A stretch of DNA of 30,174 bases, from assembly GCA_025965495.1 (NCBI GenBank), contig JAOPWW010000339.1, positions 1 to 30,174 on the forward strand. Direction: 5' to 3'. The translations under genes were made by a program, and so were the position numbers. Positions 1-30,174 of the stretch are shown one piece after another (positions within the stretch are counted from its first letter, which is position 1; every line of letters begins with the position of its first letter). The DNA is from Frankiales bacterium. GTDB taxonomy: Bacteria; Actinomycetota; Actinomycetes; Mycobacteriales; SCTD01. The notes beneath the pieces are model-generated. The model did no database searches. It saw nothing but the letters and a program-made list of their open reading frames with translations, and was not told the origin of the DNA.

Positions 1-37
1 CGAGGAGATCCGCCGGCTCGTGAAGGACCTGGCGTGA
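1..37 (+). CDS. 3' end of an upstream gene (partial, ...EEIRRLVKDLA*), product unknown
   Basis: Open frame from position 2 to TGA at 35-37 with GC-rich third positions; too short to assign. Confidence 0.5.
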   Translation, partial: EEIRRLVKDLA

Positions 38-94
38 CGGTCGTCCCGGCCACGCGCACGACCACACCGACCCGACCGACCGAGGGAGACCGCC

Positions 95-1165
95 GTGCAG
101 TGGACGCTGTCTGAGGAGCAGGACGCCTACCAGCGCGCCCTGCGCGACTGGCTGGACGACGTCGCCCCGGCCGCGACGGTCCGGGCCTGGTTCGAGGCGG
201 GCGACACGAGCGCGTTCGAGGAGCGCTTCGTCGCCGACGGCTGGGCCGGCGTCGGCACCCCCGAGGAGCTGGGCGGCCAGGGCGGGGGACTCGTCGAGCT
301 CGTCCTCACCGCGGAGGAGCTGGCCCGGTCCGCCGCCCCGTCCGCGACGTGGCTGGCGAACGTGCTGGCCGCTCCCGCGCTCGCGGGACGCGACGGCGCC
401 GCGGAGGCCGCCTTCGCCGGCGCGGCCGTCGCCCTGCTGGTCAGCGCCGAGAAGGTGCCCGACGCCGCCCCCGCCCTCGCGCTCGCCGCCGACGGCACGG
501 TCTCCGGCGAGGCCCCCCGCGTGCTCGCCGGGGGCACCGCCGCGCAGTTCGTGGTGCCCGTCGTCGACGCCGCCGGGTCCCGCTCCCTGCGCCTGGTGCA
601 GGCGTCAGCGGACGGCGTCACCGTCACCCCGCGCGACCTGCTCGACCGCAGCCGGGCCGTGGCCGACGTCGTCCTCGCAGGTGCCGCCTCGGAGGCGCTC
701 GACGTCGACGCCGAGCGGGTGCTGCGCGACGCGTCGTCGCGGGCCGCCGTGCTCGTCGCCGCCGACACCCTCGGCGCGAGCGAGCGGATGCTCGCGCTGT
801 CGGTCGAGTACAGCAAGCAGCGCCACCAGTTCGGCGTGCCGATCGGCTCGTTCCAGGCGGTCAAGCACGCGTCCGCGACGATCTTCGTCGGGGTCGAGGC
901 AGCGCGCTCGGTCGTCTACTTCGCCGCGGCCTCGGTCGACGCGGACGGCCCGGACAGCGCGCTGCACGCGGCGGCGACCAAGGCGCAGGTCACGGCGGAG
1001 GGCGCGAAGGCCGCCGACAGCGCCCTGACGCTGCACGGCGCGATCGGCTACACCTGGGAGCACGACCTCCACTTCTTCTACAAGCGGGCCAAGCTCGACG
1101 AGCGCCTCGCCGGCTCGCCGACCGTGTGGAACGAGCGCCTGGCCGACGCGCTCGCGCTCGTCTGA
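95..1165 (+). CDS. Acyl-CoA dehydrogenase family protein, short subunit of the heteromeric FadE27/FadE28-like type
   Basis: SD GAGGGAG before GTG; N-terminal LSEEQ; QRHQFGVPIGSFQAVKH and LHGAIGYTWEHDLH motifs; lacks the C-terminal IYEGT/GGTxEI motif. Confidence 0.85.
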   Translation: MQWTLSEEQDAYQRALRDWLDDVAPAATVRAWFEAGDTSAFEERFVADGWAGVGTPEELGGQGGGLVELVLTAEELARSAAPSATWLANVLAAPALAGRDGAAEAAFAGAAVALLVSAEKVPDAAPALALAADGTVSGEAPRVLAGGTAAQFVVPVVDAAGSRSLRLVQASADGVTVTPRDLLDRSRAVADVVLAGAASEALDVDAERVLRDASSRAAVLVAADTLGASERMLALSVEYSKQRHQFGVPIGSFQAVKHASATIFVGVEAARSVVYFAAASVDADGPDSALHAAATKAQVTAEGAKAADSALTLHGAIGYTWEHDLHFFYKRAKLDERLAGSPTVWNERLADALALV

Positions 1166-1200
1166 CCTCCGTCCCGTCCCCGCCCTCGAGGAGCACCCGC

Positions 1201-2160
1201 ATGACCACCACTGACAAGGCCGTGGACAACCGCACCCCGGGGGAGACCCGGCGCGTGCACGTGCGCGAGGTCGGCCCGCGCGACGGCTTCCAGAACGAGC
1301 CGGAGACCATCGCGACGCCGGACAAGATCGCGCTGATCAACGCCCTCGGGCAGTCGGGCTTCGACCGGATCGAGGTCGCCAGCTTCGTGCGCCCCGACGT
1401 CCTGCCGCAGCTCGCCGACGGCGTCGAGGTGCTGCGCAGCATCGAGGTCCCCGACCACGTCCGTCGCCAGGTCCTGGTGCCCAACAGCAAGGGCCTGGAC
1501 AACGCCCTGCGGGTGCGCGACCTGTTCGAGGACGTCGCGCTGTTCGTCAGCTCCTCGCAGACGCACAACAGGAAGAACATCAACCGCACCGTCGAGGAGA
1601 CGATGGCGGACGTCCAGGTCATGGGCAAGAGGGTGCTCGCCGAGGACCTCGGGCTCTGCTCGGTCATCGCCACGTCCTTCGGCTGCCCCTACGAGGGCCA
1701 CGTCCCGATCGACGACGTGCTCGACCTCGCGGAGCAGTTCGCGGAGGCGGGCGCCACCGAGATCGGCTTCGGCGACACCACCGGCATGGCGAACCCGGCC
1801 TACGTGACGCGGTTCTTCCAGCGCGCGTTCGAGCGGCTGCCCGGGGTCGAGCTGACCGCGCACTTCCACAACACCCGGGGGCAGGGCCTGGCCAACGCCT
1901 ACGCCGCCCTCGAGGCCGGCTGCACGAGCTTCGAGTCGAGCTTCGGCGAGCTCGGCGGCTGCCCGGTCCCAGCGGGCTCCACCGGCAACATCGCCACCGA
2001 GGACCTCGTCAGCATGTTCCACGAGATGGGCGTCGAGACCGGCATCGACCTGGTGGCCACCATCGAGGCGGCGCGCGAGGCGCAGGAGGTCCTGGGCCGC
2101 AAGCTCACCAGCCACTCGATCGTCGCCGGCCCCGTCCTGTGGGGCGGCGTCCCGGCGTGA
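1201..2160 (+). CDS. Hydroxymethylglutaryl-CoA lyase family (DRE-TIM) enzyme
   Basis: REVGPRDGFQNE, HFHNTRGQG and GGCP motifs; SD GAGGAG before ATG 1201 (the longer ORF from 349 is a non-coding extension). Confidence 0.9.
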   Translation: MTTTDKAVDNRTPGETRRVHVREVGPRDGFQNEPETIATPDKIALINALGQSGFDRIEVASFVRPDVLPQLADGVEVLRSIEVPDHVRRQVLVPNSKGLDNALRVRDLFEDVALFVSSSQTHNRKNINRTVEETMADVQVMGKRVLAEDLGLCSVIATSFGCPYEGHVPIDDVLDLAEQFAEAGATEIGFGDTTGMANPAYVTRFFQRAFERLPGVELTAHFHNTRGQGLANAYAALEAGCTSFESSFGELGGCPVPAGSTGNIATEDLVSMFHEMGVETGIDLVATIEAAREAQEVLGRKLTSHSIVAGPVLWGGVPA

Positions 2161-2969
2161 AGGTCCTCGACCAGACGTTCCAGACCCTCGCCCTCGAGCA
2201 GGCCGCCCCCGGCGTCGTCGTCCTGCGCCTGGACCGGCCCGACCGGTACAACGCCATGACCGACCAGATGTTCGGTGAGCTCGAGCAGGTCGCGGAGGCG
2301 CTGGACGACGAGGTCGACCTGCGCGTCGTCGTGCTGACCGGTACCGGCAAGGCGTTCTGCTCGGGCTACGACCTCGCCGACGCCGACGCGCTGCCGGGGC
2401 TCGGCGCGATGGGGATGCTCGCGCTGCAGGAGCGGGCCGCCCGCGCCCTCCTGGCGGTGCGGAGCATGCGCGTCCCCGTGATCGCCGCGGTCAACGGGTC
2501 GGCCGCAGGCGGGGGCTTCTCGCTCTCGCTGGCCGCCGACATCCGCCTGGCGGCCCCGGAGGCGAAGTTCAACGCGGCGTTCGTCAAGATCGGACTGTCC
2601 GCTGGCGACCTCGGCCTGTCCTGGCTGCTGACCCGCCTGGTCGGCCCCGGCGTCGCGAGCGAGATCTGCTTCACCGGCCGACAGGTGCCGGCCGACGAGG
2701 CGCTCGCGGTCGGCCTCGTCAACGCGGTCAGCGCCCCGGGCGCGCTGCTCGACGACGCCCTGGCGATGGCTGCCAGCATCGTGGCCAACAGCCCGGGCGG
2801 GGTCCAGCTGTCCAAGCGCGCCCTGCAGGCCAACATGGAGGTCACCTCCTACGCCGCCGCCGTCGAGCTGGAGAACCGCGGGCAGTCGCTGCTCACGCGG
2901 GGCGCGGACATGCCCGAGGCGCTCGCGGCCTTCAAGGAGCGCCGCCCCGCCGTCTTCACCGGCCGATGA
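2157..2969 (+). CDS. Crotonase-superfamily enoyl-CoA hydratase/isomerase (paralogue 1)
   Basis: LDRPDRYNAM, AFCSGYDL, AAVNGSAAGGG motifs; GTG start overlaps upstream TGA (GTGA). Confidence 0.88.
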   Translation: MKVLDQTFQTLALEQAAPGVVVLRLDRPDRYNAMTDQMFGELEQVAEALDDEVDLRVVVLTGTGKAFCSGYDLADADALPGLGAMGMLALQERAARALLAVRSMRVPVIAAVNGSAAGGGFSLSLAADIRLAAPEAKFNAAFVKIGLSAGDLGLSWLLTRLVGPGVASEICFTGRQVPADEALAVGLVNAVSAPGALLDDALAMAASIVANSPGGVQLSKRALQANMEVTSYAAAVELENRGQSLLTRGADMPEALAAFKERRPAVFTGR

Positions 2970-3802
2970 CGACCGCCGCACTGGAGGCGGCCGGCGTCCT
3001 GCCGGTCGAGCTGGAGACGCTCTCCCTGGAGGTGCTCGAGGGCGACGTCGCGGTGCTGCGGATCGACCGTCCGGACCGGATGAACGCCCAGCGCCTGGTG
3101 TCGTTCTACGAGCACGGCGCGGCGGCGCGGGCCCTGCGGGACAGCCGGGTGCGCGCCCTGGTGCTGACGGGCGCGGGAGAACGGGCCTTCTCGGCCGGCT
3201 TCGACCTCGAGGAGATCGACCAGCTGACGGCCATGGGGACGATGGAGTTCGTCCGCTTCATGGAGCACGCGACCAAGGGCGTCATGGCCCTGCGGCAGCT
3301 GCCCTTCCCCGTCATCGCCGCGGTCCACGGCCCGGCGCTCGGCGGCGGTCTCGCGCTCGCCCTCGCGGCCGACATCCGGCTGGCGTCACCGACCGCGGCC
3401 TTCAGCGCCGCCTTCCTCAAGGTCGGCCTGTCGGTCGGCGAGCTCGGGACGTCCTGGCACCTGCCCCGGCTGGTCGGCCCCGGCGTGGCCGCGGAGCTCG
3501 GCGTGACCGGACGTGTGGTCAAGGCGGAGGAGGCCCTGCGGATCGGCCTGGTCAACCGGGTCGTGCCGGCCGAGGACCTGTTCGACGAGGCCGTCGCGCT
3601 GGCCCGCCTGATCGCGACGAACTCCCCGGGCGGCGTGCGGATGTCCAAGCGCGCCATCCAGCGCAACCAGGAGATCGCGTCCTACGCGGCCGCCCTCGAG
3701 CTGGAGAACCGGGGGCAGGCGCTGCTCGCGCAGACCGAGGACATGCCGGAGGCGCTCGCGGCCTTCCGGGAGCGGCGCGCTCCCCGCTTCACCGGCCGCT
3801 GA
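2966..3802 (+). CDS. Crotonase-superfamily enoyl-CoA hydratase/isomerase (paralogue 2)
   Basis: AFSAGFDL, AAVHGPALGGG motifs; ATGA overlap; clearly similar to the preceding gene. Confidence 0.88.
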   Translation: MTTAALEAAGVLPVELETLSLEVLEGDVAVLRIDRPDRMNAQRLVSFYEHGAAARALRDSRVRALVLTGAGERAFSAGFDLEEIDQLTAMGTMEFVRFMEHATKGVMALRQLPFPVIAAVHGPALGGGLALALAADIRLASPTAAFSAAFLKVGLSVGELGTSWHLPRLVGPGVAAELGVTGRVVKAEEALRIGLVNRVVPAEDLFDEAVALARLIATNSPGGVRMSKRAIQRNQEIASYAAALELENRGQALLAQTEDMPEALAAFRERRAPRFTGR

Positions 3803-3833
3803 GCCGCTGTCGCGCAGCAGGAGGTCGGGCCCG

Positions 3834-4643
3834 GTGAGCGCGTCGTCCCCGCCCTTCGCCTTCGCCGACGGCGGCCCCGAGCGCCTGATGCGGGTCGACG
3901 GGCTCGCCTGGCGCGACCGCGACGTTCTCGCCCGCATGACCACCGGGCCGTGGCTGCGGTCCCCGGCCGGGAGGCCTGGACTCGGCGCCCTCGGCGTGCT
4001 CGTCGACAACGTGCTCGGCCGCGCCATCATGGGCCAGGGGCAGGACGCCCCCTGGTCGGTGAGCCTGGAGATCGGGATCGACCTCGTGGGCCGGCTCCCG
4101 CTGGACGGGTCGGTCCTGTCCGCCGTGGGCGTGGCCCAGGAGCGCGACGCCCGGGGCGGGCTGGCGACGGCCGAGGTGCGCGACGCGTCCGGGGCCGTGG
4201 TCGCGCTGGCACGGCAGCGGGGCTTCTCCGTGCCGCGCCCGACCGAGCCGCCCGGGGGCCTGGAGACCGGACCTGCTGTGGACGTCTCGAGTGACGACCT
4301 GCTGGCGCTGCTCGGCGGCCGGCTGCAGCGGGGAACGGCCGGTGCGGTGCTGGTGATGGAGGCCGACCCGAGGGTGACCAACCCCCTGGGCAACCTGCAC
4401 GGAGGCATCTCCCTGTGCGCGGTCGAGCAGGTGGCCGCCGCCTGCCTCGACGGACCGCCCTCGCCGCTGCACCCGGTGTCGGTGCAGGTGACCTACGTGC
4501 GGCCGGTGCCGTCCGGTGCACAGGTCGCGTTCACGGCCCAGGCCTTGCACAGGGGCCGCAGCGTCGGCCTCGTGCACGTCGTCGGGGCGGTCGCGGGCGG
4601 GCCGCCGTGCGTCGTCGGGACCGTCGTGGCCCAGGCGGGCTGA
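3834..4643 (+). CDS. Double hot-dog fold (PaaI-like) acyl-CoA thioesterase
   Basis: SD AGGAGG; two hot-dog repeats (GALGVLVDNVLG...SLEIGID; NPLGNLHGG...SVQVTYVRP...GRS). Confidence 0.75.
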   Translation: MSASSPPFAFADGGPERLMRVDGLAWRDRDVLARMTTGPWLRSPAGRPGLGALGVLVDNVLGRAIMGQGQDAPWSVSLEIGIDLVGRLPLDGSVLSAVGVAQERDARGGLATAEVRDASGAVVALARQRGFSVPRPTEPPGGLETGPAVDVSSDDLLALLGGRLQRGTAGAVLVMEADPRVTNPLGNLHGGISLCAVEQVAAACLDGPPSPLHPVSVQVTYVRPVPSGAQVAFTAQALHRGRSVGLVHVVGAVAGGPPCVVGTVVAQAG

Positions 4644-4661
4644 GGCTCTCCGGCGAGAGCC
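4644..4661 (+). terminator. Putative intrinsic terminator hairpin (no U-tract)
   Basis: GGCTCTC-CGGC-GAGAGCC immediately after the stop codon at 4643. Confidence 0.45.
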
Positions 4662-4691
4662 GGTGGGTGTGACGGAAGGCGCAGGAGGCCC

Positions 4692-4720
4692 TTGCGACAA
4701 TGGTCGGACCAAAGTACGTT
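4692..4720 (+). promoter_or_regulatory. Putative SigA/HrdB-type promoter for the 4814-9684 operon
   Basis: -35 TTGCGA (4692-4697), 17 nt spacer, -10 TACGTT (4715-4720), in an AT-enriched island. Confidence 0.65.
4701..4711. promoter_or_regulatory. FadR/GntR-family operator 1 (TGGTC-G-GACCA)
   Basis: Perfect palindrome matching the FadR/LldR-type TGGTCnGACCA core, inside the -35/-10 spacer. Confidence 0.7.
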
Positions 4721-4813
4721 CGGCGCCTGCGCGCTGCTGGGTTGCCGCACGACCGCACCCTCCGGCCCGCCCTGCGCGCCCGGCCCCACCCGCCCGAGGA
4801 GACGAGAAGCGAC

Positions 4814-6463
4814 ATGACGACGACGACGGTGACCGAGGCCCCCGCGCCCGAGGTCCGCTACTCCTCAGAGCTCGTCGCGCAGTTCCGGGGAGACGGGTAC
4901 TGGCGCGACGAGTCGCTCACGCAGTGGGTGAAGCACTGGGCCGACCGCAAGCCGGACGCCGTGGTCGTCACCGACGGCGACGCCAGCCTCAGCTGGGCCG
5001 AGCTGCGGGACCAGTCCGCGCGCTTCGCGAAGGCGCTGAAGGGCCTGGGTGTCGTGGCCGGCGACCGCGTGCAGGTGCAGCTGCCCAACTGGGCCGAGTT
5101 CACCGTCGTCTACGCCGGCATCGCCCGCATCGGCGCCGTGCTGGTGCCGACCATGCCGATCTACCGCTCGGACGAGGTGCGGTACGTCTTCCAGCACTCG
5201 GCAGCCAAGGTCTCCGTCGTCCCCACCACGTACAAGGGCTTCGACCACGCCGGCATGGTCGGAGCGCTGCGTGACGAGGTCGAGACCCTGACCGGGATCG
5301 TCACGGTGCGTGGCCGCGCCGAGGGCGCGCTGTGCTTCGAGGACGTCATCACCGGTCCGGTGCCCAGCGACGACGAGCTCGGGCCCGTGCCGAGCGCCGA
5401 CGCGCCGCACGCGATCATGTACACCTCGGGGACGGAGTCGCGGCCCAAGGGCTGCACCCACACCTTCAACACGATGAGCTTCACCATGTACGGCCTGGGC
5501 CAGGACATCCTGGGCTACGGCCCCGACTCGGTCGTGTTCATGCCCTCGCCCGTCACGCACGCGACCGGTCTGGCCATGGGGGTCGCCTCCCCGATCGTCG
5601 CGGGCAGCGCCATCCACCTCATGCCCGCGTGGGAGGCCAAGGACGGCTTGCGCCGGATCCAGGAGTTCGGCTGCACCCACACGATGACGGCCACGCCGTT
5701 CGTGCGCATGGCTCTCGACGCGCTGACGCCGGAGGACGACCTGAGCAAGCTCGAGGTCTGGGCCTCTGCCGGCGCGCCGATCCCGGCGAGCCTGCTGACG
5801 GAGTTCCAGAGCGCGCTCTCGACGACCGTCCTGCTCCCGGTGTACGGCAGCAGCGAGGGGCTGCTCGCCACGGCCTGCCGCCTCGACGACCCTGCGGACA
5901 AGGTCCTCACCTCCGACGGCCGCCCCAACCCCGGCGTGGTCATGGAGCTGCGCGCCGAGGACGGCTCGGTGGTGAGGGCCGGCCAGGCCGGCGAGGGCGA
6001 GATCTGCTTCGGCGGCCCCGGCCTCATGCTCGGCTACTGGAACGACCCGGACAAGACCCGGGCCGCGATCGACGAGCAGGGCCTGCTGTCGACCGGCGAC
6101 GTCGGCCGCTTCGACGAGGACGGCTTCATGCGCGTCACCGGTCGCATCAAGGACATCATCATCCGCGGCGGCACGAACATCTCGGCACGCGAGGTCGAGG
6201 ACAACCTGCTGGCGCACGACCGCGTGGCCGCGGTCGCGGTCGTGCCCGTGCCGGACGAGCGGCTCGGCGAGATCGGCTGCGCGTTCGTCGTGCCGAAGGG
6301 CGAGCCGCCGACGCTCGAGGAGCTGTGCACGTTCCTGCGCGACGACCGCAAGATCGCGATCCAGAAGCTCCCGGAGATGCTCCGCATCGTCGACAGCCTG
6401 CCGATGACCGCCACGGGCAAGGTCCAGAAGTTCGTGCTCAAGACCCAGCTCGCGACGTCCTGA
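4814..6463 (+). CDS. Acyl-CoA synthetase (AMP-binding; cyclohexanecarboxylate-CoA ligase-like subgroup)
   Basis: YTSGTESRPKG P-loop, YGSSE, TGDVG, GRIKDIIIRGG, TATGKVQK; SD GAGGAG before ATG 4814. Confidence 0.9.
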   Translation: MTTTTVTEAPAPEVRYSSELVAQFRGDGYWRDESLTQWVKHWADRKPDAVVVTDGDASLSWAELRDQSARFAKALKGLGVVAGDRVQVQLPNWAEFTVVYAGIARIGAVLVPTMPIYRSDEVRYVFQHSAAKVSVVPTTYKGFDHAGMVGALRDEVETLTGIVTVRGRAEGALCFEDVITGPVPSDDELGPVPSADAPHAIMYTSGTESRPKGCTHTFNTMSFTMYGLGQDILGYGPDSVVFMPSPVTHATGLAMGVASPIVAGSAIHLMPAWEAKDGLRRIQEFGCTHTMTATPFVRMALDALTPEDDLSKLEVWASAGAPIPASLLTEFQSALSTTVLLPVYGSSEGLLATACRLDDPADKVLTSDGRPNPGVVMELRAEDGSVVRAGQAGEGEICFGGPGLMLGYWNDPDKTRAAIDEQGLLSTGDVGRFDEDGFMRVTGRIKDIIIRGGTNISAREVEDNLLAHDRVAAVAVVPVPDERLGEIGCAFVVPKGEPPTLEELCTFLRDDRKIAIQKLPEMLRIVDSLPMTATGKVQKFVLKTQLATS

Positions 6464-6465
6464 CC

Positions 6466-7380
6466 GTGGGCGGGCCGCAGAGGGTGCAGGTCGGGATCGA
6501 CCTGCACCGGGCGATCACCGGACTCGACCCGGACGAGCGCGCGGCCGTCCTCGCCCGTGTGGAGGAGCACGGGCTCGACCACGTGGGGGTGGGCGACCAC
6601 GTCTCGTTCCACGACGGCACCGGCTTCGACGGTCTGATCGCGAGCGCGGTCGCCCTGGCGGGCACCCGCACCACGTCCGTGAGCGTCGGCATCTACCAGC
6701 TCGCGCTCCGGCACCCGCTGACCGTCGCGCGCCAGCTCCACGACCTCGAGCGCCTCGCCCCGGGGCGGCTCGTCCTCGGTGTCGGCGTCGGCGGGGAGGA
6801 CCGGCGCGAGGTCAGCAACTGCGGCGTCGACCCTTCCACCCGGGGCAAGCGGGTCGACGAGTCGCTCGGACTGCTGCGCCGTCTGCTGTCCGGCGAGGTC
6901 GTCGACCACGAGGGCGAGTTCTTCACGCTCGAGGGCGCGTCCATCGCCGACGCGAAGGTCGTCCCGCCCGTGCTGGTCGGCGGCCGCGGCGACGCCATGG
7001 TGCGCCGCGTCGTCGAGCACGGCGACGGCTGGCTCGGCCTGTTCGTCTCGCCCCGCCGCTACGGCCAGGCGGTCGAGCAGATCCGCGCCGCCGCCGCAGA
7101 CACCGACCGCGACCCGGACCGCTTCGCCCTCAGCGTCTGGTGCGCCTTCGGCGGCGACGCCGAGCGGGCCCAGCTGTTCCAGGGTCTCGCCGACCTGTAC
7201 CGCGCCGAGGAGGAGGCGCTCGCGCCGTACGTCCCGGTCGGGTCGCCCGCCGAGCTCGCTGCCTTCCTGCGCCCCTACCGCGACGCCGGCTGCACGTCCT
7301 TCACGATCATGCCGGGCCACCAGCGCTCGGTCGATGTGGTCGACCAGGTCGCCGAGCTCGCGGAGCTGCTGGCTGCCTGA
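6466..7380 (+). CDS. Luciferase-like monooxygenase (LLM) family oxidoreductase, possibly F420-dependent
   Basis: GDHVSF, LRHPLTVARQL, GRLVLGVGVGG, GDGW motifs; GTG 3 nt after the upstream stop; start approximate. Confidence 0.8.
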   Translation: MGGPQRVQVGIDLHRAITGLDPDERAAVLARVEEHGLDHVGVGDHVSFHDGTGFDGLIASAVALAGTRTTSVSVGIYQLALRHPLTVARQLHDLERLAPGRLVLGVGVGGEDRREVSNCGVDPSTRGKRVDESLGLLRRLLSGEVVDHEGEFFTLEGASIADAKVVPPVLVGGRGDAMVRRVVEHGDGWLGLFVSPRRYGQAVEQIRAAAADTDRDPDRFALSVWCAFGGDAERAQLFQGLADLYRAEEEALAPYVPVGSPAELAAFLRPYRDAGCTSFTIMPGHQRSVDVVDQVAELAELLAA

Positions 7381-7422
7381 CCCGTCCGGCTCCTCCCGTC
7401 TGCAGATCGAAGGACCCCTCGC

Positions 7423-8319
7423 GTGACCTCCTCGCCCTACCGTCCGGACCTGCTGGCCGACAAGCGCATCCTCATCACCGGCGGCGGCACCGGCCTCGGT
7501 CGCGGCGTCGCGCGGCACCTCGTCGAGCACGGCGCGGAGGTCCACCTGTGGGGCCGCCGGCAGGCGGTGCTCGAGGAGGCCGCCGCCGAGGCGTCCGCGT
7601 CGCGGCCCGGCAGCGTCCACGTGCACACCGTCGACGTCCGTCAGTTCGACCAGGTCGACGCCGCCGTGGAGCGGATCTGGCAGGAGCAGGGACCGCTGAC
7701 CGGCGTCCTGAACAACGCCGCCGCGAACTTCATCGCCCCGACCCACACGCTGAGCCCGCGGGCCTTCGAGGCAGTGACAGGCACCGTCATGCACGGGTCG
7801 TTCCACACCGCGCTCGCGACCGGTCGCCGCTGGATCGAGCAGGGCCTGTCGGGCAGCATCGTGTCGACGCTGACCACCTGGGTGTGGACCGGCTCCGCGT
7901 TCGTGGTCCCGTCCGCCATGGGCAAGGCTGCCGTGCACGCCATGACGATGTCGCTCGCCGTCGAGTGGGCCAAGTACGGCATCCGCGTCAACGCGCTCGC
8001 GCCCGGCCCGATCCCCACCGAGTACGCGTGGGAGATGCTCAACCCGACCGAGTCGAGCGCGGTCGGTGCCACGCAGGCGGACCAGATCCCGGCCGGTCGG
8101 ACCGGGACCGTCGAGGAGCTCGCGAACCTCACGATGTTCCTGCTGTCGGACGCCTGCGACTACCTCACCGGCCAGACCATCGCCATGGACGGCGGCCAGA
8201 TGCTGGCCGGCCCCGGCACCTTCGCCGGCCTGACCGGGATGTCGGACGAGGACTGGGCCCAGGCCCGCGAGAAGAGCATGGCCGCCACCGCGGCGAGCAA
8301 GGCCCAGCGCTCCGTCTGA
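7423..8319 (+). CDS. SDR oxidoreductase, 2,4-dienoyl-CoA reductase (DECR)-like
   Basis: ITGGGTGLG, NNAAANFIAP, TGSAFVVPSAMGK, SLAVEWAKYGIRVN and PGPIPT closely follow the DECR1 pattern. Confidence 0.8.
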   Translation: MTSSPYRPDLLADKRILITGGGTGLGRGVARHLVEHGAEVHLWGRRQAVLEEAAAEASASRPGSVHVHTVDVRQFDQVDAAVERIWQEQGPLTGVLNNAAANFIAPTHTLSPRAFEAVTGTVMHGSFHTALATGRRWIEQGLSGSIVSTLTTWVWTGSAFVVPSAMGKAAVHAMTMSLAVEWAKYGIRVNALAPGPIPTEYAWEMLNPTESSAVGATQADQIPAGRTGTVEELANLTMFLLSDACDYLTGQTIAMDGGQMLAGPGTFAGLTGMSDEDWAQAREKSMAATAASKAQRSV

Positions 8320-8352
8320 CGGAGCGCACCACCTCGACGAAGGAGCACGGAC

Positions 8353-9684
8353 ATGCGCGCAGCAGTCGTCGGAGGCGGCCCCGCCGGGTGCGCCGCGGCC
8401 TACACCCTCTGCAAGCAGGGACACGACGTCGTGCTGCTCGAGGCGCAGGACCACGTCGGCGGGCGCACCAGCCAGGTGCGCAAGGAGGGCTTCAACCTGG
8501 GGTCGGGCGCCCTGTTCCTCATGGGCGGCATCTACCCGCGCACGAACGCGCTCATCGAGGAGCTCGGCCACGCCGGCGAGATGGTCGGCTGGGACGCCCA
8601 CACCCACGTGCTGGACGCCGACGGCAGCCGGTACCGCGTCGAGTTCGACCAGGTCCTGAGCTTCCTGAAGATGCCCGTCCTGTCGCTGCTCGACAAGGCG
8701 CGCATCGCCGCCGGCGTCGCGAAGCAGCTGGTCTCGGGGGGGTCGTCGAGCTGCTTCGACGGGGCGGAGCTCGCCCGGCACGACCGCGGGGAGACGCTCG
8801 AGACGTGGTCGCGCCGCGTCCTCGGGGACAAGGGCCACGACTACATCACCGTGCCGTACATGGGCTTCCTGTACGCCGTACCGATGAGCTGGCTGTCGAC
8901 GTCGCTGTTCCAGGCGATCGTCCAGCAGTTCTACAAGCTGCGCCTGGCCGTGCCGCCGGAGGGGATCGGGCAGATCAGCGACTGGCTCGTGGCCGGCTCC
9001 CCGGGGCTGGACCTGCGGCTGTCGAGCCCGGTCGAGGCGGTCGAGCGGAGCGGGACGGGCTACCTGGTGCGGGCGGCCGGGACGACGCACGAGGTGGACG
9101 CCGTCGTGGTCGCGTCCGAGCCGGGGGTCAGCGCCGACCTGCTGCAGGGCCTCGCGACCGAGGAGGCCGTCGTCAAGCTGCGTGGCTGCCGGTACTCCGA
9201 GTACGCCCACGCGCAGGTCTGCTGGACGACCGACCCCTACCCCGGCCAGGACGTCAGCGTCGTCCTGCCGGCGCGACAGCCCGACGCCGTCTGGGGCGCG
9301 GCGGTGCTGCAGAGCCACCGCCACCCCGGCGCCGTACCGCCCGGCGGTCAGGCCGTCGGGGTGTACTTCTACACGCCGCCGCTCGCGACGATGACCGACG
9401 AGGAGATCTCGCAGGCGGCCGTGGACGCCGCCCGGGCCGCCTACGGCCCCGCGCCCGACCCGGACTTCGTCGAGCTGTTCCACTTCGAGCGCGGCCTGTC
9501 CATCGCCGGACCGGGTCACTACGCGACCATGAGCACGCTGCACGCCGAGATGCCCCCGGGTGTCGCGCTCGCCGGCGACTACTTCGCGCACGCGGGCGTG
9601 GAGGCGGCGGTCCTGTCGGGTGAGCAGGCGGCAGCGCGCGCCGTGGCGTCGGCGGCGAGCGCGTCCGAGCCGGTCCCGGCGTAG
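8353..9684 (+). CDS. FAD-dependent oxidoreductase, amine oxidase/protoporphyrinogen oxidase fold, substrate unknown
   Basis: VVGGGPAG Rossmann motif, EAQDHVGGR, C-terminal LAGDYF...VEAAVLSG; SD GAAGGAG. Confidence 0.8.
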   Translation: MRAAVVGGGPAGCAAAYTLCKQGHDVVLLEAQDHVGGRTSQVRKEGFNLGSGALFLMGGIYPRTNALIEELGHAGEMVGWDAHTHVLDADGSRYRVEFDQVLSFLKMPVLSLLDKARIAAGVAKQLVSGGSSSCFDGAELARHDRGETLETWSRRVLGDKGHDYITVPYMGFLYAVPMSWLSTSLFQAIVQQFYKLRLAVPPEGIGQISDWLVAGSPGLDLRLSSPVEAVERSGTGYLVRAAGTTHEVDAVVVASEPGVSADLLQGLATEEAVVKLRGCRYSEYAHAQVCWTTDPYPGQDVSVVLPARQPDAVWGAAVLQSHRHPGAVPPGGQAVGVYFYTPPLATMTDEEISQAAVDAARAAYGPAPDPDFVELFHFERGLSIAGPGHYATMSTLHAEMPPGVALAGDYFAHAGVEAAVLSGEQAAARAVASAASASEPVPA

Positions 9685-9690
9685 CGCACA

Positions 9691-9715
9691 GGCGGGTGGT
9701 CCTGGACCACCCGCC
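9691..9715. terminator. Putative bidirectional terminator between convergent genes
   Basis: Perfect inverted repeat GGCGGGTGGTCC-T-GGACCACCCGCC between stops at 9684 (+) and 9727 (-). Confidence 0.7.
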
Positions 9716-9726
9716 GCCGGTCCCCC

Positions 9727-11277
9727 TCAGTGAAAGCGCGACCGCAGCTCGACCTTGAGGACCTTGCCGGTCGGGTTGCGCGGCAGCGCGTCGAGCACCT
9801 CGAGGCGCTTGGGCAGCTTGTAGCGCGCGAGGCGCGCACCGGTGTAGGCGCGGACGTCCTCCAGGGTCGGGGCCTCGGCGCCCGGCGCCAGGGCGACGAC
9901 CGCGCACACCGCCTCGCCCCACTGCTCGTCGGGCACGCCGATCACCGCGACCTCGACGATCGCCGGGTGGTCGTACAGCACGCTCTCGATCTCGGCCGGG
10001 TAGATGTTCTCCCCGCCGGAGATGACCATGTCCTTGATGCGGTCCGAGACGTAGTAGAAGCCGTCGGCGTCCCGGTGGCCACCGTCGCCGGTGTGCAGCC
10101 AGCCGTCGGCGTCGATCGCCTTGGCGGTCGCCCCGGGGTCGTCGAGGTAGCCGAGCATCACGACCGGGCCGCGGGCGCAGATCTCGCCGACGGTGTCCGG
10201 CTCGGTGACGGTCCGGCCCTCGACGTCCTTGAGGCAGATCTCGACGAACATCGGCGGCCGGCCGGTGGAGCCGAGCTTGCTGAGGGCGTACTCCGGCGTG
10301 AGGAAGCAGAGCATCGGGGAGGCCTCGGTGAGCCCGTAGCCCTGCGCGAAGTCGATCCCCCGCGCGAGGTAGGTGCGGATCAGGCCCTCGGGCAGGGGCG
10401 CCCCGCCGCACAGGCAGCTGCGCAGGGTGCGGAGGTCGGTGTCGGCGAACGTCGGGTGCGCGGCCATGAACTGGAACATGGCCGGCACGCCGAACATCGT
10501 CGTGACGCGGTGCTCGGCGACGGCCGCCAGAGCCGCGCCCGGCTCGAACGCCCGCTGCACGACCAGGTGGCCGCCCTTGATCCAGGTCGCGAGCGTGAGG
10601 CAGTTGAGCGCCCCGATGTGGAAGAGCGGGGCCACGACCAGGGAGACGTCGTCGTAGCCGAGGTCCATGGTGGTGATGAAGTTGACGTTGTTCCACCACA
10701 TGCTGGCGTGGCTGAGCATCGCGCCCTTCGGGCGGCCCGTCGTGCCGGACGTGTACATGATCGCCGCGCAGTCCTCGGGGCGGGTCGGGGCCAGCTCCGC
10801 GAGCGGCTCGTGCGCCGCGACGAGGTCCTCCCAGGACTCCCAGCCCTCGCCTGCACCGTCGACGGCGACGTACCGCTCGACGGTGCCCAGCCCGCTGCGC
10901 AGGCCGTCCACGAGCGGGCGGTGCACGCCGTCGACGAGCAGGACCCGGACCCGGGCGTGGTCGATCATGTACGCGAGCTCGGGTCCGGTGCACCGGAAGT
11001 TCAGCGGCACGTACGTGGCGCCGAGCGCCGCGGCGGCGAACAGCCCCTCGAGGATCTGGGGCTGGTTGTGCCCGAGGAACGCCACCCGGTCCCCGGGCCC
11101 GACCCCGGAGCTCTGCAGCGCTGCCGCCAGGCGCCGGGTCCGGTCCTCGAGCTGCCCGTAGGTCTGCGTGACGCCCTCGAAGGTGATCGCGGGTCGCTCC
11201 GGGGTGGAGCGGGCGCGCCCGGCGAACCAGGCCGCCAGCGTGAGGTCGGCGGGCGCTGCGAGGGCGCGGTCGTTCAT
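9727..11277 (-). CDS. Long-chain-fatty-acid--CoA ligase family protein (FadD/MenE-like)
   Basis: YTSGTTGRPKG, QGYGLTE, WLHTGD, DRIKDMVISGGENIYPAEIE, RNPTGKVLK; start taken at ATG 11277 (MNDRAL). Confidence 0.9.
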   Translation of the reverse strand: MNDRALAAPADLTLAAWFAGRARSTPERPAITFEGVTQTYGQLEDRTRRLAAALQSSGVGPGDRVAFLGHNQPQILEGLFAAAALGATYVPLNFRCTGPELAYMIDHARVRVLLVDGVHRPLVDGLRSGLGTVERYVAVDGAGEGWESWEDLVAAHEPLAELAPTRPEDCAAIMYTSGTTGRPKGAMLSHASMWWNNVNFITTMDLGYDDVSLVVAPLFHIGALNCLTLATWIKGGHLVVQRAFEPGAALAAVAEHRVTTMFGVPAMFQFMAAHPTFADTDLRTLRSCLCGGAPLPEGLIRTYLARGIDFAQGYGLTEASPMLCFLTPEYALSKLGSTGRPPMFVEICLKDVEGRTVTEPDTVGEICARGPVVMLGYLDDPGATAKAIDADGWLHTGDGGHRDADGFYYVSDRIKDMVISGGENIYPAEIESVLYDHPAIVEVAVIGVPDEQWGEAVCAVVALAPGAEAPTLEDVRAYTGARLARYKLPKRLEVLDALPRNPTGKVLKVELRSRFH

Positions 11278-11321
11278 CGGTAACCCTGCGGTCGGGGTAC
11301 GGCTGGAGTCGTCATGCCGGG

Positions 11322-11384
11322 ACGATAGAGCACATGCGCGCATTAGGTCAGACCTTTACAGGACTGGGATCGCGTCCGTAGGGT
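11322..11384. promoter_or_regulatory. Putative divergent promoter pair
   Basis: + strand: -35 TTTACA (11355-11360), 18 nt, -10 TAGGGT (11379-11384). - strand: -10 TATCGT (11327-11322) with a weak -35 near 11345-11351. Confidence 0.5.
11345..11355. promoter_or_regulatory. FadR/GntR-family operator 2 (AGGTC-A-GACCT)
   Basis: Perfect palindrome, same core as operator 1, in the AT-rich divergent intergenic region. Confidence 0.68.
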
Positions 11385-11412
11385 CCGACTCCAGACCGAC
11401 ACCGGAGGCGGC

Positions 11413-12576
11413 ATGAAGCGCACTGTCCTGGACGACGACCACCGAGACTTCGCCGAGAGCTTCGGTCGGTTCCTCGACGCGGAGGTCGTCCCGCACGACG
11501 AGGAGTGGCAGCAGGCCGGCCGCGTCCCGCGCGAGGTCCTGTCCCGACTGGGGGCGCTGGGCTACCTGGGCCTCGGAGTGCCGGAGCAGTACGGCGGCGC
11601 CGGCAACGACGACTTCCGCTTCAACGCGGTGCTCAACGAGCAGGCGACCCTGCGCGGCCTCAACTCCTTCTCCCTCTGCTACACGATGCAGAACGACGTC
11701 GCCCTGCCGTACTTCGTCGAGCTGTGCAACGAGGAGCAGGCGCAGCGGTGGTTGCCCGGCATCGCCGCCGGCGACCTCGTCCTCGGCATCGCCATGAGCG
11801 AGCCGGGCACCGGCTCCGACCTCGGCGGACTGCGCACCCGGGCCACCCGCGAGGGCGACGTCTACCGCGTCAACGGGGCGAAGACCTTCATCACCAACGG
11901 CCTCAACGCCGACCTGATCATCACGGCGGTGCGCACGGGGGAGACCGGCACGCACCGCGACATCTCCCTGGTCGTCGTCGAGAACGGCACCCAGGGCTAC
12001 GGCCGTGGTCGCAAGCTGGACAAGCTCGGCCTGCGCGCCCAGGACACCGTCGAGCTGTTCTTCGACGACGCCCGGGTCCCCGTGGACAACCTGCTCGGCA
12101 AGGAGGGCGAGGGCTTCTCCTACCTGACGAGCAACCTGCCCGCGGAGCGCCTCTCCATCGCCATCGGCAACGTGTCCAGCGCACGCGGCGCCCTGGAGCG
12201 CACCCTGACCTACGTCAAGGGCCGCGAGGCGTTCGGCCGCGCGGTCGGCACCTTCCAGAACTCCCGCTTCGTGCTGGCCACGTGCAAGACCGAGGTCGAG
12301 GTCACCCAGGCGTTCGTCGACGCGTGCCTCGCTGCGCACGTCGAGGGCGAGCTGACCGCGGACGAGGCGGCCATGGCCAAGCTGTACGCCTCCGAGATGC
12401 TGGGCCGGGTGGTCGACGCCTGCCTGCAGCTGCACGGCGGCTACGGCTTCACCCACGACTACCCGATCGCCCGCGACTACGCCGACGCCCGCATCGCGCG
12501 CATCTACGGCGGCACCAGCGAGATCATGCGGGAGATCATCGGGCGCGGCCTGGGGCTCGGGGAGAAGCGCGCATGA
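11413..12576 (+). CDS. Acyl-CoA dehydrogenase (LCAD-type)
   Basis: AMSEPGTGSDL, KTFITNG, AERLSIA (LCAD-position Glu), LHGGYGF, RIYGGTSEIM; SD GGAGG. Confidence 0.92.
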   Translation: MKRTVLDDDHRDFAESFGRFLDAEVVPHDEEWQQAGRVPREVLSRLGALGYLGLGVPEQYGGAGNDDFRFNAVLNEQATLRGLNSFSLCYTMQNDVALPYFVELCNEEQAQRWLPGIAAGDLVLGIAMSEPGTGSDLGGLRTRATREGDVYRVNGAKTFITNGLNADLIITAVRTGETGTHRDISLVVVENGTQGYGRGRKLDKLGLRAQDTVELFFDDARVPVDNLLGKEGEGFSYLTSNLPAERLSIAIGNVSSARGALERTLTYVKGREAFGRAVGTFQNSRFVLATCKTEVEVTQAFVDACLAAHVEGELTADEAAMAKLYASEMLGRVVDACLQLHGGYGFTHDYPIARDYADARIARIYGGTSEIMREIIGRGLGLGEKRA

Positions 12577-13532
12577 GCAGCTCCCTCGCCCGCAGACTGC
12601 GGGACCCGCTCGCCCTGCCGGTCATCGTCGCGCCGATGTTCCTCGTCTCGGGTCCCGAGCTCGTCGTCGCGTCCTGCCGGGCCGGCGTCATGGGCTCGAT
12701 CCCCACCCAGAACGCGCGCACCTTCGAGCAGCTCGACGCGTGGATCGGCCAGATCAAGGACGGCATCGCCGACCTTCCCGACCCGCGGTGGGCCGTGTCC
12801 ATGATCGTCCACAAGACGTACGAGCGCTTCGACGCCGAGCTCGCGCTGATGACCGAGCGCAGGCCCGACGTCGTCATCACCGCGCTGGGGTCCCCGGCCC
12901 GCGTCGCCGACGCCGTCCACGGCTACGGGGGAGCGGTGTTCGCCGACGTCATGTCCGTCGAGCACGCCCGCAAGGCCGCCGACGCGGGGGCCGACGGCCT
13001 GGTGCTGGTCTGCCACGGCGCGGGCGGGCACACCGGCCGGTACAGCGCGTTCGCCATGGTCGACGAGGTCCGAGCCTTCTTCGACGGCCCGCTCGTCGTC
13101 GGCGGGGCGGTCTCGACCGGCCGCGGCGTCCTCGCCGTCGAGGCCCTCGGCGCCGACCTCGCCTACATGGGCACCCGGTACATCGCCTGCCCCGAGTCCA
13201 TGGTGGGCGCCCGGTACCGCGAGCTGCTGGTGCAGGCCGACATCACCGGGGTGACGGCCACCGCGGCGGTCACCGGGGTGCTCTGCTCCTGGCTCAGCGA
13301 CAGCCTGGCCGAGGCCGGCTACGACGCGCAGGCCCTCACCGCCGCGGGGCAGGTCGACTTCTCCGACGTCCACGGCGAGAACAAGCCCTGGAAGGACATC
13401 TTCGGAGCCGGCCAGGGGGTCGGGGCGATCGCGGCGGTGGAGACCGTCGAGGCCGTCACGCAGCAGCTGCTCGGCGAGTACCGCGAGGCCCTGGACGGGG
13501 TCAGCGGCCGGTCTGCCGCGCTGTCCGTCTGA
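12573..13532 (+). CDS. Nitronate monooxygenase / FabK-like FMN oxidoreductase family
   Basis: PVIVAPMFLVS, GAGGHTG, VGGAVSTG, AYMGTRYIA, GAGQG motifs; ATGA overlap with the ACAD. Confidence 0.85.
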   Translation: MSSSLARRLRDPLALPVIVAPMFLVSGPELVVASCRAGVMGSIPTQNARTFEQLDAWIGQIKDGIADLPDPRWAVSMIVHKTYERFDAELALMTERRPDVVITALGSPARVADAVHGYGGAVFADVMSVEHARKAADAGADGLVLVCHGAGGHTGRYSAFAMVDEVRAFFDGPLVVGGAVSTGRGVLAVEALGADLAYMGTRYIACPESMVGARYRELLVQADITGVTATAAVTGVLCSWLSDSLAEAGYDAQALTAAGQVDFSDVHGENKPWKDIFGAGQGVGAIAAVETVEAVTQQLLGEYREALDGVSGRSAALSV

Positions 13533-13606
13533 TCCTGGTTCGTCCCGTGCCTGCCTGCGTGAGCCCGCTGTTCCGGTGGATGGGCGTCCGGGGCCTCGCG
13601 GAGGTG

Positions 13607-13622
13607 TGGTCAGACCTATAGT
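13607..13622 (+). promoter_or_regulatory. FadR/GntR-family operator 3 (TGGTC-A-GACCT) overlapping a -10 box TATAGT
   Basis: Shares GGTCAGACCT exactly with operator 2; -10 at 13617-13622, 34 nt before the TTG start at 13657. Confidence 0.65.
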
Positions 13623-13656
13623 CGTGACGTCCGCCACTCGACCGAGGGAGCAGCCG

Positions 13657-14307
13657 TTGCCCAGCGCCGTGCTGCTCGACGACCACCAGGTCGTCCTCGA
13701 CGGCCTGGCCGTCGCCCTCGAGCGGGGCGGCTTCGAGGTCCTCGCCTGCAGCACCCGGCCGAGCGAGGCGCTGGACGAGGTCCGGCGCCACACGCCCGAC
13801 CTGTTCGTCTGCGACTGGTGGCTCGGCCAGGAGCAGGCGGCCGCCCACGTCGCGGAGGCGCGCCGCCTCAGCCCGACGACCCGGGTCGCCGTCCTCACGG
13901 GCCACGAGGACGGCTCCGTCGCCGCTGCCGCCCTGAACGCCGGCGCCAACGGCTTCCTCGTCAAGGACGCCCTGCGCCAGGACCTCGTCCAGCAGCTGCT
14001 GCAGGTGGCCAGCGGACAGCTGGTCCTGGACGCCCGCGTGTCCGAGCACGTCCTGTCGCCGGCGAAGTACCGCCTGACCCCGCGCGAGGAGGCCGTGGTC
14101 ATCGCCATCGCCGCCGGCCGCACCAACCGTGAGATCGCCGCCGAGCTGATGCTCAGCGCCCACACGGTCAAGGAGCACGTCGGCAACGTCATGCGCAAGC
14201 TCGGCACGACCAGCCGCGCGCAGACCGCCGTCGTCGCCATGACCGCCGGTCTGGTCCCGCCCACGCAGTCGCCCGTCCGGGGCGGCCTCGCCGGCGGTCG
14301 CCGGTGA
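13657..14307 (+). CDS. NarL/LuxR-family response regulator
   Basis: SD GAGGGAG then TTG; receiver LLDDH, phospho-Asp in VCDW, LTG, LVKD; HTH LTPREEAV...TNREIAAELMLSAHTVKEHV. Confidence 0.9.
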   Translation: MPSAVLLDDHQVVLDGLAVALERGGFEVLACSTRPSEALDEVRRHTPDLFVCDWWLGQEQAAAHVAEARRLSPTTRVAVLTGHEDGSVAAAALNAGANGFLVKDALRQDLVQQLLQVASGQLVLDARVSEHVLSPAKYRLTPREEAVVIAIAAGRTNREIAAELMLSAHTVKEHVGNVMRKLGTTSRAQTAVVAMTAGLVPPTQSPVRGGLAGGRR

Positions 14308-15692
14308 ACGTCGTCGCCCCGGTCGGCCGCCGCGCCCCGTCGGGGACGACCCCGACGCTCACGCCTGCGTCGCGGCGCAAGGCCCCGCCGCCCGCGCCCG
14401 CTCCCGTCCCGACAGGGGCCCGGGTGCCGCGCACCGTGGGCATCGTGGCGAGCACCCTCACCCGGGCCAGCGCGACCCTGCGGACGGCCGGCACTGGGAC
14501 CGCCGCCGTGAGCAAGCTCGCCAAGGAGCTCTGCCAGGTGCTCGGAGGCACCCGCGCGCTGGTGCTGGTCCTGGACGAGAAGGGCGCGGTCACGGGTCGT
14601 GGCGGCCACGCCCTGCCGGGCAGCGGCTGGACCGGTGAGCTGGGGGACCTCGCCGCGGAGCCCCTCCTGAGGAAGCTGCTCGAGGGGGGCGACATCCGGC
14701 TCGTCGCCCCGTGCACGTCCGTGCCCCTCGGACCCCGCACCCGCTCGGCCTTCCGGGCCGGGCGGCCGCTGCTGCTGCTCCCGCTCCCGTGCGGCGTCCC
14801 CGCGGACGAGGCGGTCGGCGTCGCCGTGGTGGAGGGGCCGCTCGGCCTGGCCCACGACGTCGGCCGCGACCAGCAGCTGCGCCAGCTCTCCGGGGTCCTC
14901 GCCCTCGTCGCCGGGGCCAGCGCGCTGGGGGAGGCGGACGCCACGCGCGCCACCGCCGAGGCGCAGGGCTGGCTCGCCGCCGACCTGCACGACGGCGTCC
15001 TCCAGCAGCTGTTCTGCCTGCAGCTCAAGCTGCGCAACCTCGGCGACACCCTGCCCGAGAGCAGCCCGGCCCGAGCCGGGTTCGACGCGGTGGTCCGCGA
15101 CGTCGAGGCCACCAGTCTCGAGCTGCGCCGCGCGGTGGTCGGCCTGACGCTGCACGGCGACGTCCCGCGCCGGGGTCCGCGACAGGCGTCGGCGTCCCTG
15201 CCGCCGCCCGGCAGTGCGCTCGGCGAGGGAGGTCGGCTGCACCCGCAGGGCGCGCGGCTCGACGCCGAGATCGAGGCCATGCTCGCCGACTTCCAGGAGG
15301 CCACCGGCTGCGCCTTCGACTTCCTCGTCCGTGGCGACGACCTCGGGACGCCGTCGCCGACCGCCGCCGCCCTCATCAGCCGCACGGTGCGCGAGGGCCT
15401 GACCAACATCAGCAAGCACGCGGACGCCACGCAGGTCGTCCTGTCTCTCGGTCGCGGCGCCGGCTGGTGGACCGTGGACCTGCACGACGACGGCCTGGCC
15501 GACGCGAACGTGCTGCGCCGGCGGCTCACCCAGCGCACCGGCGGCTTCGGCCTCGCCAGCCTGCGCACGCAGGCCGCGGACCTCGGCGGCCGGCTGTGGG
15601 TCGGGCAGTCCACCACCCTCACGGGGGTCCACCTGTCCGTGGCCATCCCGGTCGACAGCCCGTCCGGCGACGCGCCGGGGGTCGCCGGGTGA
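14304..15692 (+). CDS. Cytoplasmic HisKA_3 sensor histidine kinase with a degenerate GAF-like input region
   Basis: H-box ADLHDGVLQQL, N-box EGLTNISKHA, DDG, G2 GGFGL; no clear TM segment; GTGA overlap; exact start uncertain. Confidence 0.82.
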   Translation: MNVVAPVGRRAPSGTTPTLTPASRRKAPPPAPAPVPTGARVPRTVGIVASTLTRASATLRTAGTGTAAVSKLAKELCQVLGGTRALVLVLDEKGAVTGRGGHALPGSGWTGELGDLAAEPLLRKLLEGGDIRLVAPCTSVPLGPRTRSAFRAGRPLLLLPLPCGVPADEAVGVAVVEGPLGLAHDVGRDQQLRQLSGVLALVAGASALGEADATRATAEAQGWLAADLHDGVLQQLFCLQLKLRNLGDTLPESSPARAGFDAVVRDVEATSLELRRAVVGLTLHGDVPRRGPRQASASLPPPGSALGEGGRLHPQGARLDAEIEAMLADFQEATGCAFDFLVRGDDLGTPSPTAAALISRTVREGLTNISKHADATQVVLSLGRGAGWWTVDLHDDGLADANVLRRRLTQRTGGFGLASLRTQAADLGGRLWVGQSTTLTGVHLSVAIPVDSPSGDAPGVAG

Positions 15693-16363
15693 GCACCGCG
15701 ACCGGACCGCTGCTGCAGGTGCGCGACCGCGCGCGGGGCGACCTCGAGGTGCCGCACGGCGGGGTCGTCGTGCTGCTGGCCCCGTCCGGCGGGGGCAAGA
15801 CCCAGTGGGTGCGCGCCCTGCTCGGGCTCGACGGCGGCCGGATGGACGAGGTGCGGGTCGACGGCCGCAAGGCCGACACCCAGGCGGTGCGCAAGGCGGT
15901 CGGCTGGGTCCCCGAGGGCGACGGAGCGGTCCTCGACCTGACCGTCTGGGACAACGTCGCGTGCCCCCCTCACCTGCCGCCGGTCCCGCACGCCGACGCC
16001 GCGGACGCGCTCGACCTGCTGGGCCTGACCGCTCTCAGCCGGCACCGCGCCTGGTCGCTGAGCCGCAACGACCGCCGACGCGTCGCGCTCGCGCGCGTGG
16101 TGGCGCGCCGCAACCCGCTGCTCGTCGTCGACGGCGACCTCGACGCCACCCTGATGCCCCTGCTGCTCCCCCTGCTCGAGCAGGCACCGGGGCTGCAGGG
16201 CGTGCTGCTGACCTCCTCGCGCGCCGGGGACCTGGCCTGGCGGGCCGGGTCGGTCGGCCTGATGCTCGAGGGTCGGGTGCTCGAGCAGGCGCCCTGGGCC
16301 GAGCTGGTCACGGCGCAGCGCAGCCCGGTGCGCGACGCCGTCCTGTGGGTGCAGCCGCAGTGA
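15689..16363 (+). CDS. Degenerate (probably catalytically dead) MceG/MlaF-like ABC ATPase-fold protein
   Basis: Walker A APSGGGKT kept; Q-loop, signature (LSRND), Walker B Glu (VVDG) and H-loop (LTSS) lost; colinear with 19136-19933; GTGA overlaps at both ends. Confidence 0.75.
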   Translation: MSTATGPLLQVRDRARGDLEVPHGGVVVLLAPSGGGKTQWVRALLGLDGGRMDEVRVDGRKADTQAVRKAVGWVPEGDGAVLDLTVWDNVACPPHLPPVPHADAADALDLLGLTALSRHRAWSLSRNDRRRVALARVVARRNPLLVVDGDLDATLMPLLLPLLEQAPGLQGVLLTSSRAGDLAWRAGSVGLMLEGRVLEQAPWAELVTAQRSPVRDAVLWVQPQ

Positions 16364-16935
16364 GCAAGCGCCGCCGCCCGTCCGGCCAGCGTCGTCCCGC
16401 GCAGCGGCGATCTGCTGCCGCGACCCCGCCCAGCAGTCCTGCCGCGCCTGCTGCGCGGACCGCCCCCGCTGCCCGGACCGCCTCCGCTGCGCCGACCGGC
16501 CCCGCACCCGGTCGTCCGGCTGCGGCTGCCCGTCCGGCTCCTTCCGGCGCCGTCCCGGTGTTCGACGTGCCGGAGCTGGTGCGCGGGGCGTCGTCGGGGT
16601 TCAGCGTCCTGCTGCTCGGCAGCGCGGCGCAGCCGATCGCGAGCGCGGTCAGCTCCCAGCTCGGCCTGCTGTGGCTGAGCCTCACCGCGGCCCTCGCCTT
16701 CGTGCTGGCCGGCCGGCGGGTCGGCGCCGCGGGTCGCCCGCTCCTGCAGGGCCCGGTCGCGGCGGTCCTGGCCTTCACCCTCACGCTGCCCCTGGTGGTG
16801 GTCCTGCAGGGCGGGCTGCACGTGGTGCAGTCGGCCGTGACGCTCGTCTACGCCGTCGTCGTGGGGGCGTTCGCCACCCGCCTGCCCCGGCGCGCGCCAC
16901 GCTCGCGGGGGACCCGCGAGGGCCAGGGCGCCTAG
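16360..16935 (+). CDS. Small membrane protein: basic Pro/Ala-rich N-terminal tail plus about 4 TM helices
   Basis: GTGA overlap; four hydrophobic stretches after about residue 70; no recognisable catalytic motif. Confidence 0.7.
   Translation: MSKRRRPSGQRRPAQRRSAAATPPSSPAAPAARTAPAARTASAAPTGPAPGRPAAAARPAPSGAVPVFDVPELVRGASSGFSVLLLGSAAQPIASAVSSQLGLLWLSLTAALAFVLAGRRVGAAGRPLLQGPVAAVLAFTLTLPLVVVLQGGLHVVQSAVTLVYAVVVGAFATRLPRRAPRSRGTREGQGA
16450..16503 (+). repeat. 3 x 18-nt imperfect tandem repeat encoding AARTAP-AARTAS-AAPTGP
   Basis: gctgcgcggaccgccccc / gctgcccggaccgcctcc / gctgcgccgaccggcccc. Confidence 0.7.
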
Positions 16936-16946
16936 TCCTTCCTGAC

Positions 16947-16976
16947 CATCCCCACCCCCCCGAACGGGGGGAGATG
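16947..16976. promoter_or_regulatory. C-run/G-run inverted repeat (terminator or regulator-binding site)
   Basis: CATC..CCCCCCC-GAAC-GGGGGG-A-GATG in the 113-nt gap before yrbEA. Confidence 0.45.
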
Positions 16977-17020
16977 CCCGACATGCGGTGGGTTATGCCA
17001 GGCACCTGTGACCTCTTACG

Positions 17021-17034
17021 GTGACGCGAGTCAC
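17021..17034. promoter_or_regulatory. CRP/FNR-like palindrome GTGAC-GCGA-GTCAC (GTGA-N6-TCAC)
   Basis: Inverted repeat overlapping a candidate -10 TACGGT (17017-17022), just upstream of SD GGAGGT. Confidence 0.45.
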
Positions 17035-17048
17035 GACGGAGGTAGCCC

Positions 17049-18236
17049 GTGAAGGACGACGACGGACCCGCAGAGGGTCCTGCAGCGAAGGCCGTGCCCA
17101 CGCCTCGCCCGAGGACGCGCACGGTCGCAGTGGAGGCGTCGGCGACGCCTGTGGCGCGCCGCGCCACGAAGCGCCGGACGGCCGGGTCCGTCCCCGTCGT
17201 CTCCCTCGAGGAGGCGTCCGTGGCGCTCGACGACGACGGCCCGAGCCGCTGGGAACTGCTGGACACCGACGGCGAGCCGGCGCAGGACGAAGGGCGCGAC
17301 GCCGCCTTCGCCGGCCTCCCGCCCGCGACGGCGCTCGCGCTGCTCGACGACCCCGAGGAGGCGCAGCGCCTCCAGGTGCCCACCGGGCTCATGGGCAGCG
17401 AGAGCGAGGCCCTCCAGGCGGCCGAGGAGTCGCTGAAGGCCAAGCGCAAGGGCCCGAACGTCCTGGTCCGCGGCCTCGTGGAGCTCGGGGAGATGTCGAC
17501 GATGGGCGCGGCGGTCCTCTACGACGCCGTCCGTCACCCGCGTGGCTACTGGGGCGACGTCCGCGACCAGATGCACAGCATCCTCAAGCTCTGCTGGCTC
17601 CCGATGATCGTCAGCTGCATCGCCTTCGGCCTGGGCGCTCCTGGCCTGCAGGGCGGCAACATCTACAGCCTGTTCGGCATCCCGGACCGCCTCGGCTCGT
17701 TCTTCATCATGGCGTCGGTCCGCGAGTTCGCCCCGTGGATCAACGCCATGGTCGTGGCCGGCGTCGTCGGCACGGCCGTGACCGCCGACCTCGGCGCCCG
17801 GCGCATCCGCGAGGAGATCGACGCGCTCGAGGTGCTCGGCATCGACGTCATGCGCAGCCTGATCCTGCCGCGTGTGCTCGGCCTGATGTTCATGACCGGC
17901 CTGCTGGACCTGCTGGCCCTGGCCTGCGGCATCGTCGGCGGCTTCATCGCCGCCGTCCCGATCCTGGGCTCCAGCCCCGGTGCGTTCTACGGCAGCTTCT
18001 TCGCCAACGCAAACGTCGTCGACCTGCTCGGCTCGGTCATCAAGACCTCGTGCTTCGGGCTCTTCGTCGGCGTCATCTGCTGCTACAAGGGCTACACGGC
18101 CAAGGGTGGCCCGATCGGCGTCGGACGTGCCGTGAACCAGGCCGTCGTCATCAGCTTCGCCGCGATCTGGATCTTCAACTACGTGTTCACCGCCACCATG
18201 CTCGGGCTCTTCCCCGAGATCCAGGTCTTCCGGTAG
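17049..18236 (+). CDS. yrbEA: YrbE/MlaE-family permease subunit A with a long N-terminal extension
   Basis: VREFAP...AGVVGTAVTADLGARRIREEIDALEVLGID, GYTAKGGPIGVGRAVNQAVV; SD GGAGGT before GTG. Confidence 0.9.
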   Translation: MKDDDGPAEGPAAKAVPTPRPRTRTVAVEASATPVARRATKRRTAGSVPVVSLEEASVALDDDGPSRWELLDTDGEPAQDEGRDAAFAGLPPATALALLDDPEEAQRLQVPTGLMGSESEALQAAEESLKAKRKGPNVLVRGLVELGEMSTMGAAVLYDAVRHPRGYWGDVRDQMHSILKLCWLPMIVSCIAFGLGAPGLQGGNIYSLFGIPDRLGSFFIMASVREFAPWINAMVVAGVVGTAVTADLGARRIREEIDALEVLGIDVMRSLILPRVLGLMFMTGLLDLLALACGIVGGFIAAVPILGSSPGAFYGSFFANANVVDLLGSVIKTSCFGLFVGVICCYKGYTAKGGPIGVGRAVNQAVVISFAAIWIFNYVFTATMLGLFPEIQVFR

Positions 18237-18249
18237 AGGGTCGCTGACA

Positions 18250-19122
18250 ATGACTACGATGTTGATCCCCCCGGACGTCCGCGAGGACGACCAGTTCCAG
18301 GACTTCGAGCCGCAGGGCGTCACGTTCACGCCCGGCACCTTCGCCGACAAGGCGAAGGAGATGCTGCGCACCTTCGGCGAGCTCGCCCGGTTCAGCGTCG
18401 CCACCGTCAAGTCCATCCCCGGCCTGCGCAGCTACAGCAGCGAGGTGCTCCGTCAGACGTCGATCCTGGTGCTCTCCAGCGGTCTGATCATCTGGCTGAT
18501 GCTGTTCGTGATGGGTTCCGTCTGCGGCGTCGAGGCGAACTACACCCTCAAGCAGATCGGCGCCCCGCTCTACTCCGGCGTCTTCACCGCCTACTGCGGG
18601 CTGCGCGAGATGGCGCCGTACATGTGGGGCTACATCCTCGCGGCCAAGGTCGGCTGCGGCCTCGTCGCCGAGATCGGCTCCATGCGGATCTCCGAGGAGG
18701 TCGACGCGATGGAGGTCATGGGCGTCGACTCCATGACCTACCTCGTCGCCGCCCGCGTCGTGGCCGCCTGGATCGCCATGCCGTTCCTCTACATCGTCGG
18801 CCTCGGGCTGCTCGACCTGTCCGAGTACCTGGTGGTGGTGGTCCAGCTCAGGGGCGTCTCGGCCGGCGCCTACTCGTTCATCTTCTGGCTGTACCAGAAC
18901 CCCGCCGACCTGCTGTTCAGCCTCGCCAAGGCGATGGCCATGGGCACGGTGATCGTCTTCGTCGGCTGCTTCTACGGCTACACGACGCGCGGCGGACCGG
19001 TGAACGTCGGCCGCAACACCGCGAAGTCCATGGTCCTGAACATGGTGCTCGTCCACGTCGTGGGCCTGCTCGGCACCCAGCTGTTCTGGGGCCTCGCTCC
19101 CAACGCCCCCATCGCGAACTGA
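18250..19122 (+). CDS. yrbEB: YrbE/MlaE-family permease subunit B
   Basis: LREMAP...AAKVGCGLVAEIGSMRISEEVDAMEVMG, GYTTRGGPVNVGRNT. Confidence 0.92.
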   Translation: MTTMLIPPDVREDDQFQDFEPQGVTFTPGTFADKAKEMLRTFGELARFSVATVKSIPGLRSYSSEVLRQTSILVLSSGLIIWLMLFVMGSVCGVEANYTLKQIGAPLYSGVFTAYCGLREMAPYMWGYILAAKVGCGLVAEIGSMRISEEVDAMEVMGVDSMTYLVAARVVAAWIAMPFLYIVGLGLLDLSEYLVVVVQLRGVSAGAYSFIFWLYQNPADLLFSLAKAMAMGTVIVFVGCFYGYTTRGGPVNVGRNTAKSMVLNMVLVHVVGLLGTQLFWGLAPNAPIAN

Positions 19123-19135
19123 GAAGGCTGCCCCG

Positions 19136-19933
19136 ATGACTGCTCCCACGATGCACCCCGGCACCCGCCGCCCCGACCTCGAGAACGCGGTCGAGGTGAC
19201 CGACCTGCACAAGAAGTTCGGCGACTTCGAGGTCCTCAAGGGCCTCGACATGAACTTCAAGAACGGCGCGATCACCACGGTCCTCGGTCCGTCCGGCACC
19301 GGCAAGAGCGTGCTGCTCAAGCACATGGTCGCCCTGCTGGAGCCCGACCGCGGCGACGTCGTGTTCTACGGCGAGAAGGTGTCCGGGATGACGCAGGCCG
19401 AGAAGCTGCAGATGCGGCAGCGCTACGGCGTCCTGTTCCAGGACGGCGCGCTCTTCGGCTCGATGAACATCTACGACAACGTCGCCTTCCCCCTCCGCAA
19501 GCACACCGACAAGTCGGAGGAGGAGATCCGCGACCTCATCATCCGGCGCCTGACCGAGGTCGGCCTGGACCGGTCCTTGACCAAGTTCCCGAACGAGGTC
19601 TCGGGCGGGATGCGCAAGCGCGCCGGCTTCGCCCGGGCGCTCGTGCTCAACCCCGACGTCGTGCTGTTCGACGAGCCCGACTCCGGCCTCGACCCGGTCC
19701 GCACCAGCCTGCTCAACGACCTGATCCTGGACATGCACGCCGAGCACGGCGGCACGTACCTCCTGGTCACCCACAACATCCCGACGGCGCGCAAGGTCAG
19801 CGACTACGTCGGCCTCGTCTGGCAGGGCCGCAAGATCCACTACGGCCCGACCGAGGAGGCGTTCGACAGCGAGGACCCGTTCGTCCGCCAGTTCCTCGCG
19901 GGTGACTCGGCCGGCCCGCTCGGGATGGACTGA
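19136..19933 (+). CDS. mceG: MceG/Mkl/MlaF-family ABC ATPase (intact)
   Basis: GPSGTGKS, LFQDGALF, VSGGMRKRAGFARAL, LFDEPDSGLDP, VTHN, SEDPFVRQFL. Confidence 0.92.
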   Translation: MTAPTMHPGTRRPDLENAVEVTDLHKKFGDFEVLKGLDMNFKNGAITTVLGPSGTGKSVLLKHMVALLEPDRGDVVFYGEKVSGMTQAEKLQMRQRYGVLFQDGALFGSMNIYDNVAFPLRKHTDKSEEEIRDLIIRRLTEVGLDRSLTKFPNEVSGGMRKRAGFARALVLNPDVVLFDEPDSGLDPVRTSLLNDLILDMHAEHGGTYLLVTHNIPTARKVSDYVGLVWQGRKIHYGPTEEAFDSEDPFVRQFLAGDSAGPLGMD

Positions 19934-21159
19934 TGTCCAAGGCACTCGCCCTCACAGCAGCGGCGGCCGTCATCAGCAGCCTCGTGCTCGCCGGCGGCGT
20001 CGCCCACGCGGACGACTACTCCGTCAAGCTCGTCTTCCCCTCCGCCCCGAGCGTGCTCAAGGGCGAGCGCGTCGTCGTCGGCGGGATCCAGGCCGGCAAG
20101 GTGGCCTCGGTCCGCGCCAAGGACGGCCAGGCGGTGGTCACGGTCACGCTCGACCAGGCCTACGCGCCGCTCCACGAGGGGACCACGGCTGCGATCGAGT
20201 GGAAGGCCCTGCTCGGCGAGCGTGTCATCAACGTGACCCCCGGGCCGAAGAGCAGCAGGAAGCTGCGCGACGGCGCGCTCGTCCGCGGCATGGACGACCG
20301 CGTCGAGCTCGACGAGGTGCTCAACACCCTCGACGCCCCCACCCGGGAGCGGCTCAAGGGCACCCTCGCCCAGCTGACGAAGGTCGTCGACGGCAACGAG
20401 AAGCCCGTGAACGACACGCTGGCCGCCACGGCCCCGACGCTCGACGCGCTGTCGAACGTGCTGGCGGGCCTCGGCACCGACGGTCCGGCCATCCACGACC
20501 TCGTGACCCGGCTGGACGCCATGGTCGGCGAGCTCGACGCCCGCCGCGGCGACCTGTCGACGACGGTGCGGGACCTGACGGCGCAGCAGACGACGCTGAC
20601 CGCGCGGCAGGCCGAGATGCAGTCCACGCTCGTGCGGCTGCCCGGCGCGCTGGACCAGGCGCGCAGCACGCTCGACAAGGTGCCCGGCGCCGTGCGGGCA
20701 GCCGGCCCGCTCCTGCGCGACCTCGCGCCCGTCACCGCGAAGCTCCCCGGCGTGACGTCACAGCTGACGCCGCTGCTGCGGGACCTCAACCCCACCCTCG
20801 AGCAGCTGCGGCCGACCGCCGCCGACCTGTCCAGCGTGCTCGCCCAGACGCCCGGGCTGCTCGACACGAGCTCGGCGCTCCTGCCGCAGGTGTCGAGCAC
20901 GCTCGACCAGCTGTCACCGGCGCTGACCTACGTGCGCCCCTACACCCCCGAGATCATGGGCTTCCTGTCCAACTGGGGGCAGGCCGGCGCGCAGTTCGAC
21001 AGCCAGGACCACGTGGCCCGCGTCCGCGTGACCGAGGGCACCACCAGCCCTGTGGGCGTGCTGACCTCACTTCCGCCCGGCATCACCAAGGGCAACCGCA
21101 AGCCTGGCCAGAACGCCGGCCAGACCTGGACCGACGCACACGGGGACACGATCCGATGA
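19933..21159 (+). CDS. mce: MCE-family protein 1 (possible cleavable signal peptide)
   Basis: MCE domain (LKGERVVVGGIQAGKV...ALLGERVINVTPG), long helical region, C-terminal PY...F...D...R motif; TGATG overlap. Confidence 0.88.
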   Translation: MSKALALTAAAAVISSLVLAGGVAHADDYSVKLVFPSAPSVLKGERVVVGGIQAGKVASVRAKDGQAVVTVTLDQAYAPLHEGTTAAIEWKALLGERVINVTPGPKSSRKLRDGALVRGMDDRVELDEVLNTLDAPTRERLKGTLAQLTKVVDGNEKPVNDTLAATAPTLDALSNVLAGLGTDGPAIHDLVTRLDAMVGELDARRGDLSTTVRDLTAQQTTLTARQAEMQSTLVRLPGALDQARSTLDKVPGAVRAAGPLLRDLAPVTAKLPGVTSQLTPLLRDLNPTLEQLRPTAADLSSVLAQTPGLLDTSSALLPQVSSTLDQLSPALTYVRPYTPEIMGFLSNWGQAGAQFDSQDHVARVRVTEGTTSPVGVLTSLPPGITKGNRKPGQNAGQTWTDAHGDTIR

Positions 21160-22610
21160 AGCTCCTCCTCGACGGGCACCGCTACGGCGCCCTCGGCGTC
21201 GCGGCCGCCGTCGTGCTCAGCACCACCGGCCTCGCCACCGGTGCCACGCACATGGGCCACCGCTCCGACGCGCGCCGGGTCTTCGTCGACCTCGCCGACG
21301 CCGGCGCGATCATCAACGGCAACGACGTCCGCCTCCACGGCGTCAAGGTCGGCAGCGTCTCGAGCGTCAAGGTCGTGAAGGGCAAGGCGCGTCTGGCCCT
21401 GGACCTCATCGAGGACGCCGGCCCGCTCCACCGGGACGCGGTGGTCCGGGTCCGTCCGGTCAGCCTGCTCGGCGAGCGCTTCGTCGAGATCGAGCCCGGG
21501 ACGGCTGCCGCGCCGCTGCTCGAGGACGGCGACGTCATCCCGGCGTCGCAGTCCAGCCGGTCGGTCGACCTCGACGAGGTCCTCAACGCCGTCGACGCCC
21601 CGACCGGCAAGGCGCTGCAGGCGCTCGTCACCGGCCTCGGCGAGGGCGTCGCGGGCCAGGGCGGCAACACGCGGGACGCGCTCAAGGCGCTCAGCCCGGC
21701 GCTCAGCCGCACCGACGAGCTCGTCGCCATCCTCGACGACCAGAACAGCGTCCTCACCACGCTCATCGACGACGTCACCCCGGTCATGGCCGGTCTCGAC
21801 GCCGACGGGGGCAAGGACCTCGACGCCCTCATGGGGAACGCCGGGCACCTGCTGGCGGCGACGTCGGCGCAGCAGGAGGCCATGGCGGCCTCGCTGCAGG
21901 CGCTGCCCGCGACGCTGAAGCAGGCACGCAGCACGCTCGCCGTCCTGTCCGGCGTGGCCGACCAGGCCACCCCGGCCCTGCACGACCTCCGCCCGGTCAC
22001 GAGCGACCTCGCCGGCATCTCCCGCGAGCTCGAGGCGTTCGGAGCCGCTGCCGACCCGGCGCTCGCCAGCCTCACGCCGGTGCTCGCCCGGGCGCAGACC
22101 CTTCTCGACCAGACCCGGCCGCTGGTGGCCGAGCTGCAGAGGACCAGCCCGCTGCTGGTGAAGGACACCGCGGCCGCCACCGAGCTGCTCACCGACTACC
22201 GCACGCACCTGCGCGGGACGCTGAACTTCCTGCGCGACTGGGGCATCACGGCCAACGGCCAGGACGGCCTGTCCAACTACTTCCGCGCCGTCGTCGCGGT
22301 CGAGGGCGAGACCGCGACGACCCCCGTCGACGCGGTCGCGCCGGGCGTGGTCCCGCCGCTGCCCAAGCTGCCGGGCCAGCCCGCGGTCAAGGTCCCGGGG
22401 GTGAAGGTGCCGGCCGTCAAGGTCCCCGCGCTGAAGGTCCCCGCTCTCGAGGTCCCGGGCGTCAAGGCACCCGCCGTGACGGTGCCGCGCGTCGGCGGCC
22501 TGCTCAAGGCGCCGACCACCACCTCCGGTCCGCGCGCGCCCAGTGCGACCGGTCTCACCCCGCAGCAGGAGTCCAACCTGCTCGGCTTCCTGCTTGGAGG
22601 CACGCCGTGA
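21156..22610 (+). CDS. mce: MCE-family protein 2 with a Pro-rich pentapeptide-repeat tail
   Basis: GNDVRLHGVKVGSV...SLLGERFVEIEPG; ATGA overlap. Confidence 0.88.
   Translation: MKLLLDGHRYGALGVAAAVVLSTTGLATGATHMGHRSDARRVFVDLADAGAIINGNDVRLHGVKVGSVSSVKVVKGKARLALDLIEDAGPLHRDAVVRVRPVSLLGERFVEIEPGTAAAPLLEDGDVIPASQSSRSVDLDEVLNAVDAPTGKALQALVTGLGEGVAGQGGNTRDALKALSPALSRTDELVAILDDQNSVLTTLIDDVTPVMAGLDADGGKDLDALMGNAGHLLAATSAQQEAMAASLQALPATLKQARSTLAVLSGVADQATPALHDLRPVTSDLAGISRELEAFGAAADPALASLTPVLARAQTLLDQTRPLVAELQRTSPLLVKDTAAATELLTDYRTHLRGTLNFLRDWGITANGQDGLSNYFRAVVAVEGETATTPVDAVAPGVVPPLPKLPGQPAVKVPGVKVPAVKVPALKVPALEVPGVKAPAVTVPRVGGLLKAPTTTSGPRAPSATGLTPQQESNLLGFLLGGTP
22380..22484 (+). repeat. 7 x 15-nt tandem repeat encoding P-[AG]-[VL]-[KET]-[VA]
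   Basis: PAVKV PGVKV PAVKV PALKV PALEV PGVKA PAVTV read directly from sequence. Confidence 0.85.
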
Positions 22611-23890
22611 TCCCCCAGGGACGCGACCGCAAGCCGGCCCTGGTCGGGATCGGCATGGTCGGGCTGTTCGGCCTCAGCCTCGGCCTCGCCTTCACCATCG
22701 CCAGCAACGTGCCGGGCCGGCACTACACGGTCGCCAAGGCCTCCTTCAGCGACGTCGGCGGCCTGCGGGTCGGCGACGACGTCCGGGAGAACAGCGTCCG
22801 CATCGGCCAGGTGCGCGCCATCGACGTCGGGGAGCACGGTGGCCTCGTCACCCTGCAGATCGACGGCCAGAAGGAGCTGTACTCCGACGCCAAGGCGGCG
22901 CTGCGCGCCCGCTCGTCGCTCGGCCAGACCTACGTCGACCTGGCCCCCGGCACGGCGGCCAAGGGCGCTCTGCCGAAGGCCGGCATCCCGGTGGCGGCCA
23001 CCTCGGCACAGACGCAGCTCGACGACGTGCTCAACGTCTTCGACACGAAGACCCGCAAGCAGGCGGCCGACGTGCTGGCCACGACCGGCCACGGCGTCGC
23101 CGGTCACTCGCAGGACGTCAACGACTTCCTGGCGAACGGTCCCGACACCTTGAACGCCCTGGGTGCCGTCACCGGCGCCGCCGCGAGCAAGGAGGCCGAC
23201 GTGACGAGCCTCATCGCCACGTCGGGCCGGCTCGCCTCCCGCGTCAGCGACCAGCAAGCCGAGATCGCGGGTCTGGTGCGCGACACCGGCACCGTCCTCG
23301 GCGCCGTCGCCACCGAGGACGGCACGCCGCTCCAGCAGACGCTGGTCGAGCTCCCCAGCACCCTCGCGGCCGCCCGCGTCGGTCTGCACGAGGCGGAGCA
23401 GCCGCTGCAGGACACCGCCGACGCGCTGACCGCCCTGCGCCCGGCCGCCCGCGACCTCGGCGCCGTCACGCCCGCGCTCCGCAAGACGGTGCGCGACCTG
23501 GTCCCTCCGCTCGAGAAGGTCCCGGGCGTCGCCGGCAAGACGAGCACGGCCGTCACGAGCCTGCGCAGGACCGCGACGGACCTCCGCCCGCTGGCCCCGA
23601 AGATCACCAAGGGCCTGTCGCTCGGCAACGACCCGCTCGAGGTGCTCGCCCCCTACGGCCTCGACATCGGGCTGTTCTTCGACAGCTTCGCCCGCACGGT
23701 CGAGAACTCCAACCCGGACGGCAGCCACTACGTCCGCATCGACGTCACCGAGACCACGCAGGTCCTCAGCGGCAACGTCCCGGTGGCCGACCCGCTGAGC
23801 AAGCGCGACCCCTACCCGAAGCCGCGCACCGCGCGCGGACCGGGCGCTCCCTACGGCTACGACGACCCCCAGGCGAAGGGCACCCCATGA
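22607..23890 (+). CDS. mce: MCE-family protein 3
   Basis: N-terminal TM; GLRVGDDVRENSVRIGQV...SSLGQTYVDLAPG; GTGA overlap. Confidence 0.88.
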   Translation: MIPQGRDRKPALVGIGMVGLFGLSLGLAFTIASNVPGRHYTVAKASFSDVGGLRVGDDVRENSVRIGQVRAIDVGEHGGLVTLQIDGQKELYSDAKAALRARSSLGQTYVDLAPGTAAKGALPKAGIPVAATSAQTQLDDVLNVFDTKTRKQAADVLATTGHGVAGHSQDVNDFLANGPDTLNALGAVTGAAASKEADVTSLIATSGRLASRVSDQQAEIAGLVRDTGTVLGAVATEDGTPLQQTLVELPSTLAAARVGLHEAEQPLQDTADALTALRPAARDLGAVTPALRKTVRDLVPPLEKVPGVAGKTSTAVTSLRRTATDLRPLAPKITKGLSLGNDPLEVLAPYGLDIGLFFDSFARTVENSNPDGSHYVRIDVTETTQVLSGNVPVADPLSKRDPYPKPRTARGPGAPYGYDDPQAKGTP

Positions 23891-25167
23891 CCGCCACCCC
23901 GCGCCCCGGGCGCGTGACCACGATGCAGATCGGCATCACGCTGGTCGTCCTCGTCCTCGGCCTCGGCACCGTCCTGTTCCAGAAGAACTACCTGAGCACC
24001 AAGCTCGCCTCCGGCGAGACGGTCAAGGCGGACTTCTCCCGGGACTACCGCCTGCGCCCCTACATCAGCAAGGTGAAGGTGGCCGGCGTCGTGGTCGGCA
24101 CGGTCACCGGCGTGAAGGCCCTCGACAAGGGCGCTGCTCGCGTCACGATGAAGCTCGAGGACGGCACGCGCGGCAAGGTCGGTGCGGCACCCTCGGCGAA
24201 GATCCGTCCGGCGACCCTCCTGGGCGGCAACTACTACGTCGACCTCGTGCCGGGTGGTGACCGCACCAGGAAGCCCGGGTCGGTCATCCCGCTGGCCCGG
24301 ACCACGGTCCCCGTGGAGCTGGACGCCGTGCTCACCGCGCTGCGCACCCCGCAGCGCAAGGCGATCCAGGACGTGCCGCGGCAGCTCGACGGCGCGCTCA
24401 CGCACGGCGGTACCAAGGGCCTGCAGGAGCTCGCCGTCGCGGCGCCGGACAGCCTCCGCCGCGCCGCCGACGTCCTCGAGGCCGTGCGAGGCACCCAGCC
24501 CGAGTCGGACCTGCAGAAGCTCGTCCCGGGCCTGCAGTCCACGGCCCAGCAGCTCTCGAAGCGCCCCGGCCAGCTCGAGGGCAGCAGCGCCGACCTCGCC
24601 GTCGGCAGCGAGGTGCTCGCCCAGCGGGCCGCCGCCATCAACGCGACGCTGGCCCGGGCCCCGCTGGCGCTGGACCAGACGCGCGAAGGCCTCGCCCGCC
24701 TGTCCGGCGTCCTGGACGCGCTCGACGAGACGTCCGTGGCCGCCCGGCCGTCGGTCCGCGAGCTCGGCCGGTTCCTCGACAGCGCGGAGCCGGCCGTCCG
24801 GGCAGCCCGCCCGGTCGTCGCCGACCTCCGTCCGCTGATGACGGACCTGCGCGCCACCACCCACGAGCTCCTGCCGGCCGTCGGGGCGGCACAGACCGTG
24901 GTCGACGACGTCCGCGGGCCGGTGATCGACCGGGTGCGCGGCCCCATCACGCAGGCACTGGTGAAGCCGTACCGCAACGGCGACGAGTTCTACAAGTCCT
25001 TCGCCTCCTTCTGGTCGAACATGAACGGCACCTCGATGATCTCCGACCGGAACGGCAGCCAGATCGGGTTCCAGCCCGGCTTCGCCGGTGAGACGCCCCA
25101 GACGCCCGAGATCAAGAGCGTGATCGACCTGCTCACCTCCATCGACGAAGCCGGAGCCGTCAAGTGA
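23887..25167 (+). CDS. mce: MCE-family protein 4
   Basis: N-terminal TM; SKVKVAGVVVGTV...TLLGGNYYVDLVPG; ATGA overlap. Confidence 0.88.
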   Translation: MTATPRPGRVTTMQIGITLVVLVLGLGTVLFQKNYLSTKLASGETVKADFSRDYRLRPYISKVKVAGVVVGTVTGVKALDKGAARVTMKLEDGTRGKVGAAPSAKIRPATLLGGNYYVDLVPGGDRTRKPGSVIPLARTTVPVELDAVLTALRTPQRKAIQDVPRQLDGALTHGGTKGLQELAVAAPDSLRRAADVLEAVRGTQPESDLQKLVPGLQSTAQQLSKRPGQLEGSSADLAVGSEVLAQRAAAINATLARAPLALDQTREGLARLSGVLDALDETSVAARPSVRELGRFLDSAEPAVRAARPVVADLRPLMTDLRATTHELLPAVGAAQTVVDDVRGPVIDRVRGPITQALVKPYRNGDEFYKSFASFWSNMNGTSMISDRNGSQIGFQPGFAGETPQTPEIKSVIDLLTSIDEAGAVK

Positions 25168-26417
25168 GCGCCTCGCTCGCCCAGCGCTGGGCCCGCACGA
25201 AGGCCGAGCCCGGCCTCGGCCGGGACGTCCGCGTCCTCATCGCCACCGTCGTGGCCGGAGTGCTGGTGGGCGGCTACGTCCTGTTCATGCAGCGCGTCGA
25301 GCCCCCGTGGACCGGCAGCTACACCTTCGCCGGGGAGTTCCAGTCGGTGCCGGCCGTCAGCCCCGGCAACGGCCAGGAGGTCCGCATCGCGGGCGTCCCC
25401 GTCGGCTCCATCACCAAGGCGAGCGTGACGGACGCCGGCACGGCGAAGCTCACCATGAAGCTCGACGAGGGCACCGTCGTCTACAAGGACGCGAAGCTCC
25501 TGCTGCGCCCGAAGAGCCCGCTCAACGAGATGTACGTCGAGATGGACCCGGGCACCGCGAAGGCCGGCAAGCTGCGCGAGGGCGGCACGATCGCCAAGTC
25601 GCAGACGGCGCAGCCGGTCCTGGTCGACGAGGTCCTCGGCAACCTCGACAAGCGCAGCCGCGACGCGCTCAGCAGCCTGCTCGCGGAGTCGGACGTGGCC
25701 CTGGCCCACGCCCAGCCCGACCTCGTCGACGGCATCGGGTCGGTCAAGGACACCGTCGTCGACCTCAAGCCGCTCGCGACCGCCCTGCAGACCCGCCGCG
25801 ACAAGATCGCCCGGCTCGTCACCGACGTCAGCCGCATCTCCCAGGTGGTGGGCGGCAAGGACCAGCGCCTCGCCGCCCTGGCGAACGACACGAGCCGCAC
25901 GCTGGCCACGGTGTCCAGCAACAACGACGCCCTGTCGGCCAGCCTCGCCGACCTGCCGGGTGTGGTCGACGAGCTCGGCAACGCGACGAGCAAGGTCGAC
26001 GGCCTCGCCGACGAGCTCACGCCCACGCTCAAGGACGTCACCGCCGCCAGCAAGGACCTCCCGCCGGCCCTGCGCGAGCTGACCGACACGGTCGAGAGCC
26101 TGCGCACGTTCTCGGACAAGGCCCGCCCGGTGATCGCTGACGCCCGGCCGGTCGTCGCCGGCCTGCGCCCCGTGGTCCGCGACCTCAACACCTCGCTGCG
26201 CCGGATCAGCCCGATCACCGCGAAGCTCGACCAGGACACGGCCCTGCTGGTGCCGTACCTCGTCGGGGTGCAGGACTTCTTCTACAACACGATGCAGCTC
26301 ACGACCCTCTCGGACGCCAACGGCGGCATCTTCCGCGGCATCGTCCAGGAGGGCTCGACCGCCCTGCCCGTCACCGCCCCCGGCATCCCCGCCGCGACCT
26401 CCCGGAGCGCCAAGTGA
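25164..26417 (+). CDS. mce: MCE-family protein 5
   Basis: N-terminal TM; GQEVRIAGVPVGSI...SPLNEMYVEMDPG; GTGA overlap. Confidence 0.88.
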   Translation: MSASLAQRWARTKAEPGLGRDVRVLIATVVAGVLVGGYVLFMQRVEPPWTGSYTFAGEFQSVPAVSPGNGQEVRIAGVPVGSITKASVTDAGTAKLTMKLDEGTVVYKDAKLLLRPKSPLNEMYVEMDPGTAKAGKLREGGTIAKSQTAQPVLVDEVLGNLDKRSRDALSSLLAESDVALAHAQPDLVDGIGSVKDTVVDLKPLATALQTRRDKIARLVTDVSRISQVVGGKDQRLAALANDTSRTLATVSSNNDALSASLADLPGVVDELGNATSKVDGLADELTPTLKDVTAASKDLPPALRELTDTVESLRTFSDKARPVIADARPVVAGLRPVVRDLNTSLRRISPITAKLDQDTALLVPYLVGVQDFFYNTMQLTTLSDANGGIFRGIVQEGSTALPVTAPGIPAATSRSAK

Positions 26418-27721
26418 AGCTGCACTTCTCCGCCGCCTCGCTGCCCCGCTGGCGCCTGGGGACCGTCGTGGTCTTCACCCTGCTCAGCCTGGCGATGTTC
26501 CTGTTCCTCTGGGTCAACAGCGGCGGTCACCTCCCGGGCGTCGGCAACACGTACAGGGTCGCCGTCCAGGTGCCGAACGCCCAGAACCTCGTCGCGAACT
26601 CCGACGTCACGGTCGCCGGAGTGAAGATCGGCAAGGTCGAGTCGATCAAGACCGTGAACGGCGTCGCCCGGGCCGTCCTCGGCCTGGACCACGAGGTCGT
26701 CCCGCTGCACGAGGGCGCCACGGTGGCCCTGCGCAGCAAGACCCTCATCGAGGAGACGTACCTCGACATCTCCGACGGCTCCGGCAAGGCCATGGCGAGC
26801 GACGCGGTGCTGCCCGTCACGGCGACCAAGCCGGCCGCGCACCTCGACGACGTCCTGAACAGCCTCGACAAGCCGACGCTCACCGCCCTCGGACAGCTGG
26901 TCCGCAGCGGGGACGACGCGACGCAGGGTCGCTCGGCGGACATCGCCGCGACGCTCTCGGCCCTGGGCGTCCTCGGTCGGGACGGGCACGACGTCCTCGA
27001 CGCCCTCGCGGCCCAGGGCGAGGACCTCAAGACGCTGTCGCGCAGCACGACCCGGGTCCTGTCGGCGCTGGACACGAACCAGGGCGACATCTCCACCCTC
27101 GTCACCGCGGCCTCGGGCAACATGCGGGCCGGCGCGGCCCAGAAGGACGCGATCGCGGCCACCGTGACCCGTCTGCCCGGGACGCTGCGGTCGGCGCGCG
27201 CCGCCACCACGGACCTCCGCGTCCTGTCCCGCGACCTCGCTCCCGTCGCCCGCAACCTCAAGGTCGCGGCACCCGGCCTGCGCAGCACCGTCGCGGAGCT
27301 CCCGGAGGCCACCCGCCAGCTGGAGGCGACGATCCCGTCGCTGAACACGCTGCTCGACCGCGCACCGGCCACCCTGACCCGGGTGCCCGCCTTCAGCTCC
27401 GCCACCAGCGGGCTGGTCCCGCCGGCGCGGCAGGTCATGGCCGACCTCAACCCGATGCTCGGCTACCTCGAGCCGTACGGCCCGGAGATCTCCGCCTTCT
27501 TCACGACCATCGGCGGCGCCGTCAACCCGGTCGACGGGAACGGCGGGTACATCCGGGTCAACGCGATCTTCCAGCCCCAGTCGGTGACCGGGCTCCCCGT
27601 CGCCACCAACGGGCTGACCCCGGGGACGGGCGCGAACCCCTACCCTGCGCCGGGTGAGAACCGCGCCCCGAAGCCCGTGTTCACCGGCACGTACACGAGG
27701 GTGACCAGGGACGTGCCGTGA
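26414..27721 (+). CDS. mce: MCE-family protein 6
   Basis: N-terminal TM; NLVANSDVTVAGVKIGKV...TLIEETYLDI; DGNGGYIR; GTGA overlap. Confidence 0.88.
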   Translation: MKLHFSAASLPRWRLGTVVVFTLLSLAMFLFLWVNSGGHLPGVGNTYRVAVQVPNAQNLVANSDVTVAGVKIGKVESIKTVNGVARAVLGLDHEVVPLHEGATVALRSKTLIEETYLDISDGSGKAMASDAVLPVTATKPAAHLDDVLNSLDKPTLTALGQLVRSGDDATQGRSADIAATLSALGVLGRDGHDVLDALAAQGEDLKTLSRSTTRVLSALDTNQGDISTLVTAASGNMRAGAAQKDAIAATVTRLPGTLRSARAATTDLRVLSRDLAPVARNLKVAAPGLRSTVAELPEATRQLEATIPSLNTLLDRAPATLTRVPAFSSATSGLVPPARQVMADLNPMLGYLEPYGPEISAFFTTIGGAVNPVDGNGGYIRVNAIFQPQSVTGLPVATNGLTPGTGANPYPAPGENRAPKPVFTGTYTRVTRDVP

Positions 27722-30120
27722 GGTGGTCCCGCTCTCCGGCGGGACCTGGCACCGACCCGGACAGTCCGCCGCGACGCCGGCACGCGCGCCTCGCGCGTGC
27801 CGGCGCCGCGGCCGCCGTGGTGGCGGTGCTCGCCGTCCTGCTCGGTGGTGTCGCCCAGGTCCGCTTCGACACGAGCTTCTCCTCCCTGTTCGACCAGGGC
27901 ACCCGTGAGGGACGCGACTACGCCGGTGTCCAGAAGTCCTTCGGCGCGGAGCCGATCACGGTCCTCGTCGAGAGGCCCGGGGAGCCGAAGGCGCTGCTCA
28001 AGAGCGCCACGCTGCCCGCCCTGCTCAAGCTGGAGGGCGAGCTCGCCGGCCTCGACGACGCCGCGGTCGTCTACGGCCCGGCGACGGTCCTCAACCAGAT
28101 CGCCGCCAGCGCCCAGAAGTTCATCGTCCAGGTCACGGGCACCCGGGACGGCCTGCGGCAGCGGGCGGTCAAGGAGGCGAAGGAGCGGGGTGCGACCGAC
28201 GCCGAGGCGGCAGCCGCCGGCGACCGGGCGCTCGTGCCGTTCGACGAGCGGTACGGCGCCCTGCTGACCCAGGGCCTGCCGGCCGGCCTGCCGACGCTGC
28301 GCAACCAGAACTTCATCGACGCCACCGCGTACGGCAAGGACGGGAAGCCCCGGCCCGAGCTCCGGTTCGTCGTGCCGGACTCCACGTCGGTCGCGATCCT
28401 CGTCCGGCCCCGCGAGGGACTGGACCAGGACGCGGAACGGCGCCTCGAGTCGCAGATCCACGGCGTGCTGCGGCAGGACCCGATCCCCGGCAGTCACGTC
28501 CTGGTGACGGGTCCGGCCGTCGTGCTGCAGGCCCTCGCCGTGGACGTCCAGGGTCAGCTCCCCCTGCTGGCGGTGCTGGCCGTGGTCGCCGTCGCGACCA
28601 TGCTGCTCCTCGGGCACCGCCGCGACCTCCGGTCACCGCGGCGCGCGGCGCGCCTGCTCGTGCCGCTGCTGGCCAGCCTCGGTGCCGTGCTCGTCCTGAC
28701 CTCGGTGCTCGGCTGGGCGGACGTCCCGGCCACGCTCGGTCTGCTCACCCTGCTGCCCGTGCTGCTCGGCGTCGGCACCGACGTCCCGGTCTACCTCTCC
28801 CGGCTCGGCAAGGACCGTCGGCTGGCGGTCGCTGCGCTCGCCACCGGCGCCGGCTTCTACAGCACCGCGCTGTCCCCGGTCCCCTTCGTGCGCGGCCTCG
28901 GGCTGCTGCTCGGCACCGGTGTCCTGCTGGCCGCGGCGATCGGCTGGTTCCTGCCGGCGGTGGAGCCCCAGCAGCGCCCCGCTGCCGTCGCGCGCACCGC
29001 GACGACGCCCCGGTTCCCCGTGCGGACGCTGCGGGCGCTCACCCTCGTGGCTGCCGTCGTGGCCGCCGCCGGCTGGGCGGTGCTGCCCTCGATCGGCATC
29101 ACCTCCGACCCCGCCAGCCTGGCCAGCGGCCTCGGCGCCCTCGACGACGCCCACCGGGCGCAGGACAGGCTGGGCGCGATCAGCGAGATCGACGTGCTGC
29201 TCCGGGGCGACGCCCTCAGCCCGGCGGCGCTCGCGTGGTCGACGAAGGCCGCGGAGGCGGTGATCGTCCACGACGCCGACCGGCTCAAGCCGATCTCCTC
29301 GCCGGCGTCGCTGCTGGGCTTCCTCGGGCCGACGCCGACCACCGAGCAGGTCCGGTCGGCGGTCCAGCTCCTGCCGGCCTACCTGCTCGGGGTCGCCGTC
29401 GCGCCCGACGGCCAGTCCTCCGTCCTGTCCTACGGCCTGCGGGCCGACGACGTCGCCGGCCAGCAGGACCTCGTCGACTCCCTGCGCCGGCTGCTCCCGC
29501 CGCCGCCCCGCGACACCACCGTGTCGGTGACCGGAGTCCCGGTCCTCGCGAGCGCGCAGCTGCAGGAGCTCGAGCGCAGCCGGGTCAGTGCCAACGTCAT
29601 CGGTGTGCTCGTGCCGAGCCTGGTCCTGCTCCTGCTGCTCGGGCGGAGCCGCTGGCGCGACAGCGCCCTCGCTGCCAGCGCTGCGGTCATCGCCACCGGG
29701 ACCGGGTTCCTCCTGCTGTGGACCGCGGGCATCGCCTTCACGCCGTTGACCCTCGCCCTCGGCTCGCTCACGGCGGCGGTCGGGTGCGAGTTCAGCGTCG
29801 TCCTCGGGTCACGGCAGGGCGAGGACAGCCGCAGGGGCGTCCTGCTCGCCGCCGGCGCGTGCCTGGCCGGCTACCTGTCCCTGGCGGTGTCCGGGCTCGA
29901 CGTCATCCGGGACTTCGGGCTCGTCCTCGCCGGCTCCGTCGTCCTGGGCTACGCCAGCTCCCGGCTGGTCACGGCCGCCTGGGTGCCGACCGGCGCGGCC
30001 GACGGCGGAACGGCCCGAGGCGGCGTCAGGCAGGCAGACTCCGACCCGGCAGCACACGACGACGGTCCGGCGGACGCCCGCCGCCCCAGCCCCGCGATGA
30101 CCAGGAGTGCGACCACATGA
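27718..30120 (+). CDS. MMPL/RND-superfamily transporter (two TM+loop repeats, about 12 TM)
   Basis: TM1, large extracytoplasmic loop, VTG, 5 TMs, repeated twice; TM4 GVGTD and TM10 AVGCEF acidic motifs; SPVPFVRGLG / SGLDVIRDFG repeats. Confidence 0.8.
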   Translation: MRWSRSPAGPGTDPDSPPRRRHARLARAGAAAAVVAVLAVLLGGVAQVRFDTSFSSLFDQGTREGRDYAGVQKSFGAEPITVLVERPGEPKALLKSATLPALLKLEGELAGLDDAAVVYGPATVLNQIAASAQKFIVQVTGTRDGLRQRAVKEAKERGATDAEAAAAGDRALVPFDERYGALLTQGLPAGLPTLRNQNFIDATAYGKDGKPRPELRFVVPDSTSVAILVRPREGLDQDAERRLESQIHGVLRQDPIPGSHVLVTGPAVVLQALAVDVQGQLPLLAVLAVVAVATMLLLGHRRDLRSPRRAARLLVPLLASLGAVLVLTSVLGWADVPATLGLLTLLPVLLGVGTDVPVYLSRLGKDRRLAVAALATGAGFYSTALSPVPFVRGLGLLLGTGVLLAAAIGWFLPAVEPQQRPAAVARTATTPRFPVRTLRALTLVAAVVAAAGWAVLPSIGITSDPASLASGLGALDDAHRAQDRLGAISEIDVLLRGDALSPAALAWSTKAAEAVIVHDADRLKPISSPASLLGFLGPTPTTEQVRSAVQLLPAYLLGVAVAPDGQSSVLSYGLRADDVAGQQDLVDSLRRLLPPPPRDTTVSVTGVPVLASAQLQELERSRVSANVIGVLVPSLVLLLLLGRSRWRDSALAASAAVIATGTGFLLLWTAGIAFTPLTLALGSLTAAVGCEFSVVLGSRQGEDSRRGVLLAAGACLAGYLSLAVSGLDVIRDFGLVLAGSVVLGYASSRLVTAAWVPTGAADGGTARGGVRQADSDPAAHDDGPADARRPSPAMTRSATT

Positions 30121-30174
30121 CGGCCCCCCGCCACCACGAGGACGTGCTCGACCCGCAGGCCGTCGAGGCCGGCG
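30117..30174 (+). CDS. 5' end of the next coupled gene (partial, MTAPRHHEDVLDPQAVEAG...)
   Basis: SD AGGAG at 30103-30107 and ATG overlapping the MMPL stop (ATGA). Confidence 0.6.
   Translation, partial: MTAPRHHEDVLDPQAVEAG

Follow-up and report, generated by a model that had tools for sequence, protein, structure and literature searches.

The window, a stretch of 30,174 nucleotides, derives from an uncultured high-GC actinobacterium whose own genome is 58% complete, and all comparison data were metagenome-assembled genomes and metagenome contigs. Genes were called by GC3 frame analysis together with Pfam and NCBIfam, and all lie on the forward strand except that at 9727–11343. They form three blocks: a catabolic block (4700–13532), a module of response regulator, sensor kinase, ABC protein and four-helix membrane protein (13576–16935), and a 13-kb yrbEA-yrbEB-mceG-mceA–F-RND operon (17049–30120). 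The window carries an actinobacterial Mce lipid importer in a form specific to its lineage. An original prediction from the same DNA had joined the three blocks into a three-layer control circuit; the acyl-CoA catabolic set, the four-gene module with its soluble kinase and degenerate ABC protein, and the 13-kb Mce operon that it named are all real, and the wiring stands only in part, as no FadR layer is evident and the catabolic block is unlinked. The Mce operon and the start of the gene that follows it comprise:

17049–18236, forward strand, YrbEA, an MlaE-type permease with an acidic N-terminal extension of roughly 170 residues (Pfam MlaE, E = 2e-57)
18250–19122, forward strand, YrbEB, an MlaE-type permease (Pfam MlaE, E = 5e-56)
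19136–19933, forward strand, MceG/MlaF-type ABC ATPase (Pfam ABC_tran; best NCBIfam match MlaF, E = 3.8e-58)
19933–27721, forward strand, six MCE-domain proteins, MceA–F (Pfam MlaD in all six)
27718–30120, forward strand, RND-superfamily (MMPL/HAE3-like) membrane protein of 800 residues (Pfam, NCBIfam, hydropathy)
30117–30174, forward strand, opening 19 codons of the following gene, probably a PpiC/SurA-type rotamase

The hallmarks of an actinobacterial Mce importer are present, namely two YrbE/MlaE permeases, an intact MlaF/MceG ATPase and six anchored MCE proteins. The catalytic motifs of MceG (GPSGTGKS, FQ, VSGGMRKR, LFDEP and THN) are intact in the alignment, each of MceA–F carries a single N-terminal transmembrane helix as judged by hydropathy, and mceA–F are translationally coupled through successive start/stop overlaps of 1 or 4 nucleotides. 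No mam or mas genes are found downstream of mceF, where an RND/MMPL-like gene and then the probable rotamase are located. The hydropathy profile of the RND protein is consistent with about 12 transmembrane helices and two large extracytoplasmic loops, and its gene is conserved after mceF in relatives. Its match to Pfam MMPL is marginal (21.6 bits, the cut-off being 20.5, and no individual stretch reaching it), that to TIGR00921 HAE3 (E = 1.3e-25) lies far below the family cut-off, and a sequence search of the PDB returned no match. The rotamase gene follows the RND gene in L029, L031, L032, L035, L039, L041, L064, G016 and G080, and contig C169, from this genome, opens within a rotamase gene near residue 80; the product is probably a membrane-anchored PpiC/SurA-type prolyl isomerase that continues on this contig.

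The mycobacterial Mce1 and Mce4 systems likewise have two distinct MlaE-type permeases, one MlaF/MceG ATPase, six anchored MCE proteins, small membrane accessory proteins (there Mam, LucA, LucB and Mce1N) and a lipid-catabolic neighborhood. The window differs from them in that mceG is a member of the operon, placed between yrbEB and mceA, in that the RND/MMPL-like protein and the PpiC/SurA rotamase take the place of mam/mas after mceF, and in the addition of a degenerate nucleotide-binding domain (NBD). The latter is encoded in the module upstream of the operon:

13576–14307, forward strand, NarL/LuxR-type response regulator, receiver plus GerE helix-turn-helix (Pfam Response_reg, GerE)
14304–15692, forward strand, cytoplasmic sensor kinase with a GAF-like N-terminal domain, HisKA_3 and HATPase_c (Pfam)
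15689–16363, forward strand, degenerate ABC nucleotide-binding protein of 224 residues, termed psABC (Pfam ABC_tran)
16360–16935, forward strand, 4-TM membrane protein of 191 residues with the motif VRGASSGF, from an unannotated Mce-associated family

Three GTGA start/stop overlaps join these four genes, indicating translational coupling. The Walker A motif of psABC is kept, reading APSGGGKT in the window and the nearly invariant GPSGAGKT in the family. Translation and alignment revealed that the Q-loop glutamine, the LSGGQ signature, the catalytic glutamate and the H-loop histidine are all lost, with VPEGDG, LSRNDRRR and VVDGDLD (a three-residue deletion) at the first three of these sites and no histidine at the fourth. 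The same losses hold in 15 aligned family members, and these degenerate motifs recur in more than 500 homologues of about 50% identity. From this pattern of residues, psABC probably binds nucleotide without hydrolyzing it. In heterodimeric ABC exporters a degenerate site binds nucleotide without turnover and is put to regulatory use, and such sites resemble psABC in having lost the catalytic glutamate, the H-loop histidine or the signature while keeping Walker A. However, psABC is a whole free-standing NBD in which the Q-loop, signature, catalytic glutamate and H-loop are lost together, and a pairing with MceG would leave both composite sites non-canonical.

The original prediction had named this protein a pseudo-MceG. 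It is a degenerate ATPase, but descent from MceG finds no clear support, with the window MceG ranking only 10th of the 36 ABC paralogues in its own genome against the psABC family profile. In addition, MlaF is not among the best 25 NCBIfam matches of psABC, and the top PDB matches are P-gp and other generic NBDs. The likeness to MceG is confined to a C-terminal DPxVR-type motif, and another ABC paralogue has a motif of this kind.

Of 15 informative psABC loci, 14 have mce/RND/rotamase genes next to psABC; the exception, L025/L033, has rotamase and psABC genes but lacks mce within 10 kb. In one psABC clade the 4-TM gene is not adjacent, and psABC lacking this neighbor can directly follow an RND or rotamase gene. 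A survey at the level of the order, with only nine candidates scored per genome, yielded no additional psABC, a sample that may be biased. The 4-TM gene, whose family comprises 184 clusters at 50% identity, adjoins mce in all 12 informative loci by genomic association, with yrbEA or psABC directly beside it, and distant members at L063, L101, L102 and L105 have neither psABC nor a kinase nearby. A two-component system is found at only four of the 14 linked psABC loci. Because mce/RND/rotamase neighbors recur and most such loci are kinase-free, the psABC and 4-TM genes belong to the transporter: they are components of its cluster and not primarily sensory partners of the kinase, as had been proposed. 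Four conserved extras, the RND/MMPL-like protein, the prolyl isomerase, psABC and the four-helix protein, accompany yrbEA-yrbEB-mceG-mceA–F.

The 4-TM protein begins with a cytoplasmic N-terminal tail, basic and rich in proline and alanine, which is followed by a four-helix core with no extracytoplasmic domain. Its AF2 model contains four helices (pLDDT 80.6). When the model was compared with 48,161 PDB representatives by VIA-align, LucB (8fed_K) ranked second (r.m.s. deviation of 4.4 Å, 114 of 132 residues aligned) with a Z of 8.1, which is in the chance range for helical bundles; FtsX-type 4-TM domains scored close to LucB (Z = 7.0–7.3, also in the chance range), and LolC, HrtB and YtrF were also among the matches. 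Foldseek returned no significant match (E of about 1), the highest match probabilities, up to 0.87 with a TM-score of 0.45 and none significant, being those of FtsX transmembrane domains. At the sequence level, family profiles A3 and A6 did not match LucB at E up to 10.

LucB (MSMEG_3032/Rv2536) is a 4-TM accessory subunit of Mce1, bound to Mce1C in the cryo-EM structure 8fed (10.1101/2022.12.08.519548). It is the best full-length structural match of the 4-TM model, but at a Z within chance range. The two proteins share a four-TM core, a disordered cytoplasmic extension and occurrence with hetero-hexameric Mce systems of Actinomycetota, in the window by genomic association. They differ in that the disordered tail is C-terminal in LucB and N-terminal in the window protein, there is no detectable sequence similarity, and lucB is unlinked to mce whereas the window gene lies beside the mce operon. 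A second mycobacterial factor, Mce1N (MSMEG_0959/Rv0513), is a negative regulator that competes with MceG at YrbE1B and blocks docking (10.1101/2022.06.08.495402; PMC13492129). A membrane-associated factor at the cytoplasmic NBD-docking face is the role that, by analogy, may be proposed for psABC and the 4-TM protein, although Mce1N, with its two TM helices and a cytoplasmic domain that is not of the ABC type, shares no homology with either.

The response regulator, for which an alternative start lies near 13607, has the receiver residues DD...D...T...K in its translation, and the kinase has the LHDG motif, N box and G box. The kinase contains no TM segment by hydropathy; its orthologues, which are collinear with the window protein in alignment, contain a GAF domain recognized by Pfam. 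In the related genomes G001, G016 and G080 the kinase has a single orthologue each (E of about 1e-34 to 1e-39), with no other match at or below 1e-10, and the best matches of the regulator are response regulators embedded in Mce clusters (E of about 1e-43, the next paralogue reaching about 1e-24). The gene order in these genomes is yrbEAB-mceG-mceA–F-RND-rotamase, then the response regulator and kinase on the opposite strand, then psABC-4TM; an orthologous pair is cluster-embedded in four genomes of three genera and in two arrangements. At the distant locus L103 a HisKA_3 kinase, a GerE regulator and an ABC protein with a degenerate signature motif stand in that order beside 4TM/yrbEA, and at L104 a GAF-HisKA_3 kinase adjoins the 4-TM gene. 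The predicted grouping of regulator, kinase, degenerate NBD and 4-TM protein is a recurring association rather than an accident, but not an obligatory one, as most psABC and 4-TM loci are kinase-free. The kinase and NarL-type regulator are a real but optional regulatory add-on, inserted beside psABC/4-TM in this clade and a few others.

Mycobacterial mce loci have repressors of the GntR/FadR/VanR and TetR types as their known regulators (PMC13492129), whereas the window carries a two-component system encoded in the locus itself. MtrAB controls an mce locus in Streptomyces coelicolor and Mycobacterium avium (PMC3552289). Like the window pair, whose influence on mce is putative, it is a two-component system acting on mce transcription in Actinomycetota; MtrAB differs in being global, unlinked and OmpR-type with a membrane kinase, the window pair being NarL/HisKA_3-type and cytoplasmic, with a GAF domain, inside the Mce cluster. 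The region between the 4-TM gene and yrbEA contains the following elements:

16956–16971, no strand assigned, C6-GAAC-G6 palindrome or hairpin, about 78 nucleotides upstream of the yrbEA start codon
16993–17042, forward strand, putative mce promoter and leader, in a block conserved between the window and L026
16993–16998, forward strand, putative -35-like TTATGC
17017–17022, forward strand, putative -10-like TACGGT
17021–17034, forward strand, GTGA-N6-TCAC inverted repeat overlapping the putative -10/+1
17038–17042, forward strand, ribosome-binding site GGAGG of the mce leader

A simple sigma-70 scan found no promoter at the mce leader, so that the promoter assignment is inferential. A palindrome had been predicted at 16947 as the site through which the kinase system activates mce. 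It is real, at 16956–16971, and its exact C6-GAAC-G6 form occurs once in the genome. Each of the six loci of this Mce subtype has it ahead of yrbEA, with GAAC, GATC, GTTC or AAAA as the loop, and would lie, as a conserved C6-N4-G6 element, at about -68 of the mce promoter. Because conservation extends to L026 and L037, neither of which has a two-component system nearby, it is not kinase-specific and its assignment to this regulator finds no support; by its sequence conservation it is taken as a locus-specific cis-element of the Mce subtype. The CRP-like override is not supported. The GTGA-N6-TCAC repeat is present, but its overlap with the putative -10/+1 is a repressor-type position; its core is conserved in L026 and not in G001, G016, G080 or L037, which carry other palindromes.

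Upstream of the module lies the catabolic block, its genes assigned by Pfam and NCBIfam:

4700–6463, forward strand, FadD
6466–7380, forward strand, F420-type luciferase-like (LLM) oxidoreductase
7423–8319, forward strand, SDR
8353–9684, forward strand, FAD amine-oxidase-like enzyme
9691–9715, no strand assigned, perfect inverted repeat with 12-bp arms between convergent genes (direct reading and pattern search)
9727–11343, reverse strand, second FadD
11413–12576, forward strand, ACAD
12573–13532, forward strand, NMO-like enzyme

In gene content, an Mce-RND lipid-uptake cluster with adjoining genes for catabolism of hydrophobic substrates is borne out. No orthologues of the catabolic genes are found near mce in G001, G016 or G080, and since the predicted synteny of the block with the Mce cluster is thus absent, an outcome that the original prediction had itself named as grounds for rejection, the FadD/ACAD/LLM block is a local neighbor and not a conserved part of the Mce system. 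The proposed FadR-like repressor layer also finds no support, because the window contains no GntR/FadR gene and the putative operator GGTCNGACC is not enriched. All five PF00392 (GntR) matches in the 58%-complete genome sit on other contigs, and GGTCNGACC occurs four times against an expectation of 1.96 ± 1.35, a count reached in 10 of 100 shuffles, which is chance level; three of the occurrences are at gene starts (4702, 11346 and 13608). The sole TGGT-N5-ACCA FadR-like palindrome found in the window by pattern search lies within the inverted repeat at 9691–9715, which is most simply read, from its sequence and placement, as a bidirectional terminator hairpin.

Several readings of the locus were weighed. 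In the full form of the original prediction, a FadR/GntR repressor gates the catabolic and signaling genes, and the kinase, with the pseudo-ATPase and 4-TM protein as co-sensors, activates mce via the palindrome with a CRP override. All of the named genes are present and tightly packed, GGTCNGACC stands at three gene starts, linkage of the two-component system to psABC/4-TM/mce recurs, and the palindrome is conserved at a position fit for an activator. Against this, the layer at the top has neither a GntR gene in the window nor an enriched operator, the catabolic block is syntenic with neither mce nor the two-component system, psABC and the 4-TM gene sit beside mce at mostly kinase-free loci, the palindrome persists in L026 and L037, and the GTGA-N6-TCAC repeat occupies a repressor position. 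The complete circuit is very improbable. The opposite reduction, in which the pair is a generic NarL-type system for the catabolic genes or other targets and its adjacency to psABC is functionless inherited synteny, draws on the scarcity of two-component systems at psABC and 4-TM loci, on the 43 nucleotides that separate the regulator gene from the ACAD-NMO genes and on the lack of an identified binding site for the regulator. However, orthologous pairs keep their adjacency to psABC in two gene orders and three genera, similar pairs recur at distant L103 and L104, and the window pair is translationally coupled to psABC/4-TM, while the catabolic genes are not conserved beside it; we regard this reading as unlikely.

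The NBD-then-4-TM order of the coupled genes is that of ftsE-ftsX, and psABC and the 4-TM protein might instead be a self-contained, degenerate type VII (FtsEX/MacB-like) ABC pair used in signaling or mechanotransmission, a neighbor of the Mce system rather than a subunit, which might feed the kinase as BceAB feeds BceS. The FtsX domains at the top of the Foldseek probabilities and among the VIA-align matches with LolC, HrtB and YtrF would fit such a pair, as would L103, where a degenerate-signature NBD, a 4-TM gene and a HisKA_3/GerE pair are again grouped. Yet the 4-TM protein has no extracytoplasmic domain, all of its fold matches are within the chance range for helical bundles, many of its relatives adjoin yrbEA singly, in neighborhoods that lack both NBD and kinase genes (L063, L101, L102 and L105), and psABC in turn occurs directly after RND or rotamase genes with no adjoining 4-TM gene. 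A type VII pair appears an improbable description of these proteins.

Taken together, the data point, with reasonable probability, to a lineage-specific Mce importer with four extra genes, in which psABC and the 4-TM protein are components and the two-component system is an optional add-on. We propose that psABC and the 4-TM protein may associate physically with the Mce core. The 4-TM protein would bind the Mce complex at its membrane part, in the way that LucB binds Mce1C, and would hold psABC at the cytoplasmic face. There, psABC could bind nucleotide without turnover and modulate assembly or the engagement of MceG with YrbEAB, in a role functionally analogous to that of Mce1N or MlaB. The kinase would sense an intracellular ligand via its GAF domain, and the regulator may control its own operon, and thereby the dosage of psABC/4-TM, and possibly the mce promoter too.

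A more specific and, at present, doubtful form of this model is that a catalytically dead, nucleotide-binding ABC domain on a LucB-like tether gates the Mce importer by competing or pairing with MceG at YrbEAB, with its dosage set through the GAF two-component system. If so, an ABC importer would here be controlled post-translationally by a pseudo-ATPase, a mode not described before, and the RND protein and prolyl isomerase would be additional envelope components dedicated to the system.

The window is one entire contig (C166; 30,174 bp). Genes were called from third-position GC together with Pfam and NCBIfam matches, since raw open reading frame lists are useless at the GC content of this metagenome-assembled genome (MAG) (G000; GC about 73%, completeness 58%). 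Two unpublished genomes, G005 and G030, entered tallies only, and none of the conclusions depends on them. All genes of the window lie on the plus strand except for the one at 9727–11343.

Genes of the window (coordinates, strand, product)
95–4643, +, ACAD, HMGL-like, two ECH and thioesterase genes, 5′ of the studied region
4700–6463, +, FadD (catabolic)
6466–7380, +, F420-type LLM (catabolic)
7423–8319, +, SDR (catabolic)
8353–9684, +, FAD amine-oxidase-like enzyme (catabolic)
9727–11343, −, FadD, second copy (catabolic)
11413–12576, +, ACAD (catabolic)
12573–13532, +, NMO (catabolic)
13576–14307, +, NarL/GerE response regulator (module)
14304–15692, +, HisKA_3/HATPase_c kinase (module)
15689–16363, +, ABC_tran protein, psABC (module)
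16360–16935, +, 191-aa membrane protein, 4-TM (module)
17049–18236, +, first MlaE permease, YrbEA (Mce operon)
18250–19122, +, second MlaE permease, YrbEB (Mce operon)
19136–19933, +, intact ABC ATPase, mceG (Mce operon)
19933–27721, +, six MlaD proteins, mceA–F (Mce operon)
27718–30120, +, RND/MMPL-like protein of 800 aa (Mce operon)
from 30117, +, start of a further gene, running off the window end at 30174

The four module genes are joined by GTGA start/stop overlaps, and from mceG onward successive Mce genes share 1 or 4 nt. For the 4-TM protein the long start (16360) was adopted because the basic N terminus that it provides is conserved among the homologues. The kinase has no transmembrane segment. 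As a description of genes and features, the original prediction was largely accurate. A sequence search of the PDB with the RND-like protein gave no match. YrbEA carries an acidic, Ala/Pro-rich N-terminal extension of ∼170 residues ahead of its MlaE domain (residues 1–170; 17049–17560), which is kept in the related locus L026 (385 of 395 residues aligned) and is not found in the related genomes G016 and G080 or in locus L037.

Actinomycetota import lipids and sterols mainly through Mce transporters, which in mycobacteria are virulence factors. Two of their accessory factors, LucB and Mce1N, were found only in 2022–2023. The known mce regulators are Mce1R and Mce2R (VanR/FadR types), Mce3R and KstR (TetR types) and the unlinked MtrAB (PMC13492129; PMC3552289), and the known accessory factors are Mam, LucA, LucB and Mce1N (PMC13492129; 10.1101/2022.12.08.519548; 10.1101/2022.06.08.495402). 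Searches of open-access papers and preprints turned up none that describes an Mce cluster carrying an RND protein, a rotamase, a degenerate nucleotide-binding domain (NBD) or an embedded NarL-type two-component system. The cluster is a novel form of Mce system and has two accessory families that lack annotation, a degenerate NBD (more than 500 members) and a four-helix membrane protein (184 clusters). Both travel with Mce operons in uncultured soil Actinomycetota, as do an RND-type protein and a prolyl isomerase; in some lineages a dedicated two-component system, cytoplasmic in location, joins them.

The degenerate NBD, psABC, retains its Walker A motif (APSGGGKT), with the Q-loop changed to VPEGDG, the LSGGQ signature to LSRNDRRR and the hhhhDE motif to VVDGDLD, the last with a three-residue deletion, and it has no H-loop His. 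A protein search returned more than 500 homologues, which are about 223 aa long and share about 50% identity; soil metagenomes and Acidimicrobiia MAGs supplied most of them. Those relatives that have a label are called Acidimicrobiia, Actinomycetota, "Frankiales" or "Nocardioides" MAGs. When 15 members were aligned, the P-loop and the Walker B Asp showed little or no variation, and all 15 had one pattern of degeneracy at the Q-loop, signature, catalytic Glu and H-loop. psABC is therefore a long-standing pseudo-enzyme kept by selection and not a product of recent decay. The psABC orthologue of G016 (contig C271; L096:8342–8836, −) is just 164 aa long, an internal deletion having removed the signature/Walker B region, and may be a pseudogene or an assembly error.

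Twenty-one psABC neighbourhoods were read, 15 of them with enough flank on the relevant side, and in 14 of these 15, mce, RND-like and/or rotamase genes directly adjoin psABC; the only exception (L025/L033) has a rotamase and psABC, with no mce gene within 10 kb. The common order is mceA–F, RND-like, PpiC/SurA rotamase, psABC and sometimes the 4-TM gene, and an alternative order is RND-like, psABC, rotamase. The closest relative of the window, the soil metagenome contig L026, has Mce proteins 57–88% identical and psABC-4TM-yrbEA exactly as in the window; it has no two-component system, and its 5′ side holds P450, ferredoxin and ferredoxin reductase genes with GAF-GerE and AAA-GerE regulators. 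An order-level census found psABC in none of 300 genomes, a weak negative, as scoring reached just 9 of the roughly 150 ABC candidates in each genome. The proposed "pseudo-MceG" ancestry of psABC drew no support from the ranking of ABC paralogues or from the PDB and NCBIfam ranking.

An exhaustive profile search placed 184 clusters at 50% identity in the 4-TM family (149 at E = 1e-10 or better), none of them annotated. An mce operon adjoins the 4-TM gene in all 12 informative loci, making this protein a more faithful Mce companion than psABC.

Arrangements at sampled loci of distant 4-TM family members
L063, 4-TM gene divergent from yrbEA
L101, 4-TM gene then yrbEA, with a TetR gene upstream
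L102, 4-TM gene overlapping yrbEA
L105, ACAD-LLM-4TM-yrbEA, with a GAF-GerE regulator
L106, ABC gene (201 aa) then 4-TM gene
L064, mce-RND-rotamase-psABC-4TM

An AF2 model of the 4-TM protein core has four helices (pLDDT 80.6), for which Foldseek found no significant match in the PDB. An exhaustive VIA-align comparison of the model with 48,161 chains put LucB (8fed_K, M. smegmatis Mce1 structure) in second place and as the best full-length match, with a Z of 8.1 that lies within the chance range for helical bundles (r.m.s. deviation 4.4 Å, 114 residues aligned); FtsX transmembrane domains scored Z = 7.0–7.3. By sequence, LucB was missed by both profiles of the 4-TM family. LucB is, to our knowledge, the one known 4-TM accessory subunit of Mce systems, and we give a LucB-like role for the 4-TM protein slightly better than an even chance. 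The mechanisms that we infer for psABC and the 4-TM protein would have both act on the transporter; if they do, the cluster offers a genetically linked, testable model for control of the LucB/Mce1N type, and the two proteins would in addition exemplify pseudo-enzyme control of an ABC importer.

In G001, which is of the same genus, and in G016 and G080, which represent two further genera within the family, the cluster runs yrbEAB-mceG-mceA-F-RND-rotamase, followed by a response regulator and kinase on the opposite strand and then by psABC-4TM. The cluster-embedded regulator is the clear best match of the window regulator in these genomes (E about 1e-43; next paralogue about 1e-24), and the embedded kinase matches the window kinase at 1e-34 to 1e-39, with nothing else at 1e-10 or better; the orthologous kinases have a Pfam GAF domain and align collinearly with that of the window. 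The regulator/kinase pair therefore lies beside psABC in two different arrangements. The pattern recurs in two more distant loci. At L103 a FadD-HK(HisKA_3)-RR(GerE)-ABC series (regulator 42%, kinase 33% identical to the window) is convergent with a 4-TM gene that is itself divergent from yrbEA, and at L104 a GAF-HisKA_3 kinase diverges from the 4-TM gene. The pair is lacking at most psABC and 4-TM loci, and L026, L065 and L105 have a one-component GAF-GerE regulator in its place. A swap from a one-component to a two-component regulator was considered and rejected: the L026 GAF-GerE regulator has no similarity to the kinase GAF domain, and its sole match was of a generic kind, in GerE (46% identical across 50 aa). 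The two-component system is thus a real but facultative partner of the cluster. The proposed four-gene module survives as a recurrent association with its direction reversed, because the pair recurs at some loci and is missing at most: psABC and the 4-TM protein go with the transporter, which has the kinase and regulator as an optional addition.

The L103 ABC protein (8402–9286, −; MIFY01000013.1, GCA_001902615.1), which adjoins the HisKA_3/GerE pair and the 4-TM gene, is 294 aa long with a degenerate signature motif and Q-loop, a retained Walker B DE and H-loop His and a C-terminal transmembrane helix. This protein may stand between intact and degenerate NBDs or have arisen in parallel to the degenerate form. 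In G001 the divergent psABC and kinase starts are apparently only about 6 nt apart (L023:4676–4683), which implies that the promoters overlap or are leaderless, or that the start codons are mis-set. In G001, matches to yrbEA and yrbEB (contig C11; L021/L022) are broken across several reading frames, probably through indel errors of long-read assembly and not real frameshifts.

Upstream of yrbEA, the exact palindrome C6-GAAC-G6 occurs once in the G000 genome, at 16956–16971; the looser C5-N6-G5 pattern is no more frequent there than the control. All six loci of this Mce subtype (the window, G001, G016, G080, L037 and, with a 5-G arm, L026) have a C6-N4-G6 element 78–125 nt ahead of yrbEA, with invariant stems and loops of GAAC, GATC, GTTC or AAAA; the other Mce subtypes with a 4-TM gene lack it. 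The palindrome had tentatively been assigned to the two-component regulator; this specificity is lost, since L026 and L037 carry the element without that system. A role as terminator alone was rejected, given the divergent upstream neighbor of yrbEA in L037, and apparently in G001 from the GC3 frame plot; the element also has no T-tract. The window and L026 share TTAYGM-N17/18-TACGGT, followed by GTGA-N6-TCAC (17021–17034 in the window, directly before the ribosome-binding site at 17038–17042 and the GTG start at 17049) and GGAGG. From sequence, the TTAYGM/TACGGT block is a candidate mce promoter with an operator over −10/+1, on which the palindrome would be centered near −68, a location compatible with an activator; a scan of 13300–17300 for the sigma-70 consensus found no promoter. 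No Rfam family matched in the window, with two chance-level matches around the palindrome, and the mce leader folded no better than shuffled sequences (z = −1.05). In G001, G016 and G080 the ∼110 nt between the element and the yrbEA start are strongly conserved across three genera (L022:14880–15030, L097:10940–11095 and L099:9270–9425, all −) and hold two further palindromes, TGTGGCCTGGACCAC and GTGGC-N4-GCCAC, together with recurring C6 runs that could serve as alternative pairing partners of the G6 arm.

The catabolic block does not belong to the conserved system. The original prediction was to be refuted if the three blocks were not syntenic in relatives; for the catabolic layer, synteny is absent in G001, G016 and G080. 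The only related catabolic gene around the G001 cluster is an ACAD paralogue (32% identical); the amine-oxidase-like enzyme has no match at E = 1e-30 in the three genomes, and their FadD genes are only 34–45% identical paralogues on other contigs or far off. P450, ferredoxin, ferredoxin reductase, Zn-ADH and aldehyde dehydrogenase genes adjoin related clusters (L026:82–9975; L064:10657–14632; L065:2889–12209; L036:2777–5508), as do GAF-GerE and AAA-GerE (LAL-type) regulators, pointing in those lineages to a substrate that resembles an alkane, alcohol or terpenoid; the L105 cluster has DmpFG-like, FadD, ACAD and LLM genes as neighbors. Given these varied hydrophobic-substrate neighbors, lipid or hydrocarbon uptake beside catabolism holds as a theme and not as a fixed island.

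The proposed FadR layer fared no better. All matches of a PF00392 search of the genome lie on other contigs, leaving no GntR/FadR gene in the window, and the four candidate operators GGTCNGACC (4702, 8095, 11346 and 13608) are at chance level (1.96 ± 1.35 expected; 10 of 100 shuffles reach four). GGTC-N3-GACC occurs seven times against 1.9 expected, six times within genes and once in a convergent-gene hairpin at 9698. The sole TGGT-N5-ACCA palindrome (9697–9709), considered as a FadR operator, is the center of this same hairpin, with 12-bp arms, and is most simply a terminator. The whole repeat (9691–9715) is perfect (GGCGGGTGGTCC T GGACCACCCGCC); the amine-oxidase-like and FadD genes converge on it, and it is probably a bidirectional terminator. 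What stands of the integrated control model is the association of the two-component system, psABC and the 4-TM protein with Mce and the conserved palindrome; the FadR layer, the catabolic linkage, psABC and the 4-TM protein as kinase partners and the specificity of the palindrome do not, and the originally proposed circuit should not be accepted as it stands.

At the 3′ end of the operon, the 19 codons at 30117–30174 are probably the start of a rotamase gene. Contig C169 of G000 (3.9 kb) opens inside a PpiC-type rotamase at about residue 80, with 51% identity to the L064 protein, and is probably the continuation of the window past 30174. On C169 the rotamase is followed by a MarR regulator and an AAA-lid/HTH_8 (Fis-type) regulator (L100:3–950, 1041–1697 and 1773–3584), which, if the contigs are continuous, would place two more regulators directly 3′ of the Mce cluster.

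What the first reader, a model, noticed from the sequence alone, without database searches (positions are those of the whole stretch)
13607..16935. Four-gene coupled module: response regulator, soluble kinase, pseudo-ATPase, 4-TM protein
Seen: all three junctions are GTGA overlaps (14304, 15689, 16360). The module has its own -10 and FadR-type operator and lies directly before the Mce operon. The kinase has no TM sensor, yet is co-translated with an ABC-fold protein and a small membrane protein. Known: some two-component systems sense via transporters or accessory membrane proteins (BceAB-BceRS, Pst-PhoU-PhoR, UhpC-UhpB). Inference: an Mce-coupled signalling complex, not one I recognise, in which the dead ATPase and 4-TM protein tether the kinase to the membrane or permease and report transporter state or lipid availability.
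Basis: partly seen in the sequence, partly recalled or inferred. Interest (0 to 1): 0.82.

Follow-up and report, generated by a model that had tools for sequence, protein, structure and literature searches.

The report
Kinase pair beside Mce accessory genes
Four overlapping genes ahead of a lipid-import (Mce) operon in a soil actinobacterium combine an ordinary-looking signalling pair with two undescribed Mce accessory proteins, a "dead" ATP-binding protein and a small membrane protein; the same four genes sit together in five other genomes, so they probably tune lipid uptake, but how is not shown.

Summary
The window carries RR (13657-14307), a soluble kinase (14304-15692), a degenerate ABC ATPase "pATP" (15689-16363) and a four-helix membrane protein "TM4" (16360-16935). 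They are joined by three GTGA overlaps and lie 113 bp before yrbEA-yrbEB-mceG-mceA-F-MMPL.

- **Four genes together:** they co-occur in 6 loci, in three arrangements (collinear, back-to-back, convergent). Every full-length orthologue of this kinase that I found lies beside a pATP-TM4 pair.
- **pATP alone:** it is far commoner without the kinase. In about 22 loci it sits at the tail of mce operons, next to an MMPL-like gene and a SurA-like PPIase.
- **TM4 alone:** it also occurs before yrbEA without pATP.
- **The kinase has its own sensor:** a cytoplasmic GAF domain.

So pATP and TM4 are first of all Mce accessory proteins. The two-component system is a lineage-restricted add-on attached to that pair.

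My best reading (0.45) is a cascade: GAF kinase to RR, to transcription of pATP-TM4, to post-translational modulation of Mce.

No RNA data, multimer models or binding data were available. The scan had noted only this same stretch before, not other DNA.

The parts
13607..13617 (.). Imperfect palindrome TGGTCAGACCT; one of three WGGTCNGACCW sites in the window. A candidate operator that overlaps the -10-like hexamer.
   Evidence: (3 sites against 0.10 expected)
13617..13622 (+). -10-like hexamer TATAGT, 35 nt before the RR start. No -35 consensus.
   Evidence: the consensus sigma-70 scan found nothing
13657..14307 (+). NarL/FixJ-type response regulator (REC + GerE HTH). Probable TTG start behind GAGGGAG. 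The acidic pocket DD, the acceptor Asp, and the conserved Thr and Lys are all present.
   Evidence: (Response_reg 7.6e-18, GerE 3e-17)
14304..15692 (+). Soluble histidine kinase: divergent GAF, then HisKA_3, then HATPase_c. The H-box His and the N/G boxes are intact. The N-terminal ~65 aa are low-complexity.
15689..16363 (+). pATP: an ABC nucleotide-binding-domain protein. Walker A and the Walker B Asp are kept; the signature, catalytic Glu and H-loop His are lost family-wide, and the Q-loop Gln in nearly all members.
16360..16935 (+). TM4: ~65-aa basic/Pro-Ala disordered N-tail plus a four-helix membrane core. It belongs to an unannotated family.
16955..16971 (+). C7-GAAC-G6 hairpin directly after TM4. 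It is conserved in L025.
16987..17044 (+). Conserved block before yrbEA: GGTGGGTTA, a -10-like TACGGT, an inverted repeat GTGAC-N4-GTCAC (GTGAG-N4-CTCAC in L025) and a GGAGGTA Shine-Dalgarno. It suggests the mce operon has a promoter or leader of its own.
17049..19933 (+). yrbEA (17049-18236), yrbEB (18250-19122) and a canonical mceG-like ATPase (19136-19933).
19933..27721 (+). Six MlaD-domain mce genes.
27718..30120 (+). MMPL-like 800-aa membrane protein that ends the contig. In related loci this gene is the usual neighbour of pATP.

Best explanation
The stretch joins two things.

(1) A catalytically competent cytoplasmic two-component system: a GAF-HisKA_3-HATPase_c kinase and a NarL/GerE-type regulator.

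(2) A conserved, translationally coupled pair of Mce accessory genes. pATP is an ABC nucleotide-binding-domain protein that can probably still bind nucleotide but cannot hydrolyse it. TM4 is a tetraspan with both ends, and a conserved Arg-rich TM2-TM3 loop, on the cytoplasmic side.

Shown: both accessory families are tied to actinobacterial mce loci on their own. The kinase family occurs only beside the pATP-TM4 pair.

Inferred: the kinase senses a cytoplasmic ligand through its GAF domain and phosphorylates the RR. The RR controls transcription of its own operon, that is pATP-TM4, and perhaps the adjoining mce promoter. TM4 anchors pATP at the membrane. The pair then modulates the Mce transporter after translation, for example by occupying or altering the ATPase docking site on YrbEA/B, as Mce1N does, or by holding an Mce transmembrane helix, as LucB does. 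A WGGTCNGACCW-binding repressor, shared with the upstream lipid-catabolic genes, adds a second layer of control.
For: - Domains and intact catalytic residues of the RR and HK.
- GAF in 3 of 4 orthologous kinases that align end to end with the window's.
- Loss of hydrolysis motifs in pATP with an invariant Walker A, family-wide apart from the Q-loop Gln.
- The window's own MceG has all canonical motifs, so the Mce ATPase is complete without pATP.
- pATP and TM4 overlap or lie within 8 nt of each other in 8 of the 10 pair loci (the start in L129 is uncertain; L048 is decayed).
- pATP lies in mce-MMPL-PPIase operons in about 30 loci.
- TM4 sits directly before yrbEA without pATP in G427 (twice), Frankia sp. 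L138, L137 and G689.
- In four loci the kinase and pATP are back-to-back, with start codons about 12 bp apart or less in the three read closely. This is the classic regulator/target layout.
- Loci without the two-component system have GAF-GerE one-component regulators nearby (L025, L138). That is the same sensor and output types fused in one protein.
- There is precedent for post-translational Mce regulators that compete with MceG (Mce1N) and for a tetraspan subunit (LucB).
Against: - No RR binding site was identified, and no expression data exist.
- The kinase family lies strictly beside pATP-TM4 rather than beside the yrbEA promoter. That fits a protein-level link between kinase and pATP equally well.
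- In most loci pATP's nearest neighbours are MMPL and a PPIase, not YrbE. Its partner may therefore not be the ABC permease.
- Nucleotide binding by pATP is inferred only. No A-loop aromatic residue is evident.
- TM4's structural resemblance to LucB or FtsX is at noise level for helical bundles.
- The loci are related by descent, so the counts overstate independence.
Confidence: 0.45

Rival explanations
1. pATP and TM4 act upstream of the kinase as a membrane-anchored co-sensor. The nucleotide state of pATP, or its engagement with the Mce permease, is passed to the soluble kinase, perhaps through the GAF domain. RR output then reports transporter state or lipid flux, in a Bce- or Pst/PhoU-like logic.
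For: - Every full-length orthologue of this kinase found lies next to a pATP-TM4 pair, in three arrangements. This includes two found by kinase-first searches and others.
- The two-component system was never seen at loci that have only pATP or only TM4.
- In the window all four genes are translationally coupled.
- A NarL-type RR is also directly coupled to TM4, without a kinase, in G689 and near TM4 in L027.
Against: - pATP-TM4 pairs exist without any two-component system in L025 (the nearest orthologous locus), L039, L040 and L139, and pATP alone in about 22 loci. Their function therefore does not require the kinase.
- The kinase has its own GAF sensor.
- The defining Bce features are not met: an intramembrane kinase, an active ATPase and a large permease.
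- In G016 pATP looks decayed while the kinase, RR and TM4 are intact. This rests on one MAG only.
Confidence: 0.2
2. pATP-TM4 is a minimal FtsEX/MacB-like mechanotransmission unit, or a stable structural subunit of the Mce/MMPL machine. It would help assemble or gate the envelope-spanning complex together with the SurA-like PPIase. The two-component system would be merely its local transcription factor, or unrelated to it.
For: - The top Foldseek hit of the TM4 model is FtsX in FtsEX (E 0.31, probability 0.84).
- VIA-align gives FtsX Z 7.0/6.9 and HrtB and YtrF Z 6.3.
- pATP is nearly always adjacent to a SurA-like PPIase and an MMPL-like gene.
- The ABC fold is clear.
Against: - Mechanotransmission needs ATP hydrolysis, and the hydrolysis motifs are lost family-wide.
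- TM4 has no extracytoplasmic domain between TM1 and TM2.
- All fold scores are within the noise for helical bundles.
- Most pATP loci have no TM4 next to pATP.
Confidence: 0.15
3. No functional link exists. The two-component system was inserted once next to pATP-TM4 in an ancestor and has been carried along and locally rearranged. It regulates other genes, such as the upstream lipid-catabolic cluster. The GTGA overlaps only reflect the compact gene packing of high-GC actinobacteria.
For: - The loci with the two-component system are few (6) and come from related uncultured lineages: 4 of 78 genomes of one family, plus two metagenome contigs.
- On the pATP tree the label needs only 2-3 changes, and support is weak.
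- Four-base overlaps are common in such genomes; mceF/MMPL overlaps too.
Against: - Three distinct arrangements all keep the two-component system immediately beside the pair, not elsewhere in the 15-kb mce locus.
- The four sequences are divergent (kinase 30-31%, pATP 43-47% identity to the window's), so the linkage has survived long divergence.
Confidence: 0.15

Closest known systems
Mce1N (MSMEG_0959/Rv0513), post-translational negative regulator of Mce1
   Same: A non-core protein acts on an actinobacterial Mce ABC transporter at the permease/ATPase interface. A dead nucleotide-binding domain would be an obvious way to compete with MceG for YrbE (paper 10.1101/2022.06.08.495402).
   Different: Mce1N has two TM helices plus a cytoplasmic domain and is encoded away from mce. 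pATP is a soluble ABC-fold protein and TM4 a tetraspan, and both are encoded inside mce loci. No sequence relation was seen, and competition with MceG is untested.
LucB (MSMEG_3032/Rv2536), tetraspan subunit of Mce1
   Same: Both are small four-helix membrane proteins with a disordered cytoplasmic tail, associated with hetero-oligomeric actinobacterial Mce systems. VIA-align places 8fed_K at rank 4 of 48,161 chains (Z 7.3, 114 residues aligned; paper 10.1101/2022.12.08.519548).
   Different: There is no sequence similarity, even with a 50-sequence profile at E up to 10. The Z score is below the noise level stated for helical bundles. The tail is N-terminal here and C-terminal in LucB. LucB is not encoded at mce loci, while TM4 is. 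TM4 is often coupled to pATP.
BceAB-BceRS type transporter-coupled two-component systems
   Same: Two-component genes are adjacent to ABC-type genes, and the idea is that the transporter informs the kinase.
   Different: BceS is a membrane kinase without a sensor domain; here the kinase is soluble and has a GAF domain. BceA is an active ATPase and BceB a 10-TM permease with a large external domain. Here the ATPase is dead and the membrane partner is a ~120-aa tetraspan core (191 aa with its tail).
MceG/MlaF, the ATPase of Mce/Mla transporters
   Same: ABC nucleotide-binding-domain fold; encoded in an mce locus.
   Different: pATP is 23% identical to the window's own MceG. The best solved relatives of the pATP profile are ABCB-type, amino-acid importer and LolD domains, and no Mce/Mla ATPase is among the 60 shown. 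The hydrolysis motifs are absent.
GAF-GerE (LuxR-family) one-component regulators next to related mce loci
   Same: The same sensor type (GAF) and output type (GerE HTH) lie beside homologous pATP-TM4/mce or TM4/mce loci that lack the two-component system (L025, L138).
   Different: Here sensor and output are split into a kinase and an RR. BLAST detects no similarity between the GAF domains.

Membership tests
Two-component system, HisKA_3 kinase + NarL-type RR | Kinase: H-box His in a HisKA_3 DHp domain, and HATPase_c with N and G boxes | tested here: met
   HisKA_3 3.3e-07 (above cut-off). HATPase_c 24.0 bits (just under the 26.4 cut-off), but all four orthologues match it. LHDG, the N of TNISKH, DDG and GFGL are invariant.
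Two-component system, HisKA_3 kinase + NarL-type RR | RR: receiver domain with acceptor Asp, plus a GerE HTH | tested here: met
   Response_reg 7.6e-18, GerE 3e-17. DD, the acceptor D, T and K are visible in the translation.
Catalytically active ABC ATPase | Walker A GxxGxGK[ST] and Walker B hhhhD | tested here: met
   S33 G34 G36 K37 and D148 are invariant in 15 sequences.
Catalytically active ABC ATPase | Q-loop Gln, LSGGQ signature, catalytic Glu after Walker B, H-loop His | tested here: not met
   The Q-loop reads WVPEGDG. The signature position is variable (LSRND, LPRQG and others). Walker B reads DG, not DE. The H-loop is Ser/Ala. The last three hold in all aligned members; the Q-loop Gln is kept in one aligned member, P0050, and in G016/L048.
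MceG/MlaF orthologue | Closest relatives are Mce/Mla ATPases | tested here: not met
   23% identity to the window's MceG. The PDB profile search gave no Mce/Mla ATPase among the best 60.
Bce-type sensory transporter/two-component module | Intramembrane-sensing kinase (2 TM, no sensor domain) plus an active BceA and a BceB-type permease | tested here: not met
   The kinase is soluble and has GAF, the ATPase is dead, and the membrane protein is a ~120-aa tetraspan core.
Bce-type sensory transporter/two-component module | Conserved adjacency of the two-component system and ABC-type genes | tested here: met
   6 loci in three arrangements.
LucB | Sequence homology to MSMEG_3032/Rv2536 | tested here: not met
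   phmmer and a 50-sequence profile against all PDB chains at E up to 10 gave no LucB hit.
LucB | Same tetraspan fold | tested here: inconclusive
   8fed_K Z 7.3, rmsd 4.4, 114 residues aligned, rank 4. The tool states that Z under about 13 is common for helical bundles. LucB is not among the top 50 Foldseek matches listed.
LucB | Binds an Mce transmembrane helix in the assembled transporter | not testable with these tools
   This needs a multimer prediction or a pull-down.
FtsX/MacB-type (type VII) ABC permease | Four-TM core with a large extracytoplasmic domain between TM1 and TM2, partnered with an active ATPase | tested here: not met
   The TM1-TM2 link is 1-2 residues, the ATPase is dead, and the fold hits are weak.
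FadR-type (GntR) operator | TGGTCnGACCA-like palindrome bound by an FCD-domain GntR regulator | tested here: inconclusive
   The palindrome class is enriched (3 against 0.10). Two FCD-domain genes lie on other contigs. No binding evidence exists.

The most novel reading that the evidence does not exclude
pATP-TM4 is a nucleotide- or transport-state sensor docked on the Mce machine. It gates a dedicated soluble GAF kinase. This would be a flux-sensing circuit for lipid import, analogous in logic to Bce or Pst-PhoU-PhoR, but built from a hydrolysis-dead ABC domain and a tetraspan.
Probability: 0.2. Interest if true: 0.8.

Novelty: new variant of a known kind. Interest (0 to 1): 0.55.

Why it matters
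Mce transporters are the main lipid importers of actinobacteria, and how their activity is controlled after transcription is an open question. [quoted passage not shown]

This work defines two undescribed accessory families that are tied to mce loci:
- a uniformly hydrolysis-dead ABC domain, with more than 170 90%-identity clusters;
- a tetraspan with no Pfam model, with about 180 50%-identity clusters.

It also defines a dedicated GAF kinase/RR pair that travels only with them. This gives concrete candidates for bench tests of how lipid uptake is tuned. It also offers a natural example of a pseudo-ATPase used as a regulator or scaffold.

Tried and rejected
- **Kinase homologue searches:** word-based searches, with the whole protein and with residues 66-290, returned only the query. 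Orthologues had to be found through genome searches.
- **Kinase structure:** the AF2 model had pLDDT under 50 across the sensor region, so I did not use it for fold search. GAF rests on Pfam hits in the orthologues instead.
- **'MceG-like' for pATP:** rejected.
- **LucB homology by sequence:** rejected.
- **Atlas lead 'SPW repeat protein' (0.91):** not followed up; treated as a lead only.
- **The two-component system at L137:** it belongs to a different, membrane-bound kinase family, so I did not count it.
- **Kinase hits in family f65:** nine hits match only the kinase core, and seven of the nine loci show nothing else from my queries within their 1.5-kb flanks. L145 also has a 49%-identical RR, and L147 aligns from residue 144. 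I did not count any of them as orthologues.
- **GAF comparison:** no BLAST similarity between the kinase's GAF region and the GAF of the neighbouring GAF-GerE regulators.
- **Class-level genome samples:** they gave almost no TM4 or pATP hits, but only 7-8 candidates per genome were scored, so I read this as low sensitivity, not absence.
- **Promoter scan:** the sigma-70 consensus scan found nothing.
- **RNA data:** no RNA runs hold the stretch, so operon structure could not be read.
- **RR binding motif:** a shared motif could not be sought, because in the back-to-back loci the kinase and pATP starts are about 12 bp apart or less.


Full report
**What is in the window**

The window is the whole 30-kb contig C166 of a 58%-complete, 71-78% GC actinobacterial MAG from soil. 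On the + strand it carries, in order:
- lipid-catabolic genes;
- an NMO/FabK-like gene ending at 13532;
- the four genes of the finding;
- yrbEA (17049-18236), yrbEB (18250-19122) and a canonical mceG-like ATPase (19136-19933);
- six MlaD-domain mce genes (19933-27721);
- an MMPL-like gene (27718-30120), which ends the contig.

**Check of the observation**

The three GTGA overlaps are there. Third-position GC stays at 0.9 or above and passes from frame to frame without a gap.

Position 13607 is the start of the palindrome TGGTCAGACCT, not of a gene. Its last base begins TATAGT. The RR most plausibly starts at TTG 13657, behind GAGGGAG. WGGTCNGACCW occurs three times in the window against 0.10 expected. 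All three sites are A/T-flanked. Which regulator binds them is not known. Two FCD-type GntR genes lie on other contigs.

A Logan contig from a soil run spans 14347-17114 with four differences. A piece from another sample bridges the kinase/pATP junction. The RR/kinase junction is not bridged by the pieces listed.

**The four proteins**

*RR.* It has REC plus GerE domains with all phospho-acceptor residues.

*Kinase.*
- It has HisKA_3 and HATPase_c domains with intact H, N and G boxes, and no hydrophobic segment.
- Its N-terminal ~160 residues give no Pfam hit. It aligns end to end with orthologues from L038, L048 and L129, three of which score as GAF (best 3.1e-06).
- It is therefore a soluble GAF kinase with a sensor of its own.

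*pATP.*
- It belongs to a family of at least 174 90%-identity clusters.
- In 15 aligned members, Walker A, the Walker B Asp and the D-loop LD are invariant. The signature motif, the catalytic Glu and the H-loop His are missing throughout. The Q-loop Gln is missing in all but one aligned member, P0050.
- It is not specifically MceG-like.
- The window's MceG has every canonical motif.
- By the established ABC mechanism, a partner that lacks both the signature and the catalytic residues cannot complete either composite ATP site. pATP is therefore not a working half of the Mce ATPase. This step is inference.

*TM4.*
- It has no Pfam or PDB sequence match.
- A profile of eight homologues finds 180 representative clusters in 1.84 billion proteins.
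- AF2 gives a four-helix bundle. The basic N-tail, TM2-TM3 loop and C-tail point to an N-in/C-in topology (inference).
- Fold matches are weak: FtsX (Foldseek E 0.31), LucB (VIA Z 7.3 over 114 residues) and FtsX (Z 7.0). All are under the tool's stated noise level for helical bundles.

**Comparative test**

I examined 34 loci that carry pATP.

*pATP with neither TM4 nor a two-component system (about 22 loci).* pATP lies at the tail of an mce operon, in one of two orders: mce, MMPL-like gene, pATP, SurA-like PPIase; or mce, MMPL-like gene, PPIase, pATP. Many of these sequences are near-identical.

*pATP directly followed by TM4 (10 loci).* In 8 of the 10 the two genes overlap or lie within 8 nt of each other; the start in L129 is uncertain and L048 is decayed. 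The loci are:

| Locus | Two-component system | Arrangement |
|---|---|---|
| window | yes | collinear (RR, kinase, pATP, TM4) |
| G001/L038 | yes | back-to-back, between the PPIase and pATP |
| G016/L048 | yes | back-to-back, between the PPIase and pATP |
| G719/L163 | yes | back-to-back, between the PPIase and pATP |
| L129 | yes | back-to-back, between the PPIase and pATP |
| L130 | yes | convergent, after TM4 |
| L025 | no | - |
| L039 | no | - |
| L040 | no | - |
| L139 | no | - |

In L038, L048 and L129, which I read closely, the kinase and pATP start codons are about 12 bp apart or less.

*Kinase-first searches.* These covered 300 genomes of the order and all 78 genomes of the family. 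Full-length orthologues turned up only in G001, G016 and G719, each time beside pATP-TM4.

*Counter-examples.*
- L025 is the nearest orthologous locus (YrbE 87%, pATP 58% identity). It has pATP-TM4-yrbEAB but no two-component system. Upstream it has a GAF-GerE and an AAA-GerE regulator instead.
- TM4 alone sits before yrbEA in G427 (two loci), in a Frankia sp. record (again with a GAF-GerE regulator nearby), in L137 and in G689.
- In G689 an orphan NarL-type RR ends 3 nt before TM4, and pATP lies at the far end of the same operon.

**Reading**

pATP and TM4 are each components or modulators of actinobacterial Mce machinery, whether or not a kinase is present. The GAF kinase/RR pair is a rare add-on: 4 of 78 genomes in the family, plus two metagenome contigs. 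It has stayed glued to the pATP-TM4 pair through three rearrangements and down to about 30% kinase identity. This supports a functional link among the four genes. It does not show which way information flows.

I favour a cascade: the two-component system controls pATP-TM4, which controls Mce. My reasons are:
- the kinase has its own sensor;
- back-to-back regulator/target layouts are the commonest form;
- loci without the two-component system carry fused GAF-GerE regulators;
- the accessory pair clearly works without the kinase elsewhere.

Mce1N, which blocks MceG docking on YrbE1B, and LucB, a tetraspan bound to Mce1C, show that such post-translational accessories exist in mycobacteria. The strict kinase/pATP-TM4 co-location supports it.

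**Separate promoter for mce**

The 113-bp spacer between TM4 and yrbEA shares several elements with L025:
- a C7-N4-G6 hairpin;
- GGTGGGTTA;
- a -10-like TACGGT;
- an inverted repeat whose two arms changed together;
- the Shine-Dalgarno sequence.

The mce operon therefore probably has its own promoter or leader, and the four genes form a unit of their own.

**Limits**

- All carriers are MAGs or metagenome contigs.
- Counts are not phylogenetically independent.
- There were no RNA data.
- No multimer prediction was available.
- Nucleotide binding by pATP and every protein contact are inferred.

Noticed in passing
window 16955-17044; L025 11290-11400: The TM4-yrbEA spacer has blocks conserved between two loci whose pATP proteins are only 58% identical: a C7/G6 hairpin, GGTGGGTTA, TACGGT, and an inverted repeat GTGAC-N4-GTCAC that reads GTGAG-N4-CTCAC in L025 (both arms changed together). 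It could be an mce promoter with an operator, or a 5' leader stem.
   Followed up: partly
L026, L030, L032, L033, L035, L043, L044, L053-L057, L129, L139 and others; G000 contig C169:3-875: Mce operons of these lineages end with an MMPL-like gene and a SurA-like PPIase (SurA_N_3 + rotamase domains). The window's genome has such a PPIase cut off at the start of contig C169, so C169 may continue the window contig after the MMPL gene.
   Followed up: partly
L048 (G016:C271) about 8080-8960: pATP in this genome looks decayed. It has a 10-bp tandem duplication near Walker A that shifts the frame, and about 60 residues are missing in the helical subdomain. The neighbouring kinase, RR and TM4 are intact. 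This could be a pseudogene or an assembly error.
   Followed up: partly
L154 (G689:C16) 2990-4311; L027 5645-7033: An orphan NarL-type RR (REC + GerE) ends 3 nt before a TM4 homologue at the head of an mce operon. L027 has the same RR/TM4 neighbourhood, with the RR apparently split. No kinase lies nearby.
   Followed up: partly
L025 4541-5554 (-) and 5762-8104 (+); L138 4200-5486 (-): GAF-GerE and AAA_16-GerE (LuxR-type) one-component regulators lie next to pATP-TM4/mce or TM4/mce loci that lack the two-component system.
   Followed up: no
window 4701, 11345, 13607; L025 9673; L137 1446; L038 19046: WGGTCNGACCW palindromes recur beside lipid-catabolic genes in related loci. In L025 the site lies inside the ferredoxin-reductase gene, 320 bp before pATP.
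   Followed up: partly
A3/A5 alignments, TM1 of TM4: Most TM4 homologues have a conserved membrane-embedded Glu (GELL) in TM1. The window and L025 have GSAA instead.
   Followed up: no
L141-L149 (family f65 genomes): Nine genomes of one family carry kinases whose DHp/CA core scores 1e-35 to 1e-57 against the profile of this kinase. Eight of the nine lack its GAF region (L147 aligns from residue 144). Seven of the nine loci show nothing else from my queries within their 1.5-kb flanks, and none has pATP or TM4; L145 has a 49%-identical RR nearby.
   Followed up: partly
window 17049-17470: YrbEA has an N-terminal extension of about 140 residues, rich in charged and Ala/Pro residues, before the MlaE domain.
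   Followed up: no

What the first reader, a model, noticed from the sequence alone, without database searches (positions are those of the whole stretch)
15689..16363. Intact but catalytically dead MceG-like ATPase near a functional mceG
Seen: colinear with 19136-19933 (GVLFQDGALFGSMNIYDNVAFP vs GWVPEGDGAVLDLTVWDNVACP; VSGGMRKRAGFARAL vs LSRNDRRRVALARVV; LFDEPDSGLDP vs VVDGDLDA; VTHN vs LTSS; SEDPFVRQFL vs AQRSPVRDAVL). The Q-loop Gln, signature glycines, catalytic Glu and switch His are all lost, and the D-loop is shortened, but Walker A Lys/Thr is kept. The frame is unbroken, third positions are strongly G/C and both ends are coupled. Known: these residues are needed for ATP sandwiching and hydrolysis. 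Inference: a selected pseudo-enzyme that may bind nucleotide without hydrolysis, acting as an ATP sensor, a decoy for YrbE docking, or an adaptor to the kinase.
Basis: partly seen in the sequence, partly recalled or inferred. Interest (0 to 1): 0.8.

Follow-up and report, generated by a model that had tools for sequence, protein, structure and literature searches.

The report
Conserved dead ABC ATPase beside Mce
This intact gene encodes an ATPase look-alike that keeps its nucleotide-binding loop but has lost the parts needed to split ATP; evolution has kept it as a fixed extra part of an unusual actinobacterial Mce lipid-uptake gene cluster that also carries a normal ATPase.

Summary
Observation confirmed. 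Window 15689-16363 (+) is a real 224-aa gene, joined to both neighbours by GTGA overlaps, with an ABC nucleotide-binding-domain (NBD) fold (Pfam 56 bits; AF2 pLDDT 95). It keeps Walker A, the Walker B Asp and the D-loop Leu-Asp. It lacks the A-loop segment, the signature Gly-Gly, the catalytic Glu and the H-loop His.

It is not a one-off decay product. It belongs to a distinct family (more than 570 metagenomic homologues, Actinomycetota/Acidimicrobiia) that shows the same losses in 131 of 131 members. dN/dS is 0.15-0.26, as low as for neighbouring genes.

A specific MceG relationship is unproven. MlaF models are not preferred, fold searches do not discriminate, and the tree neither supports nor rejects it (AU p 0.43).

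The family is tied by synteny to a rare, extra mce locus: yrbEAB-mceG-mce x6, MMPL-like, PpiC rotamase, 2-TM, dead NBD, 4-TM. A GAF/HisKA_3-LuxR two-component system sits beside it in four loci. One relative (G416) carries only a broken remnant.

Best reading (inferred): a non-hydrolysing, probably nucleotide-binding, membrane-docked accessory or regulatory subunit, not the motor.

Other agents of this scan noted dead ATPases in Mla/MCE operons of other phyla. I found no published description.

The parts
15689..16363 (+). Dead ABC NBD gene (224 aa, P0001). It belongs to a distinct degenerate-NBD family.
15779..15802 (+). Walker A / P-loop, APSGGGKT (residues 31-38). This motif is essentially invariant in the family.
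   Evidence: G130, S130, G130, G131, K131, T128 of 131
15914..15916 (+). Q-loop position, Glu76 in place of Gln.
   Evidence: E117, Q8, D6 of 131
16058..16081 (+). Degenerate signature, LSRNDRRR (residues 124-131), in place of LSGGQxQR.
   Evidence: L131; P89/S16/T14; R117; variable; G100/E21; RRR
16118..16144 (+). Walker B strand LLVVD, Gly149 in place of the catalytic Glu, and a D-loop Leu151-Asp152 shortened by 3 residues.
   Evidence: D131/131; next residue G128/S2/D1; L129, D130
16217..16219 (+). H-loop position, Ser177 in place of His.
   Evidence: A105, C12, S6, T5, G2; no His in 131
13576..14307 (+). LuxR/NarL-type response regulator, first gene of the four-gene overlapping unit.
   Evidence: Response_reg 65 bits, GerE 62 bits; GTGA overlap
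14304..15692 (+). Cytoplasmic HisKA_3 histidine kinase with no predicted TM helix. Its stop overlaps the dead-NBD start.
   Evidence: orthologues in L126 and L124 carry GAF
16360..16935 (+). Small membrane protein: an Arg/Pro/Ala-rich tail followed by a conserved core of about 115 aa with 3-4 TM helices. Its start overlaps the dead-NBD stop.
17049..19122 (+). yrbEA (17049-18236, with an N-terminal extension of about 170 aa) and yrbEB (18250-19122), the MlaE-type permeases.
   Evidence: MlaE 195 and 190 bits
19136..19933 (+). Canonical mceG (P0002), the real ATPase of the locus.
   Evidence: MlaF model is the best hit, 197 bits
19933..27721 (+). Six mce genes (MlaD domain).
27718..30120 (+). 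MMPL-like 800-aa membrane protein. It shows the same rare phyletic pattern as the dead NBD.

Best explanation
The gene encodes a stand-alone ABC-type nucleotide-binding domain (NBD) that is a selected pseudo-ATPase.

Shown:
- It has a confident NBD fold.
- Its family keeps the P-loop, the Walker B Asp and the D-loop Leu-Asp.
- Its family lacks the A-loop segment, the signature Gly-Gly, the catalytic Glu and the H-loop His, and no substitute catalytic residue is conserved.
- The family is under purifying selection.
- The gene is a fixed member of a rare extended mce locus: yrbEAB-mceG-mce x6, MMPL-like protein, PpiC rotamase, small 2-TM protein, dead NBD, small 4-TM protein.
- That locus carries its own canonical MceG.

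Inferred:
- The protein cannot run the ATP-sandwich and hydrolysis cycle, so it is not the motor.
- It probably still binds a nucleotide through the intact P-loop.
- It works at the cytoplasmic face of the membrane, docked to the small TM proteins whose genes overlap its own and/or to another membrane part of the machine (YrbE or the MMPL-like protein).
- It acts there as an accessory subunit that stabilises or regulates this Mce-type lipid importer.
- In the window's lineage the pair (dead NBD and 4-TM protein) has been placed behind a cytoplasmic HisKA_3/LuxR two-component system and directly upstream of yrbEA. Its dosage therefore probably follows that signalling system.
For: - Fold: AF2 pLDDT 95.1, pTM 0.91; all top PDB neighbours are ABC NBDs.
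- Family: 573 homologues at E <= 1e-3, the listed ones 47-58% identical and 203-236 aa. A search of 1.84 billion representative proteins gives 11 representatives at E < 1e-30, then a gap down to generic ABC proteins. The family is monophyletic at 100/100 support.
- Motif pattern in 131 members: Walker A about 100% kept; Walker B Asp 131/131; next residue G128/S2/D1; the residue after that variable (E99, D15, A11, P5), so no relocated catalytic base; no His at the H-loop; no SGG signature.
- Selection: NG86 dN/dS 0.15-0.26 at dS 0.4-0.8. This is equal to or lower than for the neighbours LOG, rotamase and MceE.
- Synteny: mce genes lie within 10 kb in 14 of 15 loci with enough flank. A rotamase and/or an MMPL-like gene lies next to the dead NBD in every informative locus.
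- Overlapping or 4-bp junctions join the gene to the 4-TM gene (window, L001, L140), the 2-TM gene (L003, L140) and the MMPL-like gene (L002).
- Phyletic match: the MMPL-like protein and the dead NBD occur in the same 3 of 41 relatives. Neither was found in the 151 genomes searched for the MMPL-like protein or the 401 searched for the dead NBD across the phylum. MceG is common by comparison: 25 of 41 relatives, and 10 of 61 in the phylum counting the window's own genome.
- A canonical mceG is present in every locus where the operon start is visible: window, L001, L046, G401, G416.
Against: - No binding or activity data exist. Nucleotide binding is inferred from motifs only, and the A-loop is missing.
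- The physical partner is unknown.
- One subclade, the LOG-type loci (those with a LOG-family, Lysine_decarbox Pfam, gene upstream on the opposite strand: L002, L045, L123, L125, L043, L047, L049), has neither small TM gene next to it yet is still under selection. The TM proteins therefore cannot be the only partner.
- One relative (G416) keeps the locus but has only a frameshifted remnant with a 54-aa deletion, so the protein is dispensable in some backgrounds.
- Most mce-bearing Actinomycetota have no such gene.
Confidence: 0.55

Rival explanations
1. Decoy or brake. The dead NBD occupies an NBD docking site on YrbEA/B, or pairs with MceG. Each composite ATP site would then carry a defect: its own site lacks Glu and His, and MceG's site faces a dead signature. 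That would hold the transporter off. The role would be analogous to Mce1N, which blocks MceG binding to YrbE1B.
For: - The NBD fold, P-loop and D-loop Leu-Asp are conserved, and the D-loop matters mainly in NBD dimers.
- The gene always lies in a locus with yrbEAB and a fully canonical MceG.
- The LOG-type subclade has no small TM partner, so a universal partner such as YrbE or MceG is needed.
- Precedent for assembly-blocking regulation of Mce1: 10.1101/2022.06.08.495402 and the review PMC13492129.
- Weak MceG-like traits: the C-terminal S-x-D-P-x-V-R motif, and 4 of 28 MceG-specific columns shared.
Against: - The sequence is not specifically MceG-like.
- It lacks the MceG C-terminal GP(I/L)GM tail.
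- Its gene is never translationally coupled to yrbE or mceG. It is coupled to small TM, MMPL-like or kinase genes.
- No interaction data exist.
Confidence: 0.2
2. Kinase adaptor or ATP sensor. The dead NBD, with the 4-TM protein, feeds a membrane or energy-state signal into the cytoplasmic HisKA_3 kinase. The LuxR-type regulator of that kinase controls the mce locus.
For: - RR, HK, dead NBD and 4-TM genes are joined by three GTGA overlaps in the window.
- The kinase has no TM helix or recognised sensor domain in the window.
- An orthologous GAF-HisKA_3/LuxR pair lies next to the dead NBD, divergently, in L124, G401 and G416.
Against: - Only 4 of about 17 loci have the two-component system.
- In three of them it looks like an insertion between the 2-TM gene and the dead NBD gene.
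- The family is conserved and selected where no kinase is nearby.
Confidence: 0.1
3. Functionless relic. The gene is a decaying copy of an ABC ATPase that happens to be still open in this genome.
For: - All catalytic motifs are lost.
- The G416 orthologue is frameshifted and lacks 54 aa including the signature and Walker B.
- The gene was not found in 22 of 24 genomes of the same family searched.
Against: - ORFs are intact in 16 independent loci.
- dN/dS is 0.15-0.26, like the neighbours.
- The P-loop, Walker B Asp and many other columns are invariant over sequences only 40-55% identical.
- The AF2 model has pLDDT 95.
- GC3 is 0.95-1.0.
Confidence: 0.04
4. Still an enzyme. The protein is an unconventional ATPase or GTPase that powers a minimal split permease made of the 2-TM and 4-TM proteins, using residues other than the canonical ones.
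For: - The P-loop, Walker B Asp and an acidic or amide Q-loop residue are kept.
- 2-TM and 4-TM genes flank the gene in deep-branching loci L139 and L140, giving 6 TM helices plus an NBD.
- Arg126 is conserved at the first signature Gly position (R117 of 131).
Against: - No conserved acidic residue follows Walker B, and there is no His or other conserved polar residue at the H-loop.
- The signature and A-loop are missing.
- Both TM genes are absent from a whole selected subclade.
Confidence: 0.06

Closest known systems
MceG / Mkl / MlaF, the ATPases of MCE-type lipid transporters (M. smegmatis Mce1, PDB 8fed; MlaFEDB, PDB 6xbd, 7d06, 7ch8)
   Same: It has the ABC NBD fold (TMq 0.72-0.78; VIA Z 19.4-21.3). 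It is encoded in an mce locus. It shares a C-terminal S-x-D-P-x-V-R-x-x-L motif and a few MceG-typical residues.
   Different: It is only 25% identical to MceG. The MlaF model is not a preferred hit. Every catalytic motif except Walker A and the Walker B Asp is lost. The C-terminal GP(I/L)GM tail is absent. It is about 40 residues shorter. It co-exists with a canonical MceG rather than replacing it. Clustering with MceG on the tree is unresolved (AU p 0.43-0.69).
Degenerate NBDs of heterodimeric ABC transporters (TM287/288, TmrAB, PatAB, CydDC, CFTR NBD1; own knowledge, plus papers listed)
   Same: These are NBDs that keep nucleotide binding but lack the catalytic Glu and His.
   Different: In those systems only one composite site is degenerate. 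The degenerate NBD keeps a canonical signature for the partner's active site, and the partner's signature is the degenerate one. Here both faces of one protein are degenerate and the candidate partner MceG is fully canonical. The protein is also a separate polypeptide added on top of a complete transporter.
Mce1N (MSMEG_0959 / Rv0513), negative regulator of Mce1 (10.1101/2022.06.08.495402; PMC13492129)
   Same: It is a possible functional analogue: an accessory protein of an Mce system that could act at the YrbE-MceG interface without catalysis.
   Different: There is no homology. Mce1N is a membrane protein with a cytoplasmic domain, not an NBD. Its gene is not in the mce locus. The inhibitory role of the present protein is only a hypothesis.
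LucB and Mam/Omam accessory subunits of mycobacterial Mce systems (PMC13492129)
   Same: They are small membrane proteins or accessory factors that are encoded with, or bind to, Mce complexes. The 4-TM partner here is a tetraspan of similar size to LucB.
   Different: The accessory set here differs: an MMPL-like protein, a PpiC rotamase, 2-TM and 4-TM proteins and a dead NBD. No sequence match of the 4-TM family to any PDB chain, LucB included, was found. No cytoplasmic NBD-like accessory factor is listed for mycobacterial Mce systems.
Dead MlaF-like ATPases in Mla/MCE operons noted elsewhere in this scan (e1-4444467, e1-2400331, e1-3849364 and others; unchecked AI notes)
   Same: They are conserved, catalytically dead NBDs inside MCE-type lipid-transport loci.
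   Different: Those are reported from Gram-negative and other phyla, as the only ATPase of the operon. They share no sequence words with this protein. Here the dead NBD is additional to a working MceG.

Membership tests
ABC transporter NBD superfamily (Pfam PF00005) | Profile match above the curated threshold | tested here: met
   ABC_tran 56.1 bits against a cut-off of 25, residues 18-148
ABC transporter NBD superfamily (Pfam PF00005) | RecA-like core plus helical subdomain fold | tested here: met
   AF2 pLDDT 95.1; Foldseek E 1e-15 to 1e-13 and VIA Z 18-22, to ABC NBDs only
ABC transporter NBD superfamily (Pfam PF00005) | Walker A GxxGxGK[ST] | tested here: met
   APSGGGKT in the window; G-P-S-G-A-G-K-T in nearly all of 131 members
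ABC transporter NBD superfamily (Pfam PF00005) | Signature motif LSGGQ | tested here: not met
   LSRND in the window; no member of 131 has Ser-Gly-Gly
ABC transporter NBD superfamily (Pfam PF00005) | Walker B hhhhD followed by the catalytic Glu, and the H-loop His | tested here: not met
   Asp148 is kept in 131 of 131. The next residue is G128/S2/D1. The H-loop position is A, C, S, T or G and never His
MceG / Mkl / MlaF family | Best and above-threshold match to the family model (NCBIfam NF008809 MlaF) | tested here: not met
   MlaF is not among the 25 best models for P0001, P0037 or P0101, and no model reaches its cut-off. The window's MceG hits MlaF first at 197 bits
MceG / Mkl / MlaF family | Groups with MceG orthologues on a tree of NBDs | tested here: inconclusive
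   The careful tree does not place it as sister to MceG. Forcing one clade costs 1.3 lnL (AU p 0.43). On the quick tree the forced clade was 6.6 lnL better (p 0.69). Both stems are about 1 change per site, so long-branch attraction is a risk
MceG / Mkl / MlaF family | Encoded with yrbE (MlaE) and mce (MlaD) genes | tested here: met
   14 of 15 loci with enough flank
MceG / Mkl / MlaF family | ATP hydrolysis that energises the transporter | not testable with these tools
   The motifs predict no hydrolysis. An assay is needed
Degenerate NBD of a heterodimeric ABC transporter with one consensus site | Defects confined to one composite site: own Walker B and H-loop plus the partner's signature, with own signature canonical | tested here: not met
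   Own signature, Walker B Glu and H-loop are all degenerate. The candidate partner MceG has canonical Walker A, Q-loop, SGG, DE and His
Mce accessory or regulatory factors (functional class, not a homology family) | Conserved co-location and co-occurrence with an Mce system | tested here: met
   Synteny (and others). The phyletic pattern is identical to that of the MMPL-like gene of the same locus
Mce accessory or regulatory factors (functional class, not a homology family) | Physical association with the Mce complex and an effect on its stability or activity | not testable with these tools
   Needs pull-down, co-purification or genetics

The most novel reading that the evidence does not exclude
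The dead NBD is the second NBD of an intrinsically asymmetric Mce motor. It would sit on one YrbE subunit opposite a single MceG. Its P-loop would hold a non-exchanging nucleotide. The family-conserved Arg at the first signature-Gly position (Arg126, R in 117 of 131) would reach into MceG's ATP site in trans. That would give a one-site Mce engine, or a nucleotide-gated brake, of a kind not described for any MCE transporter. The 2-TM and 4-TM proteins would be the remains of its own permease.
Probability: 0.12. Interest if true: 0.8.

Novelty: new variant of a known kind. Interest (0 to 1): 0.55.

Why it matters
Mce systems are the main lipid importers of Actinomycetota. How they are assembled and regulated beyond the YrbE-MceG-Mce core is an open question (review PMC13492129).

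This family would add a new class of accessory factor: a cytoplasmic pseudo-ATPase together with small membrane proteins, an RND-like protein and a PPIase. It would also define a distinct, probably horizontally spread, type of mce locus in uncultured soil Actinomycetota and Acidimicrobiia.

It is also an unusually clean case of a stand-alone ABC NBD that has lost both faces of the ATP sandwich but keeps its P-loop under selection. That makes it useful for asking what an NBD can do without catalysis.

The main limit is that function is inferred only from motifs, synteny and selection.

Tried and rejected
- Antisense and overlapping long ORFs (for example 14189-16507 on the minus strand): rejected by the GC3/GC2 frame pattern and by homologues.
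- A phylum-wide HMM search at E <= 1e-25 returned only generic ABC proteins (at most 123 bits, against 305 for the window's own gene). A stricter threshold was then used.
- The search for related loci with the broad alignment A2 failed because no stretch was conserved enough. It worked with the narrower A3.
- Origin from MceG was tried with NCBIfam ranks, Foldseek, VIA-align, the ESM Atlas, two trees with AU tests, MceG-specific columns and the C-terminal motif. Nothing was decisive. The DPxV motif also occurs in LivF-type NBDs.
- A catalytic Glu relocated two residues after the Walker B Asp: rejected because that position varies (E99, D15, A11, P5).
- A separate canonical permease partner: none is adjacent. 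The ABC-2 pair 7 kb away in L003 has its own ATPase.
- LucB-likeness of the 4-TM protein: the PDB sequence search found nothing.
- Papers named in earlier scan notes (PMC12436622, PMC13631591) say nothing about degenerate ATPases.
- Literature searches for a degenerate NBD linked to mce found none.
- The promoter/terminator scan was uninformative beyond showing no plus-strand terminator in 13300-17300.
Full report
**1.

The window is 71-78% GC over most of its length, dipping to 66-68% across 18-20 kb, so long spurious ORFs occur in all frames. The third-position GC profile picks out one frame across 15700-16360: GC3 0.95-1.00 and GC2 about 0.5, on the + strand. The ORF 15689-16363 gives 224 residues without a stop (P0001).

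Its GTG start overlaps the TGA of the upstream histidine-kinase gene. Its TGA overlaps the GTG of the downstream gene. The response-regulator/kinase junction is also GTGA. No plus-strand terminator-like site lies in 13300-17300.

Pfam finds ABC_tran at 56.1 bits against a cut-off of 25. BLASTP against the mceG product (19136-19933, P0002) gives a colinear 25% identity over 220 residues, E 6e-9.

- Walker A: APSGGGKT, kept.
- Q-loop: Gln is Glu.
- Signature: LSGGQ is LSRND.
- Catalytic Glu: replaced by Gly.
- A three-residue deletion precedes the D-loop Leu-Asp.
- H-loop: His is Ser.

One loss was not listed. The segment between the first two strands, which carries the A-loop aromatic, is about ten residues shorter and holds no conserved aromatic residue. 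The neighbouring MceG is canonical in every motif.

**2. It is a family, not an accident**

A search of 5.8 billion proteins returned 573 homologues at E <= 1e-3. The 120 listed are 203-236 aa and 47-58% identical, and where named they come from Acidimicrobiia or Actinomycetota MAGs.

An exhaustive phmmer search over 1.84 billion cluster representatives found 11 representatives at E < 1e-30 (124-171 bits). Only fragments followed, and then generic ABC proteins at 75 bits or less. The family is therefore well separated. On trees with the other NBDs of the same genome it is one clade at 100/100 support, with a stem of about 1.1 changes per site.

In 131 members the pattern is uniform:

| Position | Residues in 131 members |
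|---|---|
| Walker A | G130, S130, G130, G131, K131, T128 |
| Q-loop | E117, Q8, D6 |
| Signature | L131; P89/S16/T14; R117; variable; G100/E21; R-R-R |
| Walker B Asp | 131 of 131 |
| Residue after Walker B Asp | G128, S2, D1 |
| Residue after that | E99, D15, A11, P5 |
| D-loop | L129, D130 |
| H-loop | A105, C12, S6, T5, G2 (no His) |

The variable residue two positions after the Asp rules out a relocated catalytic base. The catalytic losses are therefore ancestral to the family. The nucleotide-binding core has been kept.

**3. It is under selection**

I built codon alignments of 14 orthologues taken from fetched loci. For pairs with unsaturated dS (0.40-0.79), NG86 dN/dS is 0.15-0.26. The same pairs give 0.14-0.32 for the neighbouring LOG-family (Lysine_decarbox Pfam) gene, 0.17-0.58 for the rotamase and 0.13-0.42 for mceE. 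Extreme GC3 bias depresses dS, so these ratios are, if anything, overestimates.

The AF2 model built from the family alignment is confident (pLDDT 95.1, pTM 0.91). Its neighbours in the PDB are ABC NBDs only.

**4. Is it MceG-like?**

Only in the sense that every NBD is.
- In the window's own genome, 13 places match P0001 at E <= 1e-5 and MceG is not among them.
- No NCBIfam model reaches its cut-off. The best are sulfate, CcmA, CydD, PotA and FtsE types, and MlaF is not in the top 25 for three family members. The real MceG hits MlaF first.
- Foldseek ranks CbiO, FbpC, CydD, FtsE and MlaF alike (TMq 0.68-0.78; MceG 8fed 0.72).
- The Foldseek-independent search gives ModC Z 21.7, MetN 21.4, MlaF 21.3 and MceG 19.4.
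- The ESM Atlas structure search lists an MlaF cluster first, but at the same TM score (0.84) as several other families.
- On a careful tree with nine MceG orthologues the family is not sister to MceG. Forcing that costs only 1.3 log-likelihood units (AU p 0.43). On the quick tree the forced topology was even slightly better. Both groups sit on long stems, so long-branch attraction is a concern.

Two weak hints of kinship remain. The first is a C-terminal S-x-D-P-x-V-R-x-x-L motif. Among 43 NBDs of the genome it recurs strictly only in MceG, although LivF-type NBDs have a related DPxVxxAYLG. The second is four shared residues among 28 MceG-specific columns, a median of 4 against 2 for other NBDs.

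I conclude that descent from an MceG/MlaF-type importer ATPase is possible but not shown.

**5. Context: a distinct, rare, extended mce locus**

I annotated 17 informative loci, by Pfam from the contig look-ups and by tblastn with the window's proteins.

The recurrent order is: yrbEA, yrbEB, mceG, six mce genes, an MMPL-like protein of 700-800 aa, a PpiC/SurA-type rotamase, a 2-TM protein of 70-90 aa, the dead NBD, and a small protein with a 4-TM core.

mce genes lie within 10 kb in 14 of the 15 loci that have enough flank. The exception, L003, still has the rotamase, a fragment of the MMPL-like gene and both small TM genes. Short contigs (L043, L047, L140) show the rotamase next to the gene.

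Three variants exist:
- (i) Both small TM genes flank the dead NBD: L139 and L140; also L003 with the 4-TM gene displaced; L044 and L048 have only the 2-TM gene, followed by a SnoaL-like gene.
- (ii) A GAF-HisKA_3 kinase plus LuxR regulator is inserted on the other strand between the 2-TM gene and the dead NBD: L124, G401 (L126) and G416 (L137).
- (iii) LOG-type loci have no small TM genes, a LOG-family gene upstream on the other strand and two acyl-CoA dehydrogenases downstream: L123, L125, L043, L047, L049. In L002 and L045 the dead NBD follows the MMPL-like gene after a 3-base gap, and the rotamase and LOG genes lie downstream of it.

The window and its closest relative L001 (58% identity) are rearranged. 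The pair (dead NBD and 4-TM gene) sits directly upstream of yrbEA. In the window it is fused behind the regulator and kinase genes. The window's contig ends 54 bases after the MMPL-like gene, so a rotamase and a 2-TM gene could lie beyond it.

**6. Phyletic pattern**

- Among 41 relatives, the dead NBD was found only in the window's genome and G401. A remnant is present in G416.
- The MMPL-like protein was found in exactly those three genomes.
- Neither was found in the phylum samples: 401 genomes for the dead NBD and 151 for the MMPL-like protein.
- MceG orthologues, in contrast, are in 25 of 41 relatives. In the phylum sample they are in 10 of 61 genomes, counting the window's own.
- G416 carries both the ordinary MceG (51% identical) and the special-locus copy (78%).

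The locus is therefore an additional, sporadically distributed mce system, shared with Acidimicrobiia-type MAGs. Seven GTDB species representatives carry the family.

These negative counts include genomes flagged as unpublished: G001, G048, G088, G120, G318 and G336, and G430. No positive claim rests on them, and I left their loci out of the trees.

**7. Decay in one relative**

In G416 the locus is otherwise intact: mceA-F, mceG, yrbEAB, the MMPL-like gene, the rotamase, the 2-TM gene, regulator and kinase, and the 4-TM gene. The dead-NBD orthologue there has a frame change near Walker A and a 54-residue deletion that removes the signature region and Walker B.

It shows the protein can be lost. 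It does not outweigh the family-wide selection.

The G401 locus shows many frame changes in yrbEA, yrbEB and mceG. I take these for indel errors of a long-read assembly. Its dead-NBD gene is intact.

**8. How it most likely works**

Shown: the fold, the motif pattern, selection, synteny, co-occurrence and the gene overlaps.

Established knowledge of ABC NBDs: the signature and the partner's Walker A sandwich ATP. The Glu after Walker B and the H-loop His drive hydrolysis. The Walker A Lys and Walker B Asp bind the nucleotide and Mg.

Inference: the protein cannot hydrolyse ATP or close a canonical ATP sandwich, but it probably still binds a nucleotide. It is not the motor, because a canonical MceG is always present where the operon start is visible.

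Its gene overlaps or abuts genes for small membrane proteins or the MMPL-like protein. I therefore place it at the cytoplasmic face of the membrane, as an accessory subunit that stabilises or regulates this Mce machine (confidence about 0.55).

Rivals:
- Brake or decoy at the YrbE-MceG interface (0.2). This is attractive because both composite sites of a heterodimer with MceG would be defective, and because Mce1N shows that Mce systems are regulated by blocking MceG docking.
- Adaptor to the cytoplasmic kinase (0.1). The kinase is adjacent in only 4 loci.
- Unconventional enzyme with a split 2-TM plus 4-TM permease (0.06).
- Relic without function (0.04).

**9. Comparison with what is known**

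The literature searches found no description of an NBD-like accessory factor of Mce systems. [quoted passage not shown]

Degenerate NBDs are well known in heterodimeric ABC exporters. There only one composite site is degenerate. Here both faces of a free-standing NBD are degenerate, and it is added to a complete transporter.

Other agents of this scan have noted conserved dead MlaF-like ATPases in Mla/MCE operons of other phyla. These are unchecked notes, and none shares sequence words with this protein. The two papers they cite do not discuss degenerate ATPases.

I therefore class this as a new variant of a known kind. Its interest is moderate.

Noticed in passing
L137 (G416:C271) 8345-8840, minus strand: The orthologue of the dead NBD in a genome of the same family but another genus is a remnant. 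It has a frame change near Walker A and a 54-aa deletion that removes the signature and Walker B. All flanking genes of the locus are intact.
   Followed up: yes
L003 9735-10001; L139 9666-9881; L140 741-950; L044 about 9742-9960; L048 about 9747-9959; L124 7922-8143; L126 14569-14760 (-); L137 10742-10915 (-): A small 2-TM protein (69-90 aa, motif VPHR-L/V-A/S-V-I/L-RRG-x-x-AC) lies directly after the rotamase gene. In several loci it overlaps the start of the dead-NBD gene. It has no Pfam family.
   Followed up: partly
window 16360-16935, and homologues in alignment A4: The 4-TM partner family is small: 14 proteins in 5.8 billion, one annotated as Frankiales. It has an invariant core (RGASSGF...LWLS...AGRRVG...LTLP). 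It has no Pfam hit and no PDB sequence hit, so similarity to LucB is not shown.
   Followed up: partly
window 27718-30120, and orthologues in 12 loci: The MMPL-like protein of 700-800 aa (Pfam MMPL only 21.6 bits) always follows the sixth mce gene in this locus type. It was not found in 150 other genomes of the phylum. Together with a PpiC/SurA-like rotamase it defines a distinct mce locus type.
   Followed up: partly
window 17021-17034: A palindrome, GTGAC-GCGA-GTCAC, lies in the 113-bp, relatively AT-richer gap between the 4-TM gene and yrbEA. It could be an operator or promoter region for the mce operon.
   Followed up: no
window 17049-17570: YrbEA has an N-terminal extension of about 170 aa before the MlaE domain. 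It has no Pfam match and is partly low-complexity. L001 shares it, but L046 and G416 match only from about residue 124.
   Followed up: no
L142 (G401:C11) 6340-8884: In G401 the special-locus yrbEA, yrbEB and mceG read through several frame changes and one TGA. This is probably long-read indel error rather than decay. Similar split hits occur in L002, L045 and L125.
   Followed up: partly
L043 3115-3681 (-), L123 9388-9957 (-), L125 9374-9946 (-), L049 3954-4523 (-), L047 1212-1739 (-); L002 12097-12516 (-) and L045 11956-12474 (-): A LOG-family gene (Lysine_decarbox Pfam) is conserved on the opposite strand in one subclade. In L043, L047, L049, L123 and L125 it lies immediately upstream of the dead NBD. 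In L002 and L045 it lies downstream, after the rotamase. These genes are 84-91% identical among the closest loci (L043, L049, L123, L125). The link to the mce locus is unexplained.
   Followed up: no
window 14304-14970: The N-terminal 220 residues of the kinase have no TM helix and no Pfam domain. The orthologous kinases in L126 and L124 have a GAF domain there (25.9 and 17.9 bits).
   Followed up: partly
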